A stretch of 64,000 nt of DNA from Planctomycetota bacterium (GTDB lineage Bacteria; Planctomycetota; UBA1135; UBA2386): NCBI GenBank assembly GCA_947501605.1, contig CANMWZ010000008.1:1-64000 (forward strand), in the 5' to 3' direction. The notes beneath the pieces are model-generated. The model ran no database searches, had not been told where the DNA came from, and saw only the letters and a list, made by a program, of their open reading frames with translations. This document shows positions 1 to 64,000 of the stretch, in pieces (within the stretch, counting starts at the first letter, position 1; every line of letters begins with the position of its first letter). Both the position numbers and the translations under genes were made by a program.

Positions 1-1
1 C

Positions 2-313
2 AGCGACAAGGACAGCGGCAAGGTGTGGTGGCACTCAGGTGGCGTGCACCAGAACTTCACCTTCCCGGTGCAGCCCGACCCAGTGAGCGGCATGCACTGC
101 TGGCACCAAAAGGTCACGGTGACCGCGGCGGAGCCGGGCGATCGCTATGGCGACGTGTTCGTCGACACCAACAAGTCGATGGCGGTGTTCGAGGAGTGGA
201 TGCAGAAGGCGCGTCCAGCCGGAACCCACGGCCCGTCTGGGCTCAGGCGACCGCTGCACTTCAAGCGTGTCTGCCGGCCTGTAGACGGTGCGTTCCGCCT
301 ACCGTCTTCGTGA
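2..313 (+). CDS. C-terminal fragment of a probable molybdopterin-dependent oxidoreductase (5' part outside window)
   Basis: Frame is open from base 2. The segment WWxxGGVHQNFTFPVQPDPVSGMHCWHQKV...GDRYGDVFVDT resembles, from recall, the C-terminus of formate-dehydrogenase-like molybdopterin oxidoreductases. Confidence 0.6.
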   Translation, partial: SDKDSGKVWWHSGGVHQNFTFPVQPDPVSGMHCWHQKVTVTAAEPGDRYGDVFVDTNKSMAVFEEWMQKARPAGTHGPSGLRRPLHFKRVCRPVDGAFRLPSS

Positions 314-438
314 GTTGCCCTCGGAGTGAGTTCTCAAAGCACGCTGCCGCATCCGAGCGGTAGGCCGTGCCTTGGTACCGCAGCGAGCAAGCCGCGGACG
401 CCGTCCCATCCACCAGGACCCGGCCGGCACCCGGCCGA

Positions 439-2241
439 TCAGTCTTGCGTCTTCGCCGTGCTGGCAATGTGGAGCTCAGCAAGCTGCTCCACTGAGACCG
501 ACGACGGCGCCTCGGCCATCAGATCGAAGGCCGTTGACGTCTTCGGGAACGCGATCACGTCGCGAATCCCCTCGCGGCCAAGCGCCAGGGTGCAAAGGCG
601 ATCGACGCCCAGAGCGATGCCGCCGTGCGGCGGGCCGCCATAGCGGTAGGCGTCGAGCAAGAAGCCGAAGTTGGCCTTTTGCTGATCCTTGCTGATGCCC
701 AGAAACTCGAACACGCGTGCCTGCAGTTCGGGACGATGAATGCGAATCGACCCGGAACCGAGCTCCCAACCGTTCATGACGAAGTCATAGGCCCGACTGC
801 GAATCGATTCCGTGTCCTGCGCAAAGTCGCCGACGTTCCAGTCAACGGGCGCACTGAACGGATTGTGCGCGAACTGCCAGCGCCCCTTCTCGTCGTTCCA
901 TTCGAACATCGGGAAGTTGAGCACCCAGCAGCAACGGAACACCTTGGGGTCGCGAAGACCGAGGAGTGTTCCCACCTTGAGGCGCAGGTCCGAGAGTGCC
1001 TTGTGGACGACGCGCTTCTGGTCGGCAACGAACAGCAGCAGGTCGCCGGCTTTGGCACCCATGTGCGCGATCAGCGCAGCACCCTTGTCGCCTTCGTAGA
1101 ACTTGGCGATCGAGCCTTCGACGCCGTTACTCGTGACCTTGGCCCACGCGAGGCCCTTGGCACCGAGGCCCGTGACGAACGCAGTCAGCTCGTCGATGCC
1201 CTTGCGCGAGAACTTCTCGGCGCCCCCCACGGCGCACATGCCCTTTACGATGCCACCGCTCGCGACCGCGCCCTGGAAGACCTTGAAGTCGCTGCTCTTG
1301 GCGTGCTCGGTGCAGTCGATGAGCGTCATGCCGAAGCGAAGGTCGGGCTTGTCGCAGCCGTACTTGTCCATCGCCTCCTGGTAGTCAAAGCGCGGGAACG
1401 GCTGCTGCAGGTCGATACCGAAGCCTTCCTTGAAGCCGCGGATGACCATCGCCTCGACGATGTCTAGCACGTCGTGCTCCTCGACAAAGGACATCTCGAG
1501 ATCGATCTGCGTGAACTCGGGTTGGCGGTCGGAGCGCAGGTCTTCGTCGCGGAAGCAACGAGCAATCTGGTAGTAGCGATCGAGCCCGCCGACCATGCAG
1601 AGCTGCTTGAAGATCTGTGGGCTCTGCGGCAGCGCGAAGAACTTCCCCGGATGCACGCGACTTGGCACCAGGTAGTCACGCGCCCCTTCTGGCGTGCTCT
1701 TGGTCAGGATCGGAGTCTCGATGTCGATGAACCGATGCTCCTGCATGAAGTTGCGAATCGAGGTCACGAATTTCGCGCGCTTCATCAAGGCTTCCTGCAG
1801 CGGGCGGCGGCGCAGGTCGAGGTAGCGGTACTGCATGCGCAGCTCCTCGTTGGCCTCGGCCTTGTCGAGGATTTCGAAAGGCGGCGTCTCGGCTTCGCTC
1901 AGAACAGTCACAGACAACGCCAACAACTCGATCTCGCCGGTGCTTCGATTCTTGTTGGCCTTGTCCGCAGCGCGACGCCGAACTCGTCCGCCCACCGACA
2001 CGACGTCTTCGGCGCCGAGGCGCTGCAAGGTCGCGAACAGGGTGCCGTCCGCACCTTGGGCTTCCTGGTCAGCAACGATCTGGGTGATGCCGTAGCGATC
2101 GCGCAGATCGAGGAACAACACTTGGCCGTGGTGCCGGTGATTCTCGATCCAGCCGTTGAGCACGACGTCTTGGCCGTCGTGGGCGGCGGTAAGTTCGCCG
2201 CAGGTGTGAGTACGCTGCCAGGGAGAGCGGTGTCGCGTCAT
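439..2241 (-). CDS. aspS: Aspartate--tRNA ligase (possibly non-discriminating Asp/Asn)
   Basis: RTHTCGEL N-terminus, OB fold FLDLRDRYG, TPEGARDYLVPSR, LPQSPQIFKQ, CFRDEDLRSDRQPEFTQID, GAD insert, PPHGGIALGVDR. ATG at 2241 chosen over TTG at 2250. Confidence 0.97.
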   Translation of the reverse strand: MTRHRSPWQRTHTCGELTAAHDGQDVVLNGWIENHRHHGQVLFLDLRDRYGITQIVADQEAQGADGTLFATLQRLGAEDVVSVGGRVRRRAADKANKNRSTGEIELLALSVTVLSEAETPPFEILDKAEANEELRMQYRYLDLRRRPLQEALMKRAKFVTSIRNFMQEHRFIDIETPILTKSTPEGARDYLVPSRVHPGKFFALPQSPQIFKQLCMVGGLDRYYQIARCFRDEDLRSDRQPEFTQIDLEMSFVEEHDVLDIVEAMVIRGFKEGFGIDLQQPFPRFDYQEAMDKYGCDKPDLRFGMTLIDCTEHAKSSDFKVFQGAVASGGIVKGMCAVGGAEKFSRKGIDELTAFVTGLGAKGLAWAKVTSNGVEGSIAKFYEGDKGAALIAHMGAKAGDLLLFVADQKRVVHKALSDLRLKVGTLLGLRDPKVFRCCWVLNFPMFEWNDEKGRWQFAHNPFSAPVDWNVGDFAQDTESIRSRAYDFVMNGWELGSGSIRIHRPELQARVFEFLGISKDQQKANFGFLLDAYRYGGPPHGGIALGVDRLCTLALGREGIRDVIAFPKTSTAFDLMAEAPSSVSVEQLAELHIASTAKTQD

Positions 2242-2272
2242 GGATGCCAACGGAGGAGGGGCAGCTTTCGGG

Positions 2273-3394
2273 TCACTTCAGGTCGACGAGTTCGATCAGG
2301 AAGATCAAGGTCGCATTCGGTCCGATCTTGGGCGGCGAGCCCCGCGTGCCGTAGCCCAGTTCCGCGGGGATCTCGAACAAGAACGAGCTGCCGACCTTCA
2401 TCAACTGCAGGCCCTCGGTCCAGCCGCGCACGACGCGGTTCAAGGCGAATTCGCTGGGCGCGCCGCGCGCATGCGCGCTGTCGAACATCGTGCCGTCTGT
2501 GAGCCAGCCCGTGTACAGGGCCGCCACGGTATCGGTGGTCTTCGGCAGAGCGCCGTCCCCATCGCGCAGGACTTCGTACTTGAGGCCACTCTGCGTGGTC
2601 ACGGTCTTCTTGGGGTCGAGGGCGCGGAACGACGGCAGGCGGTGCACGCCAGTCAGCTCAAGGATCCAGACCGTCGGGCCTTGGATGCTGCCGACGACGC
2701 CTTCCGGCACTTCGACTCGCACCGTGTCCCCTTGCTTCATCACGTCGACCAGTTCTTTGAAGAATGGGAACGGCAGGGTTACTCGCGTGCCGGCGATGCG
2801 ATGGTTCTGTTGTTGCTCGCTCGCTTGCAACAGCTTGCCATCGGTTTGGAACAGCGCGTAACGGAACGCCACGGCTTCGTTCTCGCCCGCGGCCGCTCCA
2901 GTGCCTTCCTTCAGCAGTTCCCATTTTGCCTTCGACGGCAGTTCCTTCTGCTTGTCGGGGTTGCCGGCGACAAACTCTGGCATCCGGACTACGCGCAGCA
3001 GTTCGACTTCGAACACCAGCGTGCTGTTAGGGGGGATCACGCCGTTGTCCTGTTCGCCATAGCCCAGCGCCGCTGGGATGATGAACTTGAACTTCGCGCC
3101 CGGCGTCATCAGCTGCATGCCCTCGGTCCAGCCCTTGATGACATTGTTGAGCGGGAAGCTGGAGGTCTGGCCGCGGTCGCCCGAGCCATCGAACTTGGTG
3201 CCGTCCGTCAGCCAGCCCGTGTAGTGCACCTCTACCAGGTCCGTGGGGCGCGGCTTCGGCTCATCGCGCCCGGCTTGGAGAACGCAGTACTGGAGACCAG
3301 ACTCGGTGGTCTTGACGTCGGCACACTCGGGAATCTGGCCGAAGACAGTGGCGACGAGACAGAGACTCGCGCCCAGACGATGGATCAGGTTCAT
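2273..3394 (-). CDS. Secreted multi-domain FKBP-type peptidyl-prolyl isomerase
   Basis: Signal peptide; two full FKBP domains (VHYTGWLTDGTKFD...VIKGWTEG...LGYG...NSTLVFEVEL and YTGWLTDGTMFDS...GWTEG...NATLIFLIEL) plus a degenerate middle copy. Confidence 0.93.
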   Translation of the reverse strand: MNLIHRLGASLCLVATVFGQIPECADVKTTESGLQYCVLQAGRDEPKPRPTDLVEVHYTGWLTDGTKFDGSGDRGQTSSFPLNNVIKGWTEGMQLMTPGAKFKFIIPAALGYGEQDNGVIPPNSTLVFEVELLRVVRMPEFVAGNPDKQKELPSKAKWELLKEGTGAAAGENEAVAFRYALFQTDGKLLQASEQQQNHRIAGTRVTLPFPFFKELVDVMKQGDTVRVEVPEGVVGSIQGPTVWILELTGVHRLPSFRALDPKKTVTTQSGLKYEVLRDGDGALPKTTDTVAALYTGWLTDGTMFDSAHARGAPSEFALNRVVRGWTEGLQLMKVGSSFLFEIPAELGYGTRGSPPKIGPNATLIFLIELVDLK

Positions 3395-3614
3395 GGCGAA
3401 GGAAGAACTCTAGAAAGGCCGCGGCGCGCTGCCAGGATCGAGCCGCATATCCCTGCAGCTGGCGGGGCGTGTGCGTCGAGACTGCGAGTTCCGAGCACGA
3501 ACGGTGCATGCTCGGACCTCAGGTTCGCGGCGACGTTGCCACGAACCCAGTGGTCAGGCATCGACATCGCCGTCCCAAACACTCACGAGGATCTCACGGC
3601 CGCCGCAAAACGAC

Positions 3615-4049
3615 TCAGCGGTAGCTCGAATCCTGATCGGCACCGCGCCCGATCGCGTCGCGCATCAGCGCCTTGCGCAGCGCCACTTCCGCCATCAAGA
3701 ACCCCTCGCTGCCGCGCTCGAGGTGCGCCAGCTTCTCGCGGGCCCTGGCTTCGGCGGCCTTGACTCGTTCGAGGTCGATTTCTGGCGCCAGTTCTCCGGC
3801 CTCGCAAACCAGCGTCAGCACGTTGTGCTGGACTTGGGCAAAGCCATCACTGGCGAACATCGACGTGGTCTTGCCATCGAGTTCGAGGATCTTCACTGCC
3901 CCTGCACCTGCGATGCCAGTGAGCAACGGCGCATGGTTCGGCAGGATGCCGTAGCCGCCGTCGAAACCGCGGAACGAGACCCCCGCGACCTTGCGATCGA
4001 CGACGGTGCGGTCCGGGGTGACGACGCGCAGATGCAGTTCCTTGGCCAT
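3615..4049 (-). CDS. atpC: ATP synthase F1 epsilon subunit
   Basis: LRVVTPD, GILPNHAPL, GFAQV, EIDLERV; last gene of the atp operon. Confidence 0.96.
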   Translation of the reverse strand: MAKELHLRVVTPDRTVVDRKVAGVSFRGFDGGYGILPNHAPLLTGIAGAGAVKILELDGKTTSMFASDGFAQVQHNVLTLVCEAGELAPEIDLERVKAAEARAREKLAHLERGSEGFLMAEVALRKALMRDAIGRGADQDSSYR

Positions 4050-4079
4050 GAGCTTGGTCTCCGTACTAGTGGACAGGGA

Positions 4080-5585
<1,506 letters not shown>

Positions 5586-5611
5586 TCAGGAATGAGGGGC
5601 TACGGCTTGGG

Positions 5612-6499
5612 TCAGGAGACAGCCGAGGCGCCGCCGACGATGTCGAGCAGCTCCTTCGTGATGTTCTCCTGGCGCGCGCGATTGTAGACCTTCTTGAGTT
5701 GCTTGTTCATTCGGACGGCAGCATCAGTTGCCGTCTTCATGGCCATGCGGCGGCTGCTGTGTTCGCTGGTGAGCGCTTGCAGCATCGTGTCGAACACCAC
5801 GGTCTCGAGGTAGCGCGGCAGCAGCCGATTCAGCACCGTGTTGGCGTCCGGTTCCATCAGGAACTCGAGGTCAAACTCGCTGCGGTCCTTGGTCGCGCCA
5901 GCCGGCATGGCTGCCACCGGCAAAAACGGAACCGAGGTCGGGATGAACTTCACCATCGAGGCGAAGCGCGAATAGAAGATCCGCACCTCATCGACCACGC
6001 CCTTCTGCCAGGCTTCGACCAGAGCGGCGCCGACCATCTTGGCGGAGTCAAAGGTCGCCTTGTCGAGCGTTGGCTCGGCAAAGAAGCGCTCGACGTCGAA
6101 GCCGCGCCGCGTGAGCCACGAGTAGCCCTTGCGCCCGTAGACGTAGAACTTCAGCTTGCGGCCAGGTTCCTTCGCTTGGATCGATTCGATCAGGCGACGA
6201 AGCTCGAGCAGGATGTTGCTGTTGTACGACCCGCAGAGGCCTCGGTCAGAAGTCACCAGGAAGATGCCCGTCGTCTTCACCTCGCGAACCGCGAACAGTG
6301 GCAACTCTGCAGTGCTCTCCACGCGCCCGGCGATGCGGTCGATCATCCGGCGGATCTCGTCGGTGTAGGGATGAAAGCTCTGCGCCTTACCCTGCACCTT
6401 GCGCATCTTCATCGAGGCGACCATTTCCATCGCGCGAGTGATCTGCGCGATGCTGGCCACTGACTTGATGCGGACGCGGAGTTCTTTGAGGTTCGCCAT
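5612..6499 (-). CDS. atpG: ATP synthase F1 gamma subunit
   Basis: ITRAMEMVA, TSDRGLCGSYN, SEHSSRRMAMKTATD, YNRARQENITKEL. Confidence 0.98.
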   Translation of the reverse strand: MANLKELRVRIKSVASIAQITRAMEMVASMKMRKVQGKAQSFHPYTDEIRRMIDRIAGRVESTAELPLFAVREVKTTGIFLVTSDRGLCGSYNSNILLELRRLIESIQAKEPGRKLKFYVYGRKGYSWLTRRGFDVERFFAEPTLDKATFDSAKMVGAALVEAWQKGVVDEVRIFYSRFASMVKFIPTSVPFLPVAAMPAGATKDRSEFDLEFLMEPDANTVLNRLLPRYLETVVFDTMLQALTSEHSSRRMAMKTATDAAVRMNKQLKKVYNRARQENITKELLDIVGGASAVS

Positions 6500-6552
6500 G
6501 GGTCAGGTTCGAGATGTCGAGGTCAACTGCACGCGGGATCCGACGGCCTCGC

Positions 6553-8094
6553 TCAGGCGAGGAACTCCTTGCGGAATGCGGTGCAGACGTCGTCGAACTT
6601 CTTGGCGAGATCGTCCGTCCACTTCTGAGCCGTGCGCAGTGGTTCGAGCATGGCCGGGTGGTTTGCGCGCAGGTGGGCAATGTAGCCCTTCTCGAAGGCC
6701 GCGACGCGATTGAGCGGCACCGTGTCGAGAGCACCCGAAGATCCGGCATAGAGGATGGCAACCTGCTCCTCGACCGGGACCGGTTGGTACTGAGCCTGCT
6801 TCAGCAACTCGACCATTCGCTGGCCGCGCGTGATCGCCTGCTGTGTGCCCTTGTCGAGATCGCTACCGAACTGGGCGAACGCCGCGAGCTCGCGGAACTG
6901 CGCCAGCTGGATACGCAGACCACCGGCGATCTTCTTCATCGCGGGTGTCTGGGCGGAACCACCGACGCGCGACACCGAGATGCCGGCGTTCACTGCGGGG
7001 CGCTGGCCGGCGTTGAACAGCGAGGATTCAAGGAAGATCTGACCGTCCGTGATCGAGATCACGTTGGTCGGGATGTAGGCCGACACGTCGCCTTCCTGCG
7101 TCTCGACGACCGGCAGTGCCGTCATCGAGCCGCCACCCTTGGCGTCCGACATCTTGGCCGCGCGCTCCAGCAGTTTGCTGTGAAGGTTGAAGACGTCGCC
7201 AGGGAATGCTTCGCGGCCGGGCGGACGCCGCAGGAGCAGCATCGTCTGCCGATAGGCAAGCGCCTGCTTGTAGAGGTCGTCATAGGCGATGACGACGTGG
7301 CGCCCTTCGTCGCGGAGACGCTCGCCCATCGAGGCGCCGCAGGCGCAGCTCAAGAACTGCATCGCTGCGTCCGTCGAAGCTGGGGCCGAGACGACGATGC
7401 AATAGGGCATCGCGCCAGCGGCCTCGAGCTTCTCTACCACCGCCTTCACTGTCGACTGCTTCTGGCCGACGGCGACGTAGATGCAGATGACCTGGTCCTT
7501 GTTCTTCGGATCGCCGCCACCGGTCAGCTTCTGGTTTATGAAGGTGTCGATGATCAACGCGGTCTTGCCGGTTTGACGGTCGCCGATGATGAGCTCGCGT
7601 TGTCCGCGGCCGATCGGAATCATCGAGTCGATTGCCTTGATGCCCGTTTGCAGCGGCTGCCTGACCGGCTGGCGCTCCGGCACCGATGGCGACCGGCCCT
7701 CGATCGGGCGAAGGTCGCTCTCGGAACTCTGGATCGCACCCTTGCCGTCGACCGCGCGCCCGAGGGCGTCGACGACGCGACCGCACATCTGCAGGCCGGT
7801 GGGCACCGAGATGACGCGCCCGGTGGTCCGCACCGTGCCGCCTTCCTGGATCTTGGTGTCGCTGCCGAGGAGTACCGCGCCGACGTTGTCCTCTTCGAGG
7901 TTCAGGGCGACGCCGAAGACGCCGTTCCCGAAGTCGAGCAACTCGCTCATCATGCAGTCATCGAGGCCATGCACACGGGCAGTGCCGTCACCGACCGTCA
8001 GCACGGTGCCAACGCTCGACTTCTGCATCTTGCCCTGGAAGCCTTCGATCTCTTCCTTCAGGACAGTGGCGACTTCGGAGGGTTTCAGATCCAT
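6553..8094 (-). CDS. atpA: ATP synthase F1 alpha subunit
   Basis: [39 protein letters not shown]. Confidence 0.99.
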
Positions 8095-8174
8095 GGCTTT
8101 TCGGAGCGCTCTGCGGCGTCGGGCCGAGAGTGCGTGAGAGTCATCAACGAAGAAAGGGAATCAGCAAGCAGCGA

Positions 8175-8708
8175 TCAAATCGACGTCTGCATCAGCTTCT
8201 GCTCGAGCTGCTGCAAACTGGACTGTACGGAACCATCGTAGAGCACGTTGGCGAGCACCAGTCGGACGCCTCCGAGCAACTCGGGGCGCACGCGCACGGT
8301 CAGCACGCAGGTCTTGCCCGTCAGACTCCGGGCCATCTCCTGCAAGCGCGCCAGGTCGTCCGAACCCAGCGGCAGCGGCGTCTCCACCACACCTTTGATT
8401 TCGCCCCGTTCCTGCATGCACAGGGCCAGATATGCCGGATACAGCTCCGACAGAACGTCTTGGCGACGGCGCCTCAGCACTACATGCAGGAGGTTCTGCA
8501 CCAGCGCGTGATGGCCGGCGCCGAGCTTCTGCACGACGCGCAAGCGCTCGGCGCTCGTCACGTCGGGGCTCTGCAACAACGCTTGTGTGCGCCGATCGTT
8601 CAGATCGGCGTGCATGCTCTGCAGATCACTTTCGACCTGCGTCACAGCATTGCCCGCCTTGGCGGCGAGATGCAGAGCCGTCGCGTAGCGCTTGGCGAGC
8701 AGCGTCAT
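8175..8708 (-). CDS. atpH: ATP synthase F1 delta subunit
   Basis: AKRYATAL N-terminus, ELLGGV...YDGSV C-terminus; ATGA overlap with atpF. Confidence 0.95.
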   Translation of the reverse strand: MTLLAKRYATALHLAAKAGNAVTQVESDLQSMHADLNDRRTQALLQSPDVTSAERLRVVQKLGAGHHALVQNLLHVVLRRRRQDVLSELYPAYLALCMQERGEIKGVVETPLPLGSDDLARLQEMARSLTGKTCVLTVRVRPELLGGVRLVLANVLYDGSVQSSLQQLEQKLMQTSI

Positions 8709-9265
8709 CGACGCTCTCCGACGGTAGCGACGAAGTCGCGCACCATGCGGCGGTGGGCTTCGTCGTTGACGTCTTGCTGCAGGAGCTTGCGGGTAGCGGC
8801 AATGGTGAGGTCGACCGCCTGCTGGCGGATTTCCTGCACGGCGGCGCGCTTCTGCGCATCGATCTCCGCCAGCGCTTTGGCTTGTTGCGTCTTCATCCGC
8901 TCCTCTGCGACGCGCTGCGCCTCGGCAGCCTGACGCTCGGCGCGAGCGACTGCCTCCTCGACCATGCGCTTGCTGTCGCTCCGCGCCTTGTCGAGTTCAG
9001 CCTTTGCCAGCGCCATCTGTTGCTCCGCCTGCTGGCGAGCAACTTCGGCGGCAGCGATGGCGTCCTCAACCTTGCGGTCGCGGTCTTCCAGCGCCTTCGT
9101 GATCGGACCGTAGATCATCTTCCACATGACCGGCAAGGCCACGAGGAAGGCGATCCACGTCCAGATCGTCGCGCCCGGAATGAAGTCCAGGAGCGCACCC
9201 AGCCCCTTGCCGTCCTCACTGCGGAGGAGGAAGGGAATAAAGTCGGTGACGGCAGTCACAGCCAT
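8705..9265 (-). CDS. atpF: ATP synthase Fo subunit b
   Basis: One N-terminal TM helix, YGPITKALEDR, long charged coiled coil; lies between atpE and atpH. Confidence 0.95.
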   Translation of the reverse strand: MAVTAVTDFIPFLLRSEDGKGLGALLDFIPGATIWTWIAFLVALPVMWKMIYGPITKALEDRDRKVEDAIAAAEVARQQAEQQMALAKAELDKARSDSKRMVEEAVARAERQAAEAQRVAEERMKTQQAKALAEIDAQKRAAVQEIRQQAVDLTIAATRKLLQQDVNDEAHRRMVRDFVATVGERR

Positions 9266-9272
9266 CCCCCGC

Positions 9273-9521
9273 TTACTTGGTGTAGAGAAGGAGGCCGATC
9301 ACGGCGGCGAAGAGCGCTACGCCTTCAACGAACGCCGCGAGCACAATCGCGTTGCTCTTGATGGCGTCGGCAGCTTCCGGCTGGCGGGCGATGCCCTCAC
9401 CGGCCGAACCACCGATCTTGCCGATGCCAATACCAGCGCCGATCGCCGCGAGGCCAGCGGCCAAACCAGCACCGATGCCGTAGCCATCGCTCAGGGTGGA
9501 CTCCAGGAAGAAAGCGAGCAT
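9273..9521 (-). CDS. atpE: ATP synthase Fo subunit c (82 aa, H+-type)
   Basis: Real start is ATG 9521 (GGAG upstream) inside the spurious 329-aa ORF. GAGIGIG glycine motif, ARQPE loop, proton-binding Glu in FVEGVAL. Confidence 0.96.
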   Translation of the reverse strand: MLAFFLESTLSDGYGIGAGLAAGLAAIGAGIGIGKIGGSAGEGIARQPEAADAIKSNAIVLAAFVEGVALFAAVIGLLLYTK

Positions 9522-9568
9522 GTAGTGATCTCCGTGACGAACTGTGGGGATTAGGAAAGCGAGACGGC

Positions 9569-10555
9569 TCAGTGCTCCTGATGCATCGACGCGTAGACGA
9601 AGTTGATGCTCAGAAGCGTGAAGATGTAGGCCTGCAGCAGGGTGACGAAGGCCTCGATGATGAAGATGAACACGGCCAGGCCGCAGGCCGGAATCGCCGT
9701 CAGATACGACAGCGGTCCACCGCCCATCATCTTTGCGAACAAGAACACGAGACCGATCGCCGAGGCAATCACCAAGTGCCCGGCGAGCATGTTGGCAAAC
9801 AAACGGATGGTCAACGCGAACGGCTTGACGACGAGGCTGACAATCTCGATGACGAACATCAGCGGCAGCAACGCGATCGGTAGGCCGTGCGGCAGGAGGC
9901 CGCGGAAGAAGCCGACGAGTCCGTTCTTCTTGATGCCCATGCCGAGCATCAGAACCAGCGTCACAACGGCGAGCGCCACCGTTACGAACGGCGTGCCGGT
10001 GGCCGTGCCGGTCTCGAAGTGGAGTGCTGGGATGCTCGGAACGAGACCGATGCAGTTCATCGCGGCGATGAAGAAGAACAGGAAGATGAAGTAGGGCGCC
10101 CAGATACGGCCCTCCTCTTTTCCCATCACCGGGTAGACCATCTCGTCCCGGATCCACAGGCACCAGCCGCGGAGGACGCGGGTGAGCCAGGGCACTTCCC
10201 GCTTCTTGAAACTGCCGACCACCGGAAGGAACAGCACCATGAGCAGCAGAATGGCTACCCACTGGAACTGGTTCACGTTGTAGAAGGCCAAGTAGTCGAC
10301 GTGCCCAGGCTCGCTGCCCGCATCGTGCGCGGGCCAGATCTGGTGCGGTACGCTGTGCGCAAACTGCCGCATGAAGAATGCGTCGTTGGGCAGCACCATT
10401 GTGCGGCCCTCCGGGTCGTGGGTCGCAGCAGCCTCACCCTGCGGAACGGATACCGGCACGACTGCGGGCGCGGCCTGTGCCTTGACTGGGGACGCAAACG
10501 CGGCACAGCCAAGTGCGGCGACGAAGGCGAGCAGCAGGTTGCGGATCCCGGTCAT
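9569..10555 (-). CDS. atpB: ATP synthase Fo subunit a
   Basis: KPFALTIRLFANMLAGH with the essential Arg; LLQAYIFTLL. Confidence 0.97.
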   Translation of the reverse strand: MTGIRNLLLAFVAALGCAAFASPVKAQAAPAVVPVSVPQGEAAATHDPEGRTMVLPNDAFFMRQFAHSVPHQIWPAHDAGSEPGHVDYLAFYNVNQFQWVAILLLMVLFLPVVGSFKKREVPWLTRVLRGWCLWIRDEMVYPVMGKEEGRIWAPYFIFLFFFIAAMNCIGLVPSIPALHFETGTATGTPFVTVALAVVTLVLMLGMGIKKNGLVGFFRGLLPHGLPIALLPLMFVIEIVSLVVKPFALTIRLFANMLAGHLVIASAIGLVFLFAKMMGGGPLSYLTAIPACGLAVFIFIIEAFVTLLQAYIFTLLSINFVYASMHQEH

Positions 10556-11106
10556 GTTGAGGGGTGTGTGGCGCGGGTGCGACCGACGAGCCCGCTAGCG
10601 AGGCGCAGCACAGTCGCAAGTTGAAGCGACAACGCGGCAATCGCGAAGGCGACGGCAAACGTCAGCAGGAACGGGAATTTCACTTCGAGCAAAGCCAGCA
10701 CACCGAACCCGGCACCCAACACCAACAACTTGGCAACGAAGGAGCCGCCGAGCATTGCCTGCAGTCGCTGCGAGGCCAGGAACGGATCGCTATCCGCTGC
10801 GTGCTTGCCGGCAGCACGGGCATGAAACAACGTGCCGAGCGCGACGGCGACCGCAGCTAGGGCGAGACCAAGTGCGGCGGCAGGGATCAGATCACTGTGC
10901 ATCAGGCCCGTTGCCGCAGCCAAGCCGACGGCAGCGCACAGCGGCACTCCGACGACGAGCAAGGACCGCCGCAGCGCTTCCCCAGCGGTGGGCGCCGTCA
11001 AACCGGTCGACGGGGCTTTGGCCGACGGGGCTCTGGCCGACGGGGCTTCGGCCGACGGGGCAGAAGTCGGCGCAGTGCGGTCTTGGGTTTGGGTGGCAGG
11101 CGTCAC
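10552..11106 (-). CDS. AtpI-like membrane protein with low-complexity N-terminus
   Basis: About four hydrophobic helices. GTG start at 11106 overlaps the upstream stop (GTGA) and its own stop overlaps the atpB ATG (ATGA). Call rests on operon position. Confidence 0.7.
   Translation of the reverse strand: MTPATQTQDRTAPTSAPSAEAPSARAPSAKAPSTGLTAPTAGEALRRSLLVVGVPLCAAVGLAAATGLMHSDLIPAAALGLALAAVAVALGTLFHARAAGKHAADSDPFLASQRLQAMLGGSFVAKLLVLGAGFGVLALLEVKFPFLLTFAVAFAIAALSLQLATVLRLASGLVGRTRATHPST
11005..11064. repeat. 4 x 15-bp imperfect tandem repeat (GGCCGACGGGGCnnn) encoding APSAE/APSAR/APSAK/APSTG
   Basis: Read directly; units start at 11005, 11020, 11035 and 11050. Confidence 0.9.
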
Positions 11107-11486
11107 GGCGCTGGAGTTGGGGGCTTGGCTGGCTTTGGGTTGGGTGACGGCAGGTCGGCTGATCGCGGGCTCAGGTCGGCTGATCGCGGGCTCACCGGCG
11201 GCAGCGACCCAGGTTTGGGCGTCGACAATTCGGTTGGGATGTTCAGCGTTTGGCGAGGGGCGCGACGGCTCAGGCCCAGGCTGCCTGGTGCCAGCTCCGT
11301 GATCAGATGGATCGCACCGCCGACCACACCGAGCAACGTGCAGCCGAGAACGAGCCATGGACCCGTGGACAGCTTCGTATCGAGCCACGAACCGCCGAAC
11401 GCAAACAACGCCACGGTGACCGCGAAGGTCAACCCGGCGCCGAGCGCGCGCGACGAATCGGCGGGTTTCTGGGGCAGGGCAGCCAT
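11103..11486 (-). CDS. AtpZ/AtpI (ATP synthase gene 1) family protein with Pro-rich C-terminal tail
   Basis: GLTFAVTVALFAFGGSWLDTKLSTGPWLVLGCTLLGVVGG fits the gene-1 pattern (G..LD..L.T.PW...G.LLG). GGAGG just upstream of ATG 11486; first gene of the operon. Confidence 0.85.
   Translation of the reverse strand: MAALPQKPADSSRALGAGLTFAVTVALFAFGGSWLDTKLSTGPWLVLGCTLLGVVGGAIHLITELAPGSLGLSRRAPRQTLNIPTELSTPKPGSLPPVSPRSADLSPRSADLPSPNPKPAKPPTPAP
11151..11192. repeat. Perfect 2 x 21-bp tandem duplication CAGGTCGGCTGATCGCGGGCT (SPRSADL x2)
   Basis: Read directly. Confidence 0.95.
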
Positions 11487-11642
11487 TCCCTCCGCAAAGA
11501 ACGAAGTTCGAGGGCCGCGGATGATAGAGACGGTCTCGAGAAGGGCAATGGCGAAGTCGCGCAGAATTCTGGCCGGAATGCAGCGGTGCTTTCCCTCTCT
11601 ACGAGTGCACCCAGTCGGTGCACACACCTGGAGAGAACCCAC

Positions 11643-12752
11643 ATGCCACGACTGCTGCATCCCGATTCCCCACTCCCTACTGCCCTCGTCCCTCTCGCTT
11701 TGGCTGCGGCACTCGCGACGAGTTCCGCGCGTGCGCAGGCGCAACCTCAAGCCGTCTCGCCCGCCGATCGAACCTCACTGGAGGGGAGCAGCTTCACACA
11801 CTTCCCACTCGGGCGACCCAACGCGCGGTTTCAGTTTCTGCATCAGGACCTGCCGGCAGGCTTCGCGCTGCACGGTCACGCGTTCCGCCGGGATGCCGCA
11901 CAAGTGCGCGGTGTTGTGGATGGGTTCGCCGCCGAACTCGAAGTCAGCCTGTCGATGTCTCCGCGTACACCAGCCACCGCGTCTGCAACATTCAGCGACA
12001 ACGCCGGCGCCGCAACCGTCGTACTGCCGCGCACGACGCTGGTCTTCCCTGCGACTGCGAGGCCGCAACTCGACCCGGCCACGAGCTTCGATCTGATCGT
12101 CCCCTACGCGCTGCCGTTCGTGCTGCCGCCGGGCGGAGGGACTCTCTGTGTCGATACCGTGATGTTCGCCAACGTGTCGTCGGCTGGGGTCGATCGCAGC
12201 CTCAGCATCTACCTCGACTCGCACGAGATCTCGACCACGACCAATGAACAGGCCGGCTTCCGCACCGGCAGCGGCTGCGCGGCCCTCGGCAGCACCACTC
12301 CTGCCACGGCGACGATGGCCCTGCGGCACCTCGGCTCCGCTCTGCAACTCGACGTGGCGGCGCGCAACGGGGTACCCAATCGCGGCAATGGCCTTTCGTA
12401 CAGCTATCTGGCGTTCGGCGTCGGACAAGTCACCTCGCCGTGGCCGTTTCGCCCGGCCTGTGTGCTGCAGACGTCGACCGAACACTGGTTCGTGCTCGGT
12501 CAGAACGATGCGGTTGGCACCTGCGATGCGAGCTTGCAGTGGCCCATGCTGCCCTCGGGCTATCGGGTCTACCTCCAGGCTGGCTCGATCGAACTGGGTA
12601 CATCCGATCTCGTGTTCTCCGATCTAACCCAGATGATGACGCCCCCTGCCGCACCGCTCACCTTGCCGGCGGCGCGAATCGCTGCTTCGACCAACCGCGC
12701 CTCGTTGACTGGCGCGGTTTCCACGGCGGTGCCGGTAACTCTGTTCTTCTGA
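11643..12752 (+). CDS. Secreted hypothetical protein carrying the shared C-terminal-type domain
   Basis: ATG 11643 with GGAGAG upstream; signal peptide ending ARAQ; TGSGC...YLAFG...VYLQAG...FSD segment. Confidence 0.8.
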   Translation: MPRLLHPDSPLPTALVPLALAAALATSSARAQAQPQAVSPADRTSLEGSSFTHFPLGRPNARFQFLHQDLPAGFALHGHAFRRDAAQVRGVVDGFAAELEVSLSMSPRTPATASATFSDNAGAATVVLPRTTLVFPATARPQLDPATSFDLIVPYALPFVLPPGGGTLCVDTVMFANVSSAGVDRSLSIYLDSHEISTTTNEQAGFRTGSGCAALGSTTPATATMALRHLGSALQLDVAARNGVPNRGNGLSYSYLAFGVGQVTSPWPFRPACVLQTSTEHWFVLGQNDAVGTCDASLQWPMLPSGYRVYLQAGSIELGTSDLVFSDLTQMMTPPAAPLTLPAARIAASTNRASLTGAVSTAVPVTLFF

Positions 12753-12791
12753 GGCGCCGCTCGGCGAGCGGGCCGCCGCGCTGCCGCGGGG

Positions 12792-14387
12792 TCAGTGCCG
12801 CGCCAGCACGCCGTCGACCGTGCGTAGGAGACCCGCTGGATTGCCATCGCGCAGCTCCGGCGGCAAGGTGGCCATCGGCGCATCCTGCCAGCAGTGCGGC
12901 CTGACCCAACGCAGGACCGAACGCGGTCCGACGGCGGTGAAACGGCTGTCACTGCTCGCCGGCCAAGGGCCCCCGTGCTGCATGGCGGTCGTGACCTCAA
13001 CTCCGGTCGGCACTCCGTTGTGCACGAGGCGTCCGACGCGACGACGAAGCGTCGCCAACAGTGCCTCGTGTTGGTCGAAGTCGGCATCGGTACCGTGCAC
13101 GGTGGCGGTCAGGTGCCCGTGCAGGGAAGCCGCAACCGCAAGCATCTCTGCACGACTGCGACACCGAACTGCCACGGTTGCCGGGCCGTAGATCTCTTGA
13201 CGCAACCTTGCGTGCTGCAACACCGCCGCTGCGTTCGTTTGAAGCAACACCGCAGCCACGGCCGTGGCGCTGTCTGTCGGCGCCGCCGCGGACTTGGCAC
13301 TCACGGTGACTCCGTGCAGGGATTGCACTTCGGCGCTGGCACGCGCGAAGCTCGAATGCAAATCCGGATGCACCATCGTGCCGTTGCTGCCGCGCCCGAA
13401 CGCCGCAGCGAGTTCGGCACCGAAGGCATCCGCGCCGGGGCCGTCGCACCACAGCACCATCCCTGGACTCGTGCAGAACTGTCCGCACGCCAGCAAAGCG
13501 GAAGCTGCGACCATGGACGCGATTGCAGGGCCGCGTTCGTGCAGCGCCCCTGGCAGCACAAAGACGGGATTCATCGACCCCATCTCCGCGAACAACGGAA
13601 TGGGCACGGGGCGCGCATTCGCCAGTCGACACAGCGCGGCGCCACCAGCAACGGACCCGGTGAAGCCAACAGCCGCGATCCCTGAATGCTCAACAAGCGC
13701 TTGCCCGACCGCGTGCGATCTGCCGTGCACCATGCCGAACGCGCCCAGCGGAACCTTGCACGTGTGCATGGCGGCGACGATCGCGCGCGCCACGCCTTCA
13801 CTGGTTCCGGGGTGCATCGGATGCGCCTTGACCACTACCGGACAGCCGACCGCGAGGGCCGAAGCCGTGTCGCCACCCGCCACGGAGTAGGCAAAGGGAA
13901 AGTTCGACGACCCGAACACCGCAACGGCTCCCATCGGCACCAACATCGTGCGCAGATCGGGTCGGCGTTGCGGGTGTCGCGCTTCGTCGGCGCGATCCAA
14001 GCGCGCATCCACCCACGAACCGTCCTCCAACAGGGCCGCGAACAACTCCAGCTGGAGCACAGTGCGTCCGCGTTCGGCGACGAGCCGCGCGCGCGGCAAG
14101 GCGGTCTCGAGTTCTGCCCGCTCGAGCAGTTCGTCGCCCGCCGCAACCAACTCGTGCGCGATTGCCCGCAAGAAGGCGGCGCGACGCTGGGCCGAGAGTC
14201 CCGCGAACGGAATCTCCGCGACACCAGCAGCGGCCACGGCGGCACCTACCTGCGCAACCGAAGCATCGGCAAACTCGGGCCCGAGTGGCTCGCCGGTCCT
14301 GGCTGCTGCGGCCGCGAACCGAGCACCCTGGCCATCCACTTCGATGCCGTCGATCCAGCATGCGCCGCCGAGCGGTAAAACGGTCAC
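12792..14387 (-). CDS. Aldehyde dehydrogenase (NADP+), alpha-ketoglutaric semialdehyde dehydrogenase-like
   Basis: VFGSSNFPFAYSVAGGDTASALAVGCPVVVKAHPMHPGT, GFTGS, FAEMGSMNP, catalytic GQFCTSPG, HGGPWPAS. GTG start overlaps the stop of the DapA-family gene. Confidence 0.92.
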   Translation of the reverse strand: MTVLPLGGACWIDGIEVDGQGARFAAAAARTGEPLGPEFADASVAQVGAAVAAAGVAEIPFAGLSAQRRAAFLRAIAHELVAAGDELLERAELETALPRARLVAERGRTVLQLELFAALLEDGSWVDARLDRADEARHPQRRPDLRTMLVPMGAVAVFGSSNFPFAYSVAGGDTASALAVGCPVVVKAHPMHPGTSEGVARAIVAAMHTCKVPLGAFGMVHGRSHAVGQALVEHSGIAAVGFTGSVAGGAALCRLANARPVPIPLFAEMGSMNPVFVLPGALHERGPAIASMVAASALLACGQFCTSPGMVLWCDGPGADAFGAELAAAFGRGSNGTMVHPDLHSSFARASAEVQSLHGVTVSAKSAAAPTDSATAVAAVLLQTNAAAVLQHARLRQEIYGPATVAVRCRSRAEMLAVAASLHGHLTATVHGTDADFDQHEALLATLRRRVGRLVHNGVPTGVEVTTAMQHGGPWPASSDSRFTAVGPRSVLRWVRPHCWQDAPMATLPPELRDGNPAGLLRTVDGVLARH

Positions 14388-15289
14388 GAGCCAACCTCCG
14401 GTCGACTGCTCAGGGCAGAACGAATCGTGCCCAAGGCCAGCTCGCGAGCGCTGCCGGTCAACGCCAGACGCGGCGCACGCACCCGTTCGTGACCGAGCCC
14501 GACTTCCTGTTGCACGAGCTTGATCAACTGCACGAACTCTGGAACCACGTCGAGACGGAGTAGCGGCAGGAACCACTCGTACAGTTCACGGGCTGCCGCC
14601 CGACCACCGCTGCGCGCTTGCTCGAACAACACGACCGATTCGCGCGGTAACGCATTGACGAGGCCTGCAACCCAACCGCTCGCACCGGCGGTAACGCCTT
14701 CGACCAACATGTCGTCGAGGCCGACCATCACATCGAGTCGCGCACCACATTGGCGGAGGATGGCGGTCACGCGCCGCGAGTCACCGCTCGATTCCTTGCA
14801 GGCAACGAGGTTCCTGTGCTTCTCCGCCAACGCCGCGATCCGCGACGGTTCGAAGTCAACGCCGTAGGCAAACGGGTTGTTGTAGAGCATGCAGGGCAGA
14901 TCGACCGCTTCTAGGACTGCCGAGACGTGGGCCTCCGCTTCCTCCCTCGGGCCTTTGTGCACGTAGGCCGGCAGCACCATCAGTCCCCGGCACCCAAGCT
15001 GCTGCGCCGCGCGAGCGAGAGCAATGGCATCGCGCGTCGACAGGGCCGCGATTCCTGGCATCACAGGTGTGTTGCCGCAGGCAGCAACCAACGTGCGCAG
15101 GACGGCGAGCTTCTCTTCGACGGACAGTGTCGCACCCTCACCCAACGATCCGAGCGGGATCACGCCGCTGCAGCCAGAACGCAGCAGTATCCGGCAATGC
15201 TCGGCCAAGAACGCATGATCGATCTCGCCCGAAGCCGTGAACGGCGTTGTGATCGCGGGCATCACGCCGCGGAAGGGACTCGTGCTCAT
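14384..15289 (-). CDS. DapA-family lyase, probable 1-pyrroline-4-hydroxy-2-carboxylate deaminase-like
   Basis: GVMPAITTPF, GSLGE (not GTTGE), MLYNNP, Schiff-base KESSGD, GWVAGLVNA; coupled to the KGSA dehydrogenase-like gene. Confidence 0.85.
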   Translation of the reverse strand: MSTSPFRGVMPAITTPFTASGEIDHAFLAEHCRILLRSGCSGVIPLGSLGEGATLSVEEKLAVLRTLVAACGNTPVMPGIAALSTRDAIALARAAQQLGCRGLMVLPAYVHKGPREEAEAHVSAVLEAVDLPCMLYNNPFAYGVDFEPSRIAALAEKHRNLVACKESSGDSRRVTAILRQCGARLDVMVGLDDMLVEGVTAGASGWVAGLVNALPRESVVLFEQARSGGRAAARELYEWFLPLLRLDVVPEFVQLIKLVQQEVGLGHERVRAPRLALTGSARELALGTIRSALSSRPEVGS

Positions 15290-15355
15290 TCCTCTACCGG
15301 AACTCAAGGAGACGGACGGCGCAAGACTCCGCTGCGTCGGCGGCAGCCTGCCGAA

Positions 15356-17056
15356 TCAGAAGTTGTTGCCGACGAACAGCCCGTTCGAGGTGTCGAGGTT
15401 CGACAGCGCATCGAGAGCGCCGGCTTGCAGATAGGCTGCGAGTCCAGGAATCGGCGGGATGCCCAGCACCAGCTGGCCGGCGCCGGCGAGGTTGGCAAAG
15501 AAAATGTAGCTCTGGTCCAGAGTCGCCAGCGCGTTGCAGCTCTGCCACGGGGCTGGCAGCGGGACACTGATCTGTTGCGTGCCGATCGCGAGAACCATGA
15601 GCGCGTTCGCGGGCGCACCGAGCGTGGTCAGGGTCAGCGTTTGGCCCAATCCCGTCGCCGGCGTGAGCTGCCCCGAGAGAATCAGATTCTGGCAGCGCAC
15701 GCCGTACGGTGTGAGCACGGCCCCTGGCACGAGCCCGAAGTAATCCGTAAGCGCGAGTCCGAGGTGCTGACCGCACAGCCGGTAGTCAGCTTCGGTGTTC
15801 CACGTCACTTGATCGGGGCCGCGGCCGTAGGTGCCTTCCAGGGTGATGGCCATCACCGGCTGCTCGAAGTTGGGGGAACCGAGCCAACTGGGCACCGCGG
15901 TCCAGCGATCATGCGACATCGACTCCACGAACGGACGCGAGGGGAAGCCAGCGCTGCTGCTCTGATTCACGCCAAGGTTGACGAAGGAGCTGCGCGCCCT
16001 GAGTGCATTGACCCAACTCAGCTCGCGCTGGTTGACGATCGGCAGCACACCTGTGGCCCCGGCGGTCCAGGCGGCGTTCGCGCTGTGCACGAAGTGAAAC
16101 GGATAGGCGATGTTGTGGGAGCTGTGCAGATTGAGCAGCACTTGAATCGGATTCTGGGCCGGAACGGCCGCCGAACCCATGAACTGCTCGATCTTGGTGC
16201 GCAGTGCGACGATCTCCGGTTGCGTGCTGGTGTACGGAGCTGCCCACTCGTCCTCGAGATTGACGGAGTTGGCGTTCACGCGGTAGTTGCCGAGAAAGAC
16301 CCCGTCAGGATTTGCCATGGGCACGATCGTGACGATGGCCTGGTCGAGCAACTGCAAGGCAGAGGGATCGCTGGAACAGAGCCAGTCAACGAGCCCTTCG
16401 CAGGTGAAGTAGCTGGTGCTCTCCGATGGGTGGATGCCCGAGTGGATCCACACGCGCCGCTTGTTGACGTCGGGCACGAAGGCGTCCGTGAACTCCAGCA
16501 TCTCGATCGTGCGCCCTTGCACCGAGGTCCCCAGCACCGTCGTGCTGCGCAGTTGCGGCCGAGTTTGTAGGGATGCGACCCACGCGTTCTTCCGTGCCAC
16601 AGTGTAGGGGAAGTACTTGGCAAGACGGAATGCGACCACCCCCGCCGGAACCACAAGGGAAAAGGTGTGGCGCCCGGCCGAGAGCACGGTCGGCGTTGCG
16701 CTCGTTGGACAACGCACATAGCTGCCGAACGTCGTGCCGTTGGTGCTCTGCGCCCAAACGGGCAAGATCACGTCGGAGTAGCCACTCGTGCTGTCGATCG
16801 TGAAGTTCAGCGTGACGCCCGCAGGATTGAGGTTGGCGATCTGGCAGTGCCACCAGCGGCGAAAACTCGTTGGCAACGACGGGTTGACGTTGTCGTTCTC
16901 GACCACGACGGTCACGTTGAACGCACCCGCGCCAGCGTTGGCAACCGTCGAGGAACGGATGCGCATCGTGTCTCCACTGGCGGATACGACCGGCGTTTGG
17001 CCAAGCCCGATCGCACTGAGCGCGAGAACGACGAAGGCAAAGGGATACCAAACCAT
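15356..17056 (-). CDS. Secreted M14-family zinc carboxypeptidase with shared C-terminal domain
   Basis: Signal peptide; HPSE zinc motif, MANPDG, NYRVN, LNLHSS, TLEGT. Confidence 0.88.
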   Translation of the reverse strand: MVWYPFAFVVLALSAIGLGQTPVVSASGDTMRIRSSTVANAGAGAFNVTVVVENDNVNPSLPTSFRRWWHCQIANLNPAGVTLNFTIDSTSGYSDVILPVWAQSTNGTTFGSYVRCPTSATPTVLSAGRHTFSLVVPAGVVAFRLAKYFPYTVARKNAWVASLQTRPQLRSTTVLGTSVQGRTIEMLEFTDAFVPDVNKRRVWIHSGIHPSESTSYFTCEGLVDWLCSSDPSALQLLDQAIVTIVPMANPDGVFLGNYRVNANSVNLEDEWAAPYTSTQPEIVALRTKIEQFMGSAAVPAQNPIQVLLNLHSSHNIAYPFHFVHSANAAWTAGATGVLPIVNQRELSWVNALRARSSFVNLGVNQSSSAGFPSRPFVESMSHDRWTAVPSWLGSPNFEQPVMAITLEGTYGRGPDQVTWNTEADYRLCGQHLGLALTDYFGLVPGAVLTPYGVRCQNLILSGQLTPATGLGQTLTLTTLGAPANALMVLAIGTQQISVPLPAPWQSCNALATLDQSYIFFANLAGAGQLVLGIPPIPGLAAYLQAGALDALSNLDTSNGLFVGNNF

Positions 17057-17153
17057 GAAGAGCAGAGTCGCACGTCACCGCAAGGTGGTCAACCACACTC
17101 GCGCGTCTTGTCGGCGAGGTTCGGCCCGACGTACAGACTCGCCAGTGCAGGGC

Positions 17154-17159
17154 TACACT
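17154..17159 (+). promoter_or_regulatory. Candidate -10 hexamer TACACT, 7 nt before the GTG at 17167 (leaderless-type)
   Basis: TAnnnT match; no Shine-Dalgarno between it and the start. Confidence 0.4.
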
Positions 17160-17166
17160 CGGCCCC

Positions 17167-17814
17167 GTGCAAACCGCGTTCTACCGAGCTCTGGAGCAGG
17201 CCAACCGCGCGATCGGTAGCGCCGCCGATCCCACCGCGGCCGCGCATGCGGTTGCCGACCAGTTCGCCACGGCGGCGAAGGCACGCGAAACCTGGGCCTG
17301 CCAACAAGGATGCGCCCATTGTTGCCGGTTCCCGGTTGGCGTGACGGTTACCGAGGCACTTCGGCTGGGCGAGGCACTGCGGCTCGCACCGGTCGCCGAA
17401 CGCCAACGCCTGCTGCGGACCATCGAAGCAGAAGCTCGAGAATCGGCTGCCGTGTCGTGGTTGGAGCTCGCGGGGCGCCCCTGCCCGCTGCTCCATCGTG
17501 GCGCCTGTTCGCTGTATGCCGCTCGTCCTGTGCCGTGCCGTTCGCTGGGCTCCGCGGACGCCACCGCATGCGAACGGGCTGCCGATGGTGACGCTGTCCC
17601 CGTGCCGCTCTCGGACGATTCCTTCGCGGCGGGACTGGCAGTTGGGCAAGCTCTCGACGCTCGCACCGGGGCCCACGGTCATCGCGAGCTCCGGGCGGCG
17701 CTGTACGCGGTGTTGACCGCCGCGGACGACGCCAGAACGGTCGCTTTCATCGCGGCTCGACCGGCTGGCGGCGATGCCCAGGCGGCCGCTGCCCCCCGAT
17801 GCGGCCCGGGGTAG
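17167..17814 (+). CDS. YkgJ-family (CxxCxxCC) cysteine-cluster protein
   Basis: ACQQGCAHCC, CPLL, CSLYAARPVPCR. Confidence 0.88.
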   Translation: MQTAFYRALEQANRAIGSAADPTAAAHAVADQFATAAKARETWACQQGCAHCCRFPVGVTVTEALRLGEALRLAPVAERQRLLRTIEAEARESAAVSWLELAGRPCPLLHRGACSLYAARPVPCRSLGSADATACERAADGDAVPVPLSDDSFAAGLAVGQALDARTGAHGHRELRAALYAVLTAADDARTVAFIAARPAGGDAQAAAAPRCGPG

Positions 17815-17827
17815 ACTTCTGTCTCTC

Positions 17828-19840
17828 ATGCGCCTTCCTGACTCGCTGCGGACCGTTGGCATCGCCATAGTGGGCCTTGCCGTCGCGAACACGGCGCTGG
17901 CGCAGGTGCCGCGCGCGCAGTCTGCGATAGCGAGGGCTGCGGAACCGACGAGCGAAGGGCGGCTCGCGCCCTACCTACGGGCGCGACTCGCGAGCTCACG
18001 GCGGGACGAACTGGTGCCTGTTTACTTCTGTCTCCGGGAGCGTCTCGCGGAAGCGCATTGGTTTCCGCGAGTGCAACGACTGCCGCTGCACCAACGACGT
18101 CATCTCGTCGTGGCGGAATTGCGTGCGCATGCCGCGCGGACGCAGGCCAGCTTGCTAGCTGTACTGCGGGACGATCCCACAGCAGTGGAAGCGCTCTCGA
18201 TCCAATCGAATTGGCTCGGCAACTTCGTGCAGTGTCGAGCGACCCCAGCCGCGATTCTGCGTGCGGCAGCACTGCCATCGATCGATCGCGTGGCCCTCGA
18301 CGTGGCCCCTGCACTGGCGGAAGTTGCCGACCGCGCGGATCGCGTCGAGAGCCCTGCCGCAGTCCTGGCTGCCGATGCCTGTCTACCGCCACCGTCACTG
18401 CCGATTCCCGGGGACGCCGCTGTGTTCACGCGCGCATTCTCGGTCTGGAACGCCGGCATCCGCGGTCAAGGCATCGTGATCGCAAACGTCGACGGCGGCC
18501 TTACGCAACACAACGACCTCGACCTTCGGCGTTGGATCAACCTCGGCGAGATCCCAGGCAACGGCCTCGACGATGACCAGAATGGCTTCATCGATGACGT
18601 TCATGGTTTCGCCTTCGATCTCGGTACCGCGCAGCTCGACGACGGCGGCGGGCACGGCACGATGACCGCGGGGCTCCTGGTTGGCGATGGCAGTTGCAGT
18701 GGTATCGCCTATGGCCAGGCGCCACAGGCCCAGGTGATGACCTGTCGCGTACTGTCCGAGACCTCACACTGGAATGCCGTGCAGTACGCGATCGCGATGG
18801 GCGCCGATGTACAGACCAGTTCGTTCAGCTACAAAGCGAGCTTCGTCCCGCCGCCCGATTACCGGATGCACCGCGATGTCGCCACTGCGTCACTGGCCGC
18901 CGGGTTGATTCGCTGCAACTCACCAGGCAACGATGCGGTGTTCGCCAACGACCCCACGAGCGCAGCCCGCGTCCCTCTCAACATTGCGGCTCCGGCCTGC
19001 GTCCCGAGTCCCTACCGCGATCCAAGCCAGGGTCCCGGTGGCTTGTCGGGAGTGATTGCCGTCGGCGCGCTTCGCGTGCTGCAGGACCAGCTCGATCCAG
19101 CGTCACCGTTCGGCCCCTTCGCGTGGTCACTGAGCGACGTGCAACAGAACCTGCCTGGCTATCCAACCGCCGCCTGGGATGTGGCGCACCACGACGATTA
19201 TGCGTTCGCCCAGGGCTTGGCCCAAGGGCTGCTCAAGCCCGACGTGCTCGGACCAACCCAGACGACGACTCTGACTTCGGGGCCATGTCGCGTGGCGACC
19301 TTTGCTGGCACATCGAATGCGACGCCATGCACGGCAGGCACCATCGCCCTCTGGAAGTGCGCCAACCCGAGTCTCACGCCCGAGGACGCAGCGATGCTGG
19401 TGCATCAAACGGCGAGCGACCGTGGCTCGATCCCAGGCAAAGAGAACGGTTACGGCGCGGGGCTGGTCGATGCCGAGCGTGGCTTTCTGCGTGCTCTCTG
19501 CGTGCACCGCGTCGACTTCATGTCGGCGTGGAACGTGGAGCACTCGATCGCTAGCGGTCCGGTGCACCTCGCCATCGACGGTGCCGTCAACTCCCTGGCG
19601 ATTGTCGCGGTCGGCTACCAGCGCACACCGACACCTGTGGGCCCACTCGTGCTCGGCATCGGCCCCGTTGTTGACATCGTGTTCGGCGGGGTAACAGATA
19701 GCGCCGGCGACCTGACAGCATCCATCCCGATCGGGCCGTGGCTCCAGGGGCAAACCTTGGCGACGCAGGCCGTGCTGTGGGACCAGGTGCTCACCGGCAG
19801 GTTGCTCGACAGCAACGTCATCGAGATTTCGTTCCGCTGA
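17828..19840 (+). CDS. Secreted S8 (subtilisin-like) serine peptidase with shared C-terminal domain
   Basis: Signal peptide ending ALAQ, prodomain, triad NVDGG / GHGT / GTSNATP, oxyanion SPGND, GLDDDQNGFIDDVHG loop, LKPDV, YGAGLVDA. Confidence 0.92.
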   Translation: MRLPDSLRTVGIAIVGLAVANTALAQVPRAQSAIARAAEPTSEGRLAPYLRARLASSRRDELVPVYFCLRERLAEAHWFPRVQRLPLHQRRHLVVAELRAHAARTQASLLAVLRDDPTAVEALSIQSNWLGNFVQCRATPAAILRAAALPSIDRVALDVAPALAEVADRADRVESPAAVLAADACLPPPSLPIPGDAAVFTRAFSVWNAGIRGQGIVIANVDGGLTQHNDLDLRRWINLGEIPGNGLDDDQNGFIDDVHGFAFDLGTAQLDDGGGHGTMTAGLLVGDGSCSGIAYGQAPQAQVMTCRVLSETSHWNAVQYAIAMGADVQTSSFSYKASFVPPPDYRMHRDVATASLAAGLIRCNSPGNDAVFANDPTSAARVPLNIAAPACVPSPYRDPSQGPGGLSGVIAVGALRVLQDQLDPASPFGPFAWSLSDVQQNLPGYPTAAWDVAHHDDYAFAQGLAQGLLKPDVLGPTQTTTLTSGPCRVATFAGTSNATPCTAGTIALWKCANPSLTPEDAAMLVHQTASDRGSIPGKENGYGAGLVDAERGFLRALCVHRVDFMSAWNVEHSIASGPVHLAIDGAVNSLAIVAVGYQRTPTPVGPLVLGIGPVVDIVFGGVTDSAGDLTASIPIGPWLQGQTLATQAVLWDQVLTGRLLDSNVIEISFR

Positions 19841-19863
19841 ATCCTGCCACCACAGCGGCTCGG

Positions 19864-21555
19864 TCAGTAGCCACCGGTCTCGCGCAGCACTTCCTCGACC
19901 GTCGAGTGGCCGCTGAAGATGGCTTCGAGACCGCAGGTGCGCAGCGGCACCATGCCGCTCTCGATCGCTGCGTTGGTGAGCGCCGAAGTGCTCGCATTCG
20001 AGAGCATCAACTCACGGAGTCGATCATCCACCACGAGGATCTCGGTGATCGCCATGCGACCCTTGTAGCCGGTGAAGTTGCAGGTCTCGCAGCCCTTGCC
20101 TTGGGCGAACTTTTTGGCACCGATCAGTGACCGATCGACGCCGAGTCGGCGGAGGACCTCGTCAGAAGGCTCGTACTCCGACTTGCATCCCTTGCAGACG
20201 CGGCGAACCAACCGCTGCGCCAGGATCCCCTGCAACGTGGCCGTTAGCAGGAACGGTTCGATGCCGATGTCGGCGAGGCGCGTGATCGCCGATGGCGCAT
20301 CGTTGGTGTGAAGCGTCGAGAACACCAAGTGCCCGGTCAGACTCGCTTCGATCGCGGTTTGCGCGGTCTCACGGTCGCGAATCTCGCCGACCAGGATCAC
20401 GTCCGGGTCCTGACGCAGAATCGTACGCAGCACCTTGCTGTAGGTGACTTCGATCTCCTCGTTGACCGGGATCTGGATGATGCCCTCGAGGTCGTACTCG
20501 ACCGGATCCTCGACGGTGATGATCTTCACATCCTCACCGTTGGCCTCGTTGAGCATCCCGTACAGCGTGGTCGTCTTTCCCGAACCGGTCGGTCCGGTGA
20601 CCAGCACGATGCCGTGCGGCAGCTCGAGGAACTTCCGCAGCTGCGCCTTCGCGGTCGTCAGCAAGCCGAGGTTGTCGAGATCGAGGGCTACCACCGAACG
20701 GTCGAGCACGCGCATGACGGTCGATTCGCCAAACATCGTCGGCAAAGTCGACACACGCAGGTCGACCGAACGACCACCAACTGTCAATTCGATGCGGCCA
20801 TCCTGAGGTAGCCGCGTCTCGGCGATGTCGAGGTCGGCCATGACCTTGATGCGTGCAATCAGCGCTTCGGCTAGATGCGGGGGCGGCGCCTCGAGCTCGA
20901 ACAACGAACCGTCGACTCGATAACGAATCTTGAAGTCCCCTTCGAATGGCTCGAGGTGGATGTCCGATGCCTTGTCGCGGATGGCTTGGTAGAGGATGTA
21001 GTTGAGCAGCTTGACCACGGGTGCCGCCGCAGCCATGGCCGTCTTGTCTTCCAGGTCGATCTTGCCGCCCTGTTGCTGCAGTTCCTGCACCAACTGATGC
21101 ATGCGTTGCTTCGCCTGCCCGGCATCCTCTTGGTAGTACTTCTCGAGACCCGCCTGGATCAGGGACTCGTCGGCGATGACGCCCTTGACCTCACAGCCCG
21201 TCGTGAACGAGAGGTCGGCGAGCATCGACAGGTTGACTGGATCCGCGATTGCGATCGTCAGTGTCTTGCCGGTCAGTTGGACCGGCAGAGCTGCGAACGC
21301 ACGCGCAGTCGCGTGGTCAACTTTGGCGATTGCCTCTTGCTGCGGCGCGGTCTTCGCGAGATCCCAAAAGGTCAGACCGGCCTGCTCGGCGAGTGCGCGA
21401 GCGAGGTCCGATCTGCCGATGTGCCCCAACTCCATCAGGATCTCGCCGATGCGCCCGCCCTTGTCGCGTTGCTGCATCAGGGCTTCTTGCACCATGCCTT
21501 CGTGGATGGCCCCGTTGTCCTTGAGGATCTGCCCGAGCAGTCGCCGCGCCGCCAT
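19864..21555 (-). CDS. PilB/GspE-family assembly ATPase with MshEN-type N-terminus
   Basis: GPTGSGKTTT, TVEDPVE, LRQDPDVILVGEIRD, GHLVFSTLHTND, tetracysteine CKGC/CETC. Confidence 0.95.
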   Translation of the reverse strand: MAARRLLGQILKDNGAIHEGMVQEALMQQRDKGGRIGEILMELGHIGRSDLARALAEQAGLTFWDLAKTAPQQEAIAKVDHATARAFAALPVQLTGKTLTIAIADPVNLSMLADLSFTTGCEVKGVIADESLIQAGLEKYYQEDAGQAKQRMHQLVQELQQQGGKIDLEDKTAMAAAAPVVKLLNYILYQAIRDKASDIHLEPFEGDFKIRYRVDGSLFELEAPPPHLAEALIARIKVMADLDIAETRLPQDGRIELTVGGRSVDLRVSTLPTMFGESTVMRVLDRSVVALDLDNLGLLTTAKAQLRKFLELPHGIVLVTGPTGSGKTTTLYGMLNEANGEDVKIITVEDPVEYDLEGIIQIPVNEEIEVTYSKVLRTILRQDPDVILVGEIRDRETAQTAIEASLTGHLVFSTLHTNDAPSAITRLADIGIEPFLLTATLQGILAQRLVRRVCKGCKSEYEPSDEVLRRLGVDRSLIGAKKFAQGKGCETCNFTGYKGRMAITEILVVDDRLRELMLSNASTSALTNAAIESGMVPLRTCGLEAIFSGHSTVEEVLRETGGY

Positions 21556-21557
21556 GG

Positions 21558-22622
21558 CTAGTCAGCTCCGGGCGCGCCAAGACGCGTCGCCATGGTCTTG
21601 CGATCGAACGCGTGTTCCAGCGCGGTGTCTTTGGTGATGCGACCTTCGCGGTAGAGCTCCATCAGGTGGTCGTCCATCAGCACCATGCCTTGTCGACGAC
21701 TGGTCTGGATCACCGACGGGATCTTGAAGGTCTCGCTCTTACGGATGTGGTTCTCGATCGCTGGCGTGTTGAGCAGGACTTCAAAGGCTGCGACGCGGCC
21801 CCCGCTGGCACCAGGCAGCAGAATCTGTGAGATCACGGCGACCAGCGACAACGACAACTGCGAGCGGATTTGCTCTTGCTGTTCCTTTGGATACTGATCG
21901 ATGACGCGATCCACAGTGCGCGCCGCACCTGTGGTATGCAGCGTTCCGAACACCAAGTGACCGGTTTCGGCCGCCGTGATCGCGGCCGACGTCGTCTCCA
22001 GGTCGCGCATTTCCCCGAGCAGGATCACATCGGGATCCTGGCGCAAGACGCGACGCATTGCTTCGCCGAAGGTAGGCACGTCGCTGCCTACCTCCCGCTG
22101 GGTCATCTGCGACTTCTGATGGGTGTGGTAGTACTCGATCGGGTCCTCGATCGTGACGATGTGGACATCGCGATTGCGGTTGATCCAATCGACCATCGTT
22201 GCGAGTGTCGTGGTCTTGCCGGAGCCCGTTGGCCCTGTCACCAGGACTAGGCCGCGATGGAGATTGAGCAGTTCGCGACAGGTCTCGGGTAGACCGATTT
22301 GGTCGAAGGTCAGCAGCTTCTGCGGGATCTGGCGCATCACCAGCCCGCGCATTCCCTTCTGGGTCAGCACGCTGACGCGGAAGCGGCACTTGTCTTTGTG
22401 CGCGAAGCCGAAGTCCGTGGTGCCTGTCTTCTGCAGCTCTAGCCAATTCCGCTCTGGGCAGATGGACCGGGCGAGTGCCTCGGTGTCCGCAGTCTGAAGA
22501 CTGGCATCGCCGACTTCGACGAGGTGTCCGCCGATGCGGAACACCGGGCGCCGCCCCACTGACAAGTGCATGTCGGCAGCGCCCTTCTCGTGGGCGAGGT
22601 CCATCAGTGCGTGGATGTCCAT
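21558..22622 (-). CDS. pilT: Type IV pilus retraction ATPase
   Basis: GPTGSGKTTT, TIEDPIE, QREVG, LRQDPDVILLGEMRD, AAETGHLVFGTLHT, AIENHIRK (AIRNLIRE-like); lacks the PilB N-domain. Confidence 0.93.
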   Translation of the reverse strand: MDIHALMDLAHEKGAADMHLSVGRRPVFRIGGHLVEVGDASLQTADTEALARSICPERNWLELQKTGTTDFGFAHKDKCRFRVSVLTQKGMRGLVMRQIPQKLLTFDQIGLPETCRELLNLHRGLVLVTGPTGSGKTTTLATMVDWINRNRDVHIVTIEDPIEYYHTHQKSQMTQREVGSDVPTFGEAMRRVLRQDPDVILLGEMRDLETTSAAITAAETGHLVFGTLHTTGAARTVDRVIDQYPKEQQEQIRSQLSLSLVAVISQILLPGASGGRVAAFEVLLNTPAIENHIRKSETFKIPSVIQTSRRQGMVLMDDHLMELYREGRITKDTALEHAFDRKTMATRLGAPGAD

Positions 22623-22653
22623 TCTTGGTTACGTCGGAGCCTTCGCGGAGGCG

Positions 22654-24303
22654 TCACATCGCAGCGGTGACGCGCAGCAGTTCTTGGATACTGGTCTTGC
22701 CTGACAGGACCTTCCGGGCCCCATCTTGCATCAGGGTGCTCATGCCACCGGAGCTCAGCGCCTGCTCGCGCAGCCGGACTGTCGGTTCACCCCGGAAGAT
22801 GCGGTCGCGAAGCGCCTCATCCAACTGCATCATCTCATAGATGCCGATTCGGCCGCGGTAGCCACTGTGCTCGCACGCAGCACAGCCAACGGCTCGCATC
22901 GGCCGCGCGCTGCCAGTCACATGGCTGCGGTCGAGACCGATGCTGCGCAACTCGATGTCGTCGAGCTCCACCGGCAAGGCGCACTTCGGGCACAGCACGC
23001 GAACGAGGCGTTGGGCCAGAACCGCCTGCACCGCGGCTGCGACCAGAAACGGCTTGACCCCCATGTCGCACAGTCGGGTGATCGCTGACGGGGAGTCGTT
23101 GGTGTGCAGCGTCGAGAACACGAGGTGGCCCGTGAGCGCCGCTTGCACGGCGATCTCGGCAGTTTCGCGGTCGCGAATCTCGCCGACCAGGATGACATTC
23201 GGCGCTTGGCGCAGCATCGCACGGAGGATGCGCGCAAACGACAAGCCGATGCGCGATCGAACTTGGCATTGGTTGATCCCGCGGATGTTGAACTCCACCG
23301 GATCCTCGGCCGTGATGATCTTCACGTCAGGCCGATTGAGCTGCTGCAACGCGGCGTAGAGCGTTGTGGTCTTGCCCGAGCCCGTGGGGCCGGTGACCAG
23401 CACGATGCCGTTGGGCCGGGCAATGCAACGTTCGAAGCGTTCGCGGTCAGGTCCGCCGAAGCCGAGCGCGTCGAGACTGAGAAGACCCTTCTCCTTGTCG
23501 AGGAGACGCATCACGATCGTCTCGCCGTGGTTGCCAGGTAGCACTGACGTGCGCACATCGACCGCTCGCCCCATCGATTGGATGGCGATGCGGCCGTCCT
23601 GCGGCTTGCGCTTCTCGGCGATGTCGAGTCCAGCCATGATCTTGAGCCGCGAGGTCAATGGCGCAAGCAAGCCGGCGTCGAGAGAGGCGATCTCTTTGAG
23701 CACGCCGTCGATTCGATAGCGAATGCGCAGCCGCTGCTTAAAGGGCTCGACGTGCACGTCGCTCGCACGCTGCTCGAGCGCGTCGTCGAGCGTCTTCTGT
23801 ACCAGGCGGATGATCGGGGCGTCTTCCGATTCCTGCACACTCGTAGCGGCCTTCTGCCCACTCGTGGCACTGCTTCCACCCCCGAGCTTCCGGATGTGGT
23901 CCTTTAGTGCCGCCGGCGGCATGAGCGCACACTGCACCGTGCAGCCAGCGAGGAACGCTAGATTGTCGGCGACGAAAACTTTGAGAGGGTCATCGATGGC
24001 GAGCCACAGAACCCCGTCTTTGTAGAGGACCGGCAGTGCCTCGTTGGCGACGACCTGTTCGAGCGGCACGCGCTTCAGCGCTTCTGCCTGCGGCACGAAC
24101 TTGGCCGGATCGACGAACTTGAGCCCGTGGGCTTTGGCGACGCAGCGCCAGACCGCGCTCTCGTCGGCTAGCCCAAGAGCGACCAACGTGCGTTCCAGGG
24201 ACTGGCCGCGCGACTGGGCGGTGCCTTCGGCCCGCGACAGCTTCTCGGCATCGATAACGCCGGCGTCCAACAGGGCCCGGCGGAGATTCGCGGTTGCGCT
24301 CAA
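22654..24303 (-). CDS. Second PilB/GspE-family assembly ATPase
   Basis: RASDVHVEP, PQDGR, GPTGSGKTTT, TAEDPVE, GEIRD, STLHTND, CPKC/CAAC; TTG start. Confidence 0.95.
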   Translation of the reverse strand: MSATANLRRALLDAGVIDAEKLSRAEGTAQSRGQSLERTLVALGLADESAVWRCVAKAHGLKFVDPAKFVPQAEALKRVPLEQVVANEALPVLYKDGVLWLAIDDPLKVFVADNLAFLAGCTVQCALMPPAALKDHIRKLGGGSSATSGQKAATSVQESEDAPIIRLVQKTLDDALEQRASDVHVEPFKQRLRIRYRIDGVLKEIASLDAGLLAPLTSRLKIMAGLDIAEKRKPQDGRIAIQSMGRAVDVRTSVLPGNHGETIVMRLLDKEKGLLSLDALGFGGPDRERFERCIARPNGIVLVTGPTGSGKTTTLYAALQQLNRPDVKIITAEDPVEFNIRGINQCQVRSRIGLSFARILRAMLRQAPNVILVGEIRDRETAEIAVQAALTGHLVFSTLHTNDSPSAITRLCDMGVKPFLVAAAVQAVLAQRLVRVLCPKCALPVELDDIELRSIGLDRSHVTGSARPMRAVGCAACEHSGYRGRIGIYEMMQLDEALRDRIFRGEPTVRLREQALSSGGMSTLMQDGARKVLSGKTSIQELLRVTAAM

Positions 24304-24310
24304 CGCTACG

Positions 24311-24319
24311 AAGGTAGCA
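24311..24319 (-). promoter_or_regulatory. Candidate extended -10 (TGCTACCTT), 7 nt before the TTG at 24303
   Basis: Minus-strand read TGC-TACCTT-CGTAGCG-TTG; no Shine-Dalgarno. Confidence 0.4.
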
Positions 24320-24418
24320 AGTTAGCGGCCCGCGTCGAGCGCTGAGACGCGCCGAGTTGTCTGGATGCACAACCCGCGCTGGAGCAGGTCGGTCGCCGAG
24401 GCTACCGCTCGCACGCGG

Positions 24419-25627
24419 TCAGCGGACGAAACCGTTGAACAGGATCTTGCGGCTCGGGACGGCCGGGTGATTCAGGTCCACCACCAAGTCGCCGCGGAGC
24501 AATCCAGTCGGTGCGTCGCTGGAGATCTCCAGCTCGACGATCAGCTTCTTGCCGTCCTTGCTCTTTGTTGCCGTCACGAACTTAGGGTCCATCGTGAGGT
24601 TTTCGAGTCGAATGGAGGTCGCATCGAGATCGGAGTCGTCGTTGGGCTCGAAGGTCACCTTCTCCACCCGCTTCTGGCCCTTGCGGATCATGCCGAGTGT
24701 CAGAAACGTGCCCGGCTTGACCTCGAGCGGGCCAAGAATCGCCGCGCTGATGCGCACGGTGATCACGGGTTGGCCAGGAACGTCGGTGTAGAACTTGAGT
24801 TGCCCACCGCCCAGTGCCTCGGCGCTGCTCGGTTGGTAGGTACCCCGAATCGTCCACGTCGCGACACCAGGCGAGGCCGACTCCTTCGTGTAGGTGACCG
24901 CGAAGTCCTTGTCGGAGTTGTCGCTGCCCGTGATGTTGAAGTCCGGCTGCAACGGCGATTGAACCGTCACCGTGAACTCGCGCTTCTCATTCCAGACCAT
25001 CTGGTTGAGGTTGACCTCATTTGGGGTCACCACGAAGACCTGCGCCCCGGTGGCTTCCCACTTCAGCTTGATCATCGGCAGTTGCGGGTCGGTCGTGTGG
25101 ATGTCCATGGTCGCTTGGCGCGGACCTGCGATTCCACCCATCTCCATCTGTACTTCGACCTCGCCAACGGCACCCGGCGGCACCTTGATGACCGCAACTG
25201 TCTCCTCCCGCTCATTGTCCCCTTCGGTGATCACATGGCGGATGCCAGGGTTTGGCTTCTTGCTGTAGCGGTAGCGCTCACCGCCGATCGTGATGGTGGC
25301 GCTGCTGCATTGGCAGCTACCCTGCAGGCCGCGCCATTCGACCTCGGTTGCGAGCGGGTTGGTGAACGGAAAGCGCCCGACCACAGTGTCTTGGCTGTAG
25401 TGCGTCCCGAAGTCCTGGTCGGTCGATGCAAACCACGAGTTGCCACCGGTCCCGCGACCCTCGACCCTGCGTTCCTGCCCTGGCTGGATCTGCGGCGCGG
25501 ACTCCTTCTTGACCGCTGGCTGCGCACCCTCGACGGCTTTCGGAGCATCCTGGCCCAGCAGTCTTGGTTGGAGACCGACAACGAGACCCGCGACAACGAT
25601 TACCAGCAGCTTCGAGTTCATGGACAT
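24419..25627 (-). CDS. Secreted DUF1573-domain (Ig-like) protein
   Basis: Signal peptide; DFG...FPFTN...GSCQCS pattern typical of DUF1573, followed by further beta-rich domains. Confidence 0.75.
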   Translation of the reverse strand: MSMNSKLLVIVVAGLVVGLQPRLLGQDAPKAVEGAQPAVKKESAPQIQPGQERRVEGRGTGGNSWFASTDQDFGTHYSQDTVVGRFPFTNPLATEVEWRGLQGSCQCSSATITIGGERYRYSKKPNPGIRHVITEGDNEREETVAVIKVPPGAVGEVEVQMEMGGIAGPRQATMDIHTTDPQLPMIKLKWEATGAQVFVVTPNEVNLNQMVWNEKREFTVTVQSPLQPDFNITGSDNSDKDFAVTYTKESASPGVATWTIRGTYQPSSAEALGGGQLKFYTDVPGQPVITVRISAAILGPLEVKPGTFLTLGMIRKGQKRVEKVTFEPNDDSDLDATSIRLENLTMDPKFVTATKSKDGKKLIVELEISSDAPTGLLRGDLVVDLNHPAVPSRKILFNGFVR

Positions 25628-25766
25628 GCCTAAGGAGAGAGATGCTTGCACCCACCGCAACGCGGTGCCCAGTCGGCGCCATCGCAGGATGCGCGGTGCT
25701 GGACTGCACTCTTCGTGCAGGCAGCGGGGGCGAGTATAGCTGTGAGCGACAGAAAAACTCCCAAGC

Positions 25767-26432
25767 ATGCCCAACTGTCGAGCGGTCCCCATCGTCCTGT
25801 TCCTCTGTTCCCTGCCGCTAGGTGGCTGCTGCAGCATGGCCCGGCTCTTCTGCGGCCCCGATCGCACGTCCTGGGTGCCGATCGCCTACGACTCGCCAAG
25901 TGCCACCCTAGCGACCTTTCTCGAGGCTGTACGACGCGATGACCCGGCCAAGATCTACCAGTGCCTCGCCGCGAGCTTCGTGAAGCAGCACGGGCTTGAT
26001 GGGCTCGTCGTCAATGCGGCATGGGAACGCCTGCGCAACGAGGTCACGGGCCTCCACCTGCTCGGCTACGCGGAGGTGCCTAAGGCGCCACTTCGGGCGG
26101 ACGACGGCGGCGTGACCTACGAAGTAACCGTCGAGGGAGTCATCCTGCGGCTGGATCTCGTGCGGCAGAGTTTCTGGGAACTGCACTACCGCGGGCGCGA
26201 CGGCAAAGCGCGCGAGTCCTCGACCGCCCTCGACTTCGACACGCTGAATGGGCTACTTCGCATCGAGGCAGCAGAACCGGATCCCGTGGACGACTTGCCG
26301 CAGACGAAGATCGCCCTGGAGCCGCGTGTGGTACTGCACCCCGGATCGCCTTCCCTGCGACTCGCGGACATCGACCGGCTTGCCGTTGGCCGCGAATGGA
26401 AGATCGCCGAGATCCGGACGGTCGCCAACTAG
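25767..26432 (+). CDS. Hypothetical probable lipoprotein
   Basis: Hydrophobic N-terminus with lipobox-like LGGC; SPSATLATFLEAVRRDD suggests an NTF2-like start (inference). Confidence 0.65.
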   Translation: MPNCRAVPIVLFLCSLPLGGCCSMARLFCGPDRTSWVPIAYDSPSATLATFLEAVRRDDPAKIYQCLAASFVKQHGLDGLVVNAAWERLRNEVTGLHLLGYAEVPKAPLRADDGGVTYEVTVEGVILRLDLVRQSFWELHYRGRDGKARESSTALDFDTLNGLLRIEAAEPDPVDDLPQTKIALEPRVVLHPGSPSLRLADIDRLAVGREWKIAEIRTVAN

Positions 26433-26506
26433 CGCGGACTCCGCGGCTCAGGCAACAGGCGCGCCCGCGCCCGTTGCCTTCGATCCAAAGGGCTCCGCCG
26501 GGTCCG

Positions 26507-28792
26507 TCAGAGGCTGCAGAGGCGGAAACGCATGCCGTTGCTGGCCGACAACTGGCCGCCCGGACCACCCGTATCGAACACGCCGATCTGCGTGTAGAGG
26601 TAGAGGTTGTCCAGGAACGGGTCGTTGGGCACCGACAGCGGCCACGATGCCGTGCCGACGCCAGCGGCACCTGGCGTACCCGTGGTGAGCGACCACAGAT
26701 AGAAGGTCCCGTTGTTGGGGTCGACCAGCACCTGCACCCCGAGCGCCGGGGCGCTGATGGGCACAAAGCCAACCGCGAGGACCGCGAAGGCGGTGCCAAG
26801 CAGATTGCTGCCGTCGACGCTTGGCGTTAGGCCCAGCATCGGTTTCCCGGTCAACACCTGCGTCGGAATGATGCCTCCCGTGCCGGCCGTACCCAAACCG
26901 TAGAAGGTCGGAGGCACGAAGTCCGTCTCGGTGAACACCTCGATGTCGTCGATCTGCCAGCCACCGGCGAAGGCCGTTGCGTTGCTGATCAACTCGAAGC
27001 GCAGTTGCACTGTGCTGGCCGCGTTGGTGATTGCCGAGATGTCGATGTCCACAAGCTGCCAACTCGTGTCCGCCGTCAGTGAGGGCACGGTCGTGACCAG
27101 CGTGCCATTGACCAGGACGCGACCGGTGTCGCCAGCATTGAAACTGCCCCATCGACGGTAGCGGAGCCGAAGCCCCTGAACGCTGCTCGTCGGCACCACT
27201 GGCGATTGCAGCCAGTTGCTGACGTTGTTCTGGTAGCTGCCGTTGAATCCAGGGCCGCCCAGGTCGTTGCCCCAACAAGCAGTGCCGGAGTAGGCACCCG
27301 CCGGATCGCGCCACGCAAAGCCGGCTGACGACCCCGAGATCCCCGCCGCACCAGCGCGCTGCCAGTCATCCTGCGTCGCGACAAACCCGTGAGTCCAGCC
27401 GAGGTCGGTCTCACAATCGTCGAAGAAGACGCGGACGCGCGTCCCGACGAAAAACTGGTGCTCCCCCTGCTGCGGGCTGCGCCGCGACACGATGCTGTCC
27501 GCCGCTTCCAGGTGGTAGCGGACCGTCGAAATCGCGTTTTGACCCGGGATGCTCGCCACCCAAGAGTTCGGGATCCCGCCCGGCGCCATCGGGACGGTGA
27601 CCGGAGTGCCACCGTTCACCGAGTAGACCACGTTGAGCGACGCCAGAGTGTTGCTGGTCGCAACGTTGGCGAGCACCGTGTAGGGCCCATCTTCATTGCC
27701 GGTGTCGACGAGCGGCGCATGCGTGATCGACAGGTCACTGATCTGCGGCTTGACGATGTAGAGGCCCGTGCTGATGTCGCTCATCAGGATGTTGCCCGAG
27801 GGCAAGAACGGGTAGCAGCCCCACGCACCGTTGAAGCCCCCCGACGCGCCTGGCCATGTGTCGTACGAGGCGACCTCGAATGGGCTGTTGGGGTTGCTGA
27901 TATCGATGCAGCGGTAACCCTCGGTGTACCACGAGCAGTGGCACAGGTTGCCAATGATGTATGCGTTGTGCGGGATCGAACCGAAGTTGGTCGAGTACTG
28001 GCCGAGACCAACCGGCGCCGACTTGTTGGTGATGTCCCAGAACTTGACGACAGCACCGTTCACCTCGTCGGTCGTCGCCGCAATCGTGCCGGCAGCGTTC
28101 GGCCAGCAGTTGTGCGTGAACACACCCGGCGTGGACACGTTGCTGAGGATCGGTGCCGGCAGCGCGGCGGTCGTCATGATCCGCAACGTGCCGTTGTAGA
28201 TCATCGAGCCGTAGATGAAGCCGTTCTGAACCTTGATGTCGTGGAAGTAGGTCGAGTTCGGGTTGGTCGAGTTGCGCGGTAGCAAGTTGCCGACGAAGGG
28301 CGGGTTCGTCGGATTGGCCGCAGCGTTGAACACCGGCACGCCCGGACTCGAACCCGACTGCGTGCCGTTGCAGTAGATCAATCCCGTCGACTGGTCGATG
28401 CTGATGGTGTGCGTGTTGCCGAATGTCGTCGCGCCAACCGTGCCGATCAACACCGGGACATCGGCGTTCGTCAGGTCGATGACCTGGAAGCCACCGGCCG
28501 CCTCGGTGCAGACGTAGGCGTAGGTGCCGTAGGTCTCGCAATCGCGCCACTGCGAGGTCGGTCCAACGATGAACGCGCGCTCGATGGGCGTTGCCGGGTT
28601 GGTCACATCGATGATGGCGGTGCCGGTGTTGGCCATCAGGATCGCGTACTCCTTGCCATTGGGCGCGGCGTAGCCCCAGATGTCGTTGTAGGGCGCGTGC
28701 AAGTTCATCGTCCCCAGCAGCTGGCAGTTGACGCCCTGGGCGAGGAGTGGCGAAGCTACCGCCAGGAGAAAGAGGATTGAGCGTGTCAACAT
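26507..28792 (-). CDS. Secreted choice-of-anchor B / LVIVD-repeat protein with jelly-roll domain and shared C-terminal domain
   Basis: Signal peptide; NDIWGY...EYA, WRD, HTISID, FHDI, THNCW, PHN, YTEG, GAWGCYPFLPSG...SDISTGLYI; then FFDDCE...W, GWQIDDI. Confidence 0.88.
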   Translation of the reverse strand: MLTRSILFLLAVASPLLAQGVNCQLLGTMNLHAPYNDIWGYAAPNGKEYAILMANTGTAIIDVTNPATPIERAFIVGPTSQWRDCETYGTYAYVCTEAAGGFQVIDLTNADVPVLIGTVGATTFGNTHTISIDQSTGLIYCNGTQSGSSPGVPVFNAAANPTNPPFVGNLLPRNSTNPNSTYFHDIKVQNGFIYGSMIYNGTLRIMTTAALPAPILSNVSTPGVFTHNCWPNAAGTIAATTDEVNGAVVKFWDITNKSAPVGLGQYSTNFGSIPHNAYIIGNLCHCSWYTEGYRCIDISNPNSPFEVASYDTWPGASGGFNGAWGCYPFLPSGNILMSDISTGLYIVKPQISDLSITHAPLVDTGNEDGPYTVLANVATSNTLASLNVVYSVNGGTPVTVPMAPGGIPNSWVASIPGQNAISTVRYHLEAADSIVSRRSPQQGEHQFFVGTRVRVFFDDCETDLGWTHGFVATQDDWQRAGAAGISGSSAGFAWRDPAGAYSGTACWGNDLGGPGFNGSYQNNVSNWLQSPVVPTSSVQGLRLRYRRWGSFNAGDTGRVLVNGTLVTTVPSLTADTSWQLVDIDISAITNAASTVQLRFELISNATAFAGGWQIDDIEVFTETDFVPPTFYGLGTAGTGGIIPTQVLTGKPMLGLTPSVDGSNLLGTAFAVLAVGFVPISAPALGVQVLVDPNNGTFYLWSLTTGTPGAAGVGTASWPLSVPNDPFLDNLYLYTQIGVFDTGGPGGQLSASNGMRFRLCSL

Positions 28793-28934
28793 GGGAGCGC
28801 TTTGCCGGGCAGGCGAAACGAGATGGGCCCCAAGAGCATATGGCGCCCCCACCAACTGACAAGCCACCAGGACATGCTCGCGTGCGCCGCGGGCTCCGGC
28901 CGTTGGCAAGCCGCAGGAATGCGGCCCCTGGCGC

Positions 28935-29660
28935 TTAGAGTTCACCCAGGCGGTAGCCGAGCAGGTGGGCGCGCGGCAGGCGAACCGCGCACGCGCCAAC
29001 GAAGCCGTCTGACGGCGAGATATCGAGCATCGACCAATCCTCGAGAACCTGGCCATCGCGCAGCGCCAGCAGTCGGGCGCGCTCCCCGAGGTCGACATCA
29101 AACACGTCGAGGGCGGCGAGCCCGAGTCCAAGAGCCTTGACGTAGGCCTCCTTGCGCGTCCAGCAGCGGTAGAAGGCCAGCAGCCGATCGGCCTCCGGCA
29201 CTTCCTTCAAGGCCGCGTATTCGGCCGCCGAGAACTGCCGCTTGGCAATATCCAGCAGGCGCTCCAGGTGCCGCAGTTTCTCGCAGTCGATGCCGATTGG
29301 CGCCGAGGCCACCGCGACCATCGCCATCTGCGCCGAGTGCGAAAGATTGAACTGCGGACCATCGTCTAGCAGTGAGGGCTTGCCACGTGGGCCGAAAGCA
29401 AACTGCAGCGACGACGGATCGACCCCGAGGTAGCACGACAGGATCACGCGCAACGCACCGTGAGTGATCGCGTAGCGGCGACGGTGATCAAGGATCAAGT
29501 AGCGCTCGGCGCGTTCGCGCTCGTCCTGCGACAACCACTCCGCGTAGCGCTCGGCGTCACCGAACAGCGGCACCGCGAAGACATGGACTTCATTCTGCAG
29601 AAGCGCCATATGGCCCGGCGTGAACTCGCGGAAAGTCTGGTGCAGCGGGACTTCGTCCAT
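28935..29660 (-). CDS. Sfp-type 4'-phosphopantetheinyl transferase
   Basis: GKP, FNLSHS, IGIDCE, FYRCWTRKEAYVKALGLG. Start position approximate. Confidence 0.93.
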   Translation of the reverse strand: MDEVPLHQTFREFTPGHMALLQNEVHVFAVPLFGDAERYAEWLSQDERERAERYLILDHRRRYAITHGALRVILSCYLGVDPSSLQFAFGPRGKPSLLDDGPQFNLSHSAQMAMVAVASAPIGIDCEKLRHLERLLDIAKRQFSAAEYAALKEVPEADRLLAFYRCWTRKEAYVKALGLGLAALDVFDVDLGERARLLALRDGQVLEDWSMLDISPSDGFVGACAVRLPRAHLLGYRLGEL

Positions 29661-29725
29661 AAGCGTACGATCGAGGGCAACTGTCCTAACCGCTCGCGGC
29701 AGTTGCCGCGAGGGGCTCGGCCGAA

Positions 29726-31669
29726 TCAATCCCCCTTGGCAGCTTCGATCGTCATCAAGAATGGCGGCAGCGGCAGACCATGTTCGCTCCACAGATCGGC
29801 CATAGCAGTGGCCTGGAACGCGTAGCGGACCTGAGTTGGCTTCTCGACTGCAGCACAACGAAGGAGCAGTTTCGGGCCCTCACTGCGCGCCACGGCCGGA
29901 TGGAACACCGAGTCCGATCCCGCCACTTCAAAGTGGGATGGACCACCCTCGCCGCAAGACCACGGTCCGACTACGCCGTCGCAGTGGATCACCACATCGC
30001 GGCCGCGCACGGTGGCCGACGTGGCCCTCGGCGGGATCAGCGATGGATCGAGGTCCCCGTAGGCGTGCCGGCGCGCCGCCATCGCGAGACGTTCCCCAAC
30101 CAGCCGCTTCTGGCGCGGGTGAATGTCGCGGGCATCGCCGATGTCGGTGGTCACGGCCATCCCGACTCTTGGCAGGAGCAGCGCCTGTTCCTGGGCGAGT
30201 CGCAACGCGAACAGCTCGCCATGGTCGTTGCCGTAGCCAAACGGGGCGATCTGCACGAACAGAAAGGCAAGGTCACGGCCGAAGGCCGCGCGCCAGTCGC
30301 GGATCATTGCCGGAAACAACCGGCTGTATTGCAAGGCCCGGCCGACGTTCGACTCTCCTTGATACCAAATCGCGCCCGTGAACGGGAACGGCACGAGTGG
30401 CGCGATCATCCCGTTCCACAGCACTGTCGGCACGTTGGGGCTCGACTGCATCGAAGCCGGGAAGCGCGGCAGCGCGCCCATTGCCTCACCACGGCAGAAG
30501 GACCAGCCGCCGTCGAGGCCCAGCGAGCCACCTTCGCCCATTGCAGGTTGGAGACGACACGCCTCGGCGCTGCCGCTGATCCCGCCTTCCCCGCCTGTAT
30601 CGAGGGCAGCGATGCGCAGTTGGATTTGCCCGACGCGCACGCGCTCGGCGGGGATCCGATACTGACGAGGTGCACTCCAGTGGCCGGGCTCATAGGTCCC
30701 CGCAACGTGAACCTCGTCCCACCACAATGCATCCATGTCGTCGATCGGGCCCAGCATCAACACGAGGTCGCGCCCTGCCCAGGCGGCGGGCACTTCGACG
30801 CCTCGCTGGTACCAGCCGACGCCGTCGAAGTCACCGAGCCCGTGTTTGGACCACACGTGAGGCAAGCTCGCGGCGTTCCATCCACGGGCATCGGGCGCCG
30901 GCCTGCTTGCACCAACGCGGTCCCAGTACTGCTGCCGTTGTTCGGCCAGTGCGAGCTCGCCGCCCTTGGCATCGGCGAGGCGCGCCACGTCGGGCGCGAA
31001 CTCGGCAAACTCGGTCAGTCCCTCGGCTCGCGTCCAGGCCTCGCAGATCGTGCCGCCCCAACTGCTGGCGACGATCCCGAGCGGATGCTTCTGCCGCAGG
31101 GTTAGGTCGCGGGCAAAGAACAGCGCTGTTGCACTGAACGCTGCCGCACTCTCCTTGCTGCACACAGACCACGCGCCATCGACATCCTCGAGTGGCACTG
31201 CACTGATCCGACGCGCAACGGTGAACAGCCGAAGTTCGGGCAGATTCGACGCAGTCGCCTCCTTCTCCCACTCCAGCACTCCTTGCTGTGAGGTCGAACT
31301 CGGACCAAGGGACATCTCCATGTTCGACTGACCCGAAGCCAGCCAGACGTCACCGACCAGCACGTCCTCGACGGTGCATTTCGAACTGCCGCTCTGCACC
31401 TCGAAGCGGACACGCTCGCCGCACTTCGGCGTCGCGAGGCGCAAAGCGAAGCGACCGCCCGCGTCCGCAGTTCCATCGAGCGACTCGCCCAACCAACTCG
31501 CTCGAAGAGACACCGCAGCTCCTGGTCCAGCTCGGCCCTTCACCTCGACGACCGAGTTGGACGGCAGCACCATGTGATTGCTGAACAGGCGCATCAGCGA
31601 CAGCGGCGGCTCTTGCGCAGAAACGACACCGGCCAACATCGCAGCAGCGAGACCATTGACTGGGTTCAT
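29726..31669 (-). CDS. Sialate O-acetylesterase family (SGNH) protein with internal sugar-binding domain
   Basis: LFSNHMVL, GDVWLASGQSNM, WGGT, WYQGESN, VQIAPF, DIHPRQK, VRYAF; GAGGA upstream of ATG 31669. Confidence 0.92.
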   Translation of the reverse strand: MNPVNGLAAAMLAGVVSAQEPPLSLMRLFSNHMVLPSNSVVEVKGRAGPGAAVSLRASWLGESLDGTADAGGRFALRLATPKCGERVRFEVQSGSSKCTVEDVLVGDVWLASGQSNMEMSLGPSSTSQQGVLEWEKEATASNLPELRLFTVARRISAVPLEDVDGAWSVCSKESAAAFSATALFFARDLTLRQKHPLGIVASSWGGTICEAWTRAEGLTEFAEFAPDVARLADAKGGELALAEQRQQYWDRVGASRPAPDARGWNAASLPHVWSKHGLGDFDGVGWYQRGVEVPAAWAGRDLVLMLGPIDDMDALWWDEVHVAGTYEPGHWSAPRQYRIPAERVRVGQIQLRIAALDTGGEGGISGSAEACRLQPAMGEGGSLGLDGGWSFCRGEAMGALPRFPASMQSSPNVPTVLWNGMIAPLVPFPFTGAIWYQGESNVGRALQYSRLFPAMIRDWRAAFGRDLAFLFVQIAPFGYGNDHGELFALRLAQEQALLLPRVGMAVTTDIGDARDIHPRQKRLVGERLAMAARRHAYGDLDPSLIPPRATSATVRGRDVVIHCDGVVGPWSCGEGGPSHFEVAGSDSVFHPAVARSEGPKLLLRCAAVEKPTQVRYAFQATAMADLWSEHGLPLPPFLMTIEAAKGD

Positions 31670-31712
31670 GAACGAGTCCTCGACAGCGGTAGGTGGTGGA
31701 AACGAACGTTGA

Positions 31713-32762
31713 TCAGAGTCGCGTCGTACCGATTCGGCCACCTTGGCCCACGGCGACGACGGTATCGCCGACGATGGTCACGGTATGGAAGCCGTTGTTC
31801 CCGAACGGTCGCCACGTGGCCCCCCCATCGCTCGTGATCGAGGCGCCAAGCGGGCCGACGGCGACGCAGGTGGCGCCGTCGCCGTGCACCGCAACGCTGC
31901 TGCGGTAGCCGTCGAGGCCAATACCGACGCGCCACACCCGGCCGTCATCGTCGGTCCACGCTGCCGTGCCGTCGCGACGCAGAGGCTCCTGGTAATCCCC
32001 TCCGACCACCACCAGTTCTAGCGCCCGGCGAAAGTCCACCGCGAATGCGCCCTGCGACTCCGTGCCGTGCTGCAACGGCAACTCCGCCAGTGACCAGGTA
32101 CTGCCACCGTCATGCGACCGAAGGGCGCGGCTCATCACACCGCCGGTGACGAGGGCTACCTCGTCACCGATCGCCCGCAAGCACGCGCAACTGGCGGCGA
32201 ACATCGCTTCCCCAGCCACGGCTGTTGGCAAGGTCACGCGCGGTTGCCAGTTCTGGCCACCATCATCACTGACGAACAGCTGGAAGACGCCGTCGATGGG
32301 ATCCCCGACCAGGTACGCGCGCGTGCCGCCGTAGTGGCTGCCTTCCGCTGGCGCCGCAAATGCAATCGCGTCGAAGAACGCGCCCGGCCTTGGGTCCTCG
32401 AAGACGATTGTCCACGACGTGCCACCGTCGTCCGTGCGATAGACCCGCGCCGGCGTTCCCGCGGTCGCCACCAGCGCGTGACGAGCATCCGTCGCCGCGA
32501 TCGAGCGGAAATCGAGGTCCTGCGCCCCGGCGGGCCCGACCGACGACCAACTCTTGCCCGCATCCATGCTGCGAAGCACCGTGCCTCCTGTACCGCTGGC
32601 CCAGAGAACCTGCGACGCGACGGCGGACAGACCGCGGAGACTGCAGCCAGGTCGCACCTGCACCACGCTCCACTGCGGCACCCGTATCGTGGGGTCGGAA
32701 CCGACGGTGCACGCAACGACTGCAACGGCGAAGAGCACGATGGCGGACAGACGCATGCGCAT
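31713..32762 (-). CDS. BNR/Asp-box beta-propeller lipoprotein (Ycf48-like)
   Basis: Lipobox VVAC; repeated S/T-x-D-G-G-x-S/T-W (SMDAGKSW, TDDGGTSW, SDDGGQNW, SHDGGSTW, TSDGGATW); GEAMFAAS, VGGDY. Confidence 0.85.
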   Translation of the reverse strand: MRMRLSAIVLFAVAVVACTVGSDPTIRVPQWSVVQVRPGCSLRGLSAVASQVLWASGTGGTVLRSMDAGKSWSSVGPAGAQDLDFRSIAATDARHALVATAGTPARVYRTDDGGTSWTIVFEDPRPGAFFDAIAFAAPAEGSHYGGTRAYLVGDPIDGVFQLFVSDDGGQNWQPRVTLPTAVAGEAMFAASCACLRAIGDEVALVTGGVMSRALRSHDGGSTWSLAELPLQHGTESQGAFAVDFRRALELVVVGGDYQEPLRRDGTAAWTDDDGRVWRVGIGLDGYRSSVAVHGDGATCVAVGPLGASITSDGGATWRPFGNNGFHTVTIVGDTVVAVGQGGRIGTTRL

Positions 32763-32867
32763 GGGGTACACGTTGCCTGCCCGGCAACAAGCGCGGTCTC
32801 GCGAAACGGAGGCAGGCTCATTCCCTGCTGCCCATCCTGCAGACAACACGCTAGGCTCGTGGGCCGC

Positions 32868-35576
32868 ATGCTGCGTGCTCTACTCGCAATTGCGGTCGTC
32901 GCCTCGTCGCTCCGCGCGCAAGTCGGTCCGGAGCCCACGCTGTGGTCGATGCAACCGCTGCCGTCCTGTTCGGCTCCGATCGAGTCACCGCGCATCGACC
33001 AACTCGTCGACGAACGACTGCAGCCACTGGGGCTCTCGCGCGCACCGAAGGCGGATCGTCGCACCTTGCTGCGCCGAGCGGCCCTGATGCTGACTGGTCT
33101 GCCGCCGTCGCCGCAGCAAGTCGCCGACTTCATCGCCGACCCGGACGCCGATGCCTTCGCCAACTGCATCGACCGCTTGCTCGCCTCGCCCGAATGCGCC
33201 GAACATCTAGCGCGGCGCTGGCTCGACCTCGCGCGCTACAGCGACAGCAACGGTCTCGACGAGAACCTCGCCTTCGCCAACGCCTATCGCTACCGCGACT
33301 GGGTCGTTCGCGCAATGCAGGAAGACGTGCCCTACGACCGCTTTGGCACCCTGCAACTCGCCGGCGACTTGCTGCCCGAGACCGATCCATCGCCGCGCGC
33401 AGACCGCATCGTGCCACTCGGGTTCTTGGCCCTCGGCCCGCGCATGTTGGCCGAGCAAGACAAGGAGAAGCTCGTACTCGACACCGTCGATGAACAGGTC
33501 GATCTGGTCGGGCGGACGTTTCTCGGGCTCACGCTCGGCTGTGCCCGCTGCCACGACCACAAGTTCGATCCAGTTCCGACTCGCGATTACTACGCGCTTG
33601 CCGGCATCTTCAAGAGCAGCAAGTCGTTCGCCGAACTGGGCCATGTCAGTCAGTGGCTGGAGCAACCACTGGCCTCCAACGCGGACCTCGCGGTGCGCGA
33701 AGCGGCGATCAGCGCACGGACAGCTGCCGCCAATGCGCTTCTGGAGTTCGACAAGGGTGTGGCGAGTAGCCTGCCTTCCGGGCTCGCGCCGCGGATCGGC
33801 GACTACCTGATCGCCGGCTATGCCGAATCCGCCCGCAGTCTGGTTCGCGAGGCGGAGAGTGCCGACGCGACCAACCTAGTGCGCGACGATTCGCACTGGG
33901 GCGCCCCGGGCTGTGCAGTCCTGCACACAGCCTCGGGAGGTAGCCAGTTCGCCGACTACACCTTCGACACCAGCGCCCTCACGCACGGCCCCGGCGACTA
34001 CCTGTTGGAACTGCGCTATGCCGCAGCCGAGTCGCGACCGCTGCGCGTCGAGGTCGACGGTGTCGCTGTGATCGCACGCTGCGCAACAGCGATGACAGGC
34101 GGCTGGCGACCTGAGCACCAGCGTTGGATCGAAGCCGGCAGGTTTCCGGTCACCACTGGAAGCCACACCCTGCGGCTTGTGGCACTTGGTGACAACGTGC
34201 CGCACCTCGACCGCTTGGTCCTGCGTCCGCTCCTCGCCGCGGCTCCGGCCATGGACCTTGCGGCGGCTGCCGTGCGCAACGCAGCATTCCTGGTTTCCGC
34301 CGCCGACGGTCCCATCGGTCGCGCCTTCGCAGCCGCTGCGGATTCGATGGAGGTCGTACAGGTTGCCACAGAATGGCAGCAGCGCTTGGCGAAGTTTGCC
34401 CAGGCAGACTTCGCACCGGTTGGTGAAGTCGAAACCGCGGATCAGCGCTTGCTACACGGCTTCGGCGGGCTGTTCGAACTCGATGACGCGCTGCGCTACC
34501 AACTGCTGCCCGCAGCGCGACGCCTAGTCCGCGAGCGTCTCGCCGACGCGCTGACGGCCGTGCAAGCCGCCGTCCCCGAGGAGCCTCCCCACGGGCTCTG
34601 CGTCACCGAGGGCGAAGTCGTCGACTTGCCCGTGCACCTTCGTGGCAGTCACCTGACGCTGGCTTCCGAAACCACGCCCCGCGGGTTCCTCTCGGCCATG
34701 GCTACGCAAATCGCGTCGCCGCCTATCGGCAGTGGCAGCGGCCGTCTCGCGCTCGCTCAGTGGATCTTCGATCCGAAGAACCCGCTGACCCCACGCGTCG
34801 CCGCCAATCGAACCTGGCAGTTCGCGTTCGGCGAGGGGCTCGCACGAAGTGAATCCAATTTCGGCATCCGCGGCGAGGAGCCGACGCACCCTGCACTCCT
34901 CGAGGCTCTCGCTGCCTCGTTGGTCGCGGATGGCTGGTCGATTCGTCGTCTGCTGCGCACGATCGTCCTGTCGGAGACCTGGCAGCAAGCAGCTCGCGGC
35001 GATGCCAACGCCGAAATCGTCGATGCCGACAACCGGCTGTATTGGCGGTGGTCGCGCCAGCGTCTACCGGCTGAGGCAGTTCGCGATTCGATCCTAGCTG
35101 TCGCCGGCACCTTGGATCGCAAACAAGGCGGCAGCTTGCTCGGCGTCGGCAACCGCGGCTACGTCACCAACGACCAGTCCGGCGACAGCGCGCGCTACGA
35201 CGCACCGCGTCGCTCGCTCTACCTGCCGGTGATCCGCAACGCGATGTACGACCTGTTTACAGTGTTCGATTACGCAGACCCAAGCGTTCACCTGGAGCAG
35301 CGGCCACAGAGCACCGTTGCCCTGCAGGCGCTCCTGCTGATGAACAGTCCGTTCGCCATCGAACAGGCCAGCGCTCTGGCCACCGCGGCGTCCGCGGCCG
35401 CCACGGAGCCGGCGGAGCAGCTCGTCTGGCTCTGGCAACGCGCACTGCAGCGTCCGCCAACCGCGCGCGAGACTGCCGCCGCTGCCGACTGGCTGGCGCA
35501 GGACCTCGAGGACAAGGGGCTCGCATGCCTGTGCCAGGCCTTGTTCGCGACCAACGAGTTCGTCTTCGTCGACTGA
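32868..35576 (+). CDS. DUF1549/DUF1553 (PSD1) planctomycete protein with CxxCH motif and CBM-like insert
   Basis: ADRRTLLRR, LTGLPP, WLDLARYSDSNG, YRDWV, GCARCHDHKFDP, GSGRLALAQW, NPLTPRV, RRSLY, QALLLMN, NEFVFVD. ATG 32868 starts a signal peptide. Confidence 0.93.
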   Translation: MLRALLAIAVVASSLRAQVGPEPTLWSMQPLPSCSAPIESPRIDQLVDERLQPLGLSRAPKADRRTLLRRAALMLTGLPPSPQQVADFIADPDADAFANCIDRLLASPECAEHLARRWLDLARYSDSNGLDENLAFANAYRYRDWVVRAMQEDVPYDRFGTLQLAGDLLPETDPSPRADRIVPLGFLALGPRMLAEQDKEKLVLDTVDEQVDLVGRTFLGLTLGCARCHDHKFDPVPTRDYYALAGIFKSSKSFAELGHVSQWLEQPLASNADLAVREAAISARTAAANALLEFDKGVASSLPSGLAPRIGDYLIAGYAESARSLVREAESADATNLVRDDSHWGAPGCAVLHTASGGSQFADYTFDTSALTHGPGDYLLELRYAAAESRPLRVEVDGVAVIARCATAMTGGWRPEHQRWIEAGRFPVTTGSHTLRLVALGDNVPHLDRLVLRPLLAAAPAMDLAAAAVRNAAFLVSAADGPIGRAFAAAADSMEVVQVATEWQQRLAKFAQADFAPVGEVETADQRLLHGFGGLFELDDALRYQLLPAARRLVRERLADALTAVQAAVPEEPPHGLCVTEGEVVDLPVHLRGSHLTLASETTPRGFLSAMATQIASPPIGSGSGRLALAQWIFDPKNPLTPRVAANRTWQFAFGEGLARSESNFGIRGEEPTHPALLEALAASLVADGWSIRRLLRTIVLSETWQQAARGDANAEIVDADNRLYWRWSRQRLPAEAVRDSILAVAGTLDRKQGGSLLGVGNRGYVTNDQSGDSARYDAPRRSLYLPVIRNAMYDLFTVFDYADPSVHLEQRPQSTVALQALLLMNSPFAIEQASALATAASAAATEPAEQLVWLWQRALQRPPTARETAAAADWLAQDLEDKGLACLCQALFATNEFVFVD

Positions 35577-35586
35577 GCCTGCCGCC

Positions 35587-37026
35587 ATGCACCACGACGC
35601 CGATTGCATCACTCACAACGCAGCGCACGGTGCCACTCACAGTCGACGCGAGTGGCTGCGCTCCGCCGCGATGGGGCTGCCGATGCTGGCACTCGCGCAC
35701 ATGCTGCGGGCCACGCAATCCCCGCTCGCTCACGAGACGCCGACGCTGCAACCGCGCCGGCCTCACCTTGCCGCCCGTGCGAAGCGGGTGGTGTTCTTGT
35801 TCATGCATGGCGGCCCTTCGCAGGTCGACACCTTCGACTACAAGCCGTTGTTGCAGCGCGATCACGGCAAGCCCCTGCCGTTTGCCAAGCCGCGGGTCAC
35901 CTTTGCCGAGACCGGCAACCTACTCGGCTCGCCGTTCCGCTTCGCGCAGCACGGTCAGTCCGGTGCGTGGATCAGCGAACTTTTTCCGCACCTAGCACGC
36001 TGCGCCGATCGCATCTGCTTCTTGAAGGGCCTGCACGGCAGCAATGATGCTCACGGCGGCGCCCTCCTCAAGATCCACACCGGCAGCGATACGCTGGTGA
36101 GGCCGTCGATGGGCAGTTGGGTAGTGCACGGGCTTGGCACCGAGAATCAGAACCTGCCCGGTTTCGTCACGATCTGCCCCACCCTCGGCCACGGCGGCGT
36201 GAACAACTGGTCGTCGGCGTTCTTGCCGGCGCTCTACCAAGGCACACCGCTCGGCAACGCCAGCGTGGACGCCAAGGAAGCGAGCGTGAAGTTCCTCCGT
36301 CGCGGCGACTTGTCACGCTCGGTCCAGCGCCAGCAACTGGATCTTCTGGCGCACTTCAACGAGGAACACGCGAGCACCAGAGAGGAAGATCCGGTACTGC
36401 GCTCGCGCATCGCCTCGTTCGAGTTGGCGTTTCGCATGCAGCTCGAAGCCAGCTCGGTGCTCGACGTGGATGCCGAGAGCCAAGCCACGAAGACGCTCTA
36501 CGGACTTGATGAGGCCCGCACCCAGAACTTCGGGCGCCAGTGCCTGATGGCCCGGCGCATGCTCGAATCCGGCGTGCGCTTCGTTCAGTGCACCCACAGC
36601 TACAAGTGGGACCAACACAGCAACCTCGAGCCCGACCACCGCAAGAATGCCGGCGAGGTCGACCAACCGATCGCCGCCCTGCTGACCGATCTGGAGCGTC
36701 GCGGCATGCTCGAGGACACACTGGTCTGGTGGGGTGGCGAGTTTGGGCGCACTCCAACCAGCGAGGGTGGCAGCGGACGCGACCACAATCCCCACGGGTT
36801 CACGCACTTCCTAGCTGGCGGCGGCGTCAAGGCTGGCTTCTCCTACGGCGGCACGGATGACTACGGCTACTACGCGCAGGAGGATGCCATGCATGTGCAC
36901 GACCTGCACGCGACCCTGCTGCACCTGCTCGGGCTGGACCACGAGCGACTGGTCTTCCGGCATTCGGGTCGCGACTTCCGCTTGACGGATGTTCACGGCA
37001 AGGTCGCCCAGGCGATTCTTGCCTGA
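35587..37026 (+). CDS. DUF1501 family protein (Tat-exported)
   Basis: SRREWL twin-arginine, FMHGGPSQVDTFDYKP, RPSMGSW, FELAFRMQ, ARRMLESGVRFVQ, WDQH, GEFGRTP, GRDHNP. Confidence 0.95.
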   Translation: MHHDADCITHNAAHGATHSRREWLRSAAMGLPMLALAHMLRATQSPLAHETPTLQPRRPHLAARAKRVVFLFMHGGPSQVDTFDYKPLLQRDHGKPLPFAKPRVTFAETGNLLGSPFRFAQHGQSGAWISELFPHLARCADRICFLKGLHGSNDAHGGALLKIHTGSDTLVRPSMGSWVVHGLGTENQNLPGFVTICPTLGHGGVNNWSSAFLPALYQGTPLGNASVDAKEASVKFLRRGDLSRSVQRQQLDLLAHFNEEHASTREEDPVLRSRIASFELAFRMQLEASSVLDVDAESQATKTLYGLDEARTQNFGRQCLMARRMLESGVRFVQCTHSYKWDQHSNLEPDHRKNAGEVDQPIAALLTDLERRGMLEDTLVWWGGEFGRTPTSEGGSGRDHNPHGFTHFLAGGGVKAGFSYGGTDDYGYYAQEDAMHVHDLHATLLHLLGLDHERLVFRHSGRDFRLTDVHGKVAQAILA

Positions 37027-37068
37027 TGCCGATGCTTGGCCGGCACCGGTGCCAACGCAACGGACTGG

Positions 37069-39834
37069 TCAGCGCCGTCGCCGCTCCGCTTCCTCGAGTT
37101 CCCGCATCAGTTCGCTTAGGCCCAAGCGCTGCAGGAGCTGAGGAAGATCGCCGAGCCGGTCTTCGAGTCGTCCGAAGCCGCCACCCTCGCGCTGCGCGGC
37201 GATCAAGCTGGTCACCAGTTGCCGTGCAGTTGTCTTGGCGGCCTCCACGTCTCCGGCATCCAACTTGACGCGAACGATTCGCCGCATCGTCTGCATCTCT
37301 TCCGCCGCGAATCGCGGCTCCCTCGGCTTCCGGTCGGTACCAAGCGTGCGCTGCAACGCCAGCGCTTCTTCCAACGGTGCCAGACCAGCGCGCGGATCTC
37401 GTTGCGACTCGGCTTCGTGGACGCGACTCCCCCACAAACTGAGGGCGCGCGCGAGCAAGGCCTGAAACTCAGGATGCAGCGGTTGGTGCTCCACCAGCGT
37501 CCGCGCCTCGGACACCAATTGTTCGAGGACCGCAGGCGTCGGGCCGCCCGGACTGCGTGCCCGAGAAGGTGGCAACTGCGCCTCGCACAACTCAAATCGA
37601 TAGGCGTCGTTCTTTGGTTGCTCGGCCACGAGCTGCTTCAGGATGGCGAGCGCTTCCTGCATCGAGGCACTCAAAAGGTTGGGCTCCGCGCGCCCCGCCA
37701 TTCGCGCTTGCTCGATCAAACAGCGGGCGAGCAGAAACCGATACTCGGAGCTCTCTTGATCCTCGGCCAAGAGAGCCCGCAGGGTCAGAAGGGCCGCCTC
37801 GATGTGCCCGCGCGCCTGTTGCTGCAACTGGGCAAAGGACGGCTCGGCGAGCGGATCTCGCGGTGGAGCAAGCGAAGGCTCGGAGTCTCGGCGCCGTTCG
37901 CGAGCCGCATTGCGTCGCGCACGCGGTAATGCATCTGCGCCTCCCGCAGGACCACCGGCAAAGCCCCGCATCAGTTCACCGCGGCCTTCACGAAATCCCG
38001 GCACAGTTGCCAGCAGATAGTGCGCACGCGCGCCGAGCCAGCGCACCTTGGGCAAGGGATCGACCGCCCCCTTCTCCAGGATCTCTAGCGACTGTGAGTA
38101 GCACGAAGCCGCGACTCGGGGCTGCCCGCGACGGACTTGCACCTGCCCCAGCTCCTGCAACAGGGCTGCGAGTTCGTCCTTTTGTTCAGGGTCCCCGATC
38201 TCACGCAGCAGCGTCGCTGCTCGCTCGTAGGCCGCCACCGCCTCGTCGTGCGCGCCGAGGCGCTCCTGGATGGTGCCGACGCGGGCATAGCTGCGCGCCG
38301 TCTGATGGCGAAGAGTTGCGTTGTCGCGATTGCGCTCGGCGAACTTGTCGTAGAAGTCGAGCATGCGCTCGAGCAGCGCGAGCGCGTTGGTGTCGACCGG
38401 TGCTCGCAAGGCAGTGACGGTTGCACCATTCTCCTCCGCGTCTTCGAGGAGGGCATAGAGCGGGTCGGGGCCGACAATCGTATCGAACACGTCCTCGAAG
38501 ACCTCCAACGTGTCCTCGAGGTTGGCTCGATCGCGTTCGCTGGCTTGTAGCGCAGCTTGCTGGCTCTGGATTGCGGCGCGTTCGCTGGCGGTCCGAAGGT
38601 TCAGCGCCTCCCTTGTGGTCCAGTACGCGCTCCAGCCAACAACGGCTGCCGTGACCGTTGCGACCACGGCGATGACGCCAGCCGAGGCGAGTGCCCGATT
38701 GCGGCGGCACCAGCCGCTGAGCAATTCCAGACCCGACTGACGCCGCGCCGCGATCGGACGATCTTCGAGATACGCTCGAAGGTCGCTCCCGAACTCCGCG
38801 GCGGTCGCGTAACGCCGGGCGGGCTCGATCGCCATCGCGCGCGCCACGATGGTCTCGAGGTCATGTGGGATCGTTGGCAGCAAGCGGCGGAGTCGTTCGC
38901 AGCGACCGGCGCGGATGCGGTCGATCAATTCCGCTCGCGATTCGGCGGCAAAGGCCGGTCGCAAGGCGATCAGTTCGAACAGCGTCGCGCCGAGCGCGTA
39001 CACCTCGCTGCGCGCGTCGTAGTGCCCGGAGAACTGCTCGGGCGCCATGTACTGCAGCGTGCCGAGGACATCGCCCGTGTGCGTGAGGCCATCGTGCTGC
39101 AGGGCTTTTGCGAGGCCGAAGTCCGTCACCCAGACGTGTTCGTCGCCATCAAGCAACAAGTTCGCCGGCTTGACATCCCGGTGGAGCGTCCCTTGCTGGT
39201 GGGCGTGATGGAGCGCATCGGCGACCTCGGCGCCAAGCCGCGCGGCCAGACGACAACGATCGCGCAGCACGGTCGACGCCCCCGAAGACGGTTCCGCACG
39301 TAGCGATTTCACGACCATGTCGAGGCTGCGGCCATCGATGAACTGCATGGCGTAGAAGTGCAACCCGTCGGCCTCACCGCTGTCGAACACCGGCACGATG
39401 TGCGTGTGGTGCAACCGCGCCGCCGTCTGCGCCTCTCGACGGAAGCGCTCGAGCTGGTTGCCACTCAGTAGGCTGGCTTGCGGCAAGACCTTGAGGGCCA
39501 CGCGTCGATCGAGCGATTCCTGCACGGCCTCGAAGACGACGCCCATGCCGCCGCGCCCGACTTCGCGCACGATTCGATATTCGCCGAGTCGTTCGAGCTT
39601 CGGCAGTTGCAGGCGACGACCACCGGATACCGAGGTCTCGCGGTCGCGCTTCGCGTTCTCGAGCAGAAGCAGCGTATCCAGCAGGTCGCTCAGTTCTTGA
39701 CCATGCGCCGGATGGAGCGCTGCAAACTGTCTGGCGGAGATCGACTCGCCCTTGCGGACCCGTTGCAGGAACTCCTCAGCCAGTAGATCCAAGGGCTCCC
39801 GACTCTCGCCCTGAATTCCGTCGCGGTCGCTCAT
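37069..39834 (-). CDS. Membrane Hanks-type Ser/Thr protein kinase with TPR-like C-terminal region
   Basis: GRGGMGVV, VALKVL, HRDVKPAN, TDFG, YMAPE; TM helix after WCRRNR; helical repeats. Confidence 0.95.
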   Translation of the reverse strand: MSDRDGIQGESREPLDLLAEEFLQRVRKGESISARQFAALHPAHGQELSDLLDTLLLLENAKRDRETSVSGGRRLQLPKLERLGEYRIVREVGRGGMGVVFEAVQESLDRRVALKVLPQASLLSGNQLERFRREAQTAARLHHTHIVPVFDSGEADGLHFYAMQFIDGRSLDMVVKSLRAEPSSGASTVLRDRCRLAARLGAEVADALHHAHQQGTLHRDVKPANLLLDGDEHVWVTDFGLAKALQHDGLTHTGDVLGTLQYMAPEQFSGHYDARSEVYALGATLFELIALRPAFAAESRAELIDRIRAGRCERLRRLLPTIPHDLETIVARAMAIEPARRYATAAEFGSDLRAYLEDRPIAARRQSGLELLSGWCRRNRALASAGVIAVVATVTAAVVGWSAYWTTREALNLRTASERAAIQSQQAALQASERDRANLEDTLEVFEDVFDTIVGPDPLYALLEDAEENGATVTALRAPVDTNALALLERMLDFYDKFAERNRDNATLRHQTARSYARVGTIQERLGAHDEAVAAYERAATLLREIGDPEQKDELAALLQELGQVQVRRGQPRVAASCYSQSLEILEKGAVDPLPKVRWLGARAHYLLATVPGFREGRGELMRGFAGGPAGGADALPRARRNAARERRRDSEPSLAPPRDPLAEPSFAQLQQQARGHIEAALLTLRALLAEDQESSEYRFLLARCLIEQARMAGRAEPNLLSASMQEALAILKQLVAEQPKNDAYRFELCEAQLPPSRARSPGGPTPAVLEQLVSEARTLVEHQPLHPEFQALLARALSLWGSRVHEAESQRDPRAGLAPLEEALALQRTLGTDRKPREPRFAAEEMQTMRRIVRVKLDAGDVEAAKTTARQLVTSLIAAQREGGGFGRLEDRLGDLPQLLQRLGLSELMRELEEAERRRR

Positions 39835-39837
39835 CGC

Positions 39838-40431
39838 CTACGGCGCCTGGAACCCGCCGAGCAGTCCCTTCAAACGGGTCAGGGCGCGGACGTAGCGATT
39901 GCTCGCGGCGTTCTCGCCGATGCCGAGCAACTCAGCGACCTCCTTGTTGGTCAGATCTTCGAAGTGGCGCAGCGTCAGTACTTCGCGATCGATCTCGTCC
40001 ATCGAGTCCAGCGCGACCGTTAGTTGCTGCTTTTGTTCGTCGCGCATCGCCGCTTGGCTCGGCGACGTCAGCGAACCCGCGATGAAGCCAGAGAGCCCGT
40101 GGCTATTGGCAAAGGCTCGTTCCTTGGCAGCGCTGCGCTTGCTGGCCCCCAGGTGGCGGCGATGCAGGTCGATCAGGGTCTGCTGCCCCACCAATCGCAG
40201 CCACAGTGGCAGTGGGTGTTGGTCGCCACGGAAGGCATAGAGCCGTTGCTGCGCCGCCAGATAGACCTCCTGCACGACGTCCTCCGGATCGATGCGACCG
40301 AACAGGCGAGGATCGAGCCGGAACTGCACCATGCGGCGCAAGCGATCGCGCTGGGCCTCGAACAGGGGAGCGAAGGCGGCATCGTCACCCGCGCGCAGTT
40401 GCTCGGTCAGTTTCGCTTCGTCGTCAGCCAT
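39838..40431 (-). CDS. ECF sigma-70 factor, planctomycete kinase-associated type
   Basis: RLRRMVQFRLDPRL..RIDPEDVVQE, LTSPSQAA, DREVLTLRHFEDLTNKEVAELLGI..RYVRAL. Start is 40431 or 40449. Confidence 0.93.
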   Translation of the reverse strand: MADDEAKLTEQLRAGDDAAFAPLFEAQRDRLRRMVQFRLDPRLFGRIDPEDVVQEVYLAAQQRLYAFRGDQHPLPLWLRLVGQQTLIDLHRRHLGASKRSAAKERAFANSHGLSGFIAGSLTSPSQAAMRDEQKQQLTVALDSMDEIDREVLTLRHFEDLTNKEVAELLGIGENAASNRYVRALTRLKGLLGGFQAP

Positions 40432-40523
40432 ACAGGGAGGCGGCACCATACGTGAGACGGACCAAAACGTCGCCCGGCGAGCCATCCCACTGCGCCCTTG
40501 GCCTACAAGCCAAGGTCAACCGC

Positions 40524-40778
40524 TCAGCGGCGCATGCGGCTGAGCGATCGGTAGCAAGTCCCCGTGCAGGTCACGGTCGCGATCACGCCAAACACCAGCC
40601 AGGGCTTGCTCTCGTACCACAGAAAGCCGGCAGCGCCGACGGTCGTACCCAGCGCGACGCCGGCGCAGCTCAGGTAAAACCCGATGAGCGACGCCTTGGT
40701 CTGCTTGCGGTCCTGCTGCTGCTGGAATGGCGTTACTGGCGCGGCCGGCAACGATGACGGGTCCAAACTCGACGTCAA
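40524..40778 (-). CDS. Small hypothetical membrane protein (2 TM)
   Basis: TTG at 40778 overlaps the upstream stop (TTGA); two hydrophobic segments and a basic C-terminus. Confidence 0.55.
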   Translation of the reverse strand: MTSSLDPSSLPAAPVTPFQQQQDRKQTKASLIGFYLSCAGVALGTTVGAAGFLWYESKPWLVFGVIATVTCTGTCYRSLSRMRR

Positions 40779-43039
40779 GGCAGATAGCGCGACAGTCGCG
40801 CCCCCAGTCGGTTGGCGAACATGGTTGGCATCTTGGACCACATTCGGCGTGGCAGGTCCAGCTTGGGGTTGCCTGGGTGGAAGTCAGGCGGCTTGGCGCC
40901 ATCACCGACGAGGATGTACTCGTAGCGAAGCGGCTCCGAGACGAAGCCCATGTTCTTCTTGAAGTGCGCCGGGCCCGACTCCAGTCGGCTTCGGCCAAAG
41001 TCGAACCGCGTGAATCCTTCTTCCACGGCCCACTCCATGATGCCGCAGTAGATGAGGTTGTTGGCACCCGTGTCGTTGATGCCGGTCAGTGAGCCTGAGT
41101 AGTAGGCATTGACTGTGTCGCGGAACAAGAAGCTCATCACCGCGGCCAGGGTCTTGCCCTGTGGATCCACAACGCGATGGAAGACGACTTTGCGGCCGAA
41201 CTCCTCGCACAGCGCCGCGAACCAGCGCTTGGGCAGCGCCGGCGAACCGAGCCGCTGTTTGTTCTCCGCAAACAGATCGAAGAACATGTCGAGATCGCAA
41301 TCGGATTGCACACTGAGACCATGCCCGACCTCTTCACCGCCCTGCGGTCGCCGGGCCCGGCGCACTTCGGCACGCGCCTTCTTCGGGATGGCTGGCAAGA
41401 CCTTGGCAGGATCATCAGGCAGGTTGCAGCGGAACGTCACGTAGAGCTGCGAGTTGGTGCGCACGCCAGGACGTTCCTCCAGGTGGCGCAGCTCGACATA
41501 GCCGGCAGCGAGTCGGCGGCCGAGCTCGGCGGCATAGTCCAGCAGTGCTTGCTGCGCATGTAGGGACTCGGCGAGCGCCCCGCCATAGACGCCGTAGGGC
41601 ACGCTGATCAGATTGCGGCCCAAGAAGGGGCTCTTCACCAGGAACAGCGGCAGCACACCGATCCAGCGGCGACCCTGCTCGACGATTAGGTAGTGCGGCT
41701 CGTGGTGGAACACCTCGGTCGTGCACCGCCGCCAACCGCTCAGATGGAAGAAGGAGCCGTGTGGGTGCCGCGTGACGAAGGCATCCCAGCGGGAGTCCTC
41801 TCCGGGCAGCAGCTCTCGGACCCGCATCGTCGTGAGATCGACGGGCGAAGCCGCCGCGCCATTCTCCATCTCTCTCGGCGGACCTTCGCTTGTTGCTGTC
41901 GCGCTGGCAGCCGGATTGATCGCAATCGCGGCCGGACGCGGCGGCGGAGGGAGCGCGCCCTCGTGCTCCGGCAGTGGCAACGGCAATGGCTCCGGCGCCC
42001 CTTTCGTGGCTGTCACCGGCAGCAGATCCACCACCGCCGCGATCGGATCGCTCGGGCCGCGGCTGCCTTCGCCATGGGTCGACACCACTTCCGCGCCGCC
42101 TTCAATCACCTCTTCGACCTTGTAGTCGCGCAGGTTCGGAGCCTGCGTAAAGATGATGATCTCGCCGATCAGGCCAAAGCCAATGAGCTGCACGCCAAAC
42201 GCCGCCAGAATGGCGCCGATGACGAATAGCGGACGGTCAGCGAGGCCGACGCCCAAGAACAGCTTGGCGTAGATCGGCTGCGCGGCGAGAGCCACACCGA
42301 GCACCATGCCCAGGAAGCCCACATAGCCAAAGAACCGCAAGGGCTGCTGCGTGAAACGCGTGAGGAACGAGATCGCGAGGATGTCGAGCAGGCGACGCAG
42401 GTAGACCCCGACGCCATAAAACCCGGCGCGCCCGCGTTCCTCGCGGTGACGGACCTTGACCTCGACGACGCGGAAGCCCTGCCGCAGCGCCAGTACCGGC
42501 AGAAAGCGGTAGAGCTCGCCGTAGACGCTGACTTCCTCCAACACCTGCTTGCGGAACCCGCGCGTGCCCGAGTTCAGATCGTGGTAGGGCATTCCCATCA
42601 CGACGCGCAGCATGAAGTTGAACAACCGCGACTGCAGTTGATTGAGCCACGGATCGACTCGCGGCGTGCGCCACGTTGCGACACAGTCGGCGCCGGCTTC
42701 GAGCGCCGCCACCACCTTGAGGACGTCCTCCGGTTCGGTCTGCAAGTACGGCGGGACGTTGACGATGTAGATGCCCTCGGCCCTCGCTACGCCGGCCGAC
42801 AGTGCGATGGACTCTCCCAGTCCGCCGCCCTGGAGTCGCACGATCTTGATCGGACAACTGCACTGCATCGACTCGATCTGGCGTTCTACTGGTCCCACAG
42901 GCCCGTCGAGCACGAGCACGAACTCAACCGCATAGCCGCCCTGCGTCAGCGCTTCGTAGAGCGCGGTGACCACTTTCTGGGGCTGCGCTTCGGGGTTGCC
43001 GATCGGGACGACGACTGAGACGAGTGTATGGACGCTCAT
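40775..43039 (-). CDS. Fusion of degenerate GT2 (ArnC/DPM-like) and FemAB-like XrtA/PEP-CTERM-associated protein
   Basis: N-half GT2 fold (VSVVVP, YHDLNSG, YGELYRFLP, QPLRFFG, 2 TM); Pro-rich linker; C-half FemAB-like (WDAFV, FFHLSGW, ISVPYGVYGG, YVELRH, RAEVRRA, FDFGRS, FKKNMGF). ATGA overlap with the upstream GT2. Confidence 0.9.
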   Translation of the reverse strand: MSVHTLVSVVVPIGNPEAQPQKVVTALYEALTQGGYAVEFVLVLDGPVGPVERQIESMQCSCPIKIVRLQGGGLGESIALSAGVARAEGIYIVNVPPYLQTEPEDVLKVVAALEAGADCVATWRTPRVDPWLNQLQSRLFNFMLRVVMGMPYHDLNSGTRGFRKQVLEEVSVYGELYRFLPVLALRQGFRVVEVKVRHREERGRAGFYGVGVYLRRLLDILAISFLTRFTQQPLRFFGYVGFLGMVLGVALAAQPIYAKLFLGVGLADRPLFVIGAILAAFGVQLIGFGLIGEIIIFTQAPNLRDYKVEEVIEGGAEVVSTHGEGSRGPSDPIAAVVDLLPVTATKGAPEPLPLPLPEHEGALPPPPRPAAIAINPAASATATSEGPPREMENGAAASPVDLTTMRVRELLPGEDSRWDAFVTRHPHGSFFHLSGWRRCTTEVFHHEPHYLIVEQGRRWIGVLPLFLVKSPFLGRNLISVPYGVYGGALAESLHAQQALLDYAAELGRRLAAGYVELRHLEERPGVRTNSQLYVTFRCNLPDDPAKVLPAIPKKARAEVRRARRPQGGEEVGHGLSVQSDCDLDMFFDLFAENKQRLGSPALPKRWFAALCEEFGRKVVFHRVVDPQGKTLAAVMSFLFRDTVNAYYSGSLTGINDTGANNLIYCGIMEWAVEEGFTRFDFGRSRLESGPAHFKKNMGFVSEPLRYEYILVGDGAKPPDFHPGNPKLDLPRRMWSKMPTMFANRLGARLSRYLP

Positions 43040-44058
43040 CGACTGGCCTCCCGAGCGGTGACGGAGATCCGCTGACGGAAGAACCGCGACACCTTGATCT
43101 GCAGTTCGGCTAGGAACCCGAGAAGAAAGACGTTGGCGGCAACCAGGAACGCGACGGAGCCAGCCGCCACCGCCGCGAGATCGTAGTCCTGGAACCAGTG
43201 CCACGAGCCATCGACGCTGACCTTGACGAAGCCGAGCACGAACAGCGCCGGCGCGACGAAGAACAGCGGCAACGACAACAGCAAGAACCAGCGAATCGGG
43301 TGGGCGGCGAAGTTGATCAGCATCTTGATGCCGACCAAATCGGCGAGAACACGAAAGATGCGGCCCAGACCGTACTTCGACTTGCCCGCATGTCGCGCAT
43401 GGTGCCTCACAGGGAGTTCGGTGATGCGCGCGCCGATGCCCACGCCGAGCGCCGCCATGAATCGGTGCATGTCCGAATACAGGTGGAGCGTGCGCACAAC
43501 CCAGCCGCGGTAGGCCTTGAGCGAACAGCCGGTGTCGTGGATCCGGGCGCCGGTGACGCGAGCGATCAGCAGGTTCGCAAAACGGCTCGGCAACAGGCGC
43601 GTGGCCACGCGGTCCTGCCGGTTTCGACGCCAACCACAAACCACGTCGTAGCCCTGGTCGATGCGTTCGAGCAAGCGGCCGATGTCTGCCGGGTCATTCT
43701 GCAGGTCGCCATCCATCGTCACGACGATGCGGCCGCGCGACTGCTGGAAGCCGGCTGCCATTGCCGCCGTCTGGCCGTAGTTGCGGCGAAAGAACACCAG
43801 ACGCAAGTGTGGATCGCCCGCGGCCAGCGCACGCATGGTGTTGCGCCCACCATCGCGACTGCCGTCGTCAACCAAGACGATCTCATAGCTGCGACCGAGG
43901 TCACGCAGCGCAAAGGTCAGCGCCGAGTAGAGCGGCGCCAAGTTGTCGCGTTCGTTGTAAATGGGCACGACGACGCTGACGTCAGGTGCGGGTTGGGTTG
44001 GGCCGCGCGGCTCCAGGATCGCCATCGTCGAGGGGGGTGCTTCGTAGGCCTGTGGCAT
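43036..44058 (-). CDS. GT2 glycosyltransferase (ArnC/polyprenol-phosphate GT-like)
   Basis: SVVVPIYNE, VDDGSRD, RNYGQTAA, TMDGDLQNDP, HDTGCSLKAYR, MHRF, 2 C-terminal TM. Start approximate. Confidence 0.94.
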   Translation of the reverse strand: MPQAYEAPPSTMAILEPRGPTQPAPDVSVVVPIYNERDNLAPLYSALTFALRDLGRSYEIVLVDDGSRDGGRNTMRALAAGDPHLRLVFFRRNYGQTAAMAAGFQQSRGRIVVTMDGDLQNDPADIGRLLERIDQGYDVVCGWRRNRQDRVATRLLPSRFANLLIARVTGARIHDTGCSLKAYRGWVVRTLHLYSDMHRFMAALGVGIGARITELPVRHHARHAGKSKYGLGRIFRVLADLVGIKMLINFAAHPIRWFLLLSLPLFFVAPALFVLGFVKVSVDGSWHWFQDYDLAAVAAGSVAFLVAANVFLLGFLAELQIKVSRFFRQRISVTAREASR

Positions 44059-44069
44059 CGTGCGCAGAC

Positions 44070-44459
44070 CTACAAGAGGGTCATCGTCGCGGACACCGCT
44101 GCCGCCGCAAGCGCGACGAGCACGATCCAACGAACTCGGAGTCGGCGGTAGTGCGAGGAACGATGCCCCGGACCTTGCAAGACGGTGGCGAAGTGACCTG
44201 GCAACGTGCGCTCGGCGGCGGCCAGATCGCCGCGCGCGATATGGTCGAGCGCGCCTTGAACGCGACCCGGCAACTGCTCATCGAGGCCGAGGTCGGCGAT
44301 CAGATCGCGCACGGTCAGACCCTTGAACTCGCGGCGCAACCGCACTTTCAGCTTGGCTTCGGCAGTAGTAGCGGCCGACGGATGCCCCCATGGCAGCGGC
44401 GTATGCGTGCCCGCTCCACCGAGCCCATCCTCCGGTGGCTGGTTGCCGTCGTCGTGCAT
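44070..44459 (-). CDS. Hypothetical protein with single C-terminal TM helix
   Basis: GGAGAG upstream of ATG 44459; fills the gap ahead of the GT2; basic patch followed by a hydrophobic tail. Confidence 0.6.
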   Translation of the reverse strand: MHDDGNQPPEDGLGGAGTHTPLPWGHPSAATTAEAKLKVRLRREFKGLTVRDLIADLGLDEQLPGRVQGALDHIARGDLAAAERTLPGHFATVLQGPGHRSSHYRRLRVRWIVLVALAAAAVSATMTLL

Positions 44460-44586
44460 TCGCTCTCCTATCGGCAGGGCAAGGGCCTTGTCTCCATGCC
44501 CCGTGCGCGCCGGCAGTGGCTCCGCTACCATCGGAGTCCGCTTCCCCTCCCCTTCCTGAACCCTAAGACCGCCAGGAGTTTGCGCG

Positions 44587-45636
44587 ATGGACAGGCCTGT
44601 GCGCATCGGGCTCGCTGGCATCGAAGACAGCCGGCTCCAGGCCGAACTGGAGGCCTTGCCGCGACAGCTGCAGGTCCGCAGCTTCAGTTCGGTGTTCCAG
44701 GCAATCGACGGCTTGCTGGCGCTCGACCCTGACCTGTTGTTCGTCGGCCTGGAGGAAGGCGCCAACCTCGACGAGTTGACGGGCGCCTTGGTGTTGACCA
44801 AGCGACTGTGCCCCCTCGTCGCCTTCGTGCTCGTCGCCCCGAGCGCCCGGGAAGTAGAACTCGCAGCCTTGAGGCAGCGGATCGGGGCGGACCTACTGCG
44901 CTTGCCGCATTCTCGGGCCGAGGTCGCGCGTGTCGTCGACGCGGCGCTCTTCAGCGGCGACCGGCCGCGTAGCGAGGTGTTCCTGGATCTCCTCCACGGC
45001 GTCGCCGACGAGATCAACAACCCACTGCAGTTCTTGCTCGGCTACCTGCAACTCCTCCAGTTGCAGCTCGAAGGGCCGGACCACCGCGACGCAATGGACC
45101 AGATCGCAGCGGCCATCGATGGCGCCCACCGGATCAAGGCGACGGTCGAGCGCCTTGCCGGCATCGAACACGCCGCTGCCGGTCCGCGTCGAGCCGATCC
45201 CTTCGACGTTCGCACGGCACTCGAAGCCAGCCTGAAGCGCCGAACTTCTGGGCGCGCGACACCAACCGTGGTGCGTGAGCCGGCGCGGGGTTCGTTCTTG
45301 GTGCCTGGCGACCCCGAGATCCTACGCCCGGCATTCGACGGCCTTGCCGCCGCCGCACTCGAGTTCGAGGAAGCCGGCGCCACGGTGCACTTTGTCGTGA
45401 CCCGAATCGATGCGGCTGTACGGCTGCGCCTGTCTCTGCGTGGCGACGCGTTTGGCGATTGGCAGTTGCCGCGGACTTGGGAACCCTACTACCTCTGCCG
45501 AGTGCTGCGAGGCAGCGCCCACGGCCTGTCGTTCTTCCTGTTGCAGACCGCCGTGCATGCGCACCGTGGGCAGGTGACGGCTCGACGATTGCCAGACGCC
45601 GCCATTGCCATCGATATCGAACTGCCACGCCACTGA
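44587..45636 (+). CDS. Degenerate receiver-HisKA-HATPase protein (pseudo-histidine kinase)
   Basis: AGGAG RBS; REC-like PDLLFVG; H-box-like GVADEINNPL; HATPase-like remnants (WEPYY, GSAHGLSF, AHRGQV, IELP). Confidence 0.8.
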   Translation: MDRPVRIGLAGIEDSRLQAELEALPRQLQVRSFSSVFQAIDGLLALDPDLLFVGLEEGANLDELTGALVLTKRLCPLVAFVLVAPSAREVELAALRQRIGADLLRLPHSRAEVARVVDAALFSGDRPRSEVFLDLLHGVADEINNPLQFLLGYLQLLQLQLEGPDHRDAMDQIAAAIDGAHRIKATVERLAGIEHAAAGPRRADPFDVRTALEASLKRRTSGRATPTVVREPARGSFLVPGDPEILRPAFDGLAAAALEFEEAGATVHFVVTRIDAAVRLRLSLRGDAFGDWQLPRTWEPYYLCRVLRGSAHGLSFFLLQTAVHAHRGQVTARRLPDAAIAIDIELPRH

Positions 45637-45707
45637 GTCCGCGCCAAGGGGTGTCGTCCTATCCGCAGGAGGGCTGCAGTCAGGGCACCGTCCTGGTCGA
45701 TGGATGC

Positions 45708-45727
45708 CCGTCTGCTTTCGCAGACGG
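45708..45727. other. Perfect 8-bp hairpin CCGTCTGC-TTTC-GCAGACGG, 6 nt upstream of the sigma54 activator ATG
   Basis: Read directly. Confidence 0.6.
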
Positions 45728-45733
45728 TTGCCC

Positions 45734-47113
45734 ATGGCCAAGGTCCTCGTCGCCGATTCCGATCCCCAGAGCCAGGAGTCACTCCATGACGTCTTGGTTC
45801 GATCTGGGCATATCGTCGAAGCGACGACCACAGGCGAGGCTGCCATTCGTGCAGTCGATGACGGCGACATCGATCTCCTCATCTGCGACGCCGATCTGCC
45901 CGACCTTCCCGGCATCGAACTGCTGGCCGCAGTACGCCGGAGCCATCCGACGACGGCTGTGATCCTCACCACGGCGTTCGGCTCGGTCGATGATGCCGTC
46001 CACGCCATGCGCGAGGGCGCGGCCGATCTGTTGCGCAAGCCGTTCAGCGCCGACCAAGCGCGCCTAGCCATCGATCGCGCGCTCGAGCGTTCGCTCCTGG
46101 TTCGCGAGAACCAGAATCTCCGTCAGGCGCTCGACGACCGGGTGCAGATTGGCAACCTGATCGGCGAAGACCCGCGCATGCAGGCGATCTTCAAGACCGT
46201 GCGCGCGGTCGCCGACACGCGCACGACCGTCCTGGTCACCGGCGAATCGGGCACCGGCAAGACGGTTGTCGCACGCGGCTTGCACGCGCTCAGCCCGCGG
46301 CGCAACGGTCCCTTCGTCGAGGTCAACTGCGGCGCGCTGCCCGAGACCCTGCTCGAATCGGAGCTCTTCGGCCATGTCCGAGGGTCGTTCACGGGCGCGA
46401 TCAAGGACAAGCCGGGCAAGTTCGAAGCGGCTCATGGCGGCACGATCTTCCTCGACGAGATCGGCACCAGCACCCCGGCGTTCCAAGTGCGGCTCCTCCG
46501 CGTCCTCCAAGATCGCGTGCTCGAACGCGTCGGCGACAACCGCACGATCGCACTGGATGTCCGCATCGTGCTGGCCACCAACCTCGATCTCGAGCAGGCC
46601 GTTCGCGACGGACGGTTCCGCGAAGACCTCTATTACCGCATCAATGTCGTCTCGATCGAGATGCCGCCGCTGCGCCAACGACAGGAGGACATCCCGGCAT
46701 TGGCGATGCACTTCCTGCGGCGCTTCGCCAAGGACCACGGCAAGCGCGTCGAGCGACTGACTCCAGCCGCCACTGCAGTTCTGCGTCGAGCCCGCTGGCC
46801 CGGCAACGTCCGCCAACTCGAGAACGTCCTGGAACGCGCCGTCGTGTTCAGCCAGTCGCCGGTCATCGACGTGGCCGACCTGCCGCCGAATCTCGTTGAA
46901 CAGGATGCTCTACCTGCAGCTGCGAACGCCGCCACACCGCCGGTCGCGCTCGAACCGGTGCAGCCACTGCGCACCGCACTCGACGCTGCCGAGCGACGCA
47001 TCCTCGAACAGGCGCTCGTGCACTGCGACGGCAATCGCGAACGTGCCGCCAAAGTGCTCGGTATCAACCGCAGCACCTTGTTCGCCAAACTCCGCCGCTA
47101 CGGCGTCCGGTGA
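45734..47113 (+). CDS. Sigma-54-dependent response regulator (REC-AAA+-Fis HTH; NtrC/PrsR-like)
   Basis: REC with Asp (LICD), TAFG, KPF; GESGTGKT, ESELFGH, GSFTGA, FLDEIG, FREDLYYR, WPGNVRQLEN; HTH AAKVLGINRSTL. Confidence 0.96.
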   Translation: MAKVLVADSDPQSQESLHDVLVRSGHIVEATTTGEAAIRAVDDGDIDLLICDADLPDLPGIELLAAVRRSHPTTAVILTTAFGSVDDAVHAMREGAADLLRKPFSADQARLAIDRALERSLLVRENQNLRQALDDRVQIGNLIGEDPRMQAIFKTVRAVADTRTTVLVTGESGTGKTVVARGLHALSPRRNGPFVEVNCGALPETLLESELFGHVRGSFTGAIKDKPGKFEAAHGGTIFLDEIGTSTPAFQVRLLRVLQDRVLERVGDNRTIALDVRIVLATNLDLEQAVRDGRFREDLYYRINVVSIEMPPLRQRQEDIPALAMHFLRRFAKDHGKRVERLTPAATAVLRRARWPGNVRQLENVLERAVVFSQSPVIDVADLPPNLVEQDALPAAANAATPPVALEPVQPLRTALDAAERRILEQALVHCDGNRERAAKVLGINRSTLFAKLRRYGVR

Positions 47114-47160
47114 TCTCGTGTCTTCACCGACGCCAGTGCGCACCTTCTTGCCTTCGATGC

Positions 47161-47177
47161 CTGGCACACGGACGGCA
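47161..47177 (+). promoter_or_regulatory. Candidate sigma54 -24/-12 promoter (CTGGCAC-ACGGA-CGGCA) upstream of the TPR gene
   Basis: GG-N10-GC spacing is correct and the -24 matches TGGCAC; the -12 is weak (CGGCA vs TTGCA). Confidence 0.35.
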
Positions 47178-47233
47178 CCTTCGGGCTGCGTCCTGTCGCT
47201 ACGGACGACCCTCGCTATAACAAGGACCACTGC

Positions 47234-50200
47234 ATGTTCCGGCGCAGCCTGATCCTCATTCTCGCCCTTCTGCTGTTGAGCCTCGCGTTCACGGTGGGCT
47301 ACGCGCTGTTGCCGCTGCGCGGTCCCGAAGATCTGCTGGCCGATGCCCGCATGAAGCTACAGCAGGGCGAAGCCGTGGCAGGCGTCAAGCTGCTCGATCA
47401 GAGCGAGGTCTCACCCGCACTGCTGAACACGCCAGGCCTTCGGCGCGAGGTTTGGAAGATGCGGCTGCAAGCCCATCGCACGCTCGACGTACCCCGTCGC
47501 GCCCTCGACGACATCGAGAACCTCATCCGCGAGGGCGATGAAGATCTCTCGTTGCGCATGGACCGTGTGTACTACCTTGGTCGCCTGGGCCAGGGTGACG
47601 AAGCCCGCAAGCTGGCGCTCGAGTTCACCGCCGCCAATCCGAACGTGGCACGCGGTCTCGAGCTGGCGGCCGAAGCCTGCAAGGTTGCCTACACCGACCC
47701 GCTCCGCGAGACCTCGAAGAACCTCCGTGCTGAACTCGGCTACGACGACCAGCGCGACGGCATGGCGGCGTTCCTCGAATTCGTGTACCGGCCGGAAGGC
47801 GATCCCGGCATCGAGGCGGCTCGGCAGAAGCTACAGATCCTCTACAGCCGCGAAGCGCGGCTGGCGCAGAAGTGGCCAGTTCTGCACGACCAACTGCGAG
47901 GCTTGCGCGAGCGCGTGCAGGAAGCACTCACGCTCTTCCAGCGCGCCCTCGAAGTCGCCGGATCCGAACCAACGCAGCGAGGCAACAACCTGTTTGCCGC
48001 TGCCTACAACGGCGTTGCCTTTGCACTGCAACAAGCCGAACGGACCGACGATCTCGTGGCCCAGTCCGAGATCTACCTTTCGACCTACGGTCATGGCTAC
48101 CGCACGGACGCTGCGATTGCCGAGACCGCGGCCAACTACCGTGACGGTCTCTACGAAGCCGCAGTCGAGGCCGCCGAACGCTTCCTGCCTGACGCGCAAC
48201 TCGGCGAGCGACTCGCCAAGAACGCAGTTCTCTGGCAGATCCGAAGCCTCATCGTGATCAAGGCCCTCGCCCTCTACCGACTCGGTCGTCGTGAGGAGCT
48301 TGGCAACCTGGCGCAGACCTGCACGAAGTACATGGAGGGCCGCGGTTACCTCAACGCCCTACCCGGACTCCTGTGGGGCTTGGCCAACGTCCTTGGCAAG
48401 CAACGCGAGCACACAGCGAACAATCTCGGCTGGTTCATTGACATGAGCCTGCGGGAGCCGGCGCCGCAGAATGACGACGACCCGGTCGACCTGCTGATGC
48501 CGTTGCGCATCGAGTATGCGATCAGTGACGGCAAGCCGGTTACCGAACTGCTCGCCACACTCGACTCGTGGAGTGTCTATCGACCGAGCAATCCGCTGCC
48601 GCAGGTCATGCGGGCTCGCCTCCAGATCCGCTTCGGTCAGGAAGCTGCTGCCATGGCAACGGCCAACGCCATTCTCCAGCAGCGCCCTGAGGACGAAGAA
48701 GCACTGCGCCTCTTGGCAGAAGCTGCAGACCTCGCCTACCGAGCCTCGCAGCAGGACGGCAACTCGCTCCTGCTGCAGTGTCTCCAACGTGGCACCGATC
48801 GCCCAGACGCGCCGCCGGCCCCGATCTGCTATCTCCTCTGTGGCGAAGCCGCCCTGAAGCAGCAGCGTCCGGTACTAGCACGGTCGTGTGCGCGACTGGC
48901 CGCCGATCGATTCCCCTGGTCAAGGTGGCCGTTCTTGCTGGAGGCTCGGGCCGAGATCCTCGCCAACAATGCCGAAGGCGCGATCGAAGTGCTCGACCGC
49001 CTGATCGTCTCGCATCCGGAGTGCGACGAAGCCGTTCGCCTGGCGTTCGAGGTTCGCACTGCCAATGAAATGCCGGTCCGCGCCTTGCTACCCATGGCAG
49101 TGCGCGTGATGCCCGATTCGAAGGACGTGCTCGCCGCACTGTTGCGCTGCGCCATCGAAGACGACAGTCCTGGCCTCCTGGCGTTGGCCCGCCGCGCCAT
49201 TGCGATGCCCGATGCATCGGCCAAGTTGTTGGCGCTTGCTGCCACCGCGGTGGCCAGCAAAGGCGAGGCGATCAACGCTCTGACCGTTCTTGCCCGCGCG
49301 CGTGCCGCGATGCCACCGACGCTCGATGCGCGCACGGGCGCCGATCTCCTGAGCGCTGGCCTCGCGTGTCTCACGGCCTCGGCCGCGGTCACCGAGGACG
49401 CCATGTTGCTCGAACTCGCGCGCATGGCTGTTGCGGACCTGCACTGGAACGGTCCCGAGGCAGCGCGCGCCTTTGCGACCGCGGCAGCGGCCCTCTGGCG
49501 GACCAAGCGCCCGCGCACCGCCAGCATGCTGCTTGGCGAGGCCCTCGCCCTCGGCGATGCCATCGAGATTCGCGACGGCGCCACGCACGCCTTGGCCGGC
49601 GAGCTGTCGTTGGCCCTTGGCCGCACCGAAGCAGCGCGCACCCACTTCACCGCAGCCCTGAGCTTCGACGACGGGGTCCACGCCGCCGAGAGTTTGGCGC
49701 GACTCGAGTTCCTGCATGGCGACACGGCCCGCGCCATCGCTGCCTTGGCGATGGCACCGATCGTCGAGGATCCGGCCCTCGCCATACTGCTTGGCCATTC
49801 GGGCGCGAACGTCCTGGTCCAGAAGCAGCTGGCTCGCGATCCGAGCGATTTGCTCGTGGCCACGGCCTACGCCCTGACTGTGACCGGCAAGCCCAGGCCA
49901 TTCGGTGAAGAACTCGGGCGAGCGCCGGCCGATCTCCAACGCGAGGTCCTTACGTTGTGCTGCCAGCTTGCCGAACCAAGACTCGCAGGCCAAGCCGTCC
50001 AAAGCGCAGCGACCTTGCGCCAGAGACTGATCAGCTCACCAACGCTTGCCATGCTGCATGCACGCGCGTTGGCCGCAGCCGGCGATGTCACCGCCGCTGC
50101 AGCGATTCACGCCACCCTCTTCGAGAACGGATCGCGTTCTCTACCCCTCTACGGCGAAGTCGTCCGCGCCCGCGCCCTCCCTGGCTACGTTGTGCCGCGG

Positions 50201-51274
50201 CCCATCCTGGTCGAGTTGCGCGAGGCCGCCGCCAAGCAGGCGGCCACGCTGACCCCGGAAATCCTGGCGATGGTCGCTCTCGATGTTGCAGCCGATATCG
50301 AACGCCAGGGGCAACCCGACGTGGCCTTGCGAATCCTCGCCGAAACGTGGCGCACCATGCCGGTGCAGAGCAACGCGACGCCACGGGATGCGGAACGACT
50401 GGTAGAGCAGGGCCTCGTGCTTCCGGCCTTCGAGCTACTTGCCAAGTTGCGTGCAATCGGGGCCGAGGGCGACCAAGAGGAAGCGGCGCGGGCGCTGTTC
50501 CGCCTCGCGACCAGCCGCAGCAGCGACCTGCCGCAACCGACACGCGATGCGATGCGCGCGGCCGCCCTCGCCGACTTGACGCAGCAACGACATGAGGCTG
50601 AGGCATTCGCCTACCTCCTAGCCGAGGAGTCACGGCTCGAGCACCTGCCGATGACCGAACTCGAAGCAATGGTCTCGGCGGCGGTGCGAGCCTGCTGTCG
50701 CGCCAAGGGTGACTGGAGCATCGCGCTTCGTGCCCTCGGTCTGGTGGAGAAGGCAGCAGGCGCAACGAAGGCGCTCGCGCTGTGTGACACGTTGCTCTCC
50801 GAACACCCGACGATGCCGCAGCTTTGGCTCGAACGCGCCCGCCTCATGACGGCGGCGCGGGAGGCCCAGGTCGGAATCGCCGGCGCCCGGAGCTTCCTTG
50901 GCTACATTGTTGACCCCGCATTCGCGATCGAGTTCGTGGCGCTCGCCGCCACGCATCGGCGCCTCTCGCTCGAAGACGTTTCGATGTTCGAGCGCCTACC
51001 GCCGGAAGTGCGCGCGACCCCGCGCGGCCAATTTGCGGCAGGTCTGATCGCGTTGCGGCGCGGTGCGGCAGCAACTGCCGAGCAACTCCTGGCCGCCGCC
51101 GGCGATCAGGGAGAACTCAGCCTCTTCGCCCGCGCACTCGCGAACCTGATGCTGCCAGGTCAACCCGCCAAGATCCGCGCCAAGCAACATCTCACGACCT
51201 TGCTCGAACGCTACCCGAGCAGTTCGCTGGCACGAAACGTCGGCAGCTTCGTCCGCCAGTTGTCGCCGAACTGA
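47234..51274 (+). CDS. Large (1346 aa) membrane-anchored or secreted TPR-like alpha-solenoid protein (PrsT position)
   Basis: N-terminal hydrophobic segment; Ala/Leu-rich helical repeats with TPR-like turns (AANPN, QQRPED, VSHPEC, SEHPT, ERYPSS). Confidence 0.8.
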   Translation: MFRRSLILILALLLLSLAFTVGYALLPLRGPEDLLADARMKLQQGEAVAGVKLLDQSEVSPALLNTPGLRREVWKMRLQAHRTLDVPRRALDDIENLIREGDEDLSLRMDRVYYLGRLGQGDEARKLALEFTAANPNVARGLELAAEACKVAYTDPLRETSKNLRAELGYDDQRDGMAAFLEFVYRPEGDPGIEAARQKLQILYSREARLAQKWPVLHDQLRGLRERVQEALTLFQRALEVAGSEPTQRGNNLFAAAYNGVAFALQQAERTDDLVAQSEIYLSTYGHGYRTDAAIAETAANYRDGLYEAAVEAAERFLPDAQLGERLAKNAVLWQIRSLIVIKALALYRLGRREELGNLAQTCTKYMEGRGYLNALPGLLWGLANVLGKQREHTANNLGWFIDMSLREPAPQNDDDPVDLLMPLRIEYAISDGKPVTELLATLDSWSVYRPSNPLPQVMRARLQIRFGQEAAAMATANAILQQRPEDEEALRLLAEAADLAYRASQQDGNSLLLQCLQRGTDRPDAPPAPICYLLCGEAALKQQRPVLARSCARLAADRFPWSRWPFLLEARAEILANNAEGAIEVLDRLIVSHPECDEAVRLAFEVRTANEMPVRALLPMAVRVMPDSKDVLAALLRCAIEDDSPGLLALARRAIAMPDASAKLLALAATAVASKGEAINALTVLARARAAMPPTLDARTGADLLSAGLACLTASAAVTEDAMLLELARMAVADLHWNGPEAARAFATAAAALWRTKRPRTASMLLGEALALGDAIEIRDGATHALAGELSLALGRTEAARTHFTAALSFDDGVHAAESLARLEFLHGDTARAIAALAMAPIVEDPALAILLGHSGANVLVQKQLARDPSDLLVATAYALTVTGKPRPFGEELGRAPADLQREVLTLCCQLAEPRLAGQAVQSAATLRQRLISSPTLAMLHARALAAAGDVTAAAAIHATLFENGSRSLPLYGEVVRARALPGYVVPRPILVELREAAAKQAATLTPEILAMVALDVAADIERQGQPDVALRILAETWRTMPVQSNATPRDAERLVEQGLVLPAFELLAKLRAIGAEGDQEEAARALFRLATSRSSDLPQPTRDAMRAAALADLTQQRHEAEAFAYLLAEESRLEHLPMTELEAMVSAAVRACCRAKGDWSIALRALGLVEKAAGATKALALCDTLLSEHPTMPQLWLERARLMTAAREAQVGIAGARSFLGYIVDPAFAIEFVALAATHRRLSLEDVSMFERLPPEVRATPRGQFAAGLIALRRGAAATAEQLLAAAGDQGELSLFARALANLMLPGQPAKIRAKQHLTTLLERYPSSSLARNVGSFVRQLSPN

Positions 51275-52092
51275 GCGAGCGACGCGGACACCGTGGTGAA
51301 ACGGAACTCGCCAAGCAAGCGATCGAGTTTGGGCAGGGTCTTGCGCAGGTTCACGTAGTGGCGAAAGCCGCGCAGCCCGCCGAGCGGTTGGCGGGGCTGA
51401 TCCGGATCCACTTCCCACGGGTGTAGATAGACGCAGCCCGGCGCTCCACGTCGCTCCTGTTGCCAAAGTCCTCGGCGCAGCATCCAGAGCGGGAACAGGC
51501 GCAGATAGCCGCCCCCACCGACCGGCAGACGCCTACCGAAGACGTCCCAACACAAGGGCGGCACCTCGAGCACTTCCCCGTCAGCGGTCGCCAGTCGATA
51601 CGGCGAACTCGGCGCGCCGCGCACCCCGTAGTCGGGGTGCAAGATTGGATAGATCGAACTGTCGATGGTGAAGCCAGCTGCCAGCAACTCATCGATCGCC
51701 CACGCCGAGCGCTTGGTGATCGACCACGTGCAAGCCCGGAATGCGCGCGGCCGTTCGCCACAGATCGACTCGAGCAGGTCGCTCGTGAGGCGGAGTTCGT
51801 TGGCGAAGCCCGCGCGCCCGACATCTGGCAGCAGCTGGTGGTCGTAGCCGTGACTGCCGATCTCATGACCGGCCGCGTGCACTTCGGTGACGAGGCGCGG
51901 TGCGCGCTCGGCGATCCAACCGAGAAAGAAGAACGTGGCGCGGGCCTGTCGCCGATCGAACAAGTCGAGCAAACGGCGCGTTGCATCGACGCAGCGGAGT
52001 TCGAAGCGGTCCCAATCCGCTCGGTCGATCTGCTGGCTCATGTTGAGGACCTGAAACCAGTCCTCGACATCGACCGATAGCGCGTGCGCCAT
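51211..52092 (-). CDS. XrtA-system polysaccharide deacetylase (CE4 plus DUF3473)
   Basis: SVDVEDWFQV, ATFFFLG, HEIGSHGYDH, DSSIYP, GGGGYLRLFP, YLHPWEVDPDQP, FRHYVNL. Confidence 0.94.
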   Translation of the reverse strand: MAHALSVDVEDWFQVLNMSQQIDRADWDRFELRCVDATRRLLDLFDRRQARATFFFLGWIAERAPRLVTEVHAAGHEIGSHGYDHQLLPDVGRAGFANELRLTSDLLESICGERPRAFRACTWSITKRSAWAIDELLAAGFTIDSSIYPILHPDYGVRGAPSSPYRLATADGEVLEVPPLCWDVFGRRLPVGGGGYLRLFPLWMLRRGLWQQERRGAPGCVYLHPWEVDPDQPRQPLGGLRGFRHYVNLRKTLPKLDRLLGEFRFTTVSASLAQFGDNWRTKLPTFRASELLG

Positions 52093-52094
52093 CG

Positions 52095-53618
52095 TCACGG
52101 CAACAACCCTCTGGCCTGCTTCATCAGGGAAGCGAGTAACGCTTCGCAGCGCGCATCGGCCGCCGCTTCGCCGCCCGGGCCATCGGCATAGGTCTCGACG
52201 CGCAGCAAGAAGCCGTCGTTGGTCGAGCGAAACAGCGCTCGCGGTGCGTGGTGCAGGAAGAACTCGAGATAGCTGCCGGTGCACAGACCGTGCGAGCCGT
52301 AGGCATAGAGACTCAGGTACGGGCGACCGCCGCGGCGCGTCCGCAGCAGGATCCGGCCGGCCTGGTCCGTCTCGCCCGACGACAACTCCACCTTCCCTTC
52401 CCCCACGATGTCCATGTCGCTACCAAGCAGGCAGATGTGCGGCGGGTGGATGCTCTTCCAATTGCTGCCATGAAACACAGCGACGACAAACATCGTCTGC
52501 TGGGCTTCGTCTTCGTAGCGCCGCCAGGTGGCGTCGTCGGTGCCGAGCAGTTGGAACATGCGCGGCGTCATCGCGAACAGTTCCTTCTGCTCAAAAGGCC
52601 CGATCACCGCAGGCAGCGCCACGGCGCGGCCCGAACGATCTGCTTCCGGCTTGGTCAGCGACAAGAGGAGGAGACCAAGTGCAAAGGGCCACAAGACCGC
52701 ACCGAGGCGCGTTGCCGAGTGACCAGTCGCCGGCGGCGGCGCCAACACTGCGGCCAGCGGCAGCCTCTCGGAAGTTGGCGGCCCAGCCGAGCTCCGTTGC
52801 GCTGCCCGACTGCGCGACAGCAGGGCATCCATGCCGAGGACCAGGGTCAGGTCGACGACCCATGCCAAGCCGTTCAAGACATCGTGGCCCGTGGCGCTCG
52901 CGAACTGGACACCTTCGAAGTAGGCCAGCCAGCAAATCGCAGTGATGCGAAGGAGGTTGACGAACACGGCGATCGGAGCTGCCGCCAAGAGCAACAGCAC
53001 TCGCCGCCACATCGTCTTAGGACCGACGAAGAACGCGATGCAATAGACCAGCGTGATCATCGCCAGCAACGACCGGAGGCCACCGCACGGGTCGGCGACG
53101 TTCAAGGACTCGGTCTGGCCAGGAACGAACAACGACGCACCTTCGTTGGTGATCGCAAGCCCGGTGTTCTCCGCGAGCCACACTCCCCCGCGCACCGCGA
53201 TCTCCTTCAACTCGAAGGCCACTCGGTCGGTGACATAGATGGGCATCGGCACGGCGAATGCAAACATCCAAAGCACTGGCCAGAGACCAGCAAGTCGGTC
53301 GCGGCCGAAGGCCACCCAGGCCGCGCCCGGAACCGCCAGGACGAGACTGGCGGCCGACAGCGAGTCGATGGTCAAGGCGGCACCGACGATATGCACGAAC
53401 AGCGCCGGACCGAGCAACCATAACCCGCGAAGGTCCAGGCGCGCTTCGCGCGAGCGCCAGTCCGATCGACGCCCCCAGATGACCGCCGCCATGACGATCG
53501 GGACCAGGGGCCCATGCGCGAAGTAGCCCTCGGGCAGGGACCACAGCTCCCAGCACCACCACAGCGGCAGGGCGTAGGCGAGGATCAGGGGTGCGATGAC
53601 GGCGAGGATCGGATTCAC
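52095..53618 (-). CDS. Exosortase (EpsH/XrtA-like) fused to an EpsI-like C-terminal domain
   Basis: Multi-TM; YFAHGPLVP; catalytic Cys (VADPCGGLRSL), Arg (NLLRI), His (HDVLNG); EpsI-like HPPHICLLGS. Confidence 0.92.
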   Translation of the reverse strand: MNPILAVIAPLILAYALPLWWCWELWSLPEGYFAHGPLVPIVMAAVIWGRRSDWRSREARLDLRGLWLLGPALFVHIVGAALTIDSLSAASLVLAVPGAAWVAFGRDRLAGLWPVLWMFAFAVPMPIYVTDRVAFELKEIAVRGGVWLAENTGLAITNEGASLFVPGQTESLNVADPCGGLRSLLAMITLVYCIAFFVGPKTMWRRVLLLLAAAPIAVFVNLLRITAICWLAYFEGVQFASATGHDVLNGLAWVVDLTLVLGMDALLSRSRAAQRSSAGPPTSERLPLAAVLAPPPATGHSATRLGAVLWPFALGLLLLSLTKPEADRSGRAVALPAVIGPFEQKELFAMTPRMFQLLGTDDATWRRYEDEAQQTMFVVAVFHGSNWKSIHPPHICLLGSDMDIVGEGKVELSSGETDQAGRILLRTRRGGRPYLSLYAYGSHGLCTGSYLEFFLHHAPRALFRSTNDGFLLRVETYADGPGGEAAADARCEALLASLMKQARGLLP

Positions 53619-54793
53619 GTGCCGACTCCCAGCAAGAGTTCTGCGGCAATGGCCTCGACGCGTGCGGCGTTGCCGTCCCAGGTGTAGTTGCGTTGCCGCA
53701 GCAAGGACTCACCAGCCGCGCCAAGCCGTTGCCGCAGCGCCGAGTCCTCGACGAGCTGCAGCAGATTCTGCGCGAGACTCTCGATCTCGCCCGGCTCGAA
53801 CAGCAGCGCATGCACCCCATGGGTGACGACCTCGCGCAAGTTGGCCTGATTGGGCGCGATCGTCGCCACACCAGCAGCCAGGGAATCGAACAGCTTGAGC
53901 GGTGAGGCGTAGTCGTTGATCGCCGGAATCAAAGCCACATCGAAGGCGCAAACGTGAGCCGGCACGAGCGAACTCGGAACGGTCCCGAGCACATGCATGC
54001 GCGACTGCAGCGAGGCGGATGCCGCCTGTTGCACGAGACCAGACAGCGCCGGCCCGTCTCCGAGCAGCACGAGATGCAGATGACGGAACTGTGGTCGCTG
54101 CATGAGCGACAGCACAAGCTCGAGCCGGTGCCACGGCCGCATGTAGCCAACAAAACCGACCACAACCGCGTCTTCGGGCAGGTTCCAGCGGCGACGGATG
54201 GCGTCACCCGCGGAGCGGGCAGCTAGGTCGTAGCGCCCAGGCTCTGCCCCGTTGCCGATCACGCGGATCGCCTCTTTGCGCGCGCCGAGTTGGACCAATC
54301 GACTGCCGAGCACCTCGGTGACCGCGAGCACGCGATCCGCGGAGGTGAGCACCAAGCGCTCGGTTGCTCGCGCACGGCGCGGCAAGCGCAGCAGACCCAG
54401 TTTCTCCATCTCGTCCGCCATCGGCGAGTTGACCTCCAACAAGAGCGGCACAGAGAGTTCACGAGCCACGTCGAGACCGGCGCGGCAATGCAGCGCATGA
54501 CGTTCGTAGACGAGGTGCGGGCGCAACTTGGCCGCAGCGTCGCGCAGCATCGAGCGGGCGCGGCGATTGTAGGCTACCTCCAACACCTCGACCGCGGCGC
54601 GAGGCAACGACAGGCGTTGCCAGAACGAGGCCTTGCCCTTGGCCGACGCCGCGGTGGCATTGGTCTTCTGCACCAAGGCGCACTCTTGGACTTCGTGGCC
54701 GCGGTGGCGCAGCGCTTCGATCAGCTCGCGAACATGAACGGCTTGGCCGTCATCAGCACGGATGCGATGGTGATAGAGGATGCGCAAACTCAT
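53615..54793 (-). CDS. GT4 glycosyltransferase
   Basis: DGQAVHVREL, VYERH, LEVNSP, VGFVG...WHRL, GDGP, YASPLKLFD. Confidence 0.92.
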   Translation of the reverse strand: MSLRILYHHRIRADDGQAVHVRELIEALRHRGHEVQECALVQKTNATAASAKGKASFWQRLSLPRAAVEVLEVAYNRRARSMLRDAAAKLRPHLVYERHALHCRAGLDVARELSVPLLLEVNSPMADEMEKLGLLRLPRRARATERLVLTSADRVLAVTEVLGSRLVQLGARKEAIRVIGNGAEPGRYDLAARSAGDAIRRRWNLPEDAVVVGFVGYMRPWHRLELVLSLMQRPQFRHLHLVLLGDGPALSGLVQQAASASLQSRMHVLGTVPSSLVPAHVCAFDVALIPAINDYASPLKLFDSLAAGVATIAPNQANLREVVTHGVHALLFEPGEIESLAQNLLQLVEDSALRQRLGAAGESLLRQRNYTWDGNAARVEAIAAELLLGVGT

Positions 54794-55998
54794 CGCCGCA
54801 CCCCCAGCGCCGCGGCATCAAGCCCGAGCGCTTGGCGAAAAATGGTGCACAGTTGCAGCACAGGCGACTCCCATCCGAACTGCTCGGCGTGCTGGCGCAC
54901 GCGCGCGGGTTCGGCCGGCACGGCGAGCACTGCCGCAATCGCTGCGGCCAGAAGGTCCGCATCCGGTTCCGCGATCAGGGCCCCAAGCGAACCATCCGCT
55001 GGTGGCGGGTCGCCGAGAATCTCGGGGATACCGCCGGTCCGGGTCGCCACAACACGAAGCCCTGAAGCCAGCGCCTCGGTGACCACATTGGGCCAGCCTT
55101 CGCGTTCGCTCGGTAACACGAGCAGGTCGCAAGCCCGACACGCCAGCGCCACACGTTCCGGTGGCTGGGTGCCGAGGAAAATGACGCGGTCCCCACCGGC
55201 ATCCTGGATGACCGAGCGGTCGGGACCATCGCCGACCAAGACGAGACGGACGTCGTTTGGCAACTGCGACAGCGCCGCGGCAGCAAGATGAAAGCCCTTG
55301 GCCGCGACCTGGCGGCCGATGCCGAGCAACAGCCGCCCGTTCGCAGGCAGGCCGAGTTCTCGTCGCGCCGAGGCGGCGTTGCCGGGGCGGAAGCGCTCGA
55401 GATCGACTCCGTTGCGGGCCACTTCGACGTGGTCCATCGGTAGTCCAGCCGCGTGGGCGAACCGATCCGCGAGTGCTCGGCTCACCGCGTAGCAACGCAC
55501 AGCCCGGGGGACGGCTTCGGCAATGCGAGCGCGAATGACCGAGTCTTTTGCGAGTACGTTGATATCCGTGCCGCGAGCCGTCATCACGAACGGCAGGGAC
55601 AATTGCCGCGCGATCACCGCCGCGGCAATGCCATCGGGCCAGACATAGTGCGCGTCGAGCACGACCTTGCGACCCTTGGCGAGCGTGCGAACCAAGTCGA
55701 TTGCCCCGGCTGCGACGGCATCGGCCTGTCGTCGCGCCGACAACCCTGGCCAGTGGCGGAAGCGCGGATGGTGTACGACCACGGAGTCCACCACCTCGCG
55801 ATCGGGAACCGTGTGCCAGCGTTTGTAGAGTCCGTTCCGGACAAGCCAAGCGACCTGCGGCACCGGTGCGACCACTTGCCAATCCACCTCGGGCATCGCC
55901 GCAGCAACGCGGGTCATACGCTCTTGCACGAAGATTCCGTGCGTCGGCATGACCGACGACGGAAACAGGTTGGTGAATGTCAACACCAACGGCTTCAT
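54790..55998 (-). CDS. GT4 glycosyltransferase (XrtA-associated type)
   Basis: TNLFPS...HGIFV, DAHYVWPDG, TARGTD, NGVD, KGFH, SEREGWPNVVTEALASG; ATGA overlap with the asnB-like gene. Confidence 0.93.
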   Translation of the reverse strand: MKPLVLTFTNLFPSSVMPTHGIFVQERMTRVAAAMPEVDWQVVAPVPQVAWLVRNGLYKRWHTVPDREVVDSVVVHHPRFRHWPGLSARRQADAVAAGAIDLVRTLAKGRKVVLDAHYVWPDGIAAAVIARQLSLPFVMTARGTDINVLAKDSVIRARIAEAVPRAVRCYAVSRALADRFAHAAGLPMDHVEVARNGVDLERFRPGNAASARRELGLPANGRLLLGIGRQVAAKGFHLAAAALSQLPNDVRLVLVGDGPDRSVIQDAGGDRVIFLGTQPPERVALACRACDLLVLPSEREGWPNVVTEALASGLRVVATRTGGIPEILGDPPPADGSLGALIAEPDADLLAAAIAAVLAVPAEPARVRQHAEQFGWESPVLQLCTIFRQALGLDAAALGVRR

Positions 55999-57851
55999 GC
56001 GCACCACCGGCGGAGGAAGCGCGCAAACATCAGCACCGCCCACAGCATTTCGGCGTGGTCGCGCACCCCGCGCCGGTGCTGCACGAGCATCGAGCGCACG
56101 ACTTCTGGGTCGACCCACTCGCGCAACTGTCGGCCCTCGAGTTCCAAGCTCAACAAGTCACCAACACGACCCTGCAGCCAACTGCGCAGCGGCACCGAGA
56201 ATCCCTGCTTCTTGCGGGTCAGCGCCGCCGGATCGAGCCGGCGCGCCAACGCGCGTCGAAGGAACACCTTGGTCTGTGCCCCATGCAACTTGCGGGCAGT
56301 CGGAATCCGCGCGGCGAACTCGACCATCTTCTGGTCGAGAAACGGCGCTCGGACTTCAAGCGCGGTCGCCATCGAGGTGCGGTCGACTTTGACCAGGATG
56401 TCGCCCGGCAGCCACGTGGCGAAGTCGGCAGCGGTAGCTCGCTGCAGCGGATCCCGATTCTGACCACGTCGATACGCGTCGAGCACGGGCTGCAACGGAT
56501 CGCCGATCGCCGCGCGCAACTCCGGGCGAATTACCGAGAGGACTTCTTCCGGCAGATTGGCGCTGACGGAGCGCGCGTAGGCCAAGGCCGGATCGCGGGC
56601 CAGATTCTGCAGCGTGCGGCGAAGGCGTAGAGGTCTAGGCAGCCAATCGCCCTTCGGCGCCAGGGCGGCAAGCCCAGCCCACATGGACGAGGGGAGCCAC
56701 CCGCGCGCCTGGTTCTCTCGCCAGTCGAACACGTAGCGTCGATAGCCGCAGAAGTTCTCGTCGCCGCCATCTCCGGACAAGGCCACGGTCACGTGCTTCC
56801 GCGCCAGCCGGCTGACGTGGTACGTCGGCACCGCACTGCTGTCGGAGAAGGGCTCATCAAACGTCTGTGCTAGCCAGTCGATCTCGGTCATCGCCGCAAT
56901 CGAAAGCTCTTCTTCGATGAGTTCGGCTCCGCATGCTCTGGCCGACTGTCTCGCACCGGCGCGTTCGTCGAAGGCGGGATCGTCGAACCCAATCGTGCAG
57001 GCGCGAACCCCTCCACCTTGGCTGCGGATCATGGAATCGACCACGGCGTAGCTGTCGATGCCGCCGGACAGGAACGGCGCCAGTGGCACCTCGCCCATCA
57101 ATCGGATCTTGGTGCACTCATCGAGCAGCGACAGGGCGGCCGCCTGCTGCTCTGGCTCTGACCGATCGTCGACCTCATCGAAAGGGATGTCCCAGTAGCG
57201 CTCCGTCCGGACGGCATCGCCACGAACGAGGCACCAGTGTGCCGGCGGCAACTTGTTCACCGAGTTGAAGATGGAGATGGGGTCGGGAACGTAGCGAAGG
57301 GCAAAGAACTGCCCCACTGCATCAGGACGTAGCGTTCGATCGATGCCGAGCACGTGCAGCGCTTTGATCTCCGATGCGAAGGCAAAGCGACCATCCTGCA
57401 TCGTCCAATGAAACGGCTTCTTGCCCATCCGGTCACGGGCGCAATAGAGCGTGTGCTCATTCCGGTCGATCACGGCAAACGCAAACATGCCGCGAAGATG
57501 GCGCGCCAGACCCGTGCCCCATGCGCGATAGCCGTGGAGCAACACCTCGGTGTCGCTGTTGGTGCAGAACACCGCTCCTTCCTGCTCCAAGACTGCTCGG
57601 ACTTCCAGGTAGTTGTAGATCTCACCGTTGAAGGTAACCGTCAACGTCCCGTCCGCGGTCGTCATCGGCTGCTGCCCGCTAGCGAGGTCCACGATTGCCA
57701 AGCGCCGATGGGCAAAGCCCCAGCCTGGGCCGACGACGACGCCATCACCATCGGGGCCTCGGTGGGCCAATGCGTTCGCCATCGCTCGAAGCTGCTCGGT
57801 ATCGACGACTCGCGCGCGTTCGGAAAAGTAGACTCCGGTGATTCCGCACAT
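55995..57851 (-). CDS. AsnB-family glutamine amidotransferase (XrtA/PEP-CTERM system type)
   Basis: MCGI N-terminal Cys, HRGPD, HRRLAIVD, FNGEIYN, SDTEV, LSGGIDS, LSGDGGDE, KVDRTSM, RKKQGF. Confidence 0.95.
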   Translation of the reverse strand: MCGITGVYFSERARVVDTEQLRAMANALAHRGPDGDGVVVGPGWGFAHRRLAIVDLASGQQPMTTADGTLTVTFNGEIYNYLEVRAVLEQEGAVFCTNSDTEVLLHGYRAWGTGLARHLRGMFAFAVIDRNEHTLYCARDRMGKKPFHWTMQDGRFAFASEIKALHVLGIDRTLRPDAVGQFFALRYVPDPISIFNSVNKLPPAHWCLVRGDAVRTERYWDIPFDEVDDRSEPEQQAAALSLLDECTKIRLMGEVPLAPFLSGGIDSYAVVDSMIRSQGGGVRACTIGFDDPAFDERAGARQSARACGAELIEEELSIAAMTEIDWLAQTFDEPFSDSSAVPTYHVSRLARKHVTVALSGDGGDENFCGYRRYVFDWRENQARGWLPSSMWAGLAALAPKGDWLPRPLRLRRTLQNLARDPALAYARSVSANLPEEVLSVIRPELRAAIGDPLQPVLDAYRRGQNRDPLQRATAADFATWLPGDILVKVDRTSMATALEVRAPFLDQKMVEFAARIPTARKLHGAQTKVFLRRALARRLDPAALTRKKQGFSVPLRSWLQGRVGDLLSLELEGRQLREWVDPEVVRSMLVQHRRGVRDHAEMLWAVLMFARFLRRWCA

Positions 57852-57854
57852 GGC

Positions 57855-59234
57855 TCAGCGTCCCCACTTGGGCTGCGTTCGTCCGACCATGACCGGAACG
57901 GCACCGAACGGCGCACGATGGCGCACGGTCACGACATTGTTGCCCCGACCGCTCGCTTCGGCGACCGGCGGCTTCAGCCAGAGAGCAAGGCCGATCGCGC
58001 TGAAGCTCGTCACCAACGCCAGCCAGTGATAGAGCAAGTCAAAGTGGCCGCGGTTCAAGAACACGGCCCCGACCATGAAGCCCACTGTGGTTGCCTCCAT
58101 CATGCGGGCATAGTCCATGGCCCACCGCATGTCGGCTCGGGCCTTGCCCATGCGGAAGATCCGGCTGCACGAGAAGAAGACGGAGAACAACAGCACCAAG
58201 TAGATGGCGAAAGCAATCGTTCCGCTCTCGGCCCAGATCTGCAGGTACGAGTTGTGTGCAACATAGGTCGTGCTCGAGTCGACCTTCGCGACCTGGGCAT
58301 AGTCTCGATAACGGGACTGGAAGTTGCGCACCCCGACGCCGAAGACAGGATTGCCTTCGATCATCCGAAACGCGACCTTCCACGAGGTCAGTCGTGCGCT
58401 CGCGGACGACTCGGAGGTGTCGCCGATCGTCGACATGCGTTCGATGACTGAGCGCGGTGCGAAGACGAAGAACGCCATCACACACACCAACAAGCCCATG
58501 CTGGCGCGCACGAGATGGCCCGAACGCCATGCGATCCACACGGCAACCGCAACCAACGCGAGAAAGGCGCCGCGACTCTGCGTCAACAGCACCGTCATCG
58601 TCGTCAGGATGATGGCGATGCGGCTCGCCCGTCGCAGCCACCTGCGGTGACCCTCGCTCGAACCCAGGTACCACAGCAGTGGTACGTTCATGACCATGGC
58701 GAGCGCGAAGTCGTTGTTGTCTTCGAGCATCCCACCCGGACCGCGAAGGATGGTGGCGCCGCCGGTGAGGATGCCGAACACGCCGCCCTTGACGCCGTAG
58801 AAGGCCAAGCACACGGCGATCGTCAGCATCATCACTCGCAGGCGCTCCTTCGTGTTCACCTGACCGCTGGTGAACAACGCGATGACGATGATCTTGAGGA
58901 ACTCGAACAGGTAGCGGGTGACGTAATCATCCTGAGTCCGTGCTTGGACATAACTGAGGATGACGAGGGTGCCGAGAACCAGCATCAGCCACGAGCGCAG
59001 GTCCCACTTGGCAAACGGACGCCGCCCGCGCTCGTTTGCCCACCAGCCGGCGATCATTGCCATGCCGACGTAGAACGACAGGCGCATGTCGCGCGCAAAG
59101 CCCCAGCAGAGGTCTTGCGGACGCATGTAGGCGAGCCAACTGAAGACCAGGAGCCCGAGGAATGGCCTGCGGAAGCTGAGCGGCAACGCCAGCATCACGA
59201 TCCCGAAGACCATCAGGTCGCGAAACGCGCCCAC
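57855..59234 (-). CDS. Putative O-glycosylation ligase, exosortase A-associated (Wzy_C / O-antigen ligase family)
   Basis: Multi-TM; YMRPQ, DNNDFAL, TQSRGAFL, FGVG, VAHNSYLQIWAESG. Confidence 0.9.
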   Translation of the reverse strand: MGAFRDLMVFGIVMLALPLSFRRPFLGLLVFSWLAYMRPQDLCWGFARDMRLSFYVGMAMIAGWWANERGRRPFAKWDLRSWLMLVLGTLVILSYVQARTQDDYVTRYLFEFLKIIVIALFTSGQVNTKERLRVMMLTIAVCLAFYGVKGGVFGILTGGATILRGPGGMLEDNNDFALAMVMNVPLLWYLGSSEGHRRWLRRASRIAIILTTMTVLLTQSRGAFLALVAVAVWIAWRSGHLVRASMGLLVCVMAFFVFAPRSVIERMSTIGDTSESSASARLTSWKVAFRMIEGNPVFGVGVRNFQSRYRDYAQVAKVDSSTTYVAHNSYLQIWAESGTIAFAIYLVLLFSVFFSCSRIFRMGKARADMRWAMDYARMMEATTVGFMVGAVFLNRGHFDLLYHWLALVTSFSAIGLALWLKPPVAEASGRGNNVVTVRHRAPFGAVPVMVGRTQPKWGR

Positions 59235-59235
59235 T

Positions 59236-60840
59236 TCAGCCGCCGAGTACGATCGAGAGCAGGTTGAGGGCGAACGGCGGCAGGCGGTGCGGCGCCACGT
59301 AGTAGGTGGTCACCAGCACAACAGCGCTCATCAGGATGGCGCCAGCCACCAGCGAGCTGCGGCGACGGCGGCTCACGGTCTTGGCTCGCTCCTCTAGGGT
59401 CTCGAGGTGGCTGACAGCTCCAAGCATCGGCACGGACAGGGCGCGCTCGACGTCATCGACGGTCTTCAGTGTTCCGCGGAGCACATCGAGCAGCAGGATC
59501 AACACAATGGCAGCGCCGAGTCCGAGCAGGCAACCAAGCCCTGCAACCAGAGCGATGTTCGGTTCCGTCGGCTTTTTCGGAACAAAGGCCTCTGCGACCT
59601 GCTTGACCGGGGCCTTGGAGTCGAGCTGCTGCTGTAGATCGAGCGCAGCCTCGAGTTGCTTGCGGGCGTCGTCGCGCTTGTCTTGAGCCTCTTGAAGGCC
59701 GCGCTGCTTGGCAAAGTAGATTTCGGCTGCGTCGGCCCGCCGCTTCTGTTCTTCGCGCGCGGCCGCTACTTCGTCGAGCAGTCGATCGCGAGAAGCGACC
59801 GCGGCCGCCAAGGCGACTTGCATCCCCTCGAGTTCGGTACGCGCCTCCTTGAGCTTCGGGTTCTCGGTCAACTCTTCGCTGGAGAATGCCGCACTCAACT
59901 CCTTCTCGAGCCAAGCCACACGGGTGCGAAACGTCCTGAGGTCAGGGTGCGCAGGCCCCATCGAGTTCTCGAGACTTCGCTTGCGCGCCTTCAGCTCCAG
60001 GAACCACTGAGCCTCTTGAGAGCCGGCTGGGAAGCGCGTCTCGATCGCCATCGCTGACGAGTCGAAGTCGCGGGGCGTACGATCGATCTTGCGCTGCGTG
60101 TTCGCGATCTGCTGTTCGAGAACTGCGACCTCGCGATGCGCGGCGTCGAGTCGCTCCTCCTGCCGCTTCATCGACGCTTCACGGATCCGCATGTCCTCGC
60201 GCTGCAGCGCTTCATCCCACATCCGCTCGAACCCGTACTGCGCACTGAGGTGCGTCAGTTCGCGGTTGATGCTGGTGTACTCCCCGAGCGCCGCTCTGGC
60301 GCGCTGGTTTGCCTGTTCGGACTGCAGCTCCGTGCCGCGGCGCATGTCTGCGACTTGCTGCGCCATCCAGGTAGCGACCAGGGTGTTCAAGAAGGCCGCT
60401 GCGCGCACACCATCGCGATCGCGATAGGTCACTACGAGTCGTGCATAGCCGCGACCCTGACCTGGGTTGATGTCGACGACCCTGATGCGCTCCTCGATCT
60501 CTCGTTCACCCTGGCGCCGCTCGAAGGCGTCAGGGACAGCGCTCTCGGGCCAACCAAGCTTCTTGATCGTTGGACCGGCCGATTGCGGGATGAGGATCGT
60601 CGCATTGTCGACGACGAACTTGAACGGGTCCTCCGTTGGTCGAGTCTGAACTTCGGCCGGCAACCGGTAGTAGTCGACGTAGACCTCGGCCACGTAGTAG
60701 CGCGGCACGAAGAAGGCAACGATGCCGCCGATCAGCAGACCGAGTAGTGAGACAGGAATGACCTGCCAGCGACGCCGCTTCAGCAGATCGAAGTAGCGCG
60801 CTAGCGACAGCTGCGGCAGTTCAACCGTTGGCTCGCTCAT
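59236..60840 (-). CDS. Polysaccharide chain-length determinant (Wzc/GumC-like, no kinase domain)
   Basis: N-terminal TM after KRRRW, long coiled coil with GPAHPD, PKKPTEPN plus TM, DDVERALSVPMLG, extra C-terminal TM. Confidence 0.85.
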   Translation of the reverse strand: MSEPTVELPQLSLARYFDLLKRRRWQVIPVSLLGLLIGGIVAFFVPRYYVAEVYVDYYRLPAEVQTRPTEDPFKFVVDNATILIPQSAGPTIKKLGWPESAVPDAFERRQGEREIEERIRVVDINPGQGRGYARLVVTYRDRDGVRAAAFLNTLVATWMAQQVADMRRGTELQSEQANQRARAALGEYTSINRELTHLSAQYGFERMWDEALQREDMRIREASMKRQEERLDAAHREVAVLEQQIANTQRKIDRTPRDFDSSAMAIETRFPAGSQEAQWFLELKARKRSLENSMGPAHPDLRTFRTRVAWLEKELSAAFSSEELTENPKLKEARTELEGMQVALAAAVASRDRLLDEVAAAREEQKRRADAAEIYFAKQRGLQEAQDKRDDARKQLEAALDLQQQLDSKAPVKQVAEAFVPKKPTEPNIALVAGLGCLLGLGAAIVLILLLDVLRGTLKTVDDVERALSVPMLGAVSHLETLEERAKTVSRRRRSSLVAGAILMSAVVLVTTYYVAPHRLPPFALNLLSIVLGG

Positions 60841-60933
60841 GCCCTGTTCCACTCGCCGGATATCGGCAGGATGCCTCACAGAACCTGCTCCCGACTGCCA
60901 TTCTTGCGCACCAGTACCTTGGCGCTCATTGCG

Positions 60934-61746
60934 TCAGAACCGGAAAAAAGACGAGTTCGTTTGCCCGCTGGCGACGTCCCAGCCGAAGCGAATCTGGGCG
61001 AAGCCGAGAATCGTCTGCACCGCGACGCTCACCGGCGTCAGGATGCGCTCGAGCAACCGCGACACCATGCCGAGGAAGGTCGGCGGGATGTAGATGATGT
61101 CGTTCTCGCGGATGCGGATGTTACGCTGCGTGTTGCCAGACATGATCATGTGGTAGACGTCAACCTCCACATGCAATGGGTGCTCGGCGTCCGGGCGGAT
61201 CAACTGCACCCGGCTCAAGTTTGCCAATGGCGTCCACCGGATTCTCGCGACCGCTTTGAGGATCGTGCAGTCTGCTCCCAACAAGGCCATGGGCACGATG
61301 CCCTTCGCGCCCACCTCGCCAAAGGCATAGATGTTCTTGCTCTCGCCAACGATGCGGGCCTGGACATCGACCTCGAACTGGAACACGCCCTGGAGGAGCC
61401 CCTTTACCAGAGTCGCAAGCTGTGCCTCGGTGAGACCGAGCACCTGCACCGGCCCGACGTAGGGGATCAGGATCTTCCCGTCGATCGCGATGCTCTGCGG
61501 CGCCGTGAGTCGGGCGAGTTCCGCGGCGGAGGGATCGAGAAACGTCGAGGCCGGAATCAGGAAGACGATCGAGTCACCGCCCGCGACGTAGTTCTCGACT
61601 ACGGCGTCGCCTTCGGCGCGCGAGCCAAACCCCTTTTCGTGAAACAGCTCGCGCAACCGCTTTTCCTCGTAGTTGCTGCACGAGGTCAACAAGCAGCCAA
61701 GGATGGCCAGCAGCAAGAACGACAGGGCAGTGCGGTTCGGAGTCAC
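60934..61746 (-). CDS. Wza-like polysaccharide export lipoprotein
   Basis: Lipobox LTSC; GDSI, DGKILIPYVG..GLT, GEVG, ENDIIYIP (Poly_export plus SLBB). Confidence 0.9.
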   Translation of the reverse strand: MTPNRTALSFLLLAILGCLLTSCSNYEEKRLRELFHEKGFGSRAEGDAVVENYVAGGDSIVFLIPASTFLDPSAAELARLTAPQSIAIDGKILIPYVGPVQVLGLTEAQLATLVKGLLQGVFQFEVDVQARIVGESKNIYAFGEVGAKGIVPMALLGADCTILKAVARIRWTPLANLSRVQLIRPDAEHPLHVEVDVYHMIMSGNTQRNIRIRENDIIYIPPTFLGMVSRLLERILTPVSVAVQTILGFAQIRFGWDVASGQTNSSFFRF

Positions 61747-61956
61747 GCGCGTCTCTTCGAGGGTTGCCGCACCGGTCGTGCGGCGGGCTCATGGTAGGAG
61801 GCTGACTGTGCAGCGCAATCTCCGCGATTGCACGGAAGCTCCCCTAGTATCGGACGATCGCAGCCTGCGACCTGAGCCCGCGAGTTGGACCACTCGGTGC
61901 CGCCCGCCCGCGTGTGCGGCGACGGCAAGCAGCGGCCGCAGGCGAGGGCACGCGGC

Positions 61957-62967
61957 TCAGCGGCTCGCGTACTGCTGCTTGTAGTAGTCCTGGTAGGCGC
62001 CGCTGCGGACTCGCTCCCACCACGACCGATTCTGCACGTACCAGTCGAGCGTCTGCCGGAGGCCCTGCTCGAACGTGTGCCGCGGCTCCCAGCCAAGTGT
62101 TGCGCGTGCCTTGCTCGAGTCCATCGCGTAGCGACGGTCGTGGCCCGGGCGGTCTTTCACGTAGTGGATCAGGTTGTCCCCCTTGCCCAGCAGGCGGAGG
62201 ATCTCCTTGATCACGTAGATGTTCTCGCGCTCCGCGTTGCCACCGAAGTTGTAGACCTCGCCGGCCTGTCCCCGTTCCATCGCGGCGCGGATTCCCTCGC
62301 AGTGATCCGTCACGTAGATCCAGTCGCGGACGTTCTTGCCATCGCCATAGACTGGCAGATGCTTGCCCTCGAGGGCGTTTGCGATCATCAGCGGGATCAG
62401 CTTCTCCGGGAATTGGTACGGCCCATAGTTGTTCGAGCAGCGGGTGATGACGCAGTCCATGCCGTGCGTATGCACCGCGGCGCGCACGAGAAGGTCACTC
62501 GCTGCCTTGCTCGCCGAGTAGGGCGAGTTGGCCTGCATCGGTGTGTCCTCGGTGAAGAAGCCCCACGGGCCCAGGCTGCCGTAAACCTCGTCGGTGCTGA
62601 CGTGCACGAAGCGCTTGGTCTTGTAGATGCGGCTCTTGTCGAGCAACACCTGCGTGCCCTGCACGTTGGTTCGGACAAAGGCCGTCGCGTCGAGCACCGA
62701 ACGGTCGACGTGGCTCTCGGCGGCGAAGTGCACGACGAGGTCCGGTCGATGCGCAGCGAAGGCCTCGTCCATCTGCGCGCTGTCGGCGATATCGCCCTTC
62801 ACGAACGTGTAGCGCGGGTTGCTCGCCACGTCGGTCAGGTTCTCGAGGTTGCCAGCGTAGGTCAGGGCATCGAGGTTCACGACCTCGTGGTCGCTGCCGT
62901 TCAGCAGCATGCGCACGAAGTTCGAACCGATGAAACCAGCACCACCGGTGACGAGGATCTTGCTCAC
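61957..62967 (-). CDS. rfbB: dTDP-glucose 4,6-dehydratase
   Basis: TGGAGFIG, DALTYAGN, FAAESHVDRS, STDEVYG, YSASK, RCSNNYGP, DRPGHDRRY; GTG start overlaps the rfbD stop. Confidence 0.97.
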   Translation of the reverse strand: MSKILVTGGAGFIGSNFVRMLLNGSDHEVVNLDALTYAGNLENLTDVASNPRYTFVKGDIADSAQMDEAFAAHRPDLVVHFAAESHVDRSVLDATAFVRTNVQGTQVLLDKSRIYKTKRFVHVSTDEVYGSLGPWGFFTEDTPMQANSPYSASKAASDLLVRAAVHTHGMDCVITRCSNNYGPYQFPEKLIPLMIANALEGKHLPVYGDGKNVRDWIYVTDHCEGIRAAMERGQAGEVYNFGGNAERENIYVIKEILRLLGKGDNLIHYVKDRPGHDRRYAMDSSKARATLGWEPRHTFEQGLRQTLDWYVQNRSWWERVRSGAYQDYYKQQYASR

Positions 62968-63824
62968 TGGGACTCTTCCTTCAGATAGCGACGCAGGGCG
63001 TCGTGGTAATCGGGCAGCCGCTTCCCGCGAACCGCCGCGAGCTTGTCCGTGTCGAGCACGGACCAGGCTGGGCGAGCCGCGGGGCGGCCGAGTTCTTGGC
63101 TGGTCATGGTGCCTACCGTGACCGCCCCGAACCCGGCTGCAGCCAGGATATCGGTCGCGAAGCGGTGCCAACTGCATTGGCCTTCATTGCTCGCATGGTA
63201 GATGCCGCCAGGAGCCTTCAACTCACACAGGTCGAACATCGCAGCCGCGAGGTCGTCCGTGTAGGTAGGACGGCCAATCTGGTCCGTGACCACCTTCAAC
63301 GGCTGACCAGAACGGGCACGCGCCAACATGGCGGAGGGGAAGTTCTTGCCCTTCGGACCGAACACCCAGCTGGTTCGCAGAACGTAGAAGTCTTGGCGCT
63401 GATGCGCCGCGAGCGCCTGTTCGCCCAGCAGCTTGCTGCGGCCGTAGGCGGACAGCGGGGCGGTGGTCGCGTCCTCGCGATAGGGAGTCGTCGCGCGACC
63501 GTCGAACACAAAGTCCGTACTGACGTAAACGAGGCCGATGCCGAGTTCGGCGCAGACATCGGCAACGTGCGCGGTGCCAGTGCCGTTCTGCGCCACAGCC
63601 TTCTGCGGCTCCTTTTCACAGCCATCGACGTCGGTCCACGCGCCGCCATGCAGGACGAAACGAGGCTTCTGCTCGACGAGCCAACGGCGCACGGCACCTT
63701 GGTCTTCGACGCGCAGATTCGTCGTGTCGGTCATGCAGACGCTGCGCCCGCGTCGCCCGGCCTCGCGGGCTACAGCGCGGCCGAGTTGTCCTCTCCCACC
63801 TGTGACAAGGTAGTCGACGCTCAT
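62964..63824 (-). CDS. rfbD: dTDP-4-dehydrorhamnose reductase
   Basis: TGGRGQLG, AWTDVDGCE, STDFVFDG, YGRSKLLGE, DQIGRPTY, PAARPAWS. Confidence 0.96.
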   Translation of the reverse strand: MSVDYLVTGGRGQLGRAVAREAGRRGRSVCMTDTTNLRVEDQGAVRRWLVEQKPRFVLHGGAWTDVDGCEKEPQKAVAQNGTGTAHVADVCAELGIGLVYVSTDFVFDGRATTPYREDATTAPLSAYGRSKLLGEQALAAHQRQDFYVLRTSWVFGPKGKNFPSAMLARARSGQPLKVVTDQIGRPTYTDDLAAAMFDLCELKAPGGIYHASNEGQCSWHRFATDILAAAGFGAVTVGTMTSQELGRPAARPAWSVLDTDKLAAVRGKRLPDYHDALRRYLKEESQ

Positions 63825-63858
63825 GCTGCATTCCCTGCTGTGACCCGCAGTGCGGGCC

Positions 63859-63999
63859 TCAGATGTCCATCCGGTTGCAGCCGTTGTCGCGAATCAGCGT
63901 TGCGGCGCGATACAGCGATTCGAACGTGCCAGCATCGGTCCACCAACCCTTCAACACTTCGGCCGTCATCGAGCCACGGCGGATGTACTCGTTGTTGAC
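63859..63999 (-). CDS. C-terminal fragment of glucose-1-phosphate thymidylyltransferase (RfbA/SpsI-like; 5' part outside window)
   Basis: Own translation VNNEYIRRGSMTAEVLKGWWTDAGTFESLYRAA...*; WxDAGT motif; lies upstream of rfbD-rfbB. Confidence 0.85.
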   Translation of the reverse strand, partial: VNNEYIRRGSMTAEVLKGWWTDAGTFESLYRAATLIRDNGCNRMDI

Positions 64000-64000
64000 G

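Follow-up and report, generated by a model that had tools for sequence, protein, structure and literature searches.

The window, 64,000 nucleotides from the genome of a Planctomycetota bacterium (G000), encodes four proteins that an earlier note on this DNA suggested to share a C-terminal domain acting in export or surface sorting. The locus raises the question of whether these segments form one family and what such a domain does for the proteins that carry it.

The domain family and its carriers

All four motif strings quoted for the segments were present in the translations where the earlier note had placed them. Each of the four carriers (Table 1) has a signal peptide, in agreement with that note, which ends at Gln as called with a home-made heuristic, and none has a transmembrane (TM) segment followed by a basic tail, also as described there. 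The four proteins are unrelated; the M14 carboxypeptidase, S8 protease, and choice-of-anchor B (CoAB) cargo parts, the three compared, showed no mutual BLASTP match at E ≤ 1. Protein 11643, with no Pfam or NCBIfam match and 98 homologs besides itself, has a predicted jelly-roll, CBM/PHR-like cargo. The middle part of the CoAB protein resembles choice-of-anchor J just below the threshold (NF038128, 28.8 bits; cut-off 30). The S8 gene likely starts at 17828, with a further ATG upstream at 17774. Contigs from RNA libraries, which cannot show expression, extend over a large part of the region; one of them covers the CoAB gene and nothing else.

Table 1. Carrier genes and tag domains in the window
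Feature	Coordinates	Strand	Remarks
Protein 11643 gene, 369 aa	11643..12752	+	Signal peptide, jelly-roll head, inserted tag, tail completing predicted jelly-roll
Tag domain inside protein 11643	12243..12647	+	Mature residues about 168-302; profile envelope 12267-12644
Protein 11643 tail, two beta-strands of cargo fold	12648..12749	+	pLDDT 96-98
M14 carboxypeptidase gene, 566 aa, signal peptide	15356..17056	-	PF00246, E 3e-20
M14 C-terminal tag domain	15371..15703	-	Profile
S8 protease gene, signal peptide	17828..19840	+	PF00082, E 3.6e-23
S8 C-terminal tag domain	19520..19834	+	Short variant, without N-terminal arm and cysteines
CoAB protein gene, 761 aa, signal peptide	26507..28792	-	TIGR04312, E 2.5e-55
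CoAB C-terminal tag domain	26519..26899	-	Profile; copy used for structure model, pLDDT 95

Compared pairwise, the four segments showed weak similarity (at most about 10 bits). An iterative profile search of 43,704 ORFs (inclusion iE < 1e-3) seeded from the CoAB tail alone recruited 30 ORFs in round 1, without M14, S8, or 11643, all three of which joined at round 2; it converged at 105 of the 43,704 ORFs, with the best reversed-ORF decoy at an iE of 1.7. Profiles seeded from the M14, S8, or 11643 segment alone recovered only themselves. With one seed recruiting the other three segments, the profile scan confirmed the shared domain. Of the 3,571 called genes, 131 matched the refined profile (iE < 1e-3; the best decoy reached 0.022), with a single copy per protein, never in tandem, throughout this genome. 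For the window proteins, which were already inside the profile, the iE values were 2.8e-20 (CoAB), 1.6e-15 (M14), 8.3e-12 (11643), and 1.4e-9 (S8). The domain is about 105-140 residues long, the family comprises 32,806 clusters at 50% identity, and 119 cargo parts fall into 66 unrelated clusters. The proposal of a lineage-specific, undescribed module on diverse signal-peptide proteins is thus supported, the module being without a Pfam or NCBIfam name.

Domain position and predicted fold

The modeled CoAB tag domain is predicted to adopt an Ig-like beta-sandwich (pLDDT 95), with generic Ig domains as the best structural matches (Z 8.8, rmsd 2.6-3.3, 90-97 residues aligned). No solved T9SS (type IX secretion system) C-terminal domain (CTD) was among the best 50 matches listed in a wide structure search, and the family profile, run against PDB sequences, had no match below E 0.7. 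The top Foldseek matches, ML-family lipid binders, were rejected as evidence because the TM was only 0.37-0.42 at an rmsd of 8-9 Å.

In this genome, the distance from the domain end to the stop codon is at most 10 aa for 117 of 132 copies; six copies are N-terminal and three stand alone, with a stand-alone copy at C40:15612-16019. Of the 150 top representatives of the family, 146 are terminal by this measure. The claim that the domain lies near or at the C-terminus held for M14, S8, and CoAB but not for protein 11643, in which about 35 cargo residues follow it. In eight paralogs, one of them protein 11643, the last two strands of the cargo are separated from its head by the domain, and in five of six paralogs with a terminal tag, the best window for the tail profile falls at the end of the head, that is, before the tag. 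When the 11643 model was compared with single jelly-roll domains, each about 155-170 residues long, the alignment spanned model residues 1-336 (Z 8.1-10.0, rmsd 3.2-3.3, 133-152 aligned); Ig-fold matches were confined to residues about 180-303. The domain is detectable in 81 of the 98 homologs, and a tail of 20-39 aa is kept in all 81. Head-tail pairs also ranked near the top in an MI-APC analysis of 101 sequences, with a noisy signal. According to the predicted structure, the domain of protein 11643 is inserted within the jelly-roll and is not a C-terminal tag.

One of the closest parallels to such a module is the T9SS type A CTD (TIGR04183/PF18962) of Bacteroidota, likewise a single Ig-like beta-sandwich, a fold that is predicted here, found, mostly in terminal position, on numerous unrelated proteins exported through Sec, and of low identity among paralogs; both types of genomes often have Gln following the signal peptide. 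The predicted Ig fold, the terminal position of most copies, and cargo types that we take to resemble T9SS cargo would suit a sorting signal removed by transpeptidation in the manner of T9SS/PorU or sortase/exosortase. However, copies inserted in a fold, N-terminal, or standing alone speak against a signal of the T9SS or sortase type that is cleaved off, none of 102 domain members matched TIGR04183/PF18962 (Por_Secre_tail) at E ≤ 0.1, and PorV was not found in five genomes, three of them single-contig, with the control matching in B. thetaiotaomicron. Searches for SprA (one genome) and PorP/SprF (five genomes) gave no match, nor did their controls. Furthermore, T9SS CTDs are 67-108 aa long and carry a conserved Lys in their final strand, according to PMC11285876, whereas the domain described here is 105-140 aa long, includes an extra arm, a hairpin, and a likely disulfide, and is almost Lys-free (0.3%). 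We consider a cleaved signal barely credible, and the C-terminal signal of the earlier note, in the T9SS or sortase sense, is unsupported.

Like the PEP-CTERM/exosortase, LPXTG/sortase, and GlyGly-CTERM tails, the domain fills the tail slot of a CoAB protein (TIGR04312), a family named after its choice of anchor tails. Unlike these tails, it is a folded domain without a motif, TM helix, or basic tail, and the inserted copies are incompatible with the cleavage that operates in those systems. A regex search of the called genes detected no PEP-CTERM-like tail (motif, TM helix, and basic tail).

Cargo composition and the probable route to the surface

The location of carriers was called from composition combined with the signal-peptide heuristic. 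The median K+E content of the cargo was 2.9% (n = 84) compared to 9.2% (n = 310) in the comparison proteins, with values under 5% in 81 of 84 and 25 of 310, respectively. In seven of ten non-carrier homologs, the aligned region was richer in K+E; of the other three, one was a fragment at a contig end and two were probably carriers that have diverged. Carrier cargo has an extracellular-type composition, also within matched enzyme families. Among low-K/E proteins, the domain was present in none of 16 lipoproteins and in 100 of 145 non-lipoproteins (Fisher p 4e-8); in the streamlined genome G166, it was present in none of four such lipoproteins. No lipobox was detected among 65 signal-bearing representatives. 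Gln after the signal, found in 79 of 83 carriers, was rejected as a carrier-specific feature because it is common in other signal-like proteins (361 of 590).

The only folded-protein exporter found was the type II secretion system (T2SS). A GspD/E/F operon is present in G000 and is retained, with pseudopilins, in G166; a T2SS secretin ortholog is encoded in all 22 domain-rich genomes tested.

Our leading reading, to which we give roughly even credence, is that the domain is an uncleaved, non-covalent surface tether on T2SS-exported proteins. Judging from the sequences and the signal heuristic, a carrier would be exported through Sec with a signal peptide ending at Gln and one domain per protein. 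It would then fold in the periplasm, where a disulfide may link the arm to the insertion and CCP cargo may acquire heme c, and cross the outer membrane through the T2SS. At the surface, the nearly uncharged and unusually hydrophobic domain (GRAVY 0.51; cargo windows average 0.08 with a 95th percentile of 0.43) could bind a surface component, possibly an outer-membrane lipid or glycan, a protein, or its own copies; fold and hydrophobicity, not a strict sequence code, would then determine binding. Enzymes and adhesins would thereby likely be kept on the cell envelope, the domain replacing a lipid anchor or dockerin. Such a tether would be a new way of displaying enzymes without lipid, sortase, or cohesin. 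Several observations count against it: avidity anchors occur in tandem, unlike this domain; a possible lipobox is present in one carrier (C45:27685); another combines an amidase with a Germane domain and could act in the periplasm; and no binding partner was found. The hydrophobicity may also be buried beneath the extra arm and hairpin.

Somewhat unlikely in our view, the domain could instead be an uncleaved folded export handle that the T2SS or another translocon recognizes in the periplasm, committing the cargo to secretion, by analogy with PorU and PorZ, whose T9SS CTDs are not cleaved. PMC11285876 describes T9SS CTDs that stay uncleaved and C-termini on which an extension has no effect; an internal position is thus compatible with recognition. 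A handle would also account for the single copy per protein, the coverage of most low-K/E non-lipoprotein exports, the secretin in all domain-rich genomes tested, the empty search for an anchor partner, and a conserved fold with low sequence conservation, as in T9SS CTDs; the identity among paralogs is only 22% (38% for the best six), which suits a fold-level export signal as well as or better than a tether. On the other hand, stand-alone signal-plus-domain genes would have nothing to export, lipoproteins of the same outside-type composition lack the domain although T2SSs do export lipoproteins, and 45 low-K/E non-lipoproteins lack it as well, some of them probably diverged carriers. The same secretin ortholog is also kept in domain-free genomes, including G302. 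If the handle is real, the recognition of T2SS substrates, the determinants of which are still incompletely defined according to a 2026 review (PMC13721041), becomes testable. Protein 11643 with its natural insertion, the stand-alone copies, and a dockerin-using relative provide ready-made constructs and controls.

For the partner of a surface tether, envelope genes of G000 were intersected with 82% of G166, yielding 83 shared genes; of the 75 scanned, most belong to known families, and about 19 had no match at E ≤ 1e-8. Three further leads were rejected: the pilB-pilT-pilB and DUF1573 neighbors, which showed no link to carrier orthologs in G166; a secretin-TPR-ExbBD-secretin cluster, which is phylum-wide (44/47); and large Ig lipoproteins, which do not track the domain, with matches limited to 16 of the 23 domain-rich genomes and weak ones in G302 and three others. 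The missing partner gene, the hydrophobic, uncharged character of the domain, and stand-alone genes in both G000 and G166 would be compatible with polymerization of the domains into a surface lattice or fiber, filled by lone copies and decorated by cargo. We regard such self-assembly as quite improbable, considering that the G166 stand-alone gene is not the best match of any stand-alone gene in G000, that the paralog identity is low for a common lattice interface, and that tandem copies are absent.

Distribution in Planctomycetota and replacement by dockerins

Among 301 genomes of the phylum, 60 encode many copies of the domain, six encode one, and 235 none; within the order, it is present in 160 of 161 genomes. 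A family of this size, found almost throughout the order and without a name in Pfam or NCBIfam, serves as a marker of the probable exoproteome in a clade that is for the most part uncultured. The one genome of the order that lacks the domain, G302, is nested among carriers and has 39 dockerin matches. The composition of its dockerin loci correlates with that of its own rpoB (r 0.85; next, 0.67), and one of its dockerin proteins shares cargo with a G000 carrier (34% identity over 320 aa). The CoAB tail, likewise, is this domain in G306 but dockerin-like in G022.

Dockerins (type I, PF00404, and the GC-type tails of other Planctomycetota) resemble the domain in being one retained module per exported protein and take its place in these two cases. 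They are calcium-binding helical EF-hand pairs, whereas the domain is predicted to be all-beta, and are far more conserved within a genome (62% identity for six in G302). PF00404 had no matches in G000 and none among domain members, and no cohesin-like partner was identified for the domain. No PF00963 cohesin was detected in G302, G012, or G000; this leaves the dockerins of G302 and G012 as orphans, and the swap is therefore no proof of docking. Dockerin expansion was seen in none of 17 domain-rich and four of 26 other genomes, a weak comparison of non-independent genomes. From the earlier inference of a secretion tag, anchor, or docking domain, the anchor or docking part fits the lipoprotein exclusion and the dockerin replacement, but a T9SS/sortase-type signal is not supported.

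A wider interpretation, which we deem unlikely, is an undescribed clade-wide surface display based on a universal, uncleaved, position-independent Ig handle, which the T2SS or a new receptor would read and for which orphan dockerins could substitute functionally, and vice versa. If true, no portable address tag for the T2SS would precede this one, and the cohesin-less dockerins would be explained as well.

The same distribution bears on a general accessory domain that has no part in sorting but binds ligands, aids folding, or retains proteins in the periplasm, and that was spread by domain shuffling. The generic Ig fold, the tolerance of position, and lone copies in genomes outside the domain-rich families are in line with it, but the all-or-none distribution, the diversity of cargo clusters, the lipoprotein exclusion, and the dockerin replacement make it highly improbable. 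Inspection of five of the six single-copy genomes showed that three of the matches are located on contigs that are short or have high numbers, which could reflect contamination or transfer.

A large unnamed domain family

The four open reading frames of the earlier note and the motifs quoted from them are all present in the window sequence, and the segment they were said to share was recovered in profile scans of the window's own genome (G000). Pairwise scores between the four segments do not exceed about 10 bits. When iteration was seeded solely with the tail of the choice-of-anchor B (CoAB) protein, the profile picked up the other three in round 2 and stopped growing at 105 of 43,704 six-frame ORFs (best decoy iE, 1.7). 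Among 3,571 G000 genes, called with a purpose-made codon model, the refined profile identified 131 carriers when the cutoff was iE < 1e-3; relaxing it to < 0.01 brings the number to 132, and the best decoy reaches 0.022. The 119 cargo parts form 66 BLAST clusters; those in the window belong to an M14 peptidase, an S8 protease, the CoAB protein and an unnamed protein (11643), and Pfam matches across 87 carriers, many of which have none, include, among other families, proteases, sulfatase, di-haem cytochrome c peroxidases, FG-GAP, kelch, CHRD and PKD.

Neither Pfam nor NCBIfam has a model that spans the shared segment of the four window proteins, and the 102 aligned members match no relevant family at E ≤ 0.1; the existing name that the earlier note suggested looking for was not found there, so the domain is still unnamed. 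A PDB sequence search returned no relative. No single Pfam family unites the 30 nearest Atlas clusters; the matches listed are hypothetical proteins, mostly from Planctomycetota. The domain is described nowhere in the literature searched (few subscription journals, no supplements), and a term search of the Saltatorellota preprint (10.1101/817700) found neither "secretion" nor "C-terminal." This tag domain, a real and very large family whose profile matches 32,806 clusters at 50% identity, behaves like a choice-of-anchor tag and belongs to none of the T9SS CTD, dockerin and PEP-CTERM families.

An Ig fold is predicted: the CoAB copy was modeled as a beta-sandwich (pLDDT 95), for which the best structural matches listed are generic Ig domains (Z ≤ 8.8, 90-97 residues aligned). 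The model adds an arm at the N-terminus and, following strand C, a hairpin; the two are probably joined by a disulfide, because their cysteines co-occur (both in 53 members, neither in 25, one only in 24; p 2e-7). Conserved positions are mostly Gly, Pro, a single Gln and Ser-Asn. That the domain, with 7-8% charged residues and hydrophobicity above that of 95% of cargo windows, is a self-assembling building block seems unlikely; two copies in one protein were never seen among the 132 G000 carriers.

Placement of the tag domain

In G000, the tag domain ends within 10 aa of the stop in 117 of 132 carriers, is followed by 11-60 aa in nine and is N-terminal in six. The C-terminal placement previously proposed for all four window proteins fails for protein 11643, in which the domain is internal. 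This protein belongs to an eight-member group with about 35-45 residues beyond the domain. Its 175-residue head recurs in six carriers with a terminal tag, and the best tail-profile window (scores, 5 to 19 bits) adjoins the end of the head in five of these but not in the sixth. For the model of 11643 (pLDDT 96), matches to jelly-roll domains (PHR, CBM-like, phage tail tip) extend across residues 1-336, with 133-152 residues aligned, and those to sandwiches of the Ig or SOD-like type stay within about 165-305. The domain could be detected in 81 of 98 homologues, and none of these 81 lacks a tail of 20-39 aa. From these matches and retained tails, the tag is predicted to be inserted into the cargo fold, in a loop, and cleaving it off would take away two strands of that fold.

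Three N-terminal copies lie upstream of an FGE-sulfatase domain and three upstream of kelch-like regions; three further genes encode only a signal peptide and the tag domain (135-141 aa). These copies point the same way, to a tag that would remain uncleaved. Placement excludes cleavage for the inserted, N-terminal and stand-alone copies, and a cleaved signal, for all the prevalence of terminal copies, is highly improbable. Recognition of the same copies is compatible with their placement because, according to passages of PMC11285876, some T9SS CTDs are uncleaved and extension at the C-terminus is tolerated; an uncleaved export handle is possible, if doubtful.

Cargo composition and export machinery

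Extracellular proteins are built from cheaper amino acids than periplasmic ones, according to passages of PMC2932507; we used the Lys plus Glu percentage (K+E), our own proxy, which differs from the cost measure of that work. Among signal-like proteins of at least 250 aa with a Gln site, median K+E is 2.9% for cargo, tag domain removed (n = 84), versus 9.2% for non-carriers (n = 310). In a fold control, the aligned region is richer in K+E in seven of 10 non-carrier homologues (three peroxidases, a sulfatase, a GHL10, an FGE-type protein and one unannotated here), the others being one fragment and two probable diverged carriers. Exported proteins with K+E < 5% over their whole length comprise 16 lipoproteins, none of them a carrier, and 145 others, of which 100 are carriers, so that, by signal-peptide and lipobox assignments that are all heuristic, low-K/E lipoproteins exclude the tag domain; one carrier has an ambiguous lipobox. 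The distant genome G166 (2.4 Mb; 1.93 Mb searched) encodes 25 carriers, 24 of them terminal, with cargo K+E of 1-7% where measured, and four low-K/E lipoproteins, all without the domain. This composition suggests an extracellular location of the cargo, which the tag domain may hold on the cell surface; we give a retained surface tether an even chance. An accessory domain without a sorting role, although the Ig matches are generic, is quite improbable beside the lipoprotein contrast.

Signal peptides in G000 mostly stop just before Gln, resembling the Bacteroidetes Q-rule: Gln follows the signal in 79/83 carriers and 361/590 other signal-like proteins (shifted control, 24/83 and 125/590), including window genes 11643, 17056, 17828, 28792 and 31669. 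Term searches of PMC5837995 and PMC10653852 found no mention of Planctomycetes, and G000 has no match to glutaminyl cyclase PF05096.

PorV was not found in the five genomes searched (control positive); searches for SprA and PorP, run without a control, were empty. G000 encodes six secretins, among them a GspD-E-F operon, and GspD, E, F and pseudopilins stand together in G166. The suggested co-occurrence with secretins and T2SS holds in one direction: a T2SS secretin orthologue is present in 22/22 domain-rich genomes, but also in G302, the only domain-free genome among 161 of the order, and in some others. T2SS is therefore the plausible route by which tag-domain proteins would be exported, not a specific partner. 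Other machinery candidates failed.

Distribution and dockerins

The tag domain occurs in 66 of 301 genomes in the phylum sample (many copies in 60, one in six) and in 160/161 of the order; named relatives of window genes are from Planctomycetota MAGs. A quick, midpoint-rooted RpoB tree covering 30 genomes, with SH-aLRT as its only support measure, unites every one of the 22 domain-rich genomes with two single-copy genomes and G302 (support 96); G302 lies within the order (99), beside two carriers (95). In this nested genome, a single MAG, dockerins appear in place of the tag domain: 39 matches versus 0 in G000, C-terminal in all six followed to the stop, at loci agreeing with its own rpoB locus in GC and tetranucleotides. 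One G302 dockerin protein and one G000 carrier have a common cargo. Cohesin was not found in G302, G012 or G000. The CoAB family ends in a tag domain in G306 and a dockerin-like tail in G022; G302 CoAB has neither in the portion covered. Across 43 genomes, dockerin expansions (at least 12) occur in 0/17 domain-rich versus 4/26 others, a weak contrast.

Features of the window and of other loci (G, genome; C, contig; L, locus)
Feature	Location	Remarks
F-type ATP synthase genes (alpha, delta, b, a, neighbours)	window 6553-11486	Translations judged by eye; ordinary
pilB-pilT-pilB ATPase genes, then DUF1573-like Ig protein, unannotated probable lipoprotein	window 19864-24303 and 24419-26432	pil genes converge on S8 gene; trio kept in G166 (L147), no carrier orthologues assigned alongside
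Three tandem 200-210 aa genes	G000:C1:306489-308940 (L013)	Signal peptide, short segment, tag domain
Cytochrome c peroxidase-like protein	G176:C12 (L069)	Single-copy genome; tag domain within, about 320 residues after
850-1290 aa low-K/E family	G000:C1:177207-188411, C20:9214-14594, C31:1-2030 (L080, L083, L084)	Mostly lipobox-bearing; Big_5-like Ig repeats plus a glycine-rich stretch; some families of the order have expanded sets
Three low-K/E exported proteins	G000:C38:18979-22809, C9:26795-28498 (L092, L087)	CarboxypepD_reg N-terminus; a different C-terminal segment in common: perhaps paralogy alone, perhaps a second type of tail
Secretin, TPR, unannotated protein, ExbB, ExbD, ExbD, secretin	G000:C10:73794-85646 (L077); G166 L113	Possibly a proton-driven secretin system; secretin matched in 44/47 Planctomycetota genomes, often paired about 10 kb apart
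Short ORFs (230-325 aa)	G000:C46:20826-21203; several in G147	Match only periplasmic N-domains of GspD secretin; possible free adaptors
Two apparently identical 978-aa CoAB genes	G302:C7:21141 and 27350 (L240, L242)	Inverted, about 5 kb apart
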